DNA of 64,000 nt, from positions 434,001-498,000 of the forward strand of contig NW_027251778.1 of NCBI RefSeq assembly GCF_044704955.1. The letters run 5' to 3'. A model generated the notes under the pieces. It made no database searches and was not told where the DNA came from. It saw only the letters and a program-made list of their open reading frames with translations. The position numbers and the translations under genes are program-made. Positions 1 through 64,000 of this stretch are shown piece after piece (the first letter of the stretch is position 1; each line of letters starts with the position of its first letter). The stretch is from Pristiophorus japonicus. Lineage: Eukaryota.

Positions 1-810
1 TTAGTTTCCCCTATGAGTGGAAATATCCTCTCTGCATCTACCTTGTCGAGCCCCCTCATTATCTTATATGTTTCGATAAGATCACCTTTTATTCGTCTGA
101 ACTCCAATGCGTAGAGGTCCAACCTACTCAACCTTTCCTCATAAGTCAATCCCTTCATCTCCGGAATCAACGAGTGAATCATCTCTGAACAGCGTCCAAT
201 GCAAGTATATCCTTCGTTTAAAAATGGAGACCAAAACTGCACGCAGTACTCCAGGTGTGGCCTCACCAATACCCTGTACAGTTGTCGCAGGACTTCTCTG
301 CTTTTATACTCCATCCCCTTTGCCCTTTGCAATGAAGGCCAATATTCCATTTGCCTTCCTGATCACTTGCTGTACCTGCATGCTAACATTTTGTGTTTCA
401 TGCACAAGTACCCCCAGGTCCCGCTGTACTGCAGCACTTTGCAATGTTTCTCCATTTAAATAATAACTTGCTCTTTGATTTTTCTTCTGCCATACTTTCC
501 AACTTTATACTCCATCTGCCAAATTTCACTTTAACTATCCTGTCTGTGCCACTGAATATATTTTAAACTTCGATCAAATCAGCCCCTCATCTTCTACATT
601 GCAGGCAATGCAACCACAGTACGTGTAATATTTCCATTTAATTTAACCCTTGGAATACTGGTATCATTCCAGTAAATTTCCGCTGCTGTTTTTCCAAGGC
701 GCGGTGCCCAGAACTGAACAAAGTCCTTCAGTTGTGGTCTAAACAGGGCTTTGTAGAGCTGTATCAGGACTTCTAACAGCTTATATTCTAGTCATTTAGA
801 AATAAAGGTA
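1..810 (-). mobile_element. CR1-type LINE ORF2 3' fragments
   Basis: Reverse-strand RT C-terminal motifs ([19 protein letters not shown]). Confidence 0.8.
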
Positions 811-829
811 AGCACGGAAGCACAGAATA

Positions 830-1745
830 CAAGAGAACTGTATAAAACACAAGTTAGGTCACAGTTGGAGTACTGCGTGCAGCTTTGTTCACCACATTTC
901 AGGACAAAATATGATTGAATTGGAGAGGATACAGAGGAGATTTACCTGGATGTTGGATGAGAGAGGGTACAGAGGAGATTTACCAGGATGTTGCACGAGA
1001 GAGGGTACAGAGGAGATTTACCAGGATGTTGCACTGGAGAGGGTACAGAAGAGATTTACCAGGATGTTGGATGAGAGAGGGTACAGAGGACATTTACCAG
1101 GATGTTGCACTAGAGAGGGTACAGAGGAGATTTACCAGGATGTTGCACTAGAGAGGGTACAGAGGAGATTTACAAGGATGTTGCATGAGAGAGGTTACAA
1201 AGGAGATTTAAAAGGATGCTGCACTAGAGAGAGTACAGAGGAGATTTACCAGGATGTTGCACGAGAGAGTGTACAGGGGAGATTTACGAGGATGTTGTCT
1301 GAACTGGAGAATTTTAGCGATGAGGAAAGATTGGAGATGCTGGGGTTGTTTTCTTTGGAACAGAGTTGGCTGAGGGGAGATCTGATTGAGGTGTACACAA
1401 TTATGAGGGGCCTTTATAGAGTGGATAGGAAGGACCCGTTTCCTTTGGCAGAGGGACAACAACCAGGGGGCATAGAATTAAAGTAATTGGGGGTAGGTGC
1501 AGCGGGGATTTCAGATGAATTAATTTTACCCAGAGGTTGGTTGCCTCTGGATCTCAATACCTGAAAGGGTGGAAGAGGCTGAAACCCTCACCACATTTGG
1601 ATGTGCACCTTGAGGTGCCGTAATCTACAGGGCTACGGACCGAGAGATGGAAAGTGGGCTTCGGCTGGATAGCTGTTGGTCGGTTGGCACGGACACTTTG
1701 GGCCGAAATGGCCTCCTTCCGCACTGTAAATTTCTATGATTCTAT
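830..1745 (+). mobile_element. CR1-type LINE 3' fragment with internal minisatellite
   Basis: ERVQRRFTRML..LGLFSLEQ..RGDLIEVY motifs and a ttctatgattctat tail. Confidence 0.8.
921..1296 (+). repeat. 38-bp minisatellite, ~10 copies
   Basis: Unit TAGAGAGGGTACAGAGGAGATTTACCAGGATGTTGCAC, derived from the LINE RT coding sequence. Confidence 0.9.
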
Positions 1746-1877
1746 AAGTCCGTGAGCGTTTTTAATTGTTAATTCGGACCTGTCCAGGACAAATTAAAAC
1801 GAGCCCCTGAATGTGTGCGCGGGAAGGAGAGACAAAAACAGATCAACGCAGACATATAAAATATTGGGTGTGCTTAC

Positions 1878-1895
1878 CGGTCCCTTCACAGATGC
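1878..1895 (-). CDS. TRBC: TRB constant region exon 2 (connecting peptide with interchain Cys)
   Basis: The minus strand reads tttcattttatttcttacag|GCATCTGTGAAGGGACCG|gtaagc. This is an 18-nt phase-1 exon encoding (G)ICEGT, in frame with exon 1, with the same size and Cys as the canonical TRBC mini-exon. Confidence 0.88.
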
Positions 1896-2279
1896 CTGTA
1901 AGAAATAAAATGAAAGTAGAAATTACTTCAATTATTTGTGCATCAAACATAGCTTTCAAATCAAACCCAGAGCATAAGGTAGGGTAGAATTCTTCACCCA
2001 GAGAGTTGTGCATTTATCAACAAAGCAGAAACGGTTTTCCGTCCAGTAAACAGTGCAGAGGATAATAATGGGCCAGAATTTTGGGTCGGATTCCTCTGAC
2101 CGCGCAAATTCTACGAAAGTAAACAATGGTTTCTGATGTTCAGGGTCTGGCGGACCTGCGTTTTCACGTGAAGGATTTATAAAGGCCCATGTATCCCAGG
2201 AGCATATGGGTTGCGTACGCCACAGTGCAACCACGTGGACAGGCCCAACCTCTCAGAGGAGGGGGATCCCCATTCATAA

Positions 2280-3360
2280 AAGGTTATTATGCAGTTACAG
2301 CAAGCGATCAGGAAGGCCAATGGAATCTTGACCTTGATTGCAAAGGGGATGGAGTATAAAAGCAGGGAAGTCTTGCTGTATCTGCATTCTAACTTGACAA
2401 GGTGGATGCAGAGAGGATGTTTCCACTGATGGGGGAGACTAGAACTAGGGGGCATGGTCTTAGAATAAGGGGCCGTCCATTTAAAACTGAGATGAGGAGG
2501 AATTTCTTCTCTCAGAGGGTTGTAAATCTGTGGAATTCGCTGCCTCAGAGAGCTGTGGAAGCCGGGACATTGAATACATTTAAGGCGGAGATAGACAGAT
2601 TTCTGAGCGATAAGGGAGTGAAGAGTTTATGGGGAGCGGGTGGGGAAGTGGAGCTAGACATGTACATGAAACACAAAAGGTTAGTATGCAGGTACAGCAA
2701 GTGATCAGGAAGGCCAATGAAATCTTGTCCTTTATTGCAAAGGGGATGGAGTATAAAAGCAGGGAAGTCTTGCTCCAGTTATACAGGGTATTGGTGAGGC
2801 CACACCTGGAGTACTGCGTGCAGTTTTGGTTTCCATATTTACGAAAGGATAAACTTGCTTTGGAGGCAGTTCAGAGAAAGTTCACTAGGTTTATTTCGGA
2901 GATGAAGGCGTTGACTTATGAGTGAAGCTTGAGTAGGTTGGACCTCTAATCATTGTAATTGAAAAGGATGAGAGGTGATCTGATCAAAACGATAAGATTA
3001 TGAGGGGGCTTCATAAAGTGGATAAGGGAGGATCTTTCCACTGATGGTGGAAACCAGAACTAGGGGGCATGATCTTAGAATAAGGGGCTGCCCATTTAAA
3101 ACTGAGATGAGGAAGAATTTCTTCTCTCAGAGGGTTGTAAATCTGTGGAATTCGCTGCCTCCGAGAGCTGTGGAAGCCGGGACATTGAATATATTTAAGA
3201 CAGAGATAGACAGATTCTTAAATGATAAGGGGATTAGGGGTTATGGGGAGCCGGTAGGTAAGCGGACATGAATCCATAATTGGATCAGCCATGATCATAT
3301 TAAAGGTTGGAGGGGCATTATGGCCTACAATTGCTCCGACTTCTTATGTTCTTATGTTTT
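2280..3360 (+). mobile_element. Nested CR1-type LINE 3' fragments
   Basis: [19 protein letters not shown] and TRGH..RRNFFSQRVVNLWNSLP motifs, plus the tail. Confidence 0.82.
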
Positions 3361-3903
3361 ATATTTATGATAATTCCATACATATGAAACTCACCTAAGT
3401 ATGGATGGGAATACCCCTCAAAGCACAGAAACACTGAAAATAGCTCCAATGAATAAACTCACATATTTCAACTTAAATAAAATGGAAATTAATTGATTAG
3501 TTAAAAGAAAAATTTGGTCTTTTTGAAAAATAAGTTTACCAATTTTAATCGGTCTAAAAATAAACCTCCATTATTTAACAGGGTTTTACATGTTTCAATT
3601 ATATTTTTAATGTATTTTACGCTGACAAAAGCAGGCCTGACGTTTGTGTTTGAGGAGCAATTTTAACCTTGTCCGCTTGTTTGGAAGCTGATGCGAATGG
3701 GTGCGACGATATTTTTACACTACCTCCCGATCTTATCTCACCGTTGGAGTCAATATTGAGCCATTGCCTGAAACCAGTGTTGCACTTTCCTGGGTCGAGA
3801 TAGGTTAGAATTACCCCGCTCCCTTTAGCACCCAGCCCTCCCCACCCTCCGCCCTCATGAATGATCCCTCGTGCAGGTAAACCCAGTAGATGAAGCAACT
3901 CAC

Positions 3904-4242
3904 CCCTCTTACTGTGGGTCTTGGCCTCCTGATGCACCTCCTCCCCATCTTTGCTATAATGGGTCACCTTGCATGAATATTCCTTGCTACCCCATTCTGC
4001 CATGGGCACAGTCACCCTGCTGGCCGCACTGTAGTAGCGGCCTGCCTCGTCCTTAATCGGCTTGTCGGTCACGACATCCTTCTGCTCGATGGCCTGCTTG
4101 TTCGCCGTCCAGGAGAACTGCAAGTAGTCGGGGAAGAAGTCACGGGCCAGGCACACGATGGTGGCTTTCTTCAAGTTGTCAATCTCTTCGTCTGATGGGT
4201 CGAAGATGGTCACAATTGGGTGCTTGATCTCTTGATCTTTCT
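3904..4242 (-). CDS. TRBC: TRB constant region exon 1 (Ig C1 domain)
   Basis: Boundaries are ccccacag|AGAAAGAT...AAGAGGG|gtgagt. Translation: (E)KDQEIKHPIVTIFDPSDEEIDNLKKATIVCLARDFFPDYLQFSWTAN...YSAASRVTVPMAEWGSKEYSCKVTHY...KR. It has the TRBC-type motifs P-V-IF-PS-EEI, KAT-VCLA--F-PD, YS--SR--V---W and both Cys. Confidence 0.96.
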
Positions 4243-4404
4243 CTGTGGGGTGGGGCGTTGGGGTAGGTGGGGTTACAAAACAACAGCACGTGTTAAGATT
4301 GGGGTCGTGGGGCGAATTTCCCCCAGGGTTCGCTCTGCGCCAACTTCGGCGAACAAAGAACGTTTGTTTATTTAGCTATTCATACAACATAGAAACATAG
4401 AACA

Positions 4405-5470
4405 TAGTCGTCCTTTTCGGAATGGGAGACAGTGACTAGTCGGGTGTCGCAGGGCTCAGTGCTGGGACCACAGCTCTTTACAATATACATTACTGATTTG
4501 GATGAAGGAACTGAGTGTAATATCTCCAAGTTTCCAAATGACACTAAACTGGCTGGCGGTGTGAGCTGTGAGGAGGTTTCAAAGAGGCTGTATGGTGACT
4601 TGGACAGGTTAGGTGAGTGGACAATTGCATGGCAGATGCAGTATAATGTGGATACATGTGAGGTTATCCACTTTGGTGGCAAAAACACGAAAGCAGAATA
4701 TTATCTGAATGGCGGCAAATTAAGAAAAGGGGAGGTGCAACGAGACCTGGGTGTCATGGTTCATCAGTCATTGAAAGTTGGCATGCTGGTACAGCAGACA
4801 GTGAAGAAGGCAAATGGTATGTTGGCCTTCATAGCTAGGGGATGTGAGTATAGGAGCAGGGAGCTCTTACGGCAATTGTACAGGGCCTTGGTGAGGCCTC
4901 ACCTGGAATATTGTGTGCAGTTTTGGTCTTCTAATCTGAGGAAGGACGTTCTTGCTATTGAGGAAGTGCAGCGAAGGTTCACCAGACTGATATCAGGGAT
5001 GGCTGGACTGACATATGAGGAGAGACTGGGTCAACTGGGCCTTTACAAACTGGAGTTGAGAAGGATGAGAGGGGATCTCATAGAAACATATAAGATTCTG
5101 ACGAGACGGGACAGGTTAGATGCGGGCAGAATGTTCCCGATGTTGGGGAAGTCGAGAACCAGGGGACACAGTCTTTGATAATGGGCAGACGATTTAGGAC
5201 TGAAATGAGGAGAAACTTCTTCATTCAGAGAGTTGTTAATCTGTGGAATTCCCTGCCGCCGAGTTGTTGATGCCAGTTCATTGGATATATTCAAGAGGGA
5301 GTTAGATATGGCCCTTTTCGCTAAAGGAATCAAGGGGTATGGAGAGAAAGCAAGAAAGGGGTTCTGAGATGAATGATCAGCCATGATCTTATTGAATAGT
5401 GGCTCAGGCTCGAAGGGCCGAATGGCCTACTCCTGCACATATTTTCTATGTTTCTATGCTTCTATGTTTC
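4405..5470 (+). mobile_element. CR1-type LINE RT fragment
   Basis: ORF 4432-5178 has QGSVLGPQLFTIY..F(P)[16 protein letters not shown], followed by a ttctatg tail. Confidence 0.88.
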
Positions 5471-5479
5471 TAGTAGTAG

Positions 5480-6200
5480 GCCATAAGGCCCTTCGAGCCT
5501 GCACCGCCATTCAACATGATCAACACCATAATTCCGCTTTTTCCCCATGCCCCTTGACGCCGTTTGTGTCTCGAAATCTATCTATCGCCCTCTTAAATAT
5601 ATTCAGTGACTTGGCCTCCACAGGGTTCTGTGGTAGAGAATTCCACAGGTTCACCATCCTCTGGGTGAAGACATTTCTCCTCATCTCTGTCCTACATTTC
5701 CTACCCGAAATCCTCAGACTGTGACCCCTTGTTCGAGACTTCACAGCCCCGGCTACGTCAGAATGTTAGACGTTTCATTGAGATCCCCGCTCATTCTTCT
5801 AAACTCTAGTGAATACAGGTCTAGTCGACCCAATCGCTCCTCAAACGACAGTCCTGCCATCCCAGGCATCAGTCTGGTGAACCTTCGCTGCACTCCCTCT
5901 ATGGCAAGTATGCCCTTCCTTAGGTAAGGAGACCAAAACTGTGCACAATACTCCAGGCTCCAGGTGTGGTCTTAGCAAGGCCCTGTATAGCTATAGTAAG
6001 ACATTCTTGCTCCTGTACTCAAATCCTCTGGCAATGAAGGCCAACATACCATTTGCCTTCCGAACAACTTGCTGCACCTGCTTGTTTGTTTTCAACGACA
6101 TGTGTAACAGGACACCCAGGTCCGTCTGTACATCGACACTTCCCAAGCCATCACCATTTACATAATACTTTGTCCTTATATTTTTCCTACCAAAGTGGAA
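5480..6200 (-). mobile_element. CR1-type LINE 3' fragment
   Basis: Reverse-strand TRGHSL..LWNSLP motifs. Confidence 0.8.
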
Positions 6201-6499
6201 ACGTCTTATTTATCCACGTTAGACTGCATTCGACCTTGGGTCGCATCACACCAAAATCTATTCTGCCCTTTTATTAATCGGAGTGCAGGTTTACTGACTT
6301 TAAAGGCACAAGGTTATACGTGTGCGAGAAATAACATTTGTTTATTCAGCTGTTCGGCCTTGTGTTGCTTCACTGCAAACCTTGATTCTGCCGTTTTTCG
6401 TTTTCCAAACGGCCATCGCATCAAGCACAGCTCATTGAGCAATGATCAGGTTGATATGCCAGCTGCGTTAAGGATCCTTAAGGGGCTTTTTTCATTCGT

Positions 6500-7035
6500 T
6501 CATGCGATGTTTTATTGCCCATCCCTAATCGCCCTTGAGAAGGTGCTGGTGAGCTGCCTTCTTGAACCACTGCAGCCCGCGTGGTGAAGGTGCTCCCACA
6601 GTGCTGTTAGAGAGGGAATTCCAGGATTTTGGCTCAGCACCGCTGAAGGAACGGCCGATATATTTCCAAGTCGGGATGGTGTGTGTGACTGGGAAGGGAA
6701 CGTGGAGGTGGTGGTGTTCCCATGCGCCTGCAGCCCTTGTCCTTCTAGGCGGTAGAGGTCTTGGTTTGTGAGGTGCTGCCGAAGAAGCCTTGGCGAGTTG
6801 CTGCAGTGCATCTTGTAGATGGTACACACTGCAGCCATGGTGCGCCGCTGGTGGAAGGAGTGAGTGTTTGAAGGTGGTGGGTAGCGTGCCGATCAAGCGG
6901 GCTACTTTGTCCTGGATGGTATCGAGTTTCTCGAGTGCTGTTGAAGCAACAACTCATCCAGGCAAAGTGGAGAGTATTCCATCACACTCCTAACTTGTGC
7001 CTTGTAGATGGTGGAAAGGCTTTGGGGAATCAGGA
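6500..7035 (-). mobile_element. Non-LTR retrotransposon 3' fragment of a different family
   Basis: IYKAQVRSVMEYSPL..AAVCTIYKMHC..SWNSL..FKKAAHQHLL motifs. Confidence 0.7.
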
Positions 7036-7044
7036 TGTGAGACA

Positions 7045-9680
7045 CATCTCTCTCTCTCGCTCTCTCTCTCAATCTCGCAATCTCTCTCTCTCTTTCTCTC
7101 TCCCTTACTCTGCCTCCATCTTTTTTCATCTCTCTATCTGTTTGTCTCTGTGTATGTCTATCGATCTCTCAATCTCTCTCTCTGTCTCTCTCTCTCTCTC
7201 TGCGTGTCTCTCCGTCTCTCTCTCTATCTATCTATCTCTCACTCGCTTTCTCTGTTCCTTACTCTCCCTCTATCCTTTTTTCCTCTCTTTCTGGTTGTCT
7301 TTGTGTATGTATATTTCTCTCTCTCACTTTCTATCGATCTCTTAATATCTCTATCTCTCTTTCCCTCTTTCTGTCTCTCAATCTTTCTCTCTCTCTGTCT
7401 CTGTCTCTCTCTCTCTCTCGCTTTGTGCCTCTCTCTGTCTCTCTGTCTCTCTCTCTCTATCGAACTCTCAATCTCTCTCTCGCTCTCTCTCTGTTTCTCT
7501 ATCCCTTATTCTCCCACGATCCTTTTTTCCTCTTTCCATCTGGTTGCCTCTGAGTATGTCTCTCTCTCACTCTCTATCGATCTCCCTCTCTCTTTCTCTC
7601 TCTCTCTCTCAATCTCACTCACTCTCTATCTCAGACTGATTCCCGGGATGGCAGGGCTGATATATGAAGAAAGACTGGATCGACTGGGCCTTTATTCACT
7701 GGAGTTTAGAAGAATTAGAGGGGATCTCATAGAATCGTATAAGATTCTGACAGGAATGGACAGGTTAGATGCAGGAAGAATGTTCCCGATGTTGGGGAAG
7801 TCCAGAACGAGGGTAAGGGGTAGGCCATTTAGGATCGAGATGAGCGGAAACTTCTTCACTCAGAGAATTGTTAACCTGTGGAATTCTCTACCACAGAGAG
7901 TTGTTGGGGCCAGTTCGTTGGATATATTCAAGAGGGAGTTAGATATGGCCCTGAAAGCTAATGTGATCAAGGGGTACGGAGAGAAAGCAGGAAAGGGGTA
8001 CTGAGGGAATGATCAGCCATGATATTATTGAATGGTGGTGCAGGCTCGAAGGTCCGAATGGATACTCCTGAACCTATTTTCTATGTTTAGATGTCCCTCT
8101 CTATCTCTTTCTATCTTTCTTTATCTCGCTCTCTGTCTCTCAATCTCTCTCTCTCTTTCTCTCTCTGTCTCTCTCTCTCTTTCGCATTCTCTGCTTCTCT
8201 CCCTTACACTCCCTCTATTATTTTCTCCTCTATCGATTTGTCTGTGTATGTCTGCCTCTCACTGTCTATCGATCTCTCAATCTCTCCCTCTCTCTGTGTC
8301 TCTCAATGGCACTCTCTCTCACTTTCTCTCGGCTCTCTCTGCTTCTCTCTCCATTACTCTCCCTCTATGTTTTCATCTTTCTATCTATTTGCCTGTGTAT
8401 GTCTGCCTTTCGCTGTCTGCTGAGCGCTCAATCTCTCTCTCTCTCTCTGTCTGTCTCTCTGTCTCTCGCTCTCTATCGATCTATCTCTCGCTCGCTCTCT
8501 ATCTCTCCCTTACTCTCCCTCTATACTTTTTCCTCTCGCTATCTGTATCNNNNNNNNNNNNNNNNNNNNNNNNNNNNNNNNNNNNNNNNNNNNNNNNNNN
8601 NNNNNNNNNNNNNNNNNNNNNNNNNNNNNNNNNNNNNNNNNNNNNNNNNNNNNNNNNNNNNNNNNNNNNNNNNNNNNNNNNNNNNNNNNNNNNNTTCTCT
8701 ATCTTTCTCTCTCTCAATCTCTCTCTCTCAGTCTCTCAATGTCTTTCTTTCTGTCTGTCTCTCCCTGTCTCTCTCTCTCTGTCCCTCTCTCTTTGTTTCT
8801 CCCTCTGTGTCTCCCTTTCTCCCTCTCTCTGTCTCTCTCCTTCTCACTCTNNNNNNNNNNNNNNNNNNNNNNNNNNNNNNNNNNNNNNNNNNNNNNNNNN
8901 NNNNNNNNNNNNNNNNNNNNNNNNNNNNNNNNNNNNNNNNNNNNNNNNNNNNNNNNNNNNNNNNNNNNNNNNNNNNNNNNNNNNNNNNNNNNNNNNNNNN
9001 NNNNNTCTCTCTTTCACTCTCTCTTTCTGTCTCTCTCTCTCCCACTCTCTCTGCTTCTCACCCTTACTCTCCCTCTATCCCTTTTTCCTCGATCTCTCAA
9101 TTTCTCGCTCTCCATGTCTCTCCCAGTATCTCTCTCTCTCTCCTCTCTCTCTGTTTCTCTCTCCCCTACTCTCCCTCTATCCTTTTTTCCTCTCTCTATC
9201 TGTTTGTCTTTGCGTATGTCCCTCTCTCAATATCTATCGATCTCTCAATCTCTCTCTCTCTCTCTGTCTCTCAATCTTTCTGTCTCTTTCTCTCTCTGTC
9301 TCTCTCCCTTTCGCTCTGTCTGCTTCACTCTCCCTTACTTTCCCTCTATCCTTTTCTCCTCTCTTTATCTACTTGTCTGTGTATGTCTGTCTCTCACTGT
9401 CTATCGATCTCTCAATTTCTCTCTCTCTGTCTCTTTCTCTGTTTCTCTCTCCCTTACTCTCCTTCTATCCTTTGTTCCTCTCTCTATCTGTTTGCCCCTG
9501 TGTATGTCTGTCTNNNNNNNNNNNNNNNNNNNNNNNNNNNNNNNNNNNNNNNNNNNNNNNNNNNNNNNNNNNNNNNNNNNNNNNNNNNNNNNNNNNNNNN
9601 NNNNNNNNNNNNNNNNNNNNNNNNNNNNNNNNNNNNNNNNNNNNNNNNNNNNNNNNNNNNNNNNNNNNNNNAATCTTTAT
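7045..9680. repeat. CT-rich low-complexity tract with a LINE fragment (7632-8090) and three N gaps
   Basis: Degenerate (CT)n. This is the source of the spurious Ser/Leu ORFs. Confidence 0.9.
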
Positions 9681-10213
9681 CCTTCGTCCGAGTCTCTGAT
9701 CATAAAATTATAGAATCATAAAAATGTACAGCACGGAAGGAGGCAAGTTCTGCCCATCGTGTCCGCGCCGGCCGACCAAGAGCTACCCAGCCTAATCCCA
9801 CGTTCCCGCTCTCGGTCCGGAGCCCTGTAGGTTACAGAACTAAAAGGTGCACTGCCAAATGTGGTGAGGATTTCTGCTTCTACCACGCTTTCAGGCAGCC
9901 AATTTCACCCCAGACCCCCACCACCCTCTGGGTGAAAAAATTACCCTCAAATTCCCTTCTACCTTCGACAAGTTACTTTAAATCTGTGCCCTCGGCTGGA
10001 CATGATAGGCCGAAATGGACTCCTTCTACTCCGTAAATGTCTACGTTTCTATGTTTCTGTCTGCCAAGGGAAACAGGTCCGTCCTTTCCACTCTATCCAG
10101 GGCCCTCATCATTTTATACACCTCAATCAGGTCTCCCCTCAGCCAGCTCTGTTCCAAAGAAAACAGACCCCAGCCTATCCAATCTTCCCTCATCGCAAAA
10201 TGTCTCCAGTTCA

Positions 10214-11618
10214 GGCAACATCCTAATAAATCTCCTCTGTACCCTCTCTAGTGCAACATCCTGGTAAATCTCCTCTGTACCCTCTCTAATGCAACATCCT
10301 GGTAAATCTCCTATGCACCCACTCTAGTGCAACATCCTGGTAAATCTCCTCTGTACCCTCTCTAGTGCAACATCCTGATAAATCTCCTCTGTATCCTCTC
10401 TAGTGCAACATCCTGATAACTCTCCTCTGTACCCTCTCTAGTGCAACATCCTGATAAATCTCCTCTGTACCTTCTCTAGTGCAACATCCTGGTAAATCTC
10501 CTCTGTACCCTCTCTAGTGCAACATCCTGGTAAATATCCTCTGTACCCTCTCTAGTGCAACATCCTGATAAATCTCCTCTGTACCCTCTCTAGTGCAACA
10601 TCCTGATAAATCTCCTCTGTACCCTCTCTAGTGCAACATCCTGGTAAATCTCCTATGCACCCTCTCTAGTGCAACATCCAGGTAAATCTCCACTGTACCC
10701 TCTCTAATGCAACATCCTGGTAAATCTCCTATGCACCCTCTCTAGTGCAACATCCTGGTAAATCTCCTCTGTACCCTCTCCAGTGCAACATCCTGATAAA
10801 TCTCCTCTGTACCCTCTCTAGTGCAACATCCTGATAAATCTCCTCTGTACCCTCTCTAATGCAGCATCCTGGTAAATCTCCTCTGTACCCTCTCTAGTGC
10901 AACATCCTGGTAAATCTCCTCTGTACCCTCTCTAGTGCAACATCATGGTAAAACTCCTCTGTACCCTCTCGAGTGCAACATTCTGATAAATCTCCTATGC
11001 ACCCTCTCTAGTGCAACATCCTGGTAAATCTCCTCTGTATCCTTTCTAATGCAACATTCTGGTAAATCTCCTATGCACCCACTCTAGTGCAACATCCTGG
11101 TAAATCTCCTCTGTACCTTCTCTAGTGCAACATCCTGATAAATCTCCTCTGTACCCTCTCTAGTGCAACATCAGATAAATCTCCTCTGTACCCTCTCTCG
11201 TGCAACATCCTGGTAAATCTCCTCTGTACCCTCTCTAGTGCAACATCCTGATAAATCTCCTCTGTACCCTCTCTAATGCAACATCCTGGTAAATCCCCTA
11301 TGCACCCTCTCTAGTGCAACATCCTGGTAAATCTCCTCTGTACCCTCTCAAGTGCAACATCCTGATAAATCTCCTCTGTACCCTCTCTAGTGCAACATCC
11401 TGATAAATCTCGTCTGTACCCTCTCTAGTGCAACATCCTGGTAAATCTCCTCTGTACCCTCTCTAGTGCAACATCCTGGTAAATCTCCTCTGTACCCTCT
11501 CTAGTACAACATCCTGGTAAATCTCCTCTGTACCCTCTCTAGTGCAACATCCTGGTAAATCTCCTCTGTGCCCTCTCTAGTGCAACATCATGGTACATCT
11601 CCTCTGTACCCTCTCCAG
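10214..11618 (-). repeat. 38-bp minisatellite, ~37 copies, in the J-C intron
   Basis: Unit CTCTCTAGTGCAACATCCTGGTAAATCTCCTCTGTACC, embedded in a minus-strand LINE fragment (~9715-12280). Confidence 0.93.
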
Positions 11619-12336
11619 TGTAATGATATCTTTCCTGTAATGTGGTGACCAGAACTGCACGCAGTACTTATGCTGTGGCCTAATCAGTGTTTTATACAGT
11701 TCAAGCATAACCTCCCCGCTCTTGTATTCTATGCCTCGGCTATTACAGTCAACATAATAAGAACATAATAACATTAGAAATAGGAGCAGGAGTCGGCCAT
11801 ACGGCCCCTCGATCCTGCTCCACCATTTAATACGATCATGGCTGATCCGATCATGTGCACAGGTCCACTTTCCTGCCCGCTCCCCATAACCCCTTATCCC
11901 GTATGTCTTCTAAACCACCTGCTACCTTCAGGGATCTGTGGACAAGCATTCCAAGATCACTTTATTTCTCTACACTTCTCAGTGTCCAACCGTTTAATGT
12001 ATATTCCCTCGCCCTCCCTGCATTACCTCACACTGAACTGCATTTGCCAGTGTTCTGCTCACCTGACCAGTTGATTGATATCTTCCTGCAGTCTGCAGCA
12101 TTCTTATCCATTAGCGACCACTCGGCCGATTGGAGTATCACCTGCAAACTTCTTAATCATGCCCCCAACATTACAGTCCAAATCATTGATATATACCACA
12201 AAAAGCAAGGGATCTAGCACTGAGCCCTGCCGAACCCCACTGGATACAGCCTTCCATTCACAAAAACATCCATATTTTGTGGAAGACTGAAGAAACTGCC
12301 ATCGCCACGGACACTTGGTAACTTGGCGAGACTTAC

Positions 12337-12383
12337 CTAAGACAGTCAGCCGGGTCCCATTTCCGAAGTACTGCTCAGCATTA
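12337..12383 (-). CDS. TRBJ: TRB joining segment (NAEQYFGNGTRLTVL)
   Basis: It has the FGxGT motif, a G|gtaagt donor in phase with C exon 1, and an upstream 12-RSS. Confidence 0.96.
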
Positions 12384-12411
12384 CACGGTGTTGAAGCGCC
12401 AGACAAGAACT
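12384..12411 (+). other. J 12-spacer recombination signal sequence
   Basis: Heptamer CACGGTG at 12384-12390, 12-bp spacer TTGAAGCGCCAG, nonamer ACAAGAACT at 12403-12411. Confidence 0.9.
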
Positions 12412-12613
12412 GCTGGCCGCCAGCCAGCGCTTGCAGCGACGGGGCACGTTCCCCGGGGGGTCGGGGGGAGGGGTGGGGGACGGGTAGAGAGGGGTGCATT
12501 CGGGGTTCCCAGTCCTCCGCCCGTTCCCGAGACAAGCACCGCTTTGCAGACCGTGTGGGAGACACACCCAGCTTCTCGGGAGCACTCGCCCGAAACAAAG
12601 CTCAATGGGTTGA

Positions 12614-12652
12614 GGTTCTGGTAGAAGCGACGACGGCAACTCACGCACCGTG
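12614..12652 (-). other. D 3' 23-spacer RSS
   Basis: On the minus strand: CACGGTG, then 23 bp (CGTGAGTTGCCGTCGTCGCTTCT), then ACCAGAACC. Confidence 0.9.
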
Positions 12653-12666
12653 GTAGTTGTTGTCCC
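12653..12666 (-). other. TRBD: TRB diversity segment GGGACAACAACTAC
   Basis: 14 nt between a 5' 12-RSS and a 3' 23-RSS. It begins with the conserved D-beta core GGGACA and is open in all three frames (GTTT / GQQL / DNNY). Confidence 0.93.
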
Positions 12667-12694
12667 CACGGTGATACAACTGGGCTCAATAACA
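12667..12694 (+). other. D 5' 12-spacer RSS
   Basis: Heptamer CACGGTG at 12667-12673, 12-bp spacer, degenerate nonamer TCAATAACA at 12686-12694. Confidence 0.82.
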
Positions 12695-12769
12695 CAGCCC
12701 GGGCACACAGCCCGTCTCTGCTATCTCAATCGAGCAGCTTCTCATCTCTCTGCGTTGTATCCCTGGTTC

Positions 12770-13620
12770 TAACGTCTCTGTCTCTCCCTGTATCTCTCTG
12801 TCTCTCTCTCTGTCTCTATCTCTCCCTCTCTCTCTGTCTCTCTCTCCCCCTATCTCTCACTGTCGCTTTCTGTCTCTCTCTCACTCACTCTTCGTGTCTT
12901 TCTCCCTCTCTCTCTCCCTCTCTCTCTCTCTCCCTATCTCTCTCTGCCTATCTCTCTCTACCTATCTCTCTCTCGCTCTCTCATACTCGGCCTACCTCTC
13001 TCTCTCTCTCTCTCTCGCTCTCTCCGTGCGGTCTCTCTCTACGTCTCTCACTCTCTCTCTCTTGCTTCCTCTCTCTCTCTCTCTATCCCTATCTCTCTCT
13101 CTCTCCCTATCTCTCATTCGCTCGCTNNNNNNNNNNNNNNNNNNNNNNNNNNNNNNNNNNNNNNNNNNNNNNNNNNNNNNNNNNNNNNNNNNNNNNNNNN
13201 NNNNNNNNNNNNNNNNNNNNNNNNNNNNNNNNNNNNNNNNNNNNNNNNNNNNNNNNNNNNNNNNNNNNNNNNNNNNNNNNNGTTCTCTGTCTGTCACTGT
13301 CTGTTTCTGTCTGTCTCTCTCTCGGTCTCTGTCTGTCTCTCTCTCTCTCTGGCTCTCTCTCTGTCTGTCTCTCTCTCACTCTCTCGCTCTCTCTCTCTCT
13401 CTCTCGCTGTTGTCCCATATCTATCTCTATCTCGCTCCCTGTCTATTCCTTTATCTCTGTGTCTCTCTGCCTCTCTCTTTCTTTCTCTATCTTCCTATCT
13501 CTATCTCTGTCTCTCTTCCTTTATTTCTCTCTGTGATTCCCTATCTCTCACACTCTGTCAATCTCACTTTATCTCTTTCCATATTTCTCACTCTCTTTAA
13601 TTCACCACCTCTGTCTCTCG
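12770..13620. repeat. CT microsatellite tract with N gap
   Basis: Degenerate (CT)n. Confidence 0.9.
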
Positions 13621-13714
13621 TAAATCTTCAGTAAAACCCTATCTCTCCTGGAGGAGATATGCACAATATCAATGCAGCGTGTGGAGGAGCTGTCACGGTG
13701 ATGATCTATTGGAT

Positions 13715-16700
13715 AAGAATACAAGAAATTGGACCTCGAACCTGCTCCGCCATTTAATACGATCAAGGCTGAGCTGATCACGGACTCAACTCCACTTCCC
13801 TGCCCGCTCCCCATAACCTGTTATTTCCTTATCAGTGAAATAATTATCTCAGTCTTAATTTTTTTTCAGTGACACAGCTTCCACACATCTCTGACGCAGC
13901 GAATTCCACAGAATTCCAACCCTCTGAGAGCAGAAATTCCTCCTCAGCTAAGTTTTAAATGGGCGACTCGTTATTGTACGACTATGCCCTCTAGTTCTTG
14001 GGTCCCCTATGAGTGGAAACATATCTCTGAATCCTGCTTGTCGAGTCCCCTCATAAGCTTATACGTTTCGATAAGATCACCTCTCATTCTTCTGAACTTC
14101 AGTGAGTAGAGGCCCAACTTACTCAACCTTTCCTCATAAGTCAACCCCCTCATCTCCGGAATCAACCGAGTGAACCTTCTCTGAACTGCCCCCAACGCAA
14201 GTATATCCTTTCGTAAATACGGAGAACAAACTGTATGCGGTATTCCAGATGTGGCCTCACCAATACCCTGTATAACTGTAGCAGGACTTCCCTGCTTTTT
14301 TTCTCCATCCCCTTTGCAGTAAAGGCCAAGATTCTATTTGCCTTCCTGATCACTTGCTGTACCTGCATACTAACCTTTTGTGTTACCTGCACACGGCGCT
14401 CAAGGTCCCGCTGTACTGCAGCACTTTGCAATTTTGCTCTATTTAAATAATAACCTGCTCTTCGACTTATTTTCTGCCAGTTGTCGATTGTTGGGCAATG
14501 GCGCCCTCTGGTGGAGCGGTGAAGGGATGTTAGTGCTGGAGAACGGAACAAGAATATATTCGACAGATCAGGCGGCCTGAACTTTTGCAGCATCCCAACG
14601 CTTTTCACAAGAGAGGAAATCAGAAATGACACCGAAAGACATAAGGATAAGAAAGTTTGGCCAAAGAGGTGGTTATTAAGGAGTGAGTTACAGATATATT
14701 CGGCTTGGAGTGGGTGCAGCTCAGATTCATCAGAATGATGCTGTGACTACAAGGGTTAAATTACAAGGACAGTTAATTGCAGCTAATACTCTGGTAAATT
14801 ATCGACCTGGTTGGGAAGAATGGTGAGTGGCAGGAGGCAGGCGGTAAAGTATAATGGGTAATTATTCAAATTGACTGAATGTGACTTAATGGTGCCCCGC
14901 AGAGATATTTGTTGGGTCCTCAACCAGTCTCAGTAATTATTAACGAATTGCATGAGAGAAACATAGAAATTTACAGCGCAGAAGGAGGTCATTTTGACCC
15001 ATCGTGTCCGCGCCTGCCGATAAAGAGCTGCACGGCCCTCGGTCGGCAGCCCTGAAGGTTACGTAAAAACCAATGAACAATGAACAATGGCGGAAAGGTA
15101 AAGAGCAGCCAGCCCAACCAGTCCGCCCCACAGAACTACTACACCCCTTATACTAAAACATACTCCACCCCGCCCCAAACGGAGCCATAGGATCTCCTGA
15201 GAAAGGCATAAACCAGGTAAAAACTCAGGCCTATTGGGGGAAATGAATTCTGGGACAATTCCTCTCTGACCCACTCAGGCGATCGACACTAGTCCAGGAG
15301 ATCACCCTGGCCGTGTTCGATTCCCCGCAGTACTTACCATTATCCCTGCACCGTCCAACAAAAGGTCATCCAGTCTAATCCCAATTACCAGCTCTTGGTC
15401 CGTAACCATGCAAGTTACGGCACTTCAAGTGCCCATCCATGCAAATTGTTAACGTGGTGAGGCTTTCTGCACCCACCACCCTTCCAAGCAGTGAGTTCCA
15501 GAGCCCCACAACCACATGCTTGAAGAAGCTTCCGCTCAAATCCCCTCTGAACCTTCCACCAACCACCTTAGAGCTATGTCCCCTCGTCAAGGACTTATCC
15601 ACCAAGGGAAATACGCCCTTGCTTTTCGTTATATGCAGGCCCCTCAATATTTTATACACCTCGATGAGGTCTCCTGTCAGCCTCCTCTGTTCTAAGGAGA
15701 ACAAACTCAGCCTATCCAATCGATCCTCATAGCTTAGTTTCTCCATTCCAGGCAGCATCCTAGTAAATCCCCTCTGCACCCTCTCTCGTGCAATCACGTA
15801 CATCCTATAATACGGTGACCTCCACGCAGTAGTCCAGCTGTGGCACAACCAGTATATGATACCATTTAAGCATAACACCCCTGCTCTTGTATTTTATGTC
15901 TCGGCCAATAAAAGCAAGCAACCCGCATGCCTTCTTAACCAATTTATCCACCTGGCCTGCTACTTTCATGAATCTGTGGACAAGTACTCCAAGGTCCCTT
16001 TGTTCATCTGCACTTTAAAGTGGCCTACAATTTAACGTGTATACGCTTTCCTTGTTTGCCCTCAAGTGCATTACCTCACACTTAATGAGAACACAAGAAC
16101 ATAAGAAATAGGAACAGGAGTAAGCCATACGGCCCCTCGAGCCTGCTCCACCATTTAATGCGATCATGGCTGATCCAATCATGGACTCAGGTCCACTTCT
16201 CTGTCCGCTCCCCATAACCCCTTATTCCATTATCATTTAAGAAACTGTCTATTTCTGTCTTAAATGTATTCAATGACTCAGCTTTCACAGTTATCTGAGG
16301 CAGCGAATTCCTCTGAGAGAAGAAATTTCTCCTCATCTCAGTTTTAAATCGGTGGCCCCTTATTCTAAGATCATGCCCCCTAGTTTTGGTCTCCGCCACC
16401 AATTGAAACATCCTCTCTGCGTCCACCACGTCAAGCCCTCTCATTATCTTATACATTTCCATAAGATCACCTCATTCTTCTGAATTCCAATGAGTAGAAG
16501 CCCAACCTCCTCAACCTTTCCTCATAAGTCAACCCCCTCATCCGCGGAATCAACCGAGTGAACCTTCCCTGAACTGCCTCCAAAGCAAGTATATCCTTTC
16601 GTAAATACGGAAACCAAATCTGCACGCAGTATTACAGTAATCCACTTCTTCGAATTAATTTACATTTGCCACTGCACTGCCCACCTGACCAGTAGATTGA

Positions 16701-17530
16701 TATCTTCCCGCAGCCCATGACTGTCCTCTTCATTATCAACCACACATCCAATTTTTGTGTCATTTGCACACTTCTTAATCATAATCATTCTAGGTTTCTA
16801 TGCAAATGTGAAGGTATCCATTTTCCAGGATAGAACTGGGTACTTTCTAAATGGCGAAAAGCGAAACAAAATGGATGTCCAAAGAGATATTGAGGGTGTA
16901 GGTACATACATCATTAAAATGACATGAACTACGACAGAATTAATCAGAAAGCCGAATGTGATACTGCACTTTATATCCAGAGGACTAGAATAGAACGGGG
17001 GTAGAAGTTATCCTGCAGCTATACAAAACTCTGGTTATACCACACCTGGAGCACTTTGAGTAATTCTGGGCACCACACCTCAAGAATTAAAAATTTTCTA
17101 TGGAGGGAGTGCAGCGTTGGTTTGCCAGAATGATATCAGGACTCCAAGCATTAAGTTACGAGGAAAGATTACACAAATTGCTGTCATACACTCTGGAATT
17201 TAGAAGATTTAAGTGGCGATGTGATCGAAGTTTTCAAGATATTAAGGGGGCCAGGTAGAGAGAATTTTTTCCCGCTGTCTGGGTATTCTCAGACTCGGGG
17301 GCAGACTGTAGAAATGAGAGCCATTCCTTTCAGGAGTGAAATTAGAAAACATTGTTTTCTAAAACAAAGGGCAGTAAAAGCTTGGAGCTCTTGATCGATT
17401 GATCGATTGTTAATTTTAAATTGGAGATTGATAGCTTTATGTTAACCAAAGATATTAAGGGATATGGGTCCAAGGCGGGTATTTGGACCTAGGTCGCAGA
17501 TCAGCCATGATCTCAGTGGTTGGTGGAACA
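13715..17530. mobile_element. Cluster of decayed CR1-type LINE fragments (both strands)
   Basis: Several RT C-terminal fragments (14007-14450, 15375-15878 and 16187-16640 on minus; 16850-17530 on plus). A short unique island sits at ~14480-14640. Confidence 0.75.
14499..14517 (-). promoter_or_regulatory. Putative CTCF-binding site between the V array and D
   Basis: The minus strand has CCACCAGAGGGCGC (14514-14501), a near-perfect CTCF core in a short non-repeat island. Confidence 0.65.
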
Positions 17531-17535
17531 GGATG

Positions 17536-18075
17536 AAGGGCTGAATGGGCCTCCTCCTGTTCCTGTGTAACAGAATCGAGGGGCTGAATGGGCCTCCTGT
17601 TCCTGTGTAACAGGCTCGAGGGGCTGAATGGGCCTCCTCCTGTTCCTGTGTAACCGGCTCGAGGGACTGAATGGGCCTCCTCCTGTTCCTGTGTAACCGG
17701 CTCGAGAGGCCGAATGGGCCACCTCCTGTTCCTGTGTAATGGAATCGAGGGGCTGAATGGGTCTCCTCCTGTTCCTGTGTAACAGAATCGAGGGGCTGAA
17801 TGAGCGTCCTCCTGTTCCTGTGTAACCGGCACTAGAGGCTGAATGGGCTTCCTCCTGATCCTGTGTAATCGGCTCGAGGGGCTGAATGAGCCTCCTCCTG
17901 TTCCTGTGTAACATGCACGTGGGGCCGAATGGGCCTCCTCCTGTTCCTGTGTAACAGGCTCGGGGACCTGACTGGGCCTTCTCCTGTTCCTGTGTAATAG
18001 GCGCGAGGGGCTAACTGGCCTCCTGCTGTTCCTGCGTACCAGGCTCGAGGGGCTAACTGGCCTACTCTTGTTCCT
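17536..18075 (+). repeat. 41-44-bp minisatellite, ~12 copies
   Basis: Unit GGGGCTGAATGGGCCTCCTCCTGTTCCTGTGTAACAGGCTCGA, matching the LINE 3' tail. Confidence 0.9.
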
Positions 18076-19345
18076 ATGCACGTTTATTTTCAAATCCTTC
18101 TAAGGCCTCCAACTTCCCTATCTCTGCAATATCCCCACCACCATCCTGCGAGAGATCTGCGCTCTTCTAATTCTGGCCTCTTGAGAATCCCCCTATTTCC
18201 ATCTCTCCACCATTGGTGCCCGTGCCTTCTATTGCCTGGGCCCCAAGCTCTGGAACTCCCTCCCTAAACCTTTCTACCTCCCTCTCTCCTCCTTCAAGAC
18301 CCTCCTTAAAACCGACCTCTTTGACAAAGCTTTTGGTCACCTTTCTTTCTTTCACTCTCTCTTTCTAACCTTCTTTGTTTCTTCCATTTACTCGATCCTT
18401 TTTTCATGTTTTAATTGTCTCTTTCTCTCATTATTTCCTTCTATCCTTCTTTCTTACTTGCTTCCATTTACTCTTTCTATCTTTCTTTCGTTCTTTCTTT
18501 CTATACTTCTTTCTACCTTCCTATCTTTCTCTCGTTCTTTCCTTCTTTCCTTCTCTCCTTCTTTCTCTCTATATTCTCCCTTCCTTTCTTTCATTCTTAA
18601 TTTTTCTGTTCACTTATAACCTTCCCTCTTTCCTACTTACTTTCTGTGTCTGTGTTTCGTTCTATCATTCTTTTTTTCATTACTTTCTTTCTGTTACTCT
18701 TTCTCTAAATCAGTTTCCCTTCCATCGAATCAAACTCTCAATGTTTCTTTAATCCTTTCTCTCCCTTTCATTGTTTATGATTATTTCCCTCTACTGCCCA
18801 TTGATGTTATTTCTTCCTCACTTTAATTCTTTCCATTTTCCTTTATTTCTCCCACTTTCAGTTCCTCTTTCTCTTTTTTACTTTCTTTTGTTCATTCTTG
18901 ATCCTATTTTACTTTTTATCCCCTCCCTTGCATTCCCGTTGGCTTCCTTTCATTTCTCATTCCACTACTTCAATTTTTATCTTTCTTTCATCCAATTCTT
19001 TATTTCCAGCTACGGTTTATTCTGTCAGCCTATCTCTCCAACTCGAGTGGATCAAATCTGATCTCTGCTGCCCGCTGCTGACTATTATGTTACATGTTCG
19101 TCCCCTTGCCGAGCGTGTCCAACTGCAGATATCGTGTACAGACACTCAGACAGACAGTCAGACAGACATGCAGATACATGGATAGATTGATATAGAGATA
19201 GATGGATAGATTGTTAATGAATATACGGATGGACGGACAGACGGATAAACAGACACAGAAGCAAACAGACAGATCTATCTCCCACAGATTTTTCCAACCA
19301 TGGGAGGGTTTGTGTCGAGCCCCTCCATCTCCCTGAGTCACTGTG

Positions 19346-20348
19346 CAGACTCCAGGCGCAGTAATACACGGCCGACTGATCCGCCCGCAGGCCGGAGGTC
19401 TCCAGGTAGAAGTGGGTGTTGTCGGGTCTCTTGGCGGTGAATCCGACCACCTCACCGGAGGGGTCGACCATTTTGGCGTAACTGGAAATGAAAAGTTTCT
19501 GAGGCTCCCGGTCAGGATGCCACCGGTACCAGTAGAAATACGAGTTAACTTCCGCTTCTGTGTAAAGACACTCGATGCTAACCGGAGTGCCCGGGGAATT
19601 GGATATGGAAGCGGGGGTCTGTTTGATCAGCACGGCCCCCACATCTGTAAAACCGAGAAAGAGAGAAGTTCAGAGACAGAGTTGAAGCCAGGGAGAAATG
19701 GCTAATAGACACCCGCCAGAGGAGGGGAGAGAGAGTGAAGGGAAGAGGGGGCAAGAGAGGCAGAGAGACAGAGCGAGATGGAGAGAGCCAGTGAAGTGGG
19801 CCAGCGGGACAGACAGAGAGAGAGAGAGGCAAAGATAGAGAGAGAATGAGATAAAGAGAGAGAGAGATAAACCGAGCGACAAACTACACATCACTCGAGA
19901 TGAGAAGGCGCACATGAAGAGNNNNNNNNNNNNNNNNNNNNNNNNNNNNNNNNNNNNNNNNNNNNNNNNNNNNNNNNNNNNNNNNNNNNNNNNNNNNNNN
20001 NNNNNNNNNNNNNNNNNNNNNNNNNNNNNNNNNNNNNNNNNNNNNNNNNNNNNNNNNNNNNNNNNNNNNAATAGAGACAGAGAGAGACACAGACAGACAG
20101 AGACAGAAGAGAGTGGCAGTGAGGGTGGGAGACAGAGAGAAGGAGACAGACAGACAGACAGAGAACACACTATAAACCGAGGGGGAGAGAATCTAGACCA
20201 GCCCGCGGTGTGAAGGGACACACGGGGAAATTAAAGTGAGGATCGCTGAGATCTCACAGCCCAGCTCCACCTTACCCGTTAACACCAGCAACACAAGCCA
20301 GAGCTGGGACATAGGCATCTCTGGGGGGAGGGAGATCCGGGGGTTCAT
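19346..20348 (-). CDS. TRBV: TRB V segment V1, family A, intact
   Basis: Leader exon 20276-20348 (MNPRISLPPEMPMSQLWLVLLVLT, gtaagg donor). V exon 19346-19644 (DVGAVLIKQTP..C..WYRW..YYCAWSL). RSS CACAGTG-23-ACACAAACC at 19307-19345. Confidence 0.93.
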
Positions 20349-20430
20349 GGTGTGCAACCTTTGAATATCTCACAGTTCTGGGCAATGTGGCATTTACTGA
20401 CCCCCTGCTCTCCAATGTTCAATGTGCGGG

Positions 20431-20503
20431 TGGGAGGGGCCAATCTCTCTTCACCAGTTCATTGGCTCCCTCATCTGGAGTGGTCTTTACCGGGGCGGGG
20501 CTA
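20431..20503 (-). promoter_or_regulatory. Family A V promoter (CCAAT boxes and GC box)
   Basis: GGGGCCAATC, ATTGG and GGGGCGGGGC lie 80-155 bp upstream of the ATG. This region is largely conserved upstream of the other family A leaders. Confidence 0.5.
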
Positions 20504-22139
20504 ACAGGGACTGAGGTTAAAGGGCGGTCCATGGACCCTTCGTCTGAGAGGGCAGTGATGGTGAAAAGAGAAGTATACTGTGAGTCTGACTCACTCTCAG
20601 GGTTTATTCAGGGAATGAGAGGTTTTAACTCTGTATATAACCAGTAAGAGAGAGATTTATCCCCACATAACAAGTTAGGCGTGGACTTTACTCTGAATGT
20701 AATAAAAATGCAGGTCTTCCTTTGCTTTTCCTTTCTTTCTAACCTTCCCTCTTTTTTTCCTTCTTTCCATCATTCGCTTTCCTTCTTTCTTTCATCCACT
20801 CCTTCTTCCCTTCGTTCTCTCTTTCTCACTTTCTCTCTTTCTTTCAGTTACACATTCTGTCCTTTCTTTTCTTTTTTCCTATCTGTATTATTTTCGTCTT
20901 TCTTTCAGGCTCTCTTTCTTTTGTTATTCTTTCTTTCTTTTCTTCTTTTCTCCTTCTTTCTTTCTTTTTTTCTTTCTTACTTTATGTCTCTCCGTCTCTC
21001 CTGTTTCTTTCTGTCTACCCTTTTTTCTTTCTTTCAGTATTTCTTTCCTCCGTTCCTTCGTTTTCTTTTGATTTATTTCCGTCTTCCAATAAATGTTTAT
21101 TATCTTCTATCTTTCCCCTTTTCTTCCCCAGTCTCACTTTCTTTCTTTCACTCTCTGTTTATACCTTTTTTCTTTCTTCCATTTACACTTTCTATACATC
21201 TTTCTTTCTGCAATTGTCTCTTTGTATCGTTCTTTCCTTCTATACTTCTTTCTTACTTTCTTTATTTCTTTCATTTACTCATTCTCTCCATTTTTAGTGA
21301 ATTAATTCATTCTCTCTTTCTATCCTTCTCTCTATCTTGCTTTCTTTCTCTCTTTCTTATCTGCTTTCCTTCTTTCTCTCTCACCTATCACTTTTTCTCT
21401 CCTTCTTATTTTACCTTTTCATTTCTAACCTTCCCTCTTTCCTACTTCATTTCTTTCTGTCCGTTTTTTCTCCTCTGTTTCGATCTATTTACATTATTTC
21501 TGTAACTCTTTCTCTAAATCTGTTTTACTTTCATCGAATCAAACTCTCAATGTTTCTTCCATCCTTTCTCTCCCTTTCAATGTTCATCATTATTTCCCTC
21601 TCCTGCCCGTTGATGTTATTTCAGCCTTTATTTCTTGCTTACGTTAATTCTCTCCCTTTTTCTTTAATTTACACATTCTCTTTCTTTCTTTCTTTCCTTT
21701 TTTCTTTCATTCATTAGTTCCTTCTATCTTTCAGGCTCTCTTTCTTTATGTGTTCTTTCTCTCTTTGTTCTTTAATTTTTCTTTCTTTTTTTTCCTTCGA
21801 TCTTTCTTTCTTTCAGACTCTCTTTCTTTCTTTCCTTCTTTGTTTCCTTCATTCTTGACCTTTTTTATTTTACTCCCCACCCTTGCATTCCTTTTCACGT
21901 CCTTTAATTTTTCAGACCGCTCCTTCAGCTTTTATCTTTCTTTCATCCAATGAAAATTACTTTATTAGAGCTATGGTTTATTCTTTCATTCCATCTCTCC
22001 AACTCGAGAGGATCAAAAGTGATCTATGCTGCCCCCTGCTGACCATTATATTACATGCTCCTCCCCTCCACGTCCAAGTCCAACGACAGGTATTGTGTAC
22101 AGGCAGAAAGACAGATAGACAGATCGATAGCTAGATAGA

Positions 22140-22147
22140 TCGATTGC

Positions 22148-22226
<79 letters not shown>
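22140..22226 (+). repeat. (GATA)n microsatellite
   Basis: Perfect agat run. Another lies at 50551-50625. Confidence 0.95.
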
Positions 22227-22227
<1 letters not shown>

Positions 22228-22573
22228 GACTCAAAGACAGACAGATAGATAGAGAGTCAGATAGACACATACCATGGGGAAATAGACATAAAAACAGAAC
22301 ATAGAAAACGAGACAGATCTATCTCAAACAGTTGGCTCCTGTCCCCTTTGAAATAGGTAGGTAGACAGATGGACAGGCAGACAAACAGACAGATGGATAG
22401 ATGGTATTGCTGTTTAGACAACCGACACACAGATAGACATTTCGACTCAGAGATAAATGGGTAAGGAGACAGAGAAACAGATGCACAGACAACGAGAATG
22501 ATCTGTCGCCAACAAGTGTTTCCTGCCATGGTGGGGTTTGTGTCGAGCCCCTCCATCTCCGTGAGTCACTGTG

Positions 22574-23378
22574 CATACTCCAGGCGCAGTAATACACGGC
22601 TGCCTGATCCGCCCGCAGGCCGGAGGTCTTCAGGATGAACTCCATGGCATTCGTTCGCTCTGCAGTAAAACCGTGCACCGTCCCCTCTGGATTGACCTGA
22701 TTGTGGCCCGTGGAGTAAAACATAAACTGCGGCTCCTTCCACGGGTCCTGTCTGTACCAGAACATGTAACCGCTACTGGTGCCCTTCACAGCACACATCA
22801 GGTCCACTCCCTCCCCGGGAAATCTGGAGACAGCGGGCGGAGTCTGGCGGATAGTCTGTGAGCTCACGCCTGGGAAAGAGATGGGGAGAGGAGGTGGTCA
22901 GTAAACAGGGNNNNNNNNNNNNNNNNNNNNNNNNNNNNNNNNNNNNNNNNNNNNNNNNNNNNNNNNNNNNNNNNNNNNNNNNNNNNNNNNNNNNNNNNNN
23001 NNNNNNNNNNNNNNNNNNNNNNNNNNNNNNNNNNNNNNNNNNNNNNNNNNNNNNNNNNNNNNNNNNNNNNNNNNNNNNNNNNNNNNNNNNNNNNNNNNNN
23101 NNNNNNNNNNNNNNNNNNNNNNNNNNNNNNNNNNNNNNNNNNNNNNNNNNNNNNNNNNNNNNNNNNNNNNNNNNNNNNNNNNNNNNNNNNNNNNNNNNNN
23201 NNNNNNNNNNNNNNNNNNNNNNNNNNNNNNNNNNNNNNNNNNNNNNNNNNNNNNNNNNNNNNNNNNNNNNNNNNNNNNNNNNNNNNNNAAAAAGTATAGA
23301 AAGAATATTATAAAGAATGATTGTTTGAAAAAGTCCCTTACGGTGGAGTAAGACCATTAGGCCCAGTAATAGATACAT
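22574..23378 (-). CDS. TRBV: TRB V segment V2, family B, intact
   Basis: Leader 23342-23378 (MYLLLGLMVLLH, gtaagg donor). V exon 22574-22869 (VSSQTIRQTP..CAVKG..WYRQ..YYCAWSM). 23-RSS at 22535-22573. The intron contains an N gap. Confidence 0.92.
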
Positions 23379-23445
23379 CTTTGACTTGAAGTTTTCCCTC
23401 AATAATGAAAGGAGCGAGAGCAGCAGAGTAGAGTCTGTGAGGGCC

Positions 23446-23782
23446 CCGTCCCTCCGACTCTGATGGGCAGTCCGGCCGCTCTCCCTCTGATGGGCAGCCC
23501 AGCCCCTCCCCCTCTGTAGGGCAGCCCAGCCCCTCCCCCTCTGATGGACAGCCCAGCCCCTCCCCCTCTGAATGGCAGCCAGGCCCCTCTCCCTCTGATG
23601 TGCAGCCCAGCCCCTCTCCCTCTGATGTGCAGCCCGGCCCCTCCCCCTCTGATGGACAGCCCAGCCCCTCCCCCTCTGATGGGCAGCCCAGCCCCTCCCC
23701 CTCTGATGGACAGCCCAGCCCCTCCCCCTCTGATGGGCAGCCCGGCCCCTCCCCCTCTGATGGACAACCCGGCTCCTCTCTG
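23446..23782. repeat. 27-bp GC-rich minisatellite, ~12 copies, in the V2 promoter position
   Basis: Unit TGATGGGCAGCCCAGCCCCTCCCCCTC. Confidence 0.9.
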
Positions 23783-23875
23783 ACAGACACACAGACAGAG
23801 ATATCTATCTCCCACAGGTGTTTCCTGCCATGGTGGGGTTTGTGTCGAGCCCCTCCATCTCCCTGAGTCACTGTG

Positions 23876-24954
23876 CAGACTCCAGGCGCAGTAATACATG
23901 GCCGCCTGATCCGCCCGCAGGCCGGAGGTCTCCAGGTAGAAGTGGGTGTTGTCGGGTCTCCTGGCGGTGAATCCGTCCACCTCACCGGAGGGAGTGACCA
24001 TTCCAGCGTAGGTGGAATAGAAAAGGTTCTGAGGCTCCCGGTCAGGATGCCACCGGTACCAGTAGAAATAGGAGCCAGCTGTTGCTTCTGTGTAAAGGCA
24101 CTCGATGCTCACCGCAGTGCCCGGGGAATGGGATACGGAAGCGGGGGTCTGTTGGATCAGCACGGCCCCCACGTCTGTGAAACCGAGAAAGAGAGTCAGA
24201 GATAGAGATAAACCCAGGGAGAAATTGCAAAACAACACACGCCATGAAGCGGCAGAGGAGGGGAGAGAGAATGAGGGAGAGAGGGGGCGAGATAGACAGA
24301 GAGACAGAGCGAAACGGAGCGAGCGAGAGAGGGAGTGAGCGACGGAGTGAGACAGTGACACCGACAAAGAGAGCGAGGCAGAGACAGAGAGAGAATGAGA
24401 TACAGAAAGAGAGATAAACCGACCGACAATCTACACATCACTGCAGGATGAGACGGAGCACATGAGGAGAGCGAGATAAAAAAGAGAAAGGGAGAGCGAG
24501 AGAGAGAGAGAGTGAGAGAAGGACAGACAGAGAGAGAGACAGAGAGACATAGAGACGGAGAGAGAGTAAGAGAGAGAGACAAAGAGAGAATNNNNNNNNN
24601 NNNNNNNNNNNNNNNNNNNNNNNNNNNNNNNNNNNNNNNNNNNNNNNNNNNNNNNNNNNNNNNNNNNNNNNNNNNNNNNNNNNNNNNNNNNNNNNNNNNN
24701 NNNNNNNNNNNNNNNNNNNNNNNNNNNNNNNNNNNAGAGACAGAGAGGGAGACAGACAGACAGAGGACACACTATAAACCGAGGGGAGGGGGCGAAATCT
24801 AGACCAGGCCGCGGTGTGAAGGGACACACGGGGAAATTAAAGTGAGGATCGCTGAGATCTCACAGCCCAGCTCCACCTTACCCGTTAACACCAGCAACAC
24901 AAGCCAGAGCTGGGACACATGGATCTCTGGGGGGAGGGAGATCCGGGGGTTCAT
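23876..24954 (-). CDS. TRBV: TRB V segment V3, family A, intact
   Basis: Leader 24882-24954, where only the upstream ATG is in frame. V exon 23876-24174 ends YYCAWSL. 23-RSS at 23837-23875. Confidence 0.9.
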
Positions 24955-25264
24955 GGTGTGCAACCTCTGAATATCTCACAGTTCTGGGCACTGTGGCATT
25001 TACTGACCCCCTGCTCTCCAATGTTCAATGAGCGGCTGGGAGGGGCCAATCTCTCTTCACCTGTTAATTGGCTCCCACATCGGGGCTGGTCATCCCCGGG
25101 GCGGGGCTAATGGCGATTCTGGGTAATCGACGGTCCGTTTCCTCCCTTGCTGGCGGCATCTTGGTTTCTAGAAACCTGTAATAACTCGAAGGGAGTGACA
25201 AAAGGGAAGTTATAGTGTCTGCCTGACTCATTCTATATTAAACTAGTGAGTGAATAAATGGATG

Positions 25265-25840
25265 ACCCTGTATCTAACCCGTACTATATCTGTATCTAAA
25301 CTGTACTGTTCCTGTATGTAACTCGCACTGTTCCTGTATCTAACCCGTGCAATTCCTTTATCTAACGTACTGTTCCTGTAACTACCCCGTGCTAATCCTG
25401 TGTCTAACCCCGTACTGTTCCTGTATCTAACCTGTACTGTTCCTGTATCTAACCTGTACTGTTCCTGTATCTAACCTGTACTGTTCCTGTTCCTACACCT
25501 AACCGTAGTTTTCCTGCATCTAACCGTACAGTTCCTGTATCTAACCCGTGCTGATCCTGTATATAAACCGTACTGACCCTGCATTTAACCTGTGCTGTCC
25601 GTGTATCTAACCCGTGCTGTCTCTGTATCTAACCCGTACTGACCCTGTATCTAACCCGTACTGACCCTGTATCTATCCCGTGCTATTCCTGTATCTAAAC
25701 CGTTCTGACCTTATATGTAACCCATACTGTTCCTGTATCTTTCCCGTGCTGACCCTGTATCTAACCCGTGCTGACCCAGTATCTAACCCGTGTTGACCCT
25801 GTATCGAACCCGGATGTCCTTGTATCTAACCCCTGCTGAA
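25265..25840. repeat. ~22-bp minisatellite
   Basis: Unit CTGTATCTAACCCGTGCTGACC, located between the V4 RSS and the V3 promoter. Confidence 0.88.
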
Positions 25841-25962
25841 CCTGCTCATGCACATTCTGTACTGGCTCCACGCCCAACAAACCAGCACCTGGTCCGGCCC
25901 TGAGCCCCGTTCTCTGCTGCCCCGGGTTTGTGTTGCACCGCCCCGGCCCCTTTGTCACTGTG

Positions 25963-26400
25963 AAGACTCCAGCTGCAGTAATACACCCCCGAGTGCTCCG
26001 CTCGCTGGCTGGCCGTCTGCAGGTGGAAGGTGGACTGGTCGGCTCTGGAGGCGGTGAATCCGTCCACCTCTCCCGCCGGCTCGATGCTGTCGGCGTTGCC
26101 AGAGAAGAAGAGAAGCGAGAGCTCTCCGTCTGGAAGCTTGCGGTACCAGGAAAACTCTGAGCTGAAGGATCCCTCCGCAGAACAGCGGACGAGCAGCGGG
26201 GAGTGCAGGGAACTGGAGATTACAGACGGAATTTGCTGAACTTTGCCGCTTGCGACACCTGCGAATATGAGCAGAATAAGTGGGTTTATAACATACGGCC
26301 GCTGACATTGGGAGACAAACTACGCCCATGCAATTGCAGAGAGAGACTTACTGTGCAACAGCAGCGCGGAAACAAGGCACTGCGTTAAATGCATTTTCAT
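25963..26400 (-). CDS. TRBV: TRB V segment V4, family C, intact frame
   Basis: Leader 26352-26400 (MKMHLTQCLVSALLLH, gtaagt donor). V exon 25963-26258 (VASGKVQQIP..RCSAEG..WYRK..YYCSWSL) has no stops. RSS is CACAGTG-22-ACACAAACC at 25925-25962. The ORF track only partly captures it. Confidence 0.87.
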
Positions 26401-28847
26401 TGCGAGTTTGCAAAAAAGAAATAGAGCGAGGAATTTGCAAGAATCTGCACACTGGCGCCCACGCAAGTTTCTGTCTCTGCAATTCGGTGTGATTGGCAGC
26501 TCCAGAACGTATTCCTTGCAGTGTGATGACAACTGTGCAGTGCCAACCCCGCCCCTCCCAGCTTCTGCAAACTCTTACTTAAGAATATAACATAAGAACA
26601 CAAGAAATAGGAGCAGGAGTGGCCATACTGCCTCTCGAGGCTGCCTCGCCATTTAATACGATCTTTACTAATCTGATCATGGACTCAGCTCCACTTACCT
26701 GTCCACTCCGCTTAATTCCTTATTCTCTTATCGCTTAAGGAAATGTCATCACTCTGTCTTAAATATATTCAATGAACCAGCTTCCACAGCTCTCTGAGGC
26801 AGCGACTACCATAGATGTACAACCCTCTGAGAGAAGAAATTCCTCCTCATCTCAGTTTTAAATGAGCGGCCCCTTATTCTAAGATCATGCCCCCTAGTTC
26901 TAGTCTCCCCCATAAGTGGAATTATCCTCTCTGCATCCACCTTTTCAAGCCCCATCTTAATCTTATATGTTCTTCTGAATTTCAATGAGCAGAGGCCAAA
27001 CCTACTCAATCTTTCTTCATAAGTCAACCCCCTCATCCCCGCAATCAACCTAGTGAACCTTCTCTGAACTGCCTCCAAAGCAAGTGTATCCCTTCTTAAA
27101 TATGGAAACCAAAACTTCACGCAGTACTGCAGGTGTGGCCTCACCAATACACTGTATAGCTGTAGCAAGACTTCCCTGTTTGTATACTCCATCCCCTTTG
27201 CAATAAACTCCAAGATACCATTGGCCTTCCTGATCACTTGCTGTACGTGTGCACTATCCTTTGGTGTTTCATGCACAAGTGCCCCCAGGTCCGGCTGTAC
27301 TGCAGCACTTTGCAAATTTTCACCATTTTAATAATAACATGCTTTTTCAATTTTTTTCGGCCAAATTGCAAGACCTCACACTTTCCAACATTATCCGCCA
27401 GATTTTTTATGTCCTCTTCATATATTGCATTTCCTCCCACCTTCATATCATCATCAAACTTGTCTACGAATTAAAGGGTTACACTTTTGGCGGGGCTGCA
27501 CTCCGATATTCTTTGACAAACACTTCGAAAGGCACCGACAATCTGTCAGACAAGTGGGCTAACGGTTTGCAGCAGTAACTCGAGCACCTGCTCGGTGGGG
27601 CAGCTGTCCCCGTGAGAAACGGATCTGCAGCGCCATGTCGCGTCTGCCCAGCGAGCAACACCCGTCACACGGCTCAGGGTTCTCAGATGAACTGTCTCAT
27701 GTCTGTGTGGTGTTGTTCCTCTTATAGCGGTGAATGTGAAGGGCAGGGTTCAAAAAGGTGCATATATTAATTTAAGGTTTTGATAGAGTAACGAAGGAGA
27801 AACGGGATCCAGTGGCAGGAGAGTCGATAAAGAAAGGAGACAGATTTAGGTAATTTGCTCAAGAACCAGAGCCGGAGGTGAGTAAAAGCTTTCTCCTCAG
27901 TGAATCATTGTGATCTGGAACGCGCTGCCTGAAAGGGTGCTGGAAGCACACTCAATAGTAACTTTTAAACTGGAGTGGGATAAATATATGAAGGGGATAT
28001 TTTCAATGCTGTGCGGAACGGGTCAGGGGATTGGGACTAATTAGATAGCACAGACACGAAGGAGCGAATCGCCTCCTTCTGTAATGTAACCTTCTATGAT
28101 TCTATGGAAATCAGCTCTTCTCGTTGCGATTGCGATAGGCAAGTAACAGGAGTGATAAACACCTCCTCTGACAGTATGAGCCTGGAAACTATTCACTGGC
28201 ATAATCGGGAGCTAGCCGCAATCCCGACCCTCTTCCTGCATTTGTTCCTTCAATATTAGCATTCTCCCATTTAACAAATGTCATAATCGTTGCGGACACA
28301 CAGAGTATATTTTATGATTAGCACATCCGAAAGATTGATACATCATTTTTAATATTGAATAATATGTTGAAGTAATATCAAGTGAAAGGGAATAAGAAGA
28401 TGTAACAATGTAAATAAAAATAAGTTCCAAAATATATCATTTATTTAAATGGTGNNNNNNNNNNNNNNNNNNNNNNNNNNNNNNNNNNNNNNNNNNNNNN
28501 NNNNNNNNNNNNNNNNNNNNNNNNNNNNNNNNNNNNNNNNNNNNNNNNNNNNNNNNNNNNNNNNNNNNNNNNNNNNNNNNNNNNNNNNNNNNNNNNNNNN
28601 NNNNNNNNNNNNNNNNNNNNNNNNNNNNNNNNNNNNNNNNNNNNNNNNNNNNNNNNNNNAATATACGAATAGATGGATAGATCTTTATTCAGACACGCAG
28701 ACAGACAGATACTCAGATCGATAAATGGCTAAAGAGACACATAGAGACTCAGATAAACATGCAGACAGGTACAGATCTATCTCCCACAGGTGTTTCCTGC
28801 CATGGCGGGGTTTGTGTCGAGTCCCTCCATCTCCCTGAGTCACTGTG

Positions 28848-29453
28848 CAGACTCCAGGCGCAGTAATACACGGCCGATTGATCAACCCGCAGGCCGGAGG
28901 TCTCCAGGTAGAAGTGGGTGTTGTCGGGTCTCTTGGCAGTGAACCCCTCCACCTTACCGGAGGGAGTGACTGTTCCGCTGACGGTGGAATAGAAAAGGTT
29001 CTGAGGCTCCCGGTCAGGGTGCCAGCGGTACCAGTAGAAACGGGAGCTAATTGTTGCTTCTGTGTAAAGGCACTCGATGCGCACTGGAGTACCCGGAGAA
29101 TTGGATATGGAAGCGGGGGACTGTTTGATCAGCACGGCCCCCACATCTGTAAAACCAAGAAAGAGAGTTAGAGATAGCGATAAACCGAGAGAGAAATGTT
29201 ATATAAACACCCGCCATGCATGAACAGAGGAGGGGAGAGAGAGTGGGGGAGAGAGGTGGCGAGAGATGCAGAGAGATAGAACGAGACGGAGAGAGCGAGA
29301 GAGTGAGGGAGGGAGTGAGAGCGGGACGCACAGAGAGAGAGAGGCCAAGACAGAGAGAGAATGAGATGTAGAAAGAGAGATAAACCGAGCGAAAATCTAC
29401 AAACACCGGAGGATGAGAAGGAGCACATGAGTAGAGAGAGATATTAACGAGAA

Positions 29454-29487
<34 letters not shown>

Positions 29488-29714
29488 AGAGGATGGGAGA
29501 GAGAGAGAGAGGGAGACAGACAGACAGAGAACACACGATAAACCGAGGTTGAGAGAATCTAGATCAGTCCGCAGTGTGAAGGGACACACGGGGAAATTAA
29601 AGTGAGGATCGCTGAGATCTCACAGCCCAGCTCCACTTTACCCGTTAAGACCAGCAACACAAGCCAGAGCTGGGACACAGGCATCTCTGGCGGGAGGGAA
29701 ATCCTGGGGATCAT
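28848..29714 (-). CDS. TRBV: TRB V segment V5, family A, intact
   Basis: Leader 29642-29714. V exon 28848-29146 ends YYCAWSL. 23-RSS at 28809-28847. Confidence 0.92.
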
Positions 29715-32454
29715 GGTGTGCAACCTCTGAATATCTCACAGTTCTGGGCACTGTGGTATTTACTGACCCGCTGCTCTCCAATGTTCAATGTGCGGGTGGG
29801 CGGGGCCAATCTCTCTTCACCAGTTCATTGGCTCCCCCATGAGGACACCGGGTAATCGGCGCCCTGTCTCCTTCCTTTGAGGGTGGAGCTGGGGTTTCCT
29901 TAAACCCACAACACGACCGAGGCTTCATTGGAGAGGGAGGTGAGGGGATGAGGAAAGGGAGTTATATTGTCTGTCTGCCTCTTACTGTTCATTTCATTTG
30001 TATCTAATCGGGGAGTGAGGGGCTTTACTCTGCATCTAACCAGTGAATTATGGACTTTACTCTGTATCTTACCAGTGAGAGGTAGGTAATCCCATGCCCT
30101 GCCGTGTATCAAGCAGGCGCCCCATGTATCTAACCACCAGAGATTGCTATTGGAACTGCAGCGTTTGACAATGGCTTCGGTCTTCTGACTATTGAGTTGG
30201 GGGAAATATCTGTTCATCCAGCACTGGATGTGGGACAAGCATTCTAATTAATCAGAGTCAGTGGAGTGGACGATTCTGGTGGTGATGAGCTGGAGCTGGG
30301 TGTCTTCAGCGCCGGTGTAGAACCTCATATTGCCTATTCAGATAATGTCGCCAAAGGGAAACTTGCAGACAGGAATTAGGAGGCGGCGGGGGGCGAGGAC
30401 AGATCCTTTGGGGGACACCAGAGGTAACAGTGACGGAGCGGTAACTCAATCACAATGTGCACATCATTAAGAACCATTTGCAAATCAAAACAAACAGTAA
30501 AATAAATAATGTGGCTTGCATATTGTTGAGCTGTCCCGGGTCATAACGCATCACGAGAAAGCAGCAGACATGAGGAAGTCCAACTGCGTTTTTGTGCCAA
30601 ATGGTCGGGAAATGAAAGGGTTACAGAACCAGCAGAGTGGAGCATTAAGGGGAGGGACTCATACATCTGCCGCGGCCTTGCTCATTCTGTGCCAAAGGTA
30701 GATCATGGCCCAGGCTACAGTGAAGCTACAGCGCCAGCTAGTGCCAGCAACGTGCAACTACATGCACCTGGGTTTTATTAATACCGCAGTACATGATTTG
30801 GGAGGCGTTTTCAAGTCAGGCCTGAAATTGAAGCTCCTTGCAATTATGTTCTGCCCTCCCTCAGATGTTGCCGTTTCTTACATTGAATGAAATCTAATTT
30901 ACTCCACGGAATCTGGCCCTTTGGCACGACTGGTCCATGCTGCTTTTTATGCTCTAAGGTTCTTCGTCCACCCCTCTCCAACTCACTCTATCAGCAGAAC
31001 CTGCTATTCCTTTCTCCCTCCTGTCTTTACCCAGCTTCCACGGTTTTTGCCTCAAGCAATCCTTGTGGTAGCAAGTTCCCCATCCTCGCCACTCTCTGGG
31101 TGAAGAGGGTACTCCTCAGCTCCCTATTGGGCTTATTAGTGACTATCTTATATTTGTGGCCTCTGATTCTGGTATCCGCCCTCAAGTCAAAGGTTCTTCT
31201 CTACGTTCATCCTTTGATAATCATAAATTACTCCAATTGTGGTCCACCAACGGTATACGGAGACCACAACAGTGCTTTTTATATTCAATCAGCGGCTGAC
31301 CGGCCAGCATTTATTGCCAATTCCTAATTACTCCCGAGGAGGTAGTGATGAGCTGCAGTCTTATTTACAATTGAGTGGCTCTAAAGGCCATTGAAGAGTC
31401 AACCACATGGCCGTGGGTCTGGAATCACTATAGGCCAGCCTGGGTAAGGACGGCAGATTTCCTTCTCTGAAGGGCATTAGTGAACCAGATGGCTTTTTAT
31501 GACATTCCGCTAATTGTCACCGGTTCTGTTACTGGCTGTGTATTCCAGATGTGATTAATTATTTTATTTTATATTTCCCAGCTGCCATGCAGGCATTTTA
31601 ATTTATGTCTCTGGATTATCAGCAAACTAACCACTATGCTACCGCACGCCATGTAGCCCTGTACGGTGGTCTAATTGTGATCGAGTGAAGGCAACAGAAG
31701 AACAGAAGAAATAGGAGCAGGATTCGGCCATTTGGCCCCTTGAGCCTACTCCGCCATTCAATAAGATCATGGCTGATCCGATCATGGACGCAGGTCCACT
31801 TCCCTGCCCACTCCGCATAACCCTTCAATTCTTTATCGCTTAAAAATCTGTCTATCTCCCCCTTAAATATATTCCATGACCCAGTACCCACAGCTCTCTG
31901 GGGCAGAGAATTCCACAGATTCACCAGCCTCTGAGAAAAGAAATTCTTTCTCCTCAGATTTACATGGCGGTCCCTTATTCTGAAGCTCTGTGCCCGAGTT
32001 TAATTTACCCTATGAGTGGAAACATCCTCTCTGCATCCACCTTGTCGAGCCCGCTGATGATCTTATTAGCTTCAATAAGATCACCTCTTATTCTTCGGAA
32101 TTCCACACTGCATCGGCCCAACTTGCTCAACCTATCTTTATAATTCAACACCCTCGTCCCGGGAAACATCCTCGTGAAGCTTCTCTGAACAGCCTTCAAT
32201 GCAATGATATCCTTCGTCAATACGAAGATCAAAACTGCATGCAGTACTCCAGGTGTGGCCTCACCCATACCCTGCACAATTGTAGCAGGACTTCCCCGCT
32301 TTTATACTCTATTCACCTTTGCAATAAATGCCAACATTCCATTTGCTTTCCTGGAGAAGAGAACTGAACTCTGGCCGGCGTTTGCTCAATCCATGTAAAA
32401 TTACACCAGCCTGAGGGTTTTTGTCAAGCTGGCGAATGAGTCTGTGCCGCTGTG

Positions 32455-33189
32455 TCCCATCAGCAGTGGCACAGAAATACAGCGCCAGGTCGCTGGGTTC
32501 TACTGTCTCGATCTTCAGTGTGGATTTCTTATTTTCCACCGTCCTGGTGATGGTGAACCCGCTCTCAAAACCCTTTTCATATCGAGCATCGCTGCTGAGG
32601 TAAATAGACCCGATTAACGCCAATCCTCCGCCGGCGGACTGACGATACCACAGCATGTTATTGCTAACTGTCCCGTTCTGAAAACAGTTCAGCTCGGCGG
32701 ATTCTCGCTGGCGTACGCTGAGCGAGCGGGGCCACTGATACGGCACCTCGCCCCGGGAACCACCTGGAAACAGAAATTCGGGGCAACAGAATTAGCATCG
32801 TTGAAGTGAAACTCTCAGTGATACATGTTGGCGTTGGACCGATTTATCGATAGATATTTAGCCTTTCCCGAATTCGCAACAAGCAGCAGAAACAATGCAA
32901 CTGTAAAATAAAACAGAGGACTTTGCAAAGTTCAATCAATTATTAAACAATGGAAGTTATATTCATAGCATTTCAGGTTCAAAATAGAGCAGATTATTGA
33001 TTCAGTTATCTGACGTTAATTAATTGATTGTTTATCTATTAGTCCACTGTATCTCACCGACACGGGACATTATTTTGATCAGTTAAAAACCCTTTCAGTT
33101 GAGAAAGTATATCACAGTAATTGCAAGGTGAATTTTAACATACTCAGCGTCAGAAAGAACCCAGCAGTAAGGAGGAAAAGGAATCGCAT
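32455..33189 (-). CDS. TRBV: TRB V segment V6, family D, intact
   Basis: Leader 33144-33189 (MRFLFLLTAGFFLTL, gtatgt donor). V exon 32455-32763 (GSRGEVPYQWP..CFQNG..WYRQ..YFCATADG). RSS CACAGCG-23-ACAAAAACC at 32416-32454. Confidence 0.92.
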
Positions 33190-33280
33190 CTTTGCCGGAT
33201 TTCTAGGACATGTTCCGCTGCATGTTCTGGCTTTAAGAGAGCGACGCAAACTGAGCGAGTGCAAAATACAACGCCACAAG

Positions 33281-33296
33281 AGGAAGTTGCGTCACC
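33281..33296 (-). promoter_or_regulatory. CRE/V-beta-decamer-like plus ETS motif upstream of V6
   Basis: The minus strand reads GGTGACGCAACTTCCT about 100 bp upstream of the ATG. An identical copy lies at 46933-46948 upstream of V10. Confidence 0.45.
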
Positions 33297-36200
33297 GCAA
33301 CTATATCCGCCACTACCTTCAATCATCGAACCACAGAATCATAGAAATTTACAACACGGAAAGAGGACATTACGGCCCAAAGTCTCCGTGCCGGCCGACC
33401 AAGGTTACCCAGCCTAATCGCACTTTCCAGCTCTCGGTCCGTAGCTCTGCAGGTTATGGCACTTCAAGTTGCACATCCAAGTACTTTTTAAATGTGGTGA
33501 GAATTTCTGCCTCTACCACCCTTTTAGGCAGTGAGTTCAAGATCCCCACCACCCTCTGGGTGAAGAAATTTCCCCTCAAATCTCCGCTAAACCTCCCCAC
33601 AATTACTTTAAATCAATGCCCGCTGGTTATTGACCCCTCTGCCAATGGAAACAGGTCTTTCCCATCCACTCTATCCAAGCCCCTCATAATTTTACACACC
33701 TCAGTCATGTCGCCCCTCAGCCTCCTCAGTTCCAAAGTAAACCAACCCAGCCTATCCAATTTTTTCCTCATCGTTAAAATTCTACAGTCCAGCCAACATC
33801 CTTGTAAATCTCCGAGAACAAAATAACACAAGAAGTAGGGGCCTTTCGACCCCTCGAGCATGCTCCACCGTTCAACTAGCTCATAGTTGATCTGATCATG
33901 GGCTCAGCTCCACTACCCTGCTGGTTTCCCAGAACACCTTACTCCCCTATCGCTCAAAAATCTATCTCCGCCTTAAATATATTCAATGTCCCAGCCTCCA
34001 CAGCTCTCTGGGGCAGAGAATTCCACAGATTTACAACAGTCTTAGAGAAGAAATTTCGCCTCATCTCAGTGTCAAATGGGCGGCCACTTATTCTGAGACT
34101 ATGTCCCATAGTTTTGATTTCCCCTATGAGTGGAAATATCCTCCCTGCATCCACCTTGTCGAGCCCGCTCATTAACTTATCAGTTTCAATAGGATCTTTC
34201 TGTATGCTCTCCAGTGCAATCACATCGTTTCTGTAAGCTGACCATCTTTTCTGGTTTCCATCTTTCTTCCTTGTTTCTCTCTTTCGTTCTATCCTTTCTT
34301 TGAGTCTGTCAAACCATTACTTCCTTAGCTTTCTTTCTTTCCTTCCATCATTCTTTCAGGAGAATACTTTTAACTCGGCAAGTTACCGTGATACTGAATT
34401 CACTGCCTGAAAGTGCGATGGAAGCAAATGCAATAGTTAGTTTCCAATGGCAATTGTGAACATACTTAAAAAGGAATATAGATTGTGGACTATTGGATGA
34501 GAGCAGGGGGTGGAACTAATTGTATAGGGGAGACCACAACTTGAGGTCACTAATATAGCATAGTCAGGAATACATCTACACGGGAATTCAGGAGCTCTAC
34601 TCACCCAAAGTGTGATGAGAATGTTTAACTTCTTACCACCAGGTGTGATTGAACTGAATAGCATAGATGTACTTTTGGGGAAGATAGACACGGAATGAGC
34701 GAGACAGGCATAGAGGGATATGCCGATGGTGTGAGATAAAGAGGGTGGGAGGATTATAACATGGGACTAATTGGAAAGCATCTTCTAGCACCCAGAACAG
34801 GCTCGATGGCGCGAATGTCCTCCGTCTGTGCTGTACGATTCTCTAATTCTATACAACACAGAGCATTTTGTTGGGTGAATATACCCTCCAGTTTCAGGCA
34901 CTGCGGATTTCAATTCCCATATGCTAATCGAGAATTAAAGGGTTCAATACTTGGTGGGGCTGTATTCCCAGATTCGTTCACATACACTTCAGACTATATT
35001 AATGACTTGGATGAAGCGACCGAGTGTATTGTAGCCAGGTTTGCTGATGATACAAAGATGGGTGGGAAAGCAACTTGTGAGGACACAAAAAATCTGCACA
35101 GGGATATAGACAGGCTAATTGAGTGGGCAAACATTTGGCAGAGGGAGTATAATGTGGGAAAATGTGAGGTTATCCACTTTGGCAGAAATAATAGAAAAGC
35201 AAATTATAATTTAAAAGGAGAAAAATTGAAAAGTGCTGCAGTACAGAGAGACCCTGTGGTCCTTGAGCATGAAACATAAAAAGTTAGTATGCAGGTACAG
35301 CAAATGATCAGGAATGCAAATGGAATGTTGGCCTTTATTGCACGGAGGATAGTGTGCAAAAGCAGAGCAGTATTGCTACAACTGCATCGCGTATTGCTGA
35401 GGCCACACCAGGAGTACTGCGTACAGTTCCGGTATCCGTATTAAAGGAAGGATACACTTGCATTGGAGGCTCTTCAGAGAATGTTCAGTTGGTTTGATTC
35501 CCCAGATGAGGGGGTTGATTTATGAGGATAGGTTGAGTAGTTTGGGTCTGTACATATTGGACTTTTGAAGAATGAGAGGTGATCTTATCGAAACGTATAA
35601 GATAATGAGGGGGCTCGACAAGGTGGTTGCTAACAGGATGTTTCTACTGATGGGGGAGACTAGAACTAGGGGACATAGTCTCAGAATAAAGGACGCCCAT
35701 TTAAAACTGTGACGAGGAGGAATTTCTTCTCTCATAGGGTTGTAAATCTATGGAATTCTCTGCCCCAGAGAGCTGTGGAGGTTGGGTCATTGAATATATT
35801 TAAGGCGGAGACAGACTGTTTTTTGAGCGATAAGGGAGTAAAGGGTCATTGGGAGCGGGCGTTGAAGTGGAGCTGAGTCCATGATCGTATCAGCCATGAT
35901 CTTATTGAATGGCAGAACAGGTTCGAAGGGCCAGATGGCAGACTCCGGCTCCTATTTCTTATGTTCTTATGTTTTTGAAGACATTGAGAGTATGACAGAC
36001 AAGTGGGCTAAAGGTTTACAGCAGAGACTCGAGCACCTGTGCGGGGGCAGGTGTCCCAGTGAGAAACGGATCTGCAGCGCCATCTCGCGACTGCCCAGCG
36101 AGAAACACCCATCACACGGCTCAGGGTTCTCAGATCAACTGTCTCCTGTCTGCATGGGGTTGTTCCTCTTCTAGGTGAAAGTGAGGGGCTGGATTCAAAA

Positions 36201-37461
36201 AGGTGCTAACATTAATTTCAAGATTTTGACAGAGTAACTATGGAGAAACTGGACACAATGGCAGAAGGGTCGATAAAGAAAGGAGAGAGAATTAAGGAAA
36301 AATTGCTGAAGAACCGGAGCCGCTGGTGAGTAAAAGCTTTCTCCTCAGTGAATTATTGTGATCTGGAACGCGCTGCCTGAAAGGGTGCTGGAAGCAGATT
36401 CAATAGTAACTTTAAACTGGGTGGGCTAAATATATGAAGGGTATATTTTCAGTGCTGTGGGGAACGGGTCAGGGGAATTGGACTAATTGGATAGCACAGA
36501 CACGATGGACCGAATGGCCTCCTTCTGTGCTGTATCGTTCTAGGATTCTATAAAAATCAGCTCTTCTCGTTGCTATTGCGATAGGGCAAGTAACAGGAAT
36601 GATAAAGATCTCCTCTGACTGTATGTGCCTGGGAACTATTTACTGGTATAATCGGGATCGAGGCATAATTCATTCCCTTACACCTGTATTCGTTCTTTCA
36701 ACACTAGCATTCTCCCATTGACCACAGCTCATAATCTGTTGTTGACGCATAGAGTATTTCTTAATTTGCAGCACATCAGAGACATTGATATGGCATTTTT
36801 AGTAATGAGTAATCTGTTGAAGTAATCTCAAGTGAAAGAGAATAAGAAGATGCAACAATGCAAATAAAAAGGAAATCCAAAATATATCATTTATTTAAAT
36901 GATACGACTTAAAGAGTAGAGGNNNNNNNNNNNNNNNNNNNNNNNNNNNNNNNNNNNNNNNNNNNNNNNNNNNNNNNNNNNNNNNNNNNNNNNNNNNNNN
37001 NNNNNNNNNNNNNNNNNNNNNNNNNNNNNNNNNNNNNNNNNNNNNNNNNNNNNNNNNNNNNNNNNNNNNNNNNNNNNNNNNNNNNNNNNNNNNNNNNNNN
37101 NNNNNNNNNNNNNNNNNNNNNNNNNNNNNNNNNNNNNNNNNNNNNNNNNNNNNNNNNNNNNNNNNNNNNNNNNNNNNNNNNNNNNNNNNNNNATAGATGG
37201 ATATCTCTGTGATGGATGTGATTAATGAATGTATAGATAGACAGACAGAGAGTCAGTCAGAGACCGACAGACAGACAGACAGAGAGACAATTAGACAGAT
37301 GGATAGACCGACATCTAGATAGATAAAGAGGCACAGAGATAAATGGGTGAAGAGACACGCAAACAGACTCAGTTTAACACACAGACAGATCTATCTCCCA
37401 CAGGTGTTTGCTGCCATGGTAGGTTTTGTGTCGAGCCCCTCCATCTCCCTGAGTCACTATG

Positions 37462-38499
37462 CAGACTCGAGGAGCAGTAATACATGGCCACCTGATCTGC
37501 CCGCAGGCCTGAGGTCTCCAGGTAGAAGTGGGTGTTGTTGGGTCTCCAGGCGGTGAATCCTTCCACCTCACTGGAGGGATCGAACATTTTAGCGTAGGTG
37601 GAATGGAAAAGGTTCTGAAGCTCCCGGTCAGGATGCCACCGGTACCAGGTGAAATAGGAGCCAGCTGTTGCTTCTGTGTAAAGGCAGTCGATGCCAACCG
37701 GAGTGCCTGGGGAATTGGATATGGAAGCGGGGGTCTGTTGGATCAGCACTGCCCCCACATCTGTAAAACCGAGAAAGAGAGAGAGTTAGAGAGAGAGATA
37801 AACCCAGGGAGAAATTGCATACAGACACCCACCTTGAAGGGGCACAGGAGAGGAGAGAGAGTGAGGGAGAGAAGAGGCGAGTGAGGCAGAGCGACAGAGC
37901 GAGACGGAGGGAGCGTGAGGGAGGGAGTGAGACAGCGGGACGGAAAGAGAGAGAGAGGAAAACAGAGAGAGGAGATACAGAGAGAGAGAGTTAAGCCGAG
38001 CGACAATCTATCCATCACCAGAGGATGAGAAGGAGCACATGTGGAAAGAGAGATAGAAACGAGAAAAAGTGAGAGAGAAAGAGAGAGACAGAGACAAGGG
38101 AAATATAATTAGCCAGTCAGGCAGTAAGACTCACAGAGAGAGGGGGAGAGACAGACAGAGAGAGAGTGGCAGTGAGGTAGGGAGGCACACAGACAGAGAG
38201 AGAGAGTTGGATACAGAGAGAGGGAGACAGGCAGACATACAGAAAGGGAGAGAGTTGGTGGCAGTGAGGGTGGGAGACAGAGAGAAGGAGTGAGATAGAC
38301 AGACAGAGAGAGAGGACACACTATAGCCCGAGGGGGAGAGAATCTGGACCAGCCCGCGGTGTGAAGGGATACACGGGGAAATTAAAGTGAGGATCGCTGA
38401 GATCTCACAGCCCAGCTCCACCTGACCCGTTAACACCAGCAACACAAGCCAGAGCTGGGACACAGGCATCTCTGGGGGAAGGGAGATCTGGGGGTTCAT
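37462..38499 (-). pseudogene. TRBV: TRB V segment V7, family A, open frame but defective RSS
   Basis: Leader 38427-38499 has a weaker gtcagg donor. V exon 37462-37760 is open and ends YYCSSSL. The heptamer is CATAGTG (37455-37461), which breaks the essential CAC. Confidence 0.8.
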
Positions 38500-38807
38500 G
38501 GTGTGCAACCTCTGAGTATCTCACAGTTCTGGGCACTGTGGCATTTACTGACCCCCTGCTCTCCAATGTTCAATGTGCGGATGGGAGGGGCCAATCTCTC
38601 TTCACCAGTTTATTGGTCCCCTCATCGGGACTGGTCATTAGCGGGGCGGGGCTAATGGGGACTCTGGGTAATGGGCGATCCGTTTCCTCCCTTGCTGGCG
38701 GTGTTAAGGTTTCTATAAACCTGTAATAACTGGAAGGAAGACAGAAAAACGGCGTCATACGCTCTGCCTGTCTCATTCCACATATAACCAGTGAGTGAAT
38801 AAATGGC

Positions 38808-39192
38808 TGTTCCTGTATCTAACCCGTGCTGACCCTGTATCTGTACCATGCTGACCCTGTATCTATCCCATGCTGACCCTGTATCTAACCCGTAATTTTC
38901 CTGTATCTAACCCGTGCTGTCCCTGTATATAACCCGTTCTGACCCTGTATCTAACCCAGATTTCCCTGTATCTAACCCATGCTGACCCTGTATCTAACCG
39001 GATGTCCCTGTATCTAACCCGTGCTGTCCCTGTATATAACCCGTTCTGAACCTGTATCTAACCCAGATGTCCCTGTATCTAACCCATGCTGACCCTGTGT
39101 CTAACCGGATGTCCCTGTATCTAACTCGTGCTGTCCCTGTATATAATACGTTCTGACCCTGTATCTAACCCAGATGTCCCTGTATCTAACCC
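38808..39192. repeat. ~22-bp minisatellite (duplicate copy)
   Basis: Same unit as 25265-25840. Confidence 0.88.
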
Positions 39193-39314
39193 CTACTCAT
39201 GCACCCTCTGTGTTGACTCCACCTGAAGCAACGCAGCGCTTGCTCCGCCCCTGAGCCCCGTTCTCTGCTGCCCCGGTTTTGAGTTGCACCGCCCCAGCCC
39301 CTTGTGTCACTGTG

Positions 39315-39750
39315 AAGACTCCTGCTGCAGTCATACACCCTCGAGTGCTCCGCTCGTAAATGGCTGTCTGCAGGTGGAAGGTGAACTGGTCGGCTCTGGA
39401 GGCGGGGAATCCGTCCACCTCTGCTGCTGGCTCGATGCTGTCGACGTTGCGAGAGAAGAAAAGCAGCGGGAGCTCTCGGTCTGGGAACTGGCGGTACCAG
39501 GAAAACCCTGAGTTGAAGAATCCCACCGCAGAACAGCTGACGAGCAGCGGGGAGTGCAGGGAACTGGAGATTGCAGCCGGAATTTGCAGAACTTTGCCGC
39601 TTGCGACACCTGCGATTATGAGCAGAAGAAGTGGGTTTTAACACAGGGCCGCTGACATTGTGAACCAAACTGCGACCAAGCAATTGCGGAGAGAGACTTA
39701 CTGTGCAACAGCAGTGCGGAAACAAGGCACCGCGTTAAATGCATTTTCAT
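39315..39750 (-). pseudogene. TRBV: TRB V segment V8, family C pseudogene
   Basis: Paralogue of V4. Leader 39702-39750. V exon 39315-39609 is 295 nt versus 296 in V4, with a -1 frameshift in FR3 near 39360, and YYC has become YDC. RSS at 39276-39314. Confidence 0.87.
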
Positions 39751-42398
39751 TGAGAGCTTGCAGAAGAGAAATAGAGCGTGGAATTTGCAAGATTCTGCAC
39801 ACTGGCTCCCATGCAAGAGTTTCTGTCTCTGCAATTCGGTGTGATTGACAGCTGCAGAACCCATCCCTTAAAGCCTGATTGACAAATGTGCACGACAAGC
39901 CCCGCCCCTCCCAGCTTCTGCAGGCTCTTACATAAGAATATAACATACGAACACAAGAAATAGGAGCAGGAGTTGGCCATACTCCTCCTCGAGGCTCCTC
40001 CGCCATTTAATACAATCTTTACTGATCTGATCATGGACTCAGCTCCACTAACCTGCCCGGTCCGCTTAACTCCTAATTCCCTTACCGATTAAGGAACCAC
40101 CTCTCTCTGTCTTAAATATATTCAATGAAACTGCTTCCACAGCTGTCTGAGGCAGCGACTACCATAGATTTACAACATACTGAGGGAAGAAATTCCTCCT
40201 CATCTCCTCATCTTAGAATAATGGGCGGCCCATTATTCTAAGATCATGCGCTCGAGTTCTGGTCTCCCTATTCAGTGGAATTATCCTCTCTGCATCCACC
40301 TTGTCGAGCCCCCTGGTAATCTTATATGTTTTGATAACACCACCTATCATTCTTCTGGAATTCAATGAGTAGAGGCCGAACCTACTCAATCTTCCTTCAT
40401 AAGTCAATACCCTCATGCTCGGAATCAACCGAGTGATCCTTCTCTGAACTGCCTCCAAAGCAAGTATATTCTTTCTTAAATATGCAAACCAAAATTTCAC
40501 GCAGTACTACAGGTGTGGCCTCACCAACACACGGTATAGCTGTGCAAGAATTCCCTGCTTGTATACTCCATCCCCTTTGCAATTAACGCCAAGATACCAT
40601 TGGCCTTCCTGATCACTTGCTGTACGTGCGCACTATCCTTTTGTGTTTCATGCACAAGTGCCCCCAGGTCCGGCTGTACTGCCGCACTTTGCAAATTTTC
40701 AACATTTTAATAATAACTTTCTCTTTGAATTTTTTTCGGCCAAATTGCAAGACCTCACACTTTCCAACATTATACGCCATCTGTCCGATTTTGGCCCACT
40801 CACTTCCCCTGTCTATGTCCTTTTGCAGATTTTTATTTCCTCCTCATACATTGCATTTCCTCCCACCTTCATATCATCATCAAACTTGGCTACGAATTAA
40901 AGGGTTACACTTTTGGCGGGGCTGCTTCAGAAGGCACCGAGAATCTGTCAGACAAGTGGGCAAACGGTTTGCAGCAGAAACTCGAGCACCTGCTCGGGGG
41001 TGGCAGCTGTCCTCCTGAGAAACGGATCGGCAGCGCCATCTCGCGTCTGCCCAGCGAGCAACACCCGTCACACGGCTCAAGGTTCTCAGATTAACTGTCT
41101 CATGTCTGTATGGTGCTGTTCCGCTTATAGCGGTGAATGTGAAGAGCAGGGTTCAAAAAGGTGCTTACATTTATTTAAGGTTTTGATAGAGTAACTAAGG
41201 AGAAACAGGACCCAGTGGTAGGAGAGACGATAAAGAAAGGAGAAAGATTTGAGGTAATTTGCTAAAGAACCAGAGCCGGAGGTGAGTAAAAGCTTTCACC
41301 TCAGTGAATTATTGTGATCTGGAACGCGTTGCTTGAAAGGGTGCTGGAAGCAGATTCAATAGTAACTTTTAAACTGGAGTTGGATAAATATATGAAGGGT
41401 ATATTTTCAGTGCTGTGGGGAACGGGTCAGGGGACTGGGACTAATTGGATAGCACAGACACGAAGGAGCGAATCGCCTTATTCTGTAATGTATCGTTCTA
41501 TGATTCTATGATAATCAGCTCTTCTCGTTGCAATTGCGATAGGGCAAGTAACAGGAGGCAGAAACGTCTCCTCTGACAGTATGAGCCTGGGAACTATTCA
41601 CTGGTATAATCAGGAGCTACGCGCAATTCCGACCCTCTTCCTGCATTCGTTCCTTCAACGCAAGCATTCTCCCATTTAACCGATCTTATAATCTGTTGCA
41701 GACACACAGAGTATATTTAATGATTAGCACATCCGAAACATTGATACGTCATTGTTAATAATGAATAATATGTTGAAGTAATCTCAAGTGAAAGAGAATA
41801 AGAAGATCTAACAATGTAAATAAAAATAAAATCCAAAATATATCATTTATTTAAATNNNNNNNNNNNNNNNNNNNNNNNNNNNNNNNNNNNNNNNNNNNN
41901 NNNNNNNNNNNNNNNNNNNNNNNNNNNNNNNNNNNNNNNNNNNNNNNNNNNNNNNNNNNNNNNNNNNNNNNNNNNNNNNNNNNNNNNNNNNNNNNNNNNN
42001 NNNNNNNNNNNNNNNNNNNNNNNNNNNNNNNNNNNNNNNNNNNNNNNNNNNNNNNNNNNNNNNNNNNNNNNNNNNNNNNNNNNNNNNNNNNNNNNNNNNN
42101 NNNNNNNNNNNNNNNNNNNNNNNNNNNNNNNNNNNNNNNNNNNNNNNNNNNNNNNNNNNNNNNNNNNNNNNNNNNNNNNNNNNNNNNNNNNNNNNNNNNN
42201 NNNNNNNNNNNNNATACGAATAGATGGATAGATCTGTATTCAGACACGCAGACAGATAGATACTCATATAGATAAATGGCTAAAGAGACACATAGAGACT
42301 CAGATAAACATGCAGACAGGTACAGATCTATCTCCCACAGGTGTTTCCTGCCATGGTGGGGTTTGTGTCGAGCCTCTCCATCTCCCTGAGTCACTGTG

Positions 42399-43076
42399 CA
42401 GACTCCAGGCGCAGTAATACACGGCCGCCTGATCCGCACGCAGGCTGGAGGTCTCCAGGTAGAAGTGGGTGTTGTCGGGTCTCCTGGCGGTGAATCCGTC
42501 CACTTCACCGGAGGGAGTGACCGTTCCACTGACGGTGGAATAGAAAAGGTTCTGAGGCTCCCGGTCAGGGTGCCACCGGTACCAGGTGAAAGTGGAGCTA
42601 ACTGTTGCTTCTGTGTAAAGGCATTCGATGCTAACCGGGGCGTTCGGGGAATTGGATATGGATATGGGGGACTGTTTGATCAGCACGGCCCCCACATCTG
42701 TAAAAACGACAAAGAGACTAGATTTAGAGATAGAGATAAACCGAGAGAGAAATTTTATATAAACATCCGCCATGAATGAACAGAGGAGGGGAGAGAGAGT
42801 GAGGGAGAGAGGTGGCGAGAGATGCAGAGAGACAGAGCGAGATGAAGAGAGCGAGAGAGAGAGGGAGGGAGTGAGAGAGGGACGGACAGAGAGAGAGAGG
42901 CAAAGACAGAGACAGAATGAGATATCAAAAGAGAGATAAACCGAGCGACAATCAACAAACATCGGAGGATGAGAAGGAGCACATGAGTAGTGAGAGATAG
43001 AAACGAGAAAGTGAGCGAGACAGAGAGAGAAATAGAAACCCGAAGGTGAGAGAGACAGAAAGAGAGAGTCGGAGAG

Positions 43077-43109
<33 letters not shown>

Positions 43110-43333
43110 GTGGGAGACAGAGAGAGGGAGATAGACAGACAGACAGAGAACACACTATAAACCGAGGGGGAGAGAATCTAGACCAGCCCGCGCTGTGAAG
43201 GGACACACAGGGAAATTAAAGTGAGGATCGCTGAGATCTCACAGCCCAGCTCCACCTTACCCGTTAACACCAGCAACACAAGCCAGAGCTGGGACACAGG
43301 CATCTCTGGGGGGAGGGAGATCCGGGGGTTCAT
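42399..43333 (-). CDS. TRBV: TRB V segment V9, family A, intact
   Basis: Leader 43261-43333. V exon 42399-42697 ends YYCAWSL. 23-RSS at 42360-42398. Confidence 0.92.
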
Positions 43334-46109
43334 GGTGTGCAACCTCTGAATATCTCACAGTTCTGGGACTGTGGCATTTACTGACCCGCTGCTCTCCAAT
43401 GTTCAATGTGCGGGTGGGCGGGGCCAATCTCTCCACCAGTTTATTGGCTCCCCCATCGGGACTGGTCATTCCCGGGGCGGGGCTAATGGGGACTCCGGGT
43501 AATTGGCGCCCTGTCTCCTTCCTTTGATGGTGGAGTTGGGGTTTCCTTAAACCCACAACACGACCGAGGCTTCATTGGAGAGGGCAGTGAGGGGATGAGG
43601 AAAAGGAGTTATACTGTCTGTCTGCTTCTTACTGTTCATTTCATTTTATCTAATCGGGGAGTGAGGGGCTTTACTCTGCATCTAACCAGTGAATTGTGGA
43701 CTTTACTCTGTATGTAACCATTGAGAGATGGAATTTACTCTTTAGTTAATCCCATGCGCTGCCGTGTATCAAGCAGGCGCCCCATGTATCTAACGGCTGG
43801 AGGTTGCTACTGGAACTGCAGAGTTTGACAGTGGCTTCGCTCTTCTGACTATTGAGTTGGTTGAAATGTATGTTCGTCCAGCACTGGATGTGGGACAAGC
43901 AGTGTAATTCATCAGAGACAGCAGAATGGACGAGTCTGGTGATGATGAGGTAGAGCTGGGTGTCATCAGTGCCAGTGTAGAACCTCATATTGCATATTCA
44001 GATAATGTCGCCAAAGGGAATCTTGTAGAAGGGAATTAGGAGGCGGCGGGGGGCGAGGACAGATCCTTTGGGGGACACCAGAGGTAACAGTGCCGGAGTG
44101 GTAGCTCAATCACAATGTGCATATCATTAAGAACCATTTGCAAATCAAAACTAACAGCCAAATAAATAACGTGGTTTATGTATTGTTAAGCTGTCGTGGG
44201 TCATAACGCATCACGAGAAAGCAGCAGACATGAGGAAGTCTAACTGCGTTTTTGTGCCAAATGGTCGGGAAATGAAAGGGTTACAGAACCAGCAGAGTTG
44301 AGCATTAAGGGGACTCGTACATCTGCCGCGGCCTTGCTCATTCTGTGCCAAAGGTAGATCATGGCCCAGGCTACAGTGAAGCTACAGCGCCAGCTAGTGC
44401 CAGCAACGTGCAACTACATGCACCTGGGTTTTATTAATACCGCAGTACATGATTTGGGAGGCGTTTTCAAGTCAGGCCTGAAATTGAAGCGCCTTGCAAT
44501 TATGTTCTGCCCTCCCTCAGATGTTGCTGTTTCTTACATTGAATGAAATCTAATTTACTCCTCGGAATCTGGCCCTTTGGCATGACTGGTCCAGGCTGCT
44601 TTTTATGCTCTAAGGTTCTTCGTACACCCCTCTCCATCTCACTCTATCAGCAGAACCTGCTATTCCTTTCTCCCTCCTGTCTTTACCCAGCTTCCACGGT
44701 TTTTGCCTCAAGCAATCCTTGTGGTAACAAGTTCCCCATCCTGGCCACTCTCTGGGTGAAGAGGGTACTCCTCAGCTCCCTATTGGGCTTAGTCGTGACT
44801 ATCTTATATTTGTGGGCTCTGGTTTTGGTCTCCCTCATCAAGTCAAAGGTTCTTCTCTGCGGCTACCCTTTGTTAATCATAAATTATTCCAATTGTGGTC
44901 CACCAACGGTATATGGAGGCCACAACAGTGCTTTTTATATTCAATCAGCTGCTGACAGGCCAGCATTTATTGCCAATTCCAATTACTCCCCAGGAGGTGG
45001 TGGTGAGCTGCAGTCACATTTAAAATTGAGTGGCTCGCTAGGCCATGAAGGAGCCAACCACATGGCAGTCGGTCTGGAGTTACATATAGGCCAGACAGTG
45101 TAAGGACAGCAGATTTCCTTCACTGAAGGGCATTAGTGAACCAGATGGGTTTTACAACATTCGGCTAATTGTCACCAATTCTGATGCTGGCTGTGTATTC
45201 CAGATGTGTTTAATCATTTGAGTTTAAGTTCCCCAGCTGCCATGCAGGCATTTTAACTCCTGCCTCTGGCTGATCAGCAAACTAACCACTATGCTACCAC
45301 ACGCCATGTAGCTCTGTGCGGTGGTCCAATTGTGCTTTAGCGAAGGCAACATAAGGACGTAAGAAATAGGAGCAGGATTCGGCCATTTGACCCCTCGAGC
45401 CTGCTCCGCCATTCAATAAGATGATGGCTGATCTGATCATGGACTCAGGTCCACTTCCCTGCCCGCTCCCCATAACCCTTCATTTCTTTGTCGCTCAAAA
45501 ATCTGTCTATCGCCCTGTTAAATATATTCAGTGACCCAGTCTCCACCGCTCTCTGGGGCAGAGAATGCGACAGATTCACCAGCCTCTGAGAGAAGAAATT
45601 TCTCCTCCTCAGATTTACATGGCGGTCCCTTATTCTGAGGCTATGTGCCCGAGTTTTCCTTTCCACTATGAGTGGAAACATCCTCTCTGCATCCACCTTG
45701 TCGAGCCCGCTGATTATCTTATCAGTTTCAATAAGATCACCTCGCATTCTTCTGAATTCCAAAGTGTATAGGCCCAACCTGCTCAACCTATCTTCATAAT
45801 TCAACACACTCATTCGGAATCAACCTCGTGAACCTTCTCTGAACAGCCTCCAACGTAAGATTATGCTTCATTAAATACGGATATCAAAACTGTATGCAGT
45901 ACTTCAGGTGTGACCTCACCAATACCCTGCACAGTTGTCGCAGGACTTCCCTGCTTGTATATCTATCCCCTTTTGCAATAAAGGGCAACATTCCATTTGC
46001 CTTCCTGGAGAAGAGAACTGAACTCTGGTCACTGTTTGCTCAATTCGCTGTAAAATTACACCAGCCTGAGGGTTTTTGTCAAGCTGGCGAATGATTCTGT
46101 GCCGCTGTG

Positions 46110-46841
46110 TCCCATCAGCAGTGGCACAGAAATACAGCGCCAGGTCGCTCGGTTCTACTGTCTCGATCTTCAGTGTGGATATCTTATTTTCCAACGTCCT
46201 GGTGATGGTGAACCCGCTCTCAAATCCCTTTTCATATCGAGCATCGCTGCTGAGGTAAATAGACCCGATTAACGCCAGTCCTCCGCCGGCGGACTGACGA
46301 TACCACAGCATGTTTTCGCGAACCGTCCCGTTCTGAAAACAGTTCAGCTCGGCGGATCCTCGCTGGCGTACGCTGAGCGAGCGGGGCCACTGATACGGCA
46401 CCTCGCCCCGGGAACCACCTGGAAACAGAAATTCGGGGCAACAGAATTAGCATCGTTAAAGTGAAACTCTCAGTGATACGTGTTGGGGTTGGGCCGATTT
46501 ATCGATAGATATTTAGCCTTTGCCCGAATTCCCAACAAGCAGCAGAAACAATGCAACTGTAAAATAAAACAGAGGACTTTGCAAAGTTCAATCAATTATT
46601 AAACAGTGGAAGTTATATTCATAGCATTTCAGGTTAAACATATAGCAGATTATTGAGTTATCTGACGTTAATTAATTGATTGCTTATCTATTAGACCACC
46701 GTATTTCACCACCACAGGACATTATTTTGATCACTGAATAACCCTTTCGGTTGAGCAATTATAGCACTGTGATTGAAAGGTGGATCTTAACATACTCAGC
46801 GTCAGAAAGAACCCAGCAGTGAGGAGGAAATGGAATCGCAT
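46110..46841 (-). CDS. TRBV: TRB V segment V10, family D, intact
   Basis: Leader 46796-46841 (MRFHFLLTAGFFLTL). V exon 46110-46418 ends YFCATADG. RSS CACAGCG-23-ACAAAAACC at 46071-46109. Confidence 0.92.
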
Positions 46842-49800
46842 CTTTGCCGGGGTTCCAGGACATGTTCCGCTGCTTGTTCTGGCTTTAAGTGAGCGACGCA
46901 AACTGAGCGAGTGCAAAATACAACGCCACAAGAGGAAGTTGCGTCACCGCAACACTATCCGCCACTACCTTAAATGATCGAATCAAAGAATCTTAGGAAT
47001 TTACAACACGGAAAGGGGCCATTTCGGTCCGACGTGTCCGCATCAGCTGACCAAGATTACCCAGCCGAATCCCACTTTCCAGCTCTTGGTCCGGAGGTAA
47101 CGGCACTTCAAGGTGCACATCCAAGTACTTTTTAAATGTGGTGAGGGTTTCTGTCTCTACCATCCTTTCAGGCAGTGCGTTCCAGACCCCCACCACCCTC
47201 TGGGTGAAGACATTTCCCCTCAAATCGCCTCTAAACGTCACCACAATTACTTTAAATCAATTCCCGCTGGTTATTGACCCCTCTGCCGATGGAAACAGGT
47301 GCTTCCTATCCACTCCATCCAGGCCCCTCATAATTCTACACACCTCAATCAGGTCGCCCCTCAGCTTCCTCTGCTGTAAAGTAAACAAACCCAGCCTATC
47401 CAATCTTTCCTCATAGTTAAAATTCTCCAGTCCAGGCAACATCCATGTAAATCTCCTATAACATAATAACACAAGAAATAGGGGCCTTTCGACCTCTCGA
47501 GCATGCTCCACCATTCAACTCGATCATAGTTGATCTGATCATGGGCTCAACTCCACTTCCCTGCCCGTTCCCCATAAACCTTTACTCCCCTATCGCTCAA
47601 AAATCTATCTATCTCCGCCTTAAATATAGTCAATGTGCCAGCCTCCACAGCTCTCTGAGGCAGAGAATTCCACAGATTTACAAGACTCTGGGAGAAGAAA
47701 TTTCTCCTTGTCTCGGTTTCAAATGGGCGGCCCCTTATTCTGAGACTATTTCCCATATTTTTAGTTTCCCTGAGTGGAAATATCCTCCCTGCATCCACCT
47801 TGTTGAGCCCGCTCATTACCTTATCAGTTTAAATAAGATCATTCTGTACCCTCTCCAGTGCAATCACATATATTCTGTAAGCTGACCATCTTTTCTGGTT
47901 TTCATCTTTCATCCTTGTTTCTCTCTTTCGTACTATACTTCCTTTGAGTCTGTCAACCTTACTTCCTTTGCTTTCTTTCTTCTTTCCGTCATTCTTTCAG
48001 GAGAATACTTTTAACTCGGCGAGTTACCGTGATATGGAATTCACTGCCTGAAAGTGCGATGGAAGCAAATTCAATAGTTAGTTTCCAAAGGCAATTGTGA
48101 ACAAACTTGAAAAGCATAATATATTGTGGACTATTGTATAATGGTAGGGGGTGGGACCAATTGTATAGGGAAGACCACAATTAGTGGTCACTAATATAGC
48201 ATAGTAACTAACATATCTACAAGGGAATTCAGGAGCTCTACTCACCCAAAGTGTGATGAGAATGTTTAATTTCTTACCCCAAGGAGTGCTGAACTGAATA
48301 GCATAGATGTACTTTTGGGGAAGATCGATACGGAATGAGTGAGACAGGAATAGAGGGATATGCCTATGGAGTGAGATGAAGAGGGTGGGAGGATTATACA
48401 TGGGACTAATTGGAAATCTCCTTCTAATACCCAGAACAGGCTCGATGGGCCGAATGCTCTCCTTCTGTGCTGTACGATTATGTAATACTATAAATCACAG
48501 AACATTTTGTTGGGTGAAAGTTCCCTCCGGTTTCAGGCACTGCGGATTTCAGATCCTATGTGGTAATCGAGAATTAAAGGGTTCAATACTTGGCGGGCTG
48601 CACTCCAAGATCGTTAGACAAACACTTCAGACTATATTAATGACTTGGATGAAGGGACCGAGTTCAATGTAGCCAAATTGGCTGATGATACATAGAGAGG
48701 TGGGAAAGCAACTTGTGAGGAAACATAAATCTGCAAAGGGATATAGACAGGCTAATTGAGTGGACAAACATTTGTCACATGGAGCATATTGTGGGGAAAT
48801 CTGAGGTTATCCAATTTGGCAGAAATAATAAAAAAGCAAAGAATAATTTAAAAGTAGAAAAAAATGAAAAGTGCTGCAGTACAGAGTGACCTTGTGGTCC
48901 TTGTGTATTAAAGAAAAAAGTTAGTATGCAAGTGAAGTAATCAGGAAGGCCAATGGAATGTTGACTTTTATTGCAAGAGGGATAGAGTGTAAAAGAAGAT
49001 AAATCCTGCTACCACTGTATAGGGTATTGGTGAGGCCACACCTGGAGTACTGCGTACAGTTTTCATATCCGTATTTCAGGAAGGATATACTTGTATTCGA
49101 GGCTGTCCACAGAAGGTTCACTTGGTTTGATTCTGGAGATGAGGGGGTTGACTTATGAGGATAGGTTGAGTAGGTTGGACCACTACTCCTTGTAGTTCAG
49201 AGGAATGTGAGGTAATCTTATTGAAACTTAAAAGATTATGACTGGGCTCGACAAGGTGGATGCAGAGAGGACATTTTCACTCCTCGGGGAAGCAAAAACT
49301 AGGGGACATAGCTCCGAATAAGGGGCCGCCCATTTAAACCTGAGATGAGGAGGACGTTCTTCTCTCAGAGGGATCTAAATCTATGGAATTCTCCGCTCCA
49401 GAGATCTCTGGGGGCTGGGACATTGAATATATTTAAGGCGGAGAGAGGCAGATATTTGAATGATAAGGGAGAAAAGGATTATGGGGAGCGGATCAGATCA
49501 GCCATGATCTTATTGAGTGGCGCAGCAGGCACAAGGGGCCCTATGGCCGACTCCTGCTCCTATTTCAGATGTTGTGATGTAGCTAGAAGGCACAGAGAGT
49601 CTGACAGACAAGTAGGTTAACGGTTTGCAGCAAAGACTCGAGCACCTGTCCGGGGGCAGGTGTCCCAGTGAGAAACAGGTCTGCAGCGCCATCTCGCGTC
49701 TGCCCAGCGAGAAATAACCGTCACATGGCTCAGGGTTCTCAGATTAACTGTCTCATGTCTGTCTGGGCTGGTTCCTCTTATAGCGGTGAATGTGAAGGGC

Positions 49801-50549
49801 AGGATTCAAAAAGGTGCTTACATTAATTTCAGGGTTTTGATAGAGTAACTAAGGAGAAATTGGACCCAGTGGCAAGAGGGTCGATAACGAAAGGTGACAG
49901 ATTTAAGGATATTTGCTGGAGAACCAGAGCCGGAGGTGAGTAAAAGTTTTCACCTCAGTGAATTATTGTGATCTGGAACGCGCTGCCTGAAAGGGTGCTG
50001 GAAGCAGATTCAATAGTAACTTTTAACTGGAGTGGGATAAATATATTAAGGGTATATTTTCCCTGCTGTGGGGAACGGGTCAGGCGACTGGGACTAATTG
50101 GATAGCACAGACACGATCTAACAAATCGCCTTATTCTGTAATGTATCCTTCTAGGATTCGAGATAATCAACTCTTCTCGTTGCTATTGCGATAGGGCAAG
50201 TAACAGGAGTGATAAACACCTCCTCTGACTGTATGTGCCTGGGAACTATTCACTGGTATAATCGGGAGCGAGGCATAATTCCTTCCCATATTCCTGCATT
50301 CGTTCTTTCAACATTAGCGTTCTCCCATTTACCCCAGCTCAAAATCTGTTGTTGACACATAGATTATTTCTTAATGAATAGCACATCCGAAACATTGATT
50401 GGGGATATTTAATAATGGAGAATCTGTTGAAGTAATCTCAATTGAAAGAGAATAAGAAGATGCAACAATGTAAATAAAAATGAAATCCAAAATATATCAT
50501 TTTTTTTATTGGTATGACTTAAACAGTAGAGTTAGATAGCTAATAAAAT

Positions 50550-50626
<77 letters not shown>

Positions 50627-50814
50627 TCAGACAGTCAGTCAGAGAGACCGACAAACAGACAGACAGATAGATAGATAAAGAGACATAGAGATAAATGGGT
50701 AAAGAGACACACAAACAGACTCAGATAAACAGACTAGAGATATCTGTCTCCCACAGGTGTTTCCTGCCATGGTGGGGTTTGTGTCGAGCCTCTCCATCTC
50801 CCTGAGTCACTGTG

Positions 50815-51457
50815 CAGACTCCAGGCGCAGTAATACACATCCGCCTGATCCGCCCGCAGGTTGGAGGTCTCCAGGTAGAAGTGGGTGTTGTCGGGACTCC
50901 TGGCGGTGAATCCGTCCACCTCACCGGAGGGAGTGACCGTTCCAGCGTAGGAATAGAAAAGGTTCTGAGGTTCCCGATCTGGATGCCACCGGTACCAGTA
51001 GAAACGGGAGGCAGAATCTGCTTCTGTGTAAAGGCACTCGATGCTAACCGGGGTGTGCGGGGAATTGGAAATGGAAGCAGGAGACTGTTGGATCAGCACA
51101 GCCCCCACATCTGTAAAACCGAGAAAGAGAGAGAGTTAGAGATAGAGATAAATCCAGTGAGATATTGCATATAAACATCTGCCATGAGAGGCAGAGGAGG
51201 GGAGATAGAGTGATGGAGAGACGGGGCTAGCGAGGCAGAGAGGCAGAGCGAGAAGGAGAGAGCGATCGAGACTGAGGGAGGGAGTGAGACAGCGAGACCG
51301 ACAGAGAGAAAGGTATAGACTGAGAGAGAGTGAGATACAGAGATAGAGAGATTAACCGAGCGACAATCTACACATCATCGGACGTTGAGAAGGCGTACAT
51401 GAGGAGTGAGCCATAGAGAGGAGAAAGTGAGAGGGACAGAGAGAGAGAGCGACAGAT

Positions 51458-51492
<35 letters not shown>

Positions 51493-51815
51493 GAGAGAGA
51501 GAGAATGGGAGAGGAGCGAAATATAAATGGACAGTAAAGAAGTAAGACATACAGAAAAAGAATGGAAGGGAGAGAGAGAGAGTGGCAGAGAGGGTTGGAG
51601 ACAGAGAAGGAGAGGGACTGGCAGACAGAGAACACACTATAAACCGAGGGGGAGAGAATCTAGACCAGCCCGCGGTGTGAAGGGACACACGGGGAAATTA
51701 AAGTGAGGATCGCTGAGATCTCACAGCCCAGCTCCACCTTACCTGTTAACACCAGCAACACAAGCCAGAGCTGGGACACAGGCATCTCTGGGGAGAGGGA
51801 GATCCGGGGGTTCAT
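50815..51815 (-). CDS. TRBV: TRB V segment V11, family A, intact
   Basis: Leader 51743-51815. V exon 50815-51110 has a CDR2 one codon shorter and ends YYCAWSL. 23-RSS at 50776-50814. Confidence 0.91.
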
Positions 51816-52821
51816 GGTGTGCAACCTCTGAATATCTCACTATTCTGGGCACTGTGGCATTTACTGACCCCCTGTTCTCCAATGTTCAATGTGCGGGTGG
51901 GAGGGGCCAATCCCTTTTCACCAGTTCATTGGCTCCCTCTGGTCTTTCCTGGGGCAGGGCTAATGCGGACTCTGGGTAATCGGCGCGCTGTCTCCTCCCT
52001 TTGATGATGGAGTCTGGGGTTCCTTAACCCACAACAACACGGAGGCTTTACTCTGAATCTAATGAGTAAATTATGTGCTTTACTCTGTATCTAATCAGTA
52101 ACAGTGAGCTCTTTCTTTCATTCTCTCTTTCTTCCCTTCTTACTTTCCATCCCATTCTTTCCTTCTTTCTCTCTTTCTTTCTTTCTCTCTTTTCTTTTTT
52201 CTATCGTTCTCTCTTTCTTTCTCTGTTTCATTCTTTCTTTCATTCTTTCTTGCTTGCTTTCATTCTCCCCTTCTAGACTTGTTTCTTCCGATTTCATTCT
52301 CTCTTTCCATCCTTCTTTATCTCTTCCTTTATTTAATTATATCGTTCCTTCCTTCCTTTTTTCACTCTAACCTTCTGTTTTTCCTTCTCTCTTTCCATTC
52401 TTCTTTTTCTCTCTTATTTCTTTCTCTCTTTTTTCTTTACATGTGTCTTTCTCTCTTTTCTTCCCAGTTTCTTTTTTTTCTTTCTTTCATTCTGTATCTC
52501 GTTGTTTGCTTATTTCTTTCTTTCTCTCCTTCGTTCTATATTTCTCAACTTCCTTCCTTCTGTCCTTCTTCTTTCCTTCCTCCTTTCTGTTCTATCTTTC
52601 ATATTTTCATTCCTTTCTTTCTGCCATTCTTTATCTAAATCCTTTTTCCTTTCATCGAATCAAACTCTCGATATTTCTTCCTTCAGTTCTTTCATTTTCA
52701 TTATTTATCTGTCTTTCGCTCTCTTGGTCAGTTGACTTTATTTCTGCCTTTCTTTGCTGTTTTCATTCATTGGCTACTTTTTTCTTTTTTTTCTCGCACT
52801 TTCATTTCCTCTTTCTCACAA

Positions 52822-55800
52822 GAGGGCAGGAAAAAGAGTGGGAGAGCGATAGTGACAGGGGATTTGATTGTAAGGGGAATAGATTGGCGTTTCTGCGGCC
52901 GCAACCGAGACTCCAGGATAGTATGTTACCTCCCTGGTGCAAGGGTCAAGGATGTCACGGAGCGGGTGCTGGACATTCTAAAAAGGGAGAGTGAACAGCC
53001 AGTTGTCGTGGTGCACATTGGTACCAACGATATAGGTAAAAAAAAGTGATGAGGTCCTGCAAGACGAATTTAAGGAGCTCGGAGCTAAATTAAAACGTAT
53101 GACATCAAAAGTAGTAATCTCGGGATTGCTACCAGTGCCACGTGCTAGTCAGAGTAGGAATCGCAGGATAGCTCAGATGAATACGTGGCTTGAGCAGTGG
53201 TGCAGCAGGGAGGGATTCAAATTCCTGGGGCATTGGAACCGGTTCTGGGGGAGGTGGGACCAGTACAAACCGGACGGTCTGCACCTGGGCAGGACCGGAA
53301 CCAATGTCCTCGGGGGAGTGTTTGCAAGTGCTGTTGGGGAGGAGTTAAACTGATATGGCAGGGGGATGGGAACCAATGCAGGGAGACAGAGGGAAACAAA
53401 AAGGAGACAAAATCAAAAGACAGAAAGGAGATGAGTAAAAGTGGAGGGCAGAGAAACCCGAGGCAAAAAACAAAAAGGGCTACTGAATATAAAGGGGCTG
53501 CAGGAGGGGTCAAAACTAAAAACCATGGTTTAAAAACTAGTATTAAAACACTCTACCTAAATGCACGCAGCATTTGAAATAAAGTAAATGAGTTGACGGC
53601 ACAAATCATTACAAATGGGTATGATTTGGTGGCCATTACAGAAACGTGGTTGCAGGGTGGCCAAGACTGGGAATTAAACATACAGGGGTATCTGACGATT
53701 CGGAAAGACAGACAAAAAGGGAAAAGAGGTGGGGTAGCTCTGTTAATAAAGGATGATATCAGGGCAGTTGTGAGAGACGATATTGGCTCTAATGAACAAA
53801 ATGTTGAATCATTGTGGGTGGAGATTAGAGATAGTAAGCGGAAAAAGAAACTGGTGGGTGTAGTTTATCGGCCCCCAAATGATAACTTCACGGTGGGGAG
53901 GGCAACAATCAAGGGAATAATGGAGGCATGTGAAAAAGGAACGGCAGTAATCATGGGGGACTTTAACCTACATATCGATTGCTCAAATCAAATTGCACGG
54001 GGTAGCCTTGAGGAGGAATTCATAGAATGCATACAGGATTGTTTCTCAGAACAGTATGTTACAGAACCTACAAGGGAGCAAGCTATCGTCGATCTGGTCC
54101 TCTGTAATGAGACAGGAAAAATAAACAATCTCCTAGTAAAAGATCCTCTCGGAATGAGTGATCACATGTATGGTTGAATTTGTAATACAGATTGAGGGTG
54201 AGGAATTAGTGTCTCAAACGAGCTTACTATGCTTAAACAAAGGGGACTAGAGTGGGATGAGGACAGAGTTGGCTAAATTAGACTGGAAACACAGACTAAA
54301 CGGTGGCACAATTGAGGAACAGTGGAGGACTTTTAAGGAGCTCTTGCATCGTGCTCAACAAAAATATATTTCAGTGAAAAAGAAGGGCGGTAAGAGAAGG
54401 GATAACCAGCCGTGGATAACCAAGGAAATAAAGGAGAGTATCAAATTACAAACCAATGCGTATAAGGTGGCCAAGGTTCGTCGGAAAATAGAAGATTGGG
54501 AAAATTTTATACGACAGCAAAGAATGAATAAGAAAGCAATAAAGAAAGGAAAGATAGATTACGAAGGTAAACTTGCGCAAAACATAAAAACGGATAGTAA
54601 AAGCTTTTACAGATATATAAAACGGAAAAAGACTGAATAAAGTAAATGTTGGTCCCTAAGAAGATGAGAAGGGGGATTTTATAATGGGAAATATGGAAAT
54701 GGCTGAGACCTTAAACAATTATTTTGATTCGGTCTTCACAGTGGAAGACACAAAAACCATGCCAAAAATTGTTGGTCACAGGAATGTGGGAAGGGAGGAC
54801 CTTGAGACAATCACTATCACTAGGGGGTAGTGCTGGACAGGCAAGTGGGACTCAAGGTAAACAAGTCCCCTGGTCCTGATGAAATGCATCCCAGGGTATT
54901 AAAAGAGATGGCGGAAGTTATAGCAGATGCATTCGTTATAATCTACCAAAATTCTCTGGACTCTGGGGAGGTACCAGCTGATTGGAAAGCAGCTAATGTA
55001 ACGCCTCTGTTTAAAAAAGAGAGCAGACAAAAGGCAGGTAACTATAGGCCGGTTAGTTTAACATCTGTAGTGGGGAAAATGCTTGAAGCTATCATTAAGG
55101 AAGAAATAGCGGGACATCTAGATAGGAATAGTGCAATCAAGCAGACGCAGCATGGATTCATGAAGGGGAAATCATGTTTAACTAATTTACTGGAATTCTT
55201 TGAGGATATAACGAGCATGGTGGATAGAGGTGTACCGATGGATGTGGTGTATTTAGATTTTCAAAAGGCATTCGATAAGATACCACACAAAAGGTTACTG
55301 CAGAAGATAAGGGTAGGCGGAGTCAGAGGAAATGTATTAGCATGGATAGAGAATTGGCTGGCGAACAGAAAGCAGAGAGTCGGCATAAATGGGTCCTTTT
55401 CGGGTTGGAAATCGGTGGTTAGTGGTGTATCACAGGGATCGGTGCTGGAACCACAACTGTTTACAATATACATAGATGACCTGGAAGAGGGGACCGAGTG
55501 TAGTGCAACAAAATTTGCAGATGACACAAAGAGTACTGGGAAAGCGGGTTGTGTAGAGGACACAGAAAGGCTGCAAAGAGATTTAGAGAAGTTAAGCGAA
55601 TGGGCTAAGGTTTGGCAGATGGAATACAATGTCGGAAAGTGTGAGGTCATCCACCTTGGGAGAAAAAACAGTAAAAGGGAATATTATTTGAATGGGGAGA
55701 AATTACAACATGCTGCGGTGCAGAGGGACCTGGGGGTCCTTGTGCATTAATCCCAAAAATTAGTTTGCAGGTGCAACAGGTAATCTGGAAGGCGAATGGA

Positions 55801-56450
55801 ATGTTGGCCTTCATTGCGAGAGGGATGGAGTACAAAAGCAGGGAGGACCTTCTGCAACTGTACAGGGTATTGGTGAGGTCGCACCTGGAGTACTGCGTGC
55901 AGTTCTGGTCGCCTTACTTAAGGAAGGATATACTAGCTTTGGAGGGGGTACAGAGACGATTCACTAGGCTGATTCCGGAGATGAGGGGGTTACCTTATGA
56001 TGATAGATTGAGTAGACTGGGTCTTTACTCCTTGGAGTTCAGAAGGACGAGGGGGGATCTTATAGAAGCATTTAAAATAATGAAAGGGGTAGATAGATAG
56101 AGGCAGAGAGGTTGTTTCCACTGGTCGGGGAGACTAGAACTAGGGGGCACAACCTCAAAATACGGGGGAGTCAATTTAAAACCGAGTTGAGAAGGAATTT
56201 CTTCTCCCAGAGGTTTGTGAATCTGTGGAATCCTCTGCCCAAGGAAACAGTTGAGTCTAGCTCATTGAATGTATTCAAGTCACAGATAGATAGATTTTTA
56301 ACCAATAAGGGCATTAAGGGTTATGGGGAGCGGGCGGGCAAGTGGAGCTGAGTCCACGGCCAGATCAGCCATAGTCTTGTTGAATGGTGGAGCAGGCTTG
56401 ACGGGCTAGATGGCCTACTCCTGTTCCTAATTCTTGTGTTCTTATGTTGT
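52822..56450 (+). mobile_element. Long decayed CR1-type LINE (ORF1 SGNH esterase, ORF2 APE-RT)
   Basis: ORF1 motifs GD-IVR, PGA, HIGTND, DGLHL. APE motifs YLNARSI, ITETWL, YRPP, MGDFN, SDH. RT motifs YLDFQKAFD, QGSVL, FADDTK. It has multiple stops and frameshifts and a 3' tail. Confidence 0.93.
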
Positions 56451-56602
56451 TATGTGCTCTTTCCTACATTATTTCCACCTTTCTTGCTCCTTTTTAATCT
56501 AAACTTCCACATTGCAGACAACTATTCATATCTATCTCCCACAGGTGTTTCCTGCCATGGTGGGGTTTGTGTCGAGCCCCTCCTTCTCCCTGCGACACTG
56601 TG

Positions 56603-57102
56603 AAGACTCCAGGCGCAGTAATGCACGGTCGCCTGATCCGCCCGCAGGCCGGATAAACTACAGGTTAAAATCGTTGCCTTTCGGTCTCTCGCCAGTAAAA
56701 TGGTCCACCGGCCCCTCTGGATTCACACTTTATACAGTTGTGGAGATGAACATTGACAGCGGCTCCTTCCCGTGGTCCTGTCTGTACCAATACATGTAAG
56801 GGGTGCTTGCTCCCTCCACAGTGCATTTCAATTGCACTCGCTCCCCGGGATATCTGGAGACAGCGGCCGGAGTCTGGCGGATAGTCTGTGAGCTCACATC
56901 TTGGAAAGAGACAGGGAGAGGAGGCGGTCAGTAAACAGGGACATTCTGGGGAATGGGAAAGAGAGAGAGAAAGAAAGAAAGAAAGAAAGAAGGAAAGGAA
57001 GTAAGAAAGAAAGAAACAAGGTAAAAGGTTACTAAGAAGACTCATATTTTGAAAAAGTGCCTTACGCTGAAACAAGATCATTAGTCCCAGTAACTGATAC
57101 AT
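56603..57102 (-). pseudogene. TRBV: TRB V segment V12, family B pseudogene
   Basis: Leader 57066-57102 is intact. V exon 56603-56899 has TAA in CDR2 (ACT GTA TAA), TAG in FR3 (AAC CTG TAG) and a +1 frameshift. RSS at 56564-56602 is intact. Confidence 0.9.
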
Positions 57103-58114
57103 CTTTAACGTGATGTTTTCCCTCAATAATGAAAGGAGCAAGAGCAGGAGCGAAGAGTCTGTGAGAAGCCAAATTCGCTCTTTTCAAATCATTGAGGAAA
57201 ATATGAAGAATCTGAGGAAGTGATGCAGCTTTGCATTGTCCGTCCCCTCCCTCTGATTGGCAGACAATGCACCTCCCTCGCTGATGGCAGACAAAGCCCC
57301 TCCCTCTCTGATTGATAGAAAAAGCCCCTCCCTCTCTGATTGACAGAAAACGCCCCTCCCTCTCTGATTGACAGAAAAAGCCCCTCCCCCTGGTTAACAG
57401 ACAAAGCCCCTCCCTCCCTGATTGTCAGCACCACACCTCCCTTTCTGATTGGCCATGATTGGAGCACATGGGAAGTAGGAGCGAAATGTGGAGGAACAAA
57501 TCTATTTCGAAGACCATGTCCACAAATCATTACCAATGAATAGATACTAACGGGTGAAAGGGGCTGGACTACAGAGAGAAAGGTTTGATTCTTCAGTTGC
57601 ACAGACCCTCAGTCTGAATTATTCTGGAGAACTGTCTTCAGTTCTGGGCACCGCACTGTTAGACTTACATTGGTTCAACACAGATTCAACAGAATGACAG
57701 CAGGGCCGGGGGGGGGGGTTAAATGAAGAGCACAGGTTGCACCAACGTGGATTGTATTTACATTGACTACAGGAGATTCGGTGGTGTGCTCTTTGAGGTT
57801 CGTAAAGCATTAAAAGTGGTTGATATGTTAGATAGAGAGAATCAATTTCCTCCAGTCAGGAACTCCAGAAGGATGGGTAAGAGATTAAAGTTAGATCCAG
57901 CCAGTTCAGGCATTGCATCAGAAACCACTTCTTCACACAAAGAGTAGTGGGAATGTGAAACTCTCTCCTCCAATTGCTGTTGAGGCTGGGGGTAAATTGC
58001 AGGCTTCAAAACAGAGATTGGTTCAGTTTTGGGTGAGTATTGGTGTCCCATGATATGGGTCAAAGGACATAAATAATGATCGAACATGATATAACTGATT
58101 GGGGCAGCAGATTA

Positions 58115-58590
58115 GAGGGGCTGAATGCCCTCCTGCTGTTCCTTTGTCATCGGCTCGAGCGGCTGAATGGCCTCCTGTTCCTGTGTAACAGGGTGCAGGG
58201 GCTGATTGGGCCACCTCCTATTCTTGTGTAACCGGCGCAAGTGTCTGGTAGGCCTCCCATTCCTGTCTAAAAAGTTCGAGCGGCTGAATGGGCTTCTTGT
58301 TCCATTGTAACAGGCTCGACGGGCGGAATGGCTTTCCTGATCCTCGGTAAATGTCTCCAGGAGTGAGTGGCCGCCAGTTCCTGTGTAACACGCTCGAGGG
58401 GCTGAATGTGCCCCATCCTTCTCCTGTGCAACAGGCTCGAGGGGCTGAATAGCAATCGTTCGGCTCCTGTGTAAATAGCTCGAGGAGCTGAGAGGCCGCA
58501 TGTTTCTGTGTAACAGGCCCGAGGGGCTGAATGTGCCTCCTGTTCCTGTATAATATGCTCGAGGGGCTGAATACCCTCCACTGTTCCTGT
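58115..58590 (+). repeat. Degenerate 41-44-bp minisatellite
   Basis: Same unit as 17536-18075. Confidence 0.85.
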
Positions 58591-58594
58591 GTAG

Positions 58595-59140
58595 TTTTGG
58601 TCACCTTACTTAAGGAAGGATATACTAGCTTTGGAGGGGGTACAGACACGATTCACTAGGCTGATTCCGGAGATGACGGGTTTACCTTATGATGATAGAT
58701 TGAGTAGACTGGGTCTTCACTCGTTGTAGTTCAAAAGGATGAGCGGTGATTTGTAGAAACATTTAAAATAATGAAAGGGATAGACAAGATAGAAGCAGAG
58801 AGGTTGTTTCCACTGGTCGGGGAGACTAGAACTAGGGGGCACTGCCTCGAATTATGGGGGAGCCAATTTAAAACCGAGTTGAGAAGGAATTTGTTCTACC
58901 AGAGTGTTGTGAATCTGTGGAATTCTCTGCCCAAGGAAGCAGTTGAGGCTAACTCATTGAATGTATTCAAATCACAGAAAGATAGATTTTTAACCAATAA
59001 GGTAATTAAGGGTTACAGGGAGAGGGCGGGTAAGTGGAGCTGAGTCCACGGCCAGATCAGCCATTATCTTTTTGAATGGCGGAGCAGGCTCGAGGGGCAC
59101 GATGGCCTACTCCTGTTCCTAATTCTTATGTTCTTTTGTT
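58595..59140 (+). mobile_element. CR1-type LINE 3' end
   Basis: Closely matches 55910-56450. Confidence 0.85.
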
Positions 59141-59231
59141 ATGTTTTAAAATAGACAGGGTTCACCATCCACAGGTGTTTCCTGCATTGTGGGGTTTGTG
59201 TCGAGCCCCTCCATCTCCCTGAGTCACTGTG

Positions 59232-59643
59232 CAGACTCCAGGCGCAGTAATACACGGCCGCCTGATCCGCCCGCAGGCCGGAGGACTTCAGGTTAAACTC
59301 CTTGCCATTCGGTCGCTCGGCAGAAAAACCATCCACCGGCAACTCTGGATCCACAATATTGGTGATCGCAGAGATAAACATGGACTGCGGCCCCTTCCCC
59401 AGGTCCTGTCTGTACCAGTACATGTAAGGGTTGCTTGCTCCCTCTACAGTGCATTTCAATTCCACTCCTTCCCCGGGAAATCTGGAGACAGCAGCCGGAA
59501 TCTGGTGAATAGTCTGTGAGCTCACATCTGAGATGGGGAGAGGAGCTGGTCAGTAAAAAGGAACATTCTGGGGAAAGAGAGAAACTCAGAAAGAAAGATA
59601 GAAAAGAAAGAGAGGAAGATGGAAGGAAAGAAAAAAAGAAGCA

Positions 59644-59687
<44 letters not shown>

Positions 59688-59794
59688 AGGAAGGAAGGAA
59701 GGAAGGTAGAAGCAAAACGGTTACGAACATGACTTATATTTTGTAAAAGTCCCTTTCGCTGCTACAAGAACATCAGACCCAGTAACTGATATAT
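59232..59794 (-). pseudogene. TRBV: TRB V segment V13, family B: intact V exon and RSS, destroyed leader
   Basis: V exon 59232-59527 is open (SQTIHQIP..CTVEGASNPYMYWYRQ..YYCAWSL). RSS at 59193-59231. Leader 59758-59794 has ATG>ATA, an in-frame TAG and a GT>GA donor change. Confidence 0.85.
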
Positions 59795-60609
59795 CTTTGA
59801 CTTGAAGTTTTAGCTTAATAATGAAAGGAGCGAGAGCAGGAGCGGGGAGTCTGTGAGGAGCCAAATTCGCTCTTTTCAAATAATTGAGGAAAATATGAAG
59901 AATCTGAGGAACTGATGCACGTTTGGGCCACCCATCCCCTCGCTCTGATTGGCAGACAAACTCCTTCCATCTCTGATTGACAGGCAAAGCCCCTCCCGCC
60001 ATGATTGGCAGTCACGCCCTTCCCTCTCTGATTGGCCATGATTGGAGCAGAAGGGAAGTGGGTGTTAACTGTGGAGGAGCAAAAGGATTTCGAAGACCAT
60101 GTCCACAAATCACGACCAATGAGCGGATAGTTACGGGTGAAGGGGGCTGGAATACAGAGAGAAAGATTTGATGCTTCAGTTGCACACAGCCTCAGTCAGA
60201 ATACATCTGGAGAACTGCCTTCAGTTCTGGGCGCTGCTCCTCCGGGTTCGACTTGTACTACATTGACTATAGGAGATTAGGCGTTGAACTGATTGACGTT
60301 CGTAAAGCATTAGTAGGTTTGATATGGTAGACAGAGAAAATCAATTTCCTCCAGTCAGGGAATCCAGAAGGAAGGGACAGAAACTTAAAATTAGATCCAG
60401 GCCATTCAGGCATTGCATCAGAAACCACTTCTTCACAAAAAGAGTAGTGGGTATATGGAACTCTCTCACTCCAAAAGCTGTTGAGGCTGGGAGTCAATTG
60501 CAGGCTTCAAGAAATACATTGGTAGAGTTTTTGTTCGGTATGGGTGTCGCATTGTATGGGGCAAAGCAGACAAATAATTATCGACCATGATATAACTGAA
60601 TGGGGCAGC

Positions 60610-61705
60610 AGGCTCGAGTATCTGAATGGGCCTCCTCCTGTGCCTCCTGTGTAACAGGCTCGAGGGGAAGAATGGGCACCCTCTTTTTCCTGTGTAACAG
60701 ATTAGAGGGGCTCAACGGTCTCCTGTTCTTGTGTAGCAGGTTCGATGGGCTGAATGGGCCTCCTGATCCTATGTGACGGGCTCGATGGGCTGAATGCGCC
60801 TCCTCTTGTTCCTGTCTAAGAGGCTCGTGGAGCTGAATGGCCTGCTGTTCCTGTTTGATAGGCTCGAGGCGGTGAATGGGCCTCCCCCTGTTACTGTGTG
60901 ACAGATTCGAGGCGCTGAATGGGCCTCCTTCACTTCTTATCTAACAGGCTCGATGGGGTTAAATGGGCTTCCTCCACTTCCTCGGTAACATGCGAGAAGA
61001 GCTGAATGGGCCCCCACCTGTTCCTGTGTAACAGGCTCGAAATGCGGAATATCCTCCTCCTGTTCCTGTGTAATGGATTCGAGGGACTGAATGGCCTCCT
61101 GTTCCTGTGTAACAGTCTCGAGGGGCTGAATGGGCCTCCTGTTCCTGTGTAACAGGCTCGAGGGACTGAATGGGCCTCCTGTTCCTGTGTAACAGCCTCG
61201 AGGGACTGAATGTGCTTCCTCCTGTTCCTTTGTAACAGGCTCGAGGGACTGAATGGGCCTCCTGTTCCTTTGTAACAGGGTCGAGGGGCTGAATGGGCCT
61301 CCTCCTGTTCCTGTGTAACAGCCTCGAGGGGCTGAATGGGCCTGCTCCTGTTCCTGTGTAACAGGCTCGAGGGACTGAATGGGCCTGCTCCTGTTCCTGT
61401 GTAACAGGCTCGAGGGGCTGAATGGGCCTCCTCCTGTTCCTGTGTAACAGGCTCGAGGGTCTGAATGGGCCTCCTCCTGTTCCTGTGTAACAGGCTCGAG
61501 GGGCTGAATGGGCCTCCTCCTGTTCCTGTGTAACAGGCTCGAGGGACTGAATGGGCCTCCTGTTCCTGTGTAACAGGCTCGAGGGACTGAATGGGCCTCC
61601 TCCTGTTCCTGTGCAACAGCCTCGAGGGGCTGGATGGGCTTCCTCCTGTTCCAGTGTAACAGCCTCGAGGGGCTCAATGGGCTTCCTCCTGTTCCTGTGT
61701 TCCTA
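60610..61705 (+). repeat. 41-44-bp minisatellite, ~25 copies
   Basis: Same LINE-tail-derived unit. Confidence 0.92.
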
Positions 61706-61924
61706 TTGTGAACCATGTTCTGGGCACTGATGTGTTTCATGGTCTAGAGCGCCATCTCTTGTCCCTGTGGAGAAAGAAATCACACTGTCGGTGTTTAAAA
61801 AGTAGTTTCTTGCATTCCAACTTTCTAAAATGTCGTTCTTTTTTATTTAGTTTCGTTCTGCCTTTCTATATTTCTTTGATTTCTCTGTCTTTCTTTCTGC
61901 TCTTTTTCCTGCTAACATTCTTTT

Positions 61925-64000
61925 ACAGAAACATAGAAATAGGTGCAGGAGTAGACCATTCGGCCCTTCGAGCCTGCACCACCATTCAATAAGATCATGG
62001 CTGATCATTCACCTCAGTACCCCTTTCCTGATTCCTCACCATACCCCTTGATCCCTTTAGCCGTAAGGGGCCACATCTAACACCCTCCGGAATATATCCA
62101 ACGAACTGGCCTCAACAACTCTCTGCGGCAGGGAATTCCACAGGTTCACCACTCTCTGGGTGAAGAAGTTTCTCCTCATCTCGGTCCTAAATGGCTTACG
62201 CCTTATCCTAAGACTGTGTGACCCCTGGTTCTGGACTTCCCCAACATCGGGAACATTCTTCCTGCATCTAACCTGTCCAGTCCCGTCAGAATTTTATATG
62301 TTTCTATGAGATCCCCTCTCATTCTTCTAAATTCCAGTGAATATAAGCCTAGTCAATCCAGTCTTTCTTCATAAGTCAGTCCTGCCATCCCGGGAATCAG
62401 TTTGGTGAACCTTCGCTGCACTCCCTCAATAACAAGAACGTCCTTCCTCAGGTTAGGAGAACAAAACTGACACAATATTCCAGGTGAGACCTCACCAAGG
62501 CCCTGTACAACTGCAGTAAGACCTCCCTGCTCCTATACTCAAATTCTCTCGCTATGAAGGCCAACATGCCATTTGCCTTCTTCACCACCTGCTGTACCTG
62601 CATGTCAACTTTCAATGACTGATGAAGCATGACACTCAGGTCTCGTTGCATCTCCCCTTTTCCTAATCTGCCGCCATTCAGATAATATTCTGCCTTCGTG
62701 TTTTTGCCCCCAAAGTGGATAACCTCACATTTATCCACATTATACTGCATCTGCCAGGCATTTGCCCACTCACCTAACCTGTCCAAATCAACCTGCAGCC
62801 TCTTGGCGTCCTCATCACAGCTCACACCACCACGCAGTTCAGTATCATCTGCAAACCTTAAGATATTACACTCAATTCCTTCATCCAAATCATTAATGTA
62901 TATTGTAAATAGCTGGGCTCCCAGCACTGAGACGTGCGGCACTCCACTAGTCACTGCCTGCCATTCCGAAAAGGATCCGTTTATCCGGACTCTCTGCTTC
63001 CTGTCTGAAACCAATTATCTATCCACGTCAGTACATTACCCCCAATACCATGTGCTTTAATTTTGCACACCAATCTCTTATGCGGGACCTTGTCACAAGC
63101 CTTTTGAAAGTCCAAATACACCATATCCACTGGTTCTCCCTTGTCCACTCTGCTAGTTACATCCTCAAAACATTCCAGACCATTTGTCAAGCATGATTCC
63201 CCTTTCATAAATTCATGCTGATTTGGACCGATCCTGCTACAAATGCGCTGCTATTTCATCTTTAATAATTGATTCCAACATTTTCCCCACTACTGATGCC
63301 TGGCTAACTGGCCTATAATTAACCGTTTTCTCTCTCCTGCCTTTTTAAAACGTGGTGTTACATTAGCTACGCTCCAGTCCATAGGAACTGTTCCAGAGTA
63401 TATAGACTTTTGGAAAATGTTCACAAATGCATTCACTATTTCTAAGGCCACTTACGTAAGTACTCTGTGATGCAGACAATCAGGCCCCGGGGATTTCTAG
63501 GCCTTCAATCCCATCAATGTGCCCAACACAATTTCTCGCCTAATAAGGATTTCCTTCAGTTCCTCCTTCTCACTAGACCCTCAGTCCGCTAATATTTCCG
63601 GAAGGTTATTTGTGTCTTCCTTCGTGAAGACATAACCACCGTATTTATTCCATTGGTCTGCCATTTCTTTGTTCTCCATTATAAATTCACCTGAGTCCGA
63701 CTGCAATGGACCTACGTTTGTCTTCACTAATGTTTTTCTCTTCATATATCTAAAGAAGCTTTTGCAGTCAGTTTTTATGTTCCCGGCTAGCTTCCTCTCG
63801 TACTCTATTTTTCCACTCCTAATTAAACCCTTTGTCCTCCCAGTCCTCAGGTTTGCTGCTTTTTCTGGCCAATTTATATGCCTCTCCCTTGGATCTAACA
63901 CTATCCTTAATTTCCCTAGTTAGACATGGTTGAGCCACCTTCCCTGTTTTATTTTTACTCCAAAACATTTGTTGAAGTTCATCCATGTGATCTATAAATG
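61925..64000 (-). mobile_element. CR1-type LINE ORF2 fragment
   Basis: ORFs 62448-63014 (FADDTEL), 62981-63208 (YLDFQKA) and 63581-63901. The tail is at ~61930. Confidence 0.9.

Follow-up and report, generated by a model that had tools for sequence, protein, structure and literature searches.

Gene content of the locus

The window, i.e. the whole 64,000-nucleotide stretch analysed, is part of a T-cell receptor beta (TRB) locus of Pristiophorus japonicus, which lies on contig C1166. All four proteins scanned contain a V-set domain (Pfam), and an RSS with a 23-nucleotide spacer follows. Between the V arrays of the locus there are two D segments, each with a 5′ 12-RSS and a 3′ 23-RSS, as well as six distinct J-like matches with a 12-RSS and the FGxG motif. 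D2 and J2 are the D and J inside the window: the D element with its RSSs spans 12614..12694 on the minus strand, the D letters (12666-12653) standing between 12-RSS and 23-RSS, and the J segment NAEQYFGNGTRLTVL with its 12-RSS occupies 12337..12411 (minus strand). The D segments have a GGGACA core, which we take to be typical of D-beta. The constant-region Ig exon C2 (3920..4243, minus strand) is 69% identical to a Scyliorhinus chain bearing a TCR-type transmembrane segment, and the C1 exon, which is 37% identical to C2, has matches at 1e-16 to TCR beta chains of solved structure, ranking after several Ig constant matches. Two transmembrane exons carry the motif K-S-I-x-Y, presumably a mark of TRB. 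A second complete D-J-C unit and about 45 V-like genes are inverted at this TRB locus, and a sister TRB-like locus on contig C11 holds both C types. In one contig from a public run (X5), an A-type V is joined, apparently in frame when read by hand, to D2-like and J2 letters. Its A body with a D-Q tail, at 4 substitutions in 225 aligned nucleotides, continues into the D-J junction; this run may or may not be independent of the assembly.

The comparisons below cover 33 V genes of family A and 38 of family B from the locus (32 A and 37 B for identity per bin). Within the window, a block of 115 bases that comprises the FR3 tail, the 23-RSS and the near flank is present in nine copies, six in A and three in B genes, all on the minus strand. 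Those of family A lie at 19284..19398 (V gene 19346-19642), 23814..23928 (V3, 23876-24172, leader ATG apparently lost), 28786..28900 (28848-29144), 37400..37514 (37462-37758, heptamer CATAGTG), 42337..42451 (42399-42695) and 50753..50867 (50815-51108), and each is followed by a flank that we call type Y. The family-B copies are found at 22512..22626 (V gene 22574-22867, Y-like flank, A-type base at -54), at 56541..56655 in a pseudogene with stops and a frameshift (56603-56897, Y flank), and at 59170..59284 (V13, 59232-59525, leader apparently broken), where a flank of the other type, X, begins and is then interrupted by an unrelated insertion. Two further families of the window do not share the block. 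The family-C gene (25963..26256, minus strand; frameshifted second copy at 39315-39610) belongs to the same clan and ends in CSWSL, its identity to the block being 73%, and the tail and spacer of the family-D gene (32456..32752, minus strand; second copy at 46111-46407) are unrelated to it.

Extent of the shared block

A sequence-only reading had proposed that a near-identical cassette is common to otherwise divergent families. Its example, V3 (23815-23927) against V13 (59169-59283), indeed aligns over 113 bases with 110 matches, 2 mismatches and 1 gap. Of the motifs that it named, the exact spacer is present in 4 of the 9 window copies and the exact 21-nucleotide FR3 motif in 5. The leaders of A and B are unlike by eye, as had been stated. 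Over all 33 A and 38 B genes the net A-B divergence amounts to 0.37 in the V body and 0.003 from -53 to +59 around the heptamer, or, by part, to 0.368 in FR1-CDR2, 0.305 in FR3a, 0.004 in the tail, 0.001 in the spacer and 0.006 in the near flank. In bins of 15 nucleotides, A-B identity is 0.29-0.73 up to -61 and 0.88-0.96 from -45 to +59, where it equals the identity within families. The majority sequences of A and B show no difference from -53 to +62, and all 89 family-diagnostic sites are located at -54 or further 5′, none 3′ of it. The breakpoint at -54/-53 is thus sharp, and it is also seen in synonymous divergence, as the sequence-only reading had anticipated: at four-fold degenerate sites the A-B difference is 0.67 upstream and 0.105 in the tail. 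Nevertheless the copies carry private changes: over 113 nucleotides, A copies depart from the joint majority at 4.0 positions on average and B copies at 6.3.

Five B genes have A-type bases at -57 and -54, and the four tested do not form a clade (AU p 3e-8). L-E-T/S occurs in B relatives of other sharks as well; this A-type edge in B may therefore be ancestral variation of B.

When spacer and intron diversity are compared, the spacer shows a clear dip in A (0.048 against 0.182) and B (0.092 against 0.227), whereas no clear dip exists in the control families E, F and G (21, 10 and 6 genes; 0.168 against 0.159, 0.118 against 0.160 and 0.143 against 0.085). A mutational cold spot is unsupported: in 19 recent twin pairs the block diverges by 0.036 and FR2, FR3a and the flank by 0.040-0.041, so that the block is not a marked cold spot, albeit introns and FR1 diverge faster (0.07-0.08).

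Phylogeny of V body, cassette and flanks

The V-body tree unites A in a single clade (support 100%). For the same family the cassette tree needs 15 label changes, of which starred branches force at least 3, and some cassettes are the same in A and B. The 5′ and 3′ trees are hence incongruent, and the congruence that would have spoken against homogenisation is absent. With the 115 cassette columns alone, the AU test does not reject monophyly of A (p 0.31); on the flank trees it is weakly rejected (AU p 0.044, 0.047 and 0.030). These trees are star-like with short inner branches (X flank), their starred branches force 1 change only, and the family labels are still clustered (7 changes versus 13.8 when shuffled). 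On the long X flank, A is one clade in 0 of 200 bootstrap trees. The search for tracts that had been suggested, carried out as a GENECONV-like permutation scan of 28 X-type genes, yielded no significant one (best global p 0.135; flank only 0.19). Minor alleles of the X flank are common to both families at 90 of 152, compared with 98.5 ± 8.3 under random labels.

Both flank types stand behind both families (A-X 20, A-Y 13, B-X 21, B-Y 11; B with other flanks 6). The 115-base block has its 3′ limit where X and Y part. Among X-flank genes the two families are homologous for at least 600 further bases, with a net A-B divergence of 0.002-0.021 to about +545, and the earlier claim that the likeness ends about 25 bp past the nonamer is thereby overturned for these genes. 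Mapped on the 5′ tree of A, the flank type requires 8 switches, 3 of them forced (AU p 0.001), and on the B tree 6 switches, 4 forced (AU p 0.0003). For the G/T state at -30, the B body tree requires 9 changes, 4 of them forced (AU p 2.5e-60). This scatter of flank type, -30 and edge states within families could also follow from one import and subsequent exchange within the family. We considered Y as an insertion into X and rejected it, as a BLAST search of the locus showed that the X majority sequence does not resume right behind Y genes.

The sister locus and other species as outgroups

On C11, all 26 B genes have an X-like flank. The sole A pseudogene has a Y-like flank with a score of 69 versus a shuffle maximum of 33, letter shuffles not modelling the simple repeats of Y. 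A derived post-nonamer motif, which includes an indel, is present in 69 of 71 genes here (33/33 A, 36/38 B), but in just 2 of 26 C11 B genes and not in the C11 A pseudogene (0/1); 25 of the 27 C11 genes keep the ancestral motif. It is important to note that the A outgroup is one degraded pseudogene, whose motif call rests on 2 versus 3 edits. Its state at -30 was dropped, since a deletion makes the position unreadable. In the V body, B genes of C1166 are nearer to C11 B (net 0.061) than to A (0.357), whereas in the block they are nearer to A (0.003) than to C11 B (0.037).

Among the C11 B genes, 20 of 26 heptamers lack CAC, 18 of these reading CGC, and only 9 of 26 genes are free of stops in the last 288 nucleotides. 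Yet in the 20 dead-heptamer genes the diversity is 0.107 in the block versus 0.233 in the frameworks (permutation p < 1/20000), and, for non-coding positions, 0.109 inside the block versus 0.284 in the flank. This trough spans about -40 to +60, and selection cannot easily explain its persistence. The scattering of CAC among the dead heptamers (5 changes) was set aside as evidence, because CpG decay explains it.

In other sharks, A-family relatives end N-H-S-like, while 31 of 33 A genes here end in D-Q as B does; all five named shark A relatives have N at the site in question, and run contigs from two other organisms read N-H-S, too. A protein search with a B gene gave no match at 1e-10 among its single candidate; B relatives were obtained by alignment searches. 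Conservation of CAWS and of some of the spacer extends over sharks, rays, sturgeon and turtle. In other sharks and rays this V clan shares CAWS, spacer and post-nonamer stretch, an old likeness that the sequence-only reading overlooked and that would have supplied seed homology. By eye, the read-through peptides of other sharks (PKG.RK-like) fit the C11 form of the motif. The states on C11 (B with X, A with Y, ancestral motif) together with the N-H-S-like tails of the A relatives indicate cross-family exchange after the locus duplication, and at least two such exchanges are required.

Evolution of the block

Two marks of concerted evolution are present at this locus: a breakpoint with incongruent trees, and derived variants that are specific to the locus or lineage and common to paralogues. 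The block of A and B was probably homogenised by repeated germline non-allelic recombination, that is, gene conversion as well as crossovers, and repeated exchange between the two families is likely. Of the recurrence already proposed from the sequence, the cross-family exchange itself stands, with at least two events; recurrence is moderately shown, given the cassette AU value, the weak flank values and the scan. A and B would have belonged to an old clan ending in CAWS, whose members already resembled each other in FR3 tail, spacer and post-nonamer stretch, which could seed mispairing. In this lineage the ancestral N-H-S tail of A was then presumably replaced by the D-Q tail of B, with loss of a predicted N-glycosylation sequon. 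Once the locus had duplicated, exchange of the block may have continued among about 70 gene copies arranged in tandem and inverted arrays. Its tracts would end at -54, upstream of which the two bodies differ by about 50%, and near +62, the point at which X and Y part. Crossovers within the block would have turned native A-Y and B-X genes into A-X and B-Y genes. As a predicted consequence, two families with different CDR1 and CDR2 would use a single standard CDR3 anchor and RSS.

Fewer events, namely two or three one-off exchanges just before a burst of gene copying (A gaining the B tail with X, B gaining Y) and later selection on the CDR3 anchor and RSS, are a rather unlikely explanation. They would fit the star-like X-flank tree with its short inner branches, the outcome of the tract scan, the weak AU values and the conservation of spacer and post-nonamer stretch in other sharks and rays, as well as the influence of spacer sequence on RSS efficiency (PMC2193808). 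However, the trough persists in the 20 C11 genes without CAC, which come from a largely stop-interrupted set; the spacer dip of A and B has no clear counterpart in E, F and G; and no bootstrap tree unites A on the long X flank. That no exchange took place, the likeness being due to purifying selection that preserved a tail inherited by both families or to an assembly artefact collapsing repeats, is very improbable. The four-fold sites and the private differences among copies argue against it, and the locus-specific derived motif with an indel, common to both families, contradicts it, even though CAWS and part of the spacer are widely conserved and C1166 is a separate 1.25-Mb contig. The X5 contig, from a run possibly not independent of the assembly, likewise joins an A body to a D-Q tail.

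It is also unlikely that the exchange was triggered by candidate germline RAG nicks at the heptamer, with tracts centred on the cut and CGC overwriting cuttable heptamers under relaxed selection. Both edges of the block are ends of ancestral homology, and its near symmetry about the cut (-53 to +62) therefore needs no such trigger, although it would agree with one, as would the C11 trough and the 20 of 26 C11 heptamers without CAC. Families E, F and G, with intact RSSs, have no clean trough, in contrast to A, B and C11 B, and the dead allele is equally explained by a single CGC ancestor or by GC-biased conversion. On the other hand, RAG-like activity in shark germ cells has been argued (PMC2193156, as far as the accessible text goes), and homologous recombination in a reporter is supported by RAG nickases as well as by a nick-only RSS (PMC6101574, likewise in part). 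In its widest form, which is unlikely too, the V(D)J signal would be a germline recombination hotspot of sharks, at which candidate RAG-nick tracts of about 115 bases give unrelated V bodies a standard CDR3 anchor and RSS and spread uncuttable heptamers through a selection-freed locus; if true, this would be a hotspot paradox for antigen-receptor genes. With its dead heptamers, the sister locus offers a natural control for telling conversion from selection, and through it the germline RAG question becomes testable.

Comparison with known systems

The usual view of TCR V families is that they evolve by birth and death, the RSS travelling with the gene. Under the preferred reading of repeated germline exchange, FR3 tail, RSS and flank form a module of their own here, which moves between two old families. 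V usage, as far as it is set by RSS strength, would thus become equal despite distinct CDR1 and CDR2, and one of the two families probably lost its predicted FR3 glycosylation sequon as a passenger. In practice, trees, primers and short-read V assignment that rely on 3′ ends fail at this locus. Our literature search found no paper describing this sharing of a block across families; an earlier description is possible.

Judged by the accessible parts of the sources, the locus resembles vertebrate TRB with 3′ inverted TRBV (PMC11754216) in its 23-RSS V, 12/23 D with GGGACA core, FGxG J, TCR-beta-like C and V inverted 3′ of C. It differs in that a whole second D-J-C with the V-like array is inverted, in the low identity of the C exons and in the sister locus, and tail sharing across families, seen here, is not mentioned in the accessible part of that account. 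In the discussion of birth-and-death versus concerted evolution of TCR V genes (10.1101/2024.09.05.611428, seen in part), the V bodies described here likewise represent separate, duplicating and decaying families, but one sub-gene block is concerted across two of them whose identity is otherwise about 50%. The inverted duplications of avian IGH (10.64898/2026.09.05.749481, in the portion available) have similar inverted V arrays, many pseudogenes and conversion among V copies. There, however, the process is somatic and diversifies one functional V in B cells, whereas here it would be germline, homogenising, in TRB, and limited to FR3 tail, RSS and flank. Shark UrIg2 (PMC12227049, from an excerpt) is also a case of species-specific germline homogenisation of Ig-superfamily repeats by gene conversion; it concerns whole constant-type domains of one non-rearranging gene rather than an RSS-centred block across V families. 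Finally, germline-joined shark Ig genes, in what is accessible of PMC2193156, share with our locus a germline change at RSS-flanked segments. While those RAG-type joins delete the RSS, here it is kept and copied.

Two V gene families share a block around the recombination signal

Contig C1166 yielded 35 matches to TRBV family A and 39 to family B; with three truncated ones that lack the 3′ end set aside, the analysis covers 33 A and 38 B genes. All signed positions are counted from the first heptamer base (position 0). The window holds nine copies of the block, six in A and three in B genes. The sequence-only reading had noted that an A gene (V3) and a B gene (V13) are nearly identical from the FR3 tail through the RSS into the flank despite unlike bodies, also at synonymous sites, and all of this was borne out. 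V3 and V13 agree at 110 of 113 bases. Net A-B divergence on C1166 is 0.368 across FR1-CDR2 and 0.305 over the first stretch of FR3, but falls to 0.004 over the final 53 bases of the exon, 0.001 across the spacer and 0.006 for the near flank. None of the 89 A/B diagnostic sites falls 3′ of -54, and the four-fold A-B difference is 0.67 upstream vs 0.105 within the block. Family C belongs to the same clan but lacks the shared block (63-73% identity).

By eye, the V3 leader (window 24914) is without the ATG present in five sister A leaders, and the V13 leader (window about 59760-59790) has lost its ATG, contains a stop and has no GT donor; judged from their leaders, both genes look like pseudogenes. 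An apparent second kind of cross-family chimera is found at C1166:370056-370238 (L020), where a family-E V body carries a family-F tail and RSS via an apparent deletion.

Larger shared regions overlap in the block

On its 5′ side the block is bounded by the divergence of the A and B bodies, and it ends near +62, where two unrelated flanks, X and Y, start. Both flanks follow both families (A-X 20, A-Y 13, B-X 21, B-Y 11; four of the six other B flanks align with Y), and to account for all four combinations, two or more exchanges between the families are required. The earlier claim that sharing stops about 25 bp past the nonamer did not hold, as X-type genes stay alike for at least 600 bases (n = 37, four genes with insertions left out): net A-B divergence is 0.002-0.021 to about +545, with one bin of 0.051 beyond. 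Because X and Y both follow both families and X sharing runs on, the block is simply the part that these longer shared stretches have in common. The far end of the X flank is a 43-bp tandem repeat; 43-bp arrays and 38-bp arrays in opposite orientations occur at window 877-1370, 10101-11650, 17492-18049 and 61157-61797.

Locus identity and layout

Within the 5.9-Gb genome, the region analysed (C1166:64001-688000) around the window (G000:C1166:434001-498000) comprises 130 V-like matches, on the plus strand at 133-375 kb and on the minus strand at 453-593 kb. Between these arrays sit two D-J-C units, tail-to-tail, the second within the window (D segment 12666-12653, J segment 12383-12337, C exon 4243-3920). 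A V-set domain is present in 4/4 window V exons scanned, and the nearest named relatives of the window V exons are shark proteins (64% identity), which makes a shark the probable source. The locus is identified as TRB by its D cores, its 12/23 signals, its J motifs, matches to solved TCR beta chains and transmembrane exons.

The C exons of the two units (G000:C1166:387800-446700; window 3920-12694; L014-L018) are only 37% identical. For both C types a closer relative exists in another shark (P0019, P0022), so the duplication of the units looks old. The C exons are far apart in sequence, while the V arrays share inverted blocks up to 10 kb long at 85-97% identity. The two arrays (122-294 kb and 464-610 kb) are inverted copies of each other in patchwork form, the longest block reaching 10.3 kb at 96.7% identity; they may reflect arm-to-arm exchange or a recent inverted duplication. 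At 324-352 kb (L003/L023-L025 region) an 8.3-kb unit with family E and F V genes is repeated in tandem in nearly identical copies, through either very recent expansion or duplication in the assembly. Many half-length B-protein matches, covering the 5′ or the 3′ half, lie on a further contig of chromosome scale (G000:C9:201-228 Mb) and on small contigs C1008, C3827 and C3678; they may be orphon V fragments or another locus.

Direction of exchange

Judged by its V and C genes, contig C11 carries a second TRB-like locus of about 470 kb with both C types, one of them 79% identical to the window's C; here the C types lie in opposite orientation with V arrays facing (G000:C11:25.99-26.47 Mb, L057-L080). 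The 240 kb analysed yielded 26 B genes, many with stops, and one degraded A gene. Since all 26 B genes have an X-like flank and the A gene a Y-like one, A-Y and B-X are probably the native combinations. One post-nonamer motif occurs in 24/26 C11 B genes and the C11 A gene, and an alternative, separated by substitutions and an indel, in 33/33 A and 36/38 B genes on C1166. The C1166 motif is the derived form, because the C11 form is the one that read-through peptides from Heterodontus, Chiloscyllium and Hypanus genes match (by eye).

In the V body, C1166-B genes are at a net distance of 0.061 from C11-B and 0.357 from A; in the block they are at 0.003 from A and 0.037 from C11-B. In the FR3 tail, N-H-S/T or N-K-S is present in 5/5 named shark A relatives, and N-H-S was read in contigs from two other coded organisms; D-Q occupies the same site in 31/33 C1166 A genes. 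Since shark A relatives are N-type, C11 B genes have D-Q and two ray genes of the clan have D-Q or E-Q, A likely acquired its tail from B.

One exchange or many

Recurrent exchange, as proposed from the sequence alone, is likely, with evidence on both sides. In its favour, X and Y switch eight times on the 5′ tree of A and six times on that of B, with monophyly rejected (p 0.001 for A; 0.0003 for B, 36/38 genes used), and the -30 state switches nine times on the B tree. Flank alleles, after removal of nine near-twins, are shared across families in 90/152 cases, indistinguishable from random labels (98.5 +/- 8.3). A-type bases at -57 and -54 occur in five B genes, one with a twin that does not have them. 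Against it, a GENECONV-like scan of X-type genes gave no significant tract, and flank trees are star-like, with A monophyly rejected at p 0.044, 0.047 and 0.030 only. On the cassette-only tree A monophyly was not rejected (p 0.31). L-E-T/S in B genes of other sharks also counts against repetition, and within-family exchange could have spread a single import.

Selection, conversion and mechanism

The spacer is old, and spacer sequence influences RSS efficiency (PMC2193808, in excerpt). In A and B, spacer diversity is far under intron diversity, with no clear such gap in three control families. CAC has been lost in 20/26 C11 B genes, a loss that abolishes cleavage; in these genes the block still shows low diversity (0.107) compared with the frameworks (0.233, p < 1/20000) and the flank (0.284). 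Both results favour the proposed homogenisation by gene conversion or crossover, which is a simpler reading than selection. In 19 recent twin pairs, block divergence (0.036) is similar to FR2, FR3a and flank and under intron and FR1. As to artefact, block copies carry private differences, and a contig from public sequencing run X5, possibly not independent of this assembly, joins an A body to a D-Q tail followed by D2-like and J2 letters, in frame by hand reading. Selection or artefact alone is very improbable.

The exchanges were probably ordinary non-allelic homologous recombination: some 70 copies, arrayed both in tandem and in inverted orientation, would recombine with one another, and exchange would be limited where homology stops. 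It is unlikely that a few exchange events were followed by a duplication burst. A RAG nick as trigger would fit the symmetry of the block about the cut site, the way dead heptamers have spread at C11, RAG-like activity in the shark germline (PMC2193156, in excerpt) and recombination started by nicks at RSSs (PMC6101574, in excerpt), but is disfavoured by the control families and appears quite unlikely.

Relation to known systems

In the literature covered, mostly non-subscription, we found neither an RSS-centred block common to different V families nor this layout of a shark TRB locus described. Inverted TRBV genes at the 3′ end are found widely (PMC11754216), and TCR V genes are usually modelled as evolving by birth-and-death (10.1101/2024.09.05.611428). 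In sharks, Ig-family repeats are reported to undergo germline conversion (PMC12227049), and for avian IGH a link between inversions and somatic conversion is reported (bioRxiv 10.64898/2026.09.05.749481). The shared block is real, and the process that probably underlies it is a known one.

Follow-up and report, generated by a model that had tools for sequence, protein, structure and literature searches.

A probable second T-cell receptor beta unit, tail-to-tail with the canonical one, in the shark Pristiophorus japonicus, and its TRBV30-like V segments

The V gene TRBV30 lies inverted and 3' of the TCR-beta constant gene in mammals, and the setting of such 3'-inverted TRBV genes is marked by EPHB6 and TRPV6 on the 3' side and by MOXD2 and the trypsinogens on the 5' side. 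Given the array of V segments with TRBV30-like endings in a 64,000-nucleotide stretch of the Pristiophorus japonicus genome (the window), we asked to what kind of locus such an array belongs. In our judgement, the window probably holds the D-proximal (inner) end of a second, spliced shark TCR-beta unit (unit B), which stands tail-to-tail with the canonical unit and whose V array consists mostly of a lineage likely to share ancestry with mammalian TRBV30.

Unit B comprises a V array, one D, one J and one strongly divergent four-exon C gene, C(B), all co-oriented; within the window the 13 V exons (19346-59527), the D, the J and C exon 1 all lie on the minus strand (Table 1). V segments with a 23-RSS, a D with a 12-RSS 5' and a 23-RSS 3', and a J with a 12-RSS and an FGXG motif are all present, and these RSSs are intact and in 12/23 order. 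The J is the only one of unit B on the contig (C1166), and the D, likewise the only one of the unit, is open in three frames. This D keeps the GGGACA core with its G-run replaced, whereas the D of the canonical unit keeps both; tetrapod TRB D segments carry the full GGGACAGGGGGC. C(B) is open across its four exons, which supply a C1-set domain, a hinge Cys, a transmembrane segment with a single Lys and a short tail.

Table 1. Gene segments of unit B (positions within the window unless a contig position is given; V endings in brackets).
Feature	Position	Strand	Remarks
TRBC(B) exon 4 (tail)	G000:C1166:421277-421309, outside window	-	
TRBC(B) exon 3 (TM)	G000:C1166:425496-425605, outside window	-	
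TRBC(B) exon 2, hinge with Cys	1878..1895	-	
TRBC(B) exon 1, C1-set domain	3904..4242	-	37-38% identical to TRBC(A); 67-70% to catshark orthologues
J	12337..12383	-	FGNG motif, GT donor, 12-RSS with heptamer at 12384
D	12653..12666	-	14 nt, GGGACA core, 12-RSS 5', 23-RSS 3'
V1	19346..19644	-	family B (CAWS), intact; leader near 20318
V2	22574..22869	-	family A (CAWS), intact; leader near 23378
V3	23876..24174	-	family B (CAWS), V exon intact
V4	25963..26258	-	family C (CSWS), intact, 22-bp spacer
V5	28848..29146	-	family B (CAWS), V exon intact
V6	32455..32763	-	CATADG family (CATADG), outside TRBV30 clade
V7	37462..37760	-	family B (CSSS), open frame, heptamer CATAGTG
V8	39315..39609	-	family C (CSRS), frameshifted pseudogene
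V9	42399..42697	-	family B (CAWS), intact; winV10 in the trees
V10	46110..46418	-	CATADG family (CATADG), outside TRBV30 clade; winV9 in the trees
V11	50815..51110	-	family B (CAWS), intact
V12	56603..56899	-	family A (CAWS), stop and frameshift, pseudogene
V13	59232..59527	-	family A (CAWS), V exon open, nearest TRBV30; pseudogene by broken leader near 59790

The canonical V-D-J-C unit (unit A) lies ~36 kb past the window on the opposite strand of the same contig, with its D at 387861, 11 J segments by motif and its constant gene, C(A), at 402100 on the plus strand of C1166, while C(B) is at 437905 on the minus strand. The two C genes thus face inward, forming a convergent, tail-to-tail pair with C in the middle. 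Because unit A is on the other strand at this distance, the unit B V array lies 3' of C(A) and inverted relative to it, as TRBV30 does. The first-pass annotation, made from the window alone, had taken the array to be in direct orientation and to rearrange by deletion rather than inversion; this applies to the local D-J-C, but relative to the canonical D-J-C beyond the window, on the opposite strand, the array is inverted and 3'. A second, paralogous double locus on C11 has the same mirror arrangement, with C exons 84-87% identical to those of C1166 at the DNA level. Between the V arms of units A and B (arms A and B), seven pairs of distal V segments mirror each other in collinear order at 96-98.7% identity, and for most V pairs the identity is 85-97%.

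C1166 is a separate 1.25-Mb contig whose typed outer flank (L116) is satellite DNA; most flank loci lack a unique ORF, and the flank ORFs, judged by eye, are mostly transposon pieces. Among the matches listed (best candidates scored), Ephrin_lbd, Cu2_monoox_C, Trypsin and TRP had none on C1166 or near C11:26 Mb, and a search for the marker DSBA placed none of its listed matches near the C1166 or C11 locus; these results speak neither for nor against synteny with the amniote locus. In the open literature searched, we found no description of the convergent two-unit layout; PMC10322711 annotates trb elements of the bamboo shark.

The constant gene sets unit B apart from known shark TCR-beta. C(A) and C(B) share 37-38% identity, as against 79% between B-type and 71% between A-type genes. 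The canonical shark TCR-beta chain, represented by P0165 (horn shark 'T-cell receptor homolog'), corresponds to unit A with 57% C identity, and the other shark proteins named as TRB belong to the A type too; the C, J and D of unit B form a distinct set. C(B) has catshark orthologues (P0003-P0005), and a catshark gene model joins a CAWS V to the same J and C(B). Among the named clusters of the ESM Atlas, TRBC comes nearest by features (catshark orthologue, 0.95), and a C tree with few bony rows and no TRGC or TRDC rows places C(B) weakly inside TRB (73/76 vs Ig C). A PDB search with C(B) was swamped by multi-domain Ig chains and was uninformative.

In run X5, which is not recorded as RNA, bases 285-624 of a 1116-nt contig align at 3903-4242 with 0 mismatches; this is its sole aligned place among the pieces listed, and the contig extends beyond exon 1 on both sides. 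These exact exon limits are consistent with a spliced C(B) transcript. That the 284 nt 5' of C are germline D-J spacer was considered and rejected, on the weak ground that no such piece was among those listed, though shorter ones were. Runs X6 and X7 had no piece on the C(B) exon among the pieces listed, which is not evidence of silence.

Turning to the V segments, re-reading their endings confirmed that 11 of the 13 end in CAWS, CSWS or a derivative. All 13 exons have a 3' RSS with a 23-bp spacer, except for V4 (22 bp); a strict RSS scan found 12 of them, missing V7, which, to judge from its heptamer, likely recombines poorly. Four of the 11 CAWS-lineage segments are defective (V7, V8, V12 and V13). 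V13, the example chosen in the first-pass annotation, reads as quoted there but has a dead leader exon, in which ATA replaces ATG, a TAG lies in frame and the donor is GA. A pattern search recovered 16 of 27 family-A leaders on C1166 and missed 11; of the 16, 15 are intact and V13's is the broken one. The lineage had been described as a mammalian singleton that is expanded and diversified here, and its expansion proved larger than claimed: TRBV30-clade segments, in three families, account for 32 of the 36 intact V exons of arm B. They also account for 27 of 56 in arm A, where they fill the distal part in direct orientation.

Is this lineage indeed kin to TRBV30? In a maximum-likelihood tree of sequences truncated at Cys104, a clade at 99/93 unites families A, B and C with mammalian TRBV30 and relatives from bony vertebrates, and in a mixture-model tree the clade of TRBV30 and the shark families has 96/93, with one long-branch TRAV inside. 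Such full FR1-Cys104 trees leave out the CAWS motif itself, and the V trees have 69-91 columns only. The best single-domain PDB matches of V13 belong to the MEL5 beta chain family (76 bits), and MEL5 is TRBV30 according to PMC5887915; shared features occur in FR1, CDR1, CDR2 and the end motif. When the FR3 tail (the last 22 columns) was dropped, the unrooted split of the TRBV30-like group from all other TRBV held (100/97), but the rooted clade with TRBV30 was lost, appearing in 19/300 bootstrap trees (AU p=0.142), and the outgroup attached between shark CAWS and the rest (91/80). Since the bony-vertebrate TRBV30-like rows were gathered by similarity to V13, the tree is biased towards the TRBV30 grouping, and since the shark CAWS genes form their own subclade, they would be co-orthologues of TRBV30 at best. 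The CACS family falls in the TRBV30 clade as well, and a gene model (P0162) joins a CACS V of this clade to C(A); the nurse shark betaV2 primer motifs YVEQSP and AVYYCAC (PMC5931798) match this family. A PDB search with family B, swamped by multi-domain Ig chains, had no TCR-beta among its top matches but one two-domain scTCR; a word-index search with V13, of low sensitivity, found nothing, while a HMMER library search did find relatives. Kinship of families A, B and C with TRBV30 is supported, though weakened by the control without the FR3 tail, which the first-pass annotation had proposed.

Unit B would rearrange D-to-J and then V-to-DJ by deletion, and would yield a second isotype of the beta chain, paired with TCR-alpha and with almost no J diversity. 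An inversional joining of its V segments to the D-J of unit A would be possible as well, in the geometry of mammalian TRBV30. Between families A and B, nucleotide identity rises from 0.52-0.58 at -120..-61 to 0.81-0.95 over the final 60 nt, and the spacer is at 0.94; ongoing exchange may keep their FR3 tails and RSSs alike, and may likewise keep the distal V segments of both arms as mirror copies.

Several known systems resemble unit B in part. Mammalian TRBV30, mouse TRBV31 and the amniote 3'-inverted TRBV genes (PMC11264764, PMC11754216) are like the unit B segments in clade (full-length trees), CAWS ending and 3' inverted position. Unlike the single mammalian gene, however, arm B has 32 intact V exons, further copies lie in the canonical arm, and unit B has its own D-J-C in direct orientation. 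Such expansion is not unique, as five inverted V occur in tuatara and clusters of inverted V in salamanders; the origin of the inverted V behind TRBC is, per PMC11264764, not elucidated. Squamate TCR-epsilon (TRE; PMC11754216, bioRxiv 10.1101/2023.09.04.556186) shares with unit B the single D, the single J and a divergent, beta-like C whose TM has one Lys (skink), and its V are sister to the inverted TRBV; yet it lies on another chromosome (synteny RTN4RL2/SLC43A), has 2-22 V and, in the preprint, five Cys in C and no hinge among the exons given. The paired TRB of pike and salmonids (PMC10464911) likewise consist of two opposite V-D-J-C units, on two chromosomes, with near-identical segments in both arms, but in salmonids the two units of a pair meet head-to-head, their V in the middle, whereas the shark pair has C in the middle, the two C being 37% identical. 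Zebrafish, catfish, damselfish and salamander also have two or more TRBC per species (PMC5278385, PMC12698447); those described at genome level are tandem, in the same orientation and share V arrays, whereas here a convergent unit has its own.

How such a unit arose can be read in different ways. Somewhat favored is that unit B is an inverted duplicate found only in elasmobranchs, with a fast-diverging C, that the TRBV30-like V are an old TRBV family occurring in many orientations, and that the amniote 3' inverted position came about independently, by inversion of a single gene. The direct TRBV30-clade segments of distal arm A and the joining of a CACS V to C(A) in P0162 agree with this, as do the inverted pairs of pike and salmonids, with their opposite geometry, the V translocation and inversion modelled in PMC11754216, and an AU test on the C tree that leaves a shark clade of C(A) and C(B) standing (p=0.207). 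It fits less well that C(A) is at least as similar to salamander TRBC (41-44% identical) as to C(B), that C(A) groups with bony TRBC in the best C tree (78/85, not starred), and that unit B is common to Pristiophorus japonicus and catsharks. Conversely, as most unit B V group with TRBV30, the mammalian gene may be the leftover of such a unit. The jawed-vertebrate ancestor would then have had two convergent TCR-beta units, both kept by sharks; amniotes would have lost the second D-J-C and kept one V as the inverted TRBV30, and squamate TCR-epsilon would be the second unit translocated rather than a squamate invention. We regard this wider scenario as unlikely.

It is similarly doubtful that the likeness to TRBV30 reflects convergence or the retention of ancestral sequence, with shark CAWS a basal TRBV grade forming no clade with TRBV30. 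The entry of the outgroup between shark CAWS and the rest, the rarity of the clade among the bootstraps and the PDB result for family B alone speak for such a grade, yet the full FR1-Cys104 trees, from which CAWS is excluded, recover the clade, the AU test does not reject it even without the tail, and the shared features are spread across FR1, CDR1, CDR2 and the end motif. Finally, the mirrored double locus could be an assembly artefact (false haplotype duplication), as the near-identity of the distal V pairs, the highly repetitive flanks and the small, separate contig might suggest. We rejected this as very improbable: it is largely refuted by the divergence of the two C, the same layout on C11 with its distinct C exons and the presence of C(B) in catsharks, and most V pairs between the arms are also less alike.

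Taken together, a second TCR-beta unit, as we prefer to read the locus, extends the TRBV30 lineage to cartilaginous fish and indicates a second TCR-beta isotype in sharks, common to Pristiophorus japonicus and catsharks and apparently overlooked; it would likely escape primers placed in the canonical C. Its one J and TRBV30-type V set may mark a distinct alpha-beta T-cell subset, and unit B offers a testable origin for the lone inverted mammalian V behind TRBC and for squamate TCR-epsilon.

Six-frame and RSS scans of the window placed 13 V exons on its minus strand (19346-59527), 11 with a CAWS or CAWS-derived ending and two with CATADG, bearing out the first-pass annotation of a single array in which 11 of 13 V carry a CAWS-type ending; the feature is real. 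Four of these 11 CAWS-lineage V are defective (V7, V8, V12 and V13), and the other seven look functional by sequence. A 43-bp tandem repeat is present in 26 copies at 60609-61700, its motif recurring near 17450-18050 and 58100-58550.

Features of the TRB units; plain coordinates are window positions, and unit-level positions are those of the contig named
Feature	Position	Strand	Details
Unit A, C1166	V 133-375 kb; D 387861; C 402100	plus	11 J (by motif)
Unit B, C1166	V 453-593 kb	minus	D, J and C are those of the window
C11 double TRB locus	26.0-26.46 Mb (about 25.99-26.47 Mb)		convergent layout as on C1166
Mirror distal V	C1166:133-152 kb and 562-581 kb	opposite arms	96-98.7% identity
D, unit B	12653-12666	minus	same strand as V exons
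J, unit B	12337-12383	minus	same strand as V exons
C(B) exon 1	3904-4242	minus	same strand as V exons
C(B) exon 2	1878-1895	minus	same strand as V exons
V7		minus	CAT heptamer
V8		minus	frameshift
V12		minus	stop and frameshift
V13		minus	leader defects: ATA start, TAG, GA donor

By searching the 5.9-Gb genome with the window's C and V13, and annotating 524 kb of C1166 (the window's contig, on which it spans 434001-498000) and 540 kb of C11, we found two convergent TRB units on each contig: unit A, the canonical TCR-beta unit with constant gene C(A), and unit B, with C(B), whose inner end on C1166 is the window. Counting the paralogous double locus on C11, the genome holds four TRBC; a C(A)-query search at E<=1e-12 returned two C(A), a single C(B) and nothing else. 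A C exon close by matches, at 100% identity, a UniRef record labelled Pristiophorus japonicus, so the DNA comes from a sawshark or a very near relative. The unit A D on C1166 consists of GGGACA plus a G-run; in unit B of C11, one J is good and two are degenerate. Many family-A V of C11 are pseudogenes, and its V at 26054518 and 26405697 are locally inverted inside their own arms. The outer flanks of C1166 (4-124 kb and 608-728 kb) are almost without unique sequence; a flank locus that was tested proved to be CT-rich satellite DNA (26/52 bp).

C(B) has an open frame through four exons, which encode a hinge Cys and a single TM Lys, and is 37-38% identical to C(A); paralogues inside one type share 71-79%. 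Three catshark proteins have a C 67-70% identical to C(B), all three carrying the same NAEQYFG J and one joining it to a CAWS V. An insensitive search with a two-type C profile passed 17 of 7994 scored candidates, 14 of A type and three of B type, the latter being the catshark proteins only. The horn shark 'T-cell receptor homolog' was assigned to A type, and several near-identical A-type horn shark copies were among the matches; early horn shark work reportedly described several C-beta genes. A tree of 20 C rows kept A (93/97) apart from B (81/93); it joined A to bony TRBC at 78/85, and an A+B clade was not rejected (AU p=0.207). A 1116-nt contig from X5, a sequencing run of another study than the DNA runs and of unrecorded type, aligned only at window 3903-4242, with zero mismatches, and extends beyond this C exon 1 stretch by 284 nt on the 5' side and 492 nt on the 3' side, apparently as expected of a spliced C(B) transcript, whose 5' part would be rearranged V-D-J. 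Another X5 contig (230 nt) spans the unrearranged D and both its RSS (12537-12764), possibly a germline D transcript or DNA carry-over.

The best single-domain PDB matches of V13 were MEL5-family beta chains, MEL5 being TRBV30 (PMC5887915). A HMMER search over 1.84 billion representatives gave 958 matches at E<=0.001, of which 150 were listed and 30 of those checked for names. Among the matches listed, CAW-ending or related V came from rays, bamboo shark, catshark, bichir (UniRef name TRBV30), sturgeon and mormyrid, and from newt, giant salamander, caecilian, frogs and turtle, alongside a donkey TRBV30 cluster. We then built V trees from 115 rows, of which 32 came from this genome and 83 from the 322 library domains; the labels TRAV, TRGV, IgL and IgH on unnamed rows are presumed from motifs. 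The alignment stopped at Cys104, so that the CAWS motif was left uncounted. The LG+G4 tree recovered a 47-row clade (99/93) in which families A, B and C and the CACS family of C11 group with three mammalian TRBV30-type rows and with bony-vertebrate relatives, and which holds no further mammalian TRBV; the bony TRBV30-like rows had been picked by similarity to V13, a choice that favours a joint clade. A 51-row mixture-model tree gave 96/93, with one long-branch TRAV within and an unsettled bootstrap. The proposed TRBV30 lineage is probably right. With the FR3 tail cut (69 columns, 15 rows left out), shark CAWS (99/91), bony TRBV30-like V (97/82) and other TRBV (100/97) stayed three separate groups, but the root came to lie between the first and the second, whose joint clade appeared in only 19 of 300 bootstraps, without rejection (AU p=0.142).

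C1166 and C11 together gave 198 V matches, 169 with a recognisable RSS and 119 with an intact V exon (leaders were checked in the window and for some family-A V; elsewhere 'intact' refers to the V exon). Among intact exons, the TRBV30 clade accounts for 32/36 on the minus and 27/56, all distal, on the plus strand of C1166, and for 11/14 on the plus and 4/13 on the minus strand of C11. The proximal 70 kb of the C1166 plus arm hold only CAAS- and CADS-type families, which alternate at 306-375 kb as a young tandem array of near-identical copies; the CADS V there have a 23-RSS plus a weak 12-spaced nonamer. A divergent family ending CVA(T/L)QD (C11:26001980 and three more, in both C11 arms) fell outside the main TRBV group in trees. 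Dozens of CAWS-family half-V fragments (5' or 3' halves) lie on both strands over 27 Mb at C9:201-228 Mb and are probably repeat-borne orphons.

Comparing the 27 family-A with the 31 family-B V on C1166, we saw identity climb from 0.52-0.58 to 0.81-0.95 over the final 60 nt, also at third positions, and reach 0.94 in the RSS spacer. Because of this jump, we infer that the two families may exchange a tail-plus-RSS module by module-level gene conversion; the family C spacer differs by eye, its 22-bp length shifting the positional count. The distal V of the two C1166 arms form seven collinear mirror pairs at 96-98.7%, which suggests a recent inverted exchange over about 430 kb; most other pairs are 85-97% identical.

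The first-pass annotation also expected rearrangement by deletion, not inversion. The RSS order of unit B does permit D-J and then V-DJ joining by deletion, but inversion also appears feasible: under the 12/23 rule, arm-B V could join the unit A D by inversion, because that D's 12-RSS lies ~65 kb off on the other strand. TRBV30 itself rearranges by inversion (PMC11264764). Since its TM region has a single Lys, the C(B) chain would pair with TCR-alpha.

The unit B V array sits in the TRBV30 position. The 3'-inverted V of amniotes group, with low support, in one clade that includes axolotl genes, and the published model has a V translocated behind C (PMC11754216); nurse shark rows are present in that tree, and the available text of the paper gave no placement of shark V inside the clade. 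In the same source, squamate TRE combines V that are sister to this clade with a single D, a single J and a single beta-like C, its origin being dated to about the amphibian-reptile split (bioRxiv 10.1101/2023.09.04.556186). That the amniote inverted TRBV30, with squamate TCR-epsilon as a translocated unit, is a remnant of unit B strikes us as unlikely, if conceivable. Salmonid TRB pairs are head-to-head (PMC10464911), whereas the sawshark units are convergent; inverted V clusters are present in newt and axolotl, together with one divergent C, and divergent C-beta isotypes occur in teleosts (also compared: PMC5931798, PMC12227049, PMC6795676, PMC10322711). In the available text of the literature searched, the main shark TCR-beta papers being outside its scope, we found no description of a convergent second shark TRB unit. 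Taken together, the results point to a second, conserved TCR-beta unit extending beyond the window and apparently transcribed, a weightier point than the CAWS array itself.
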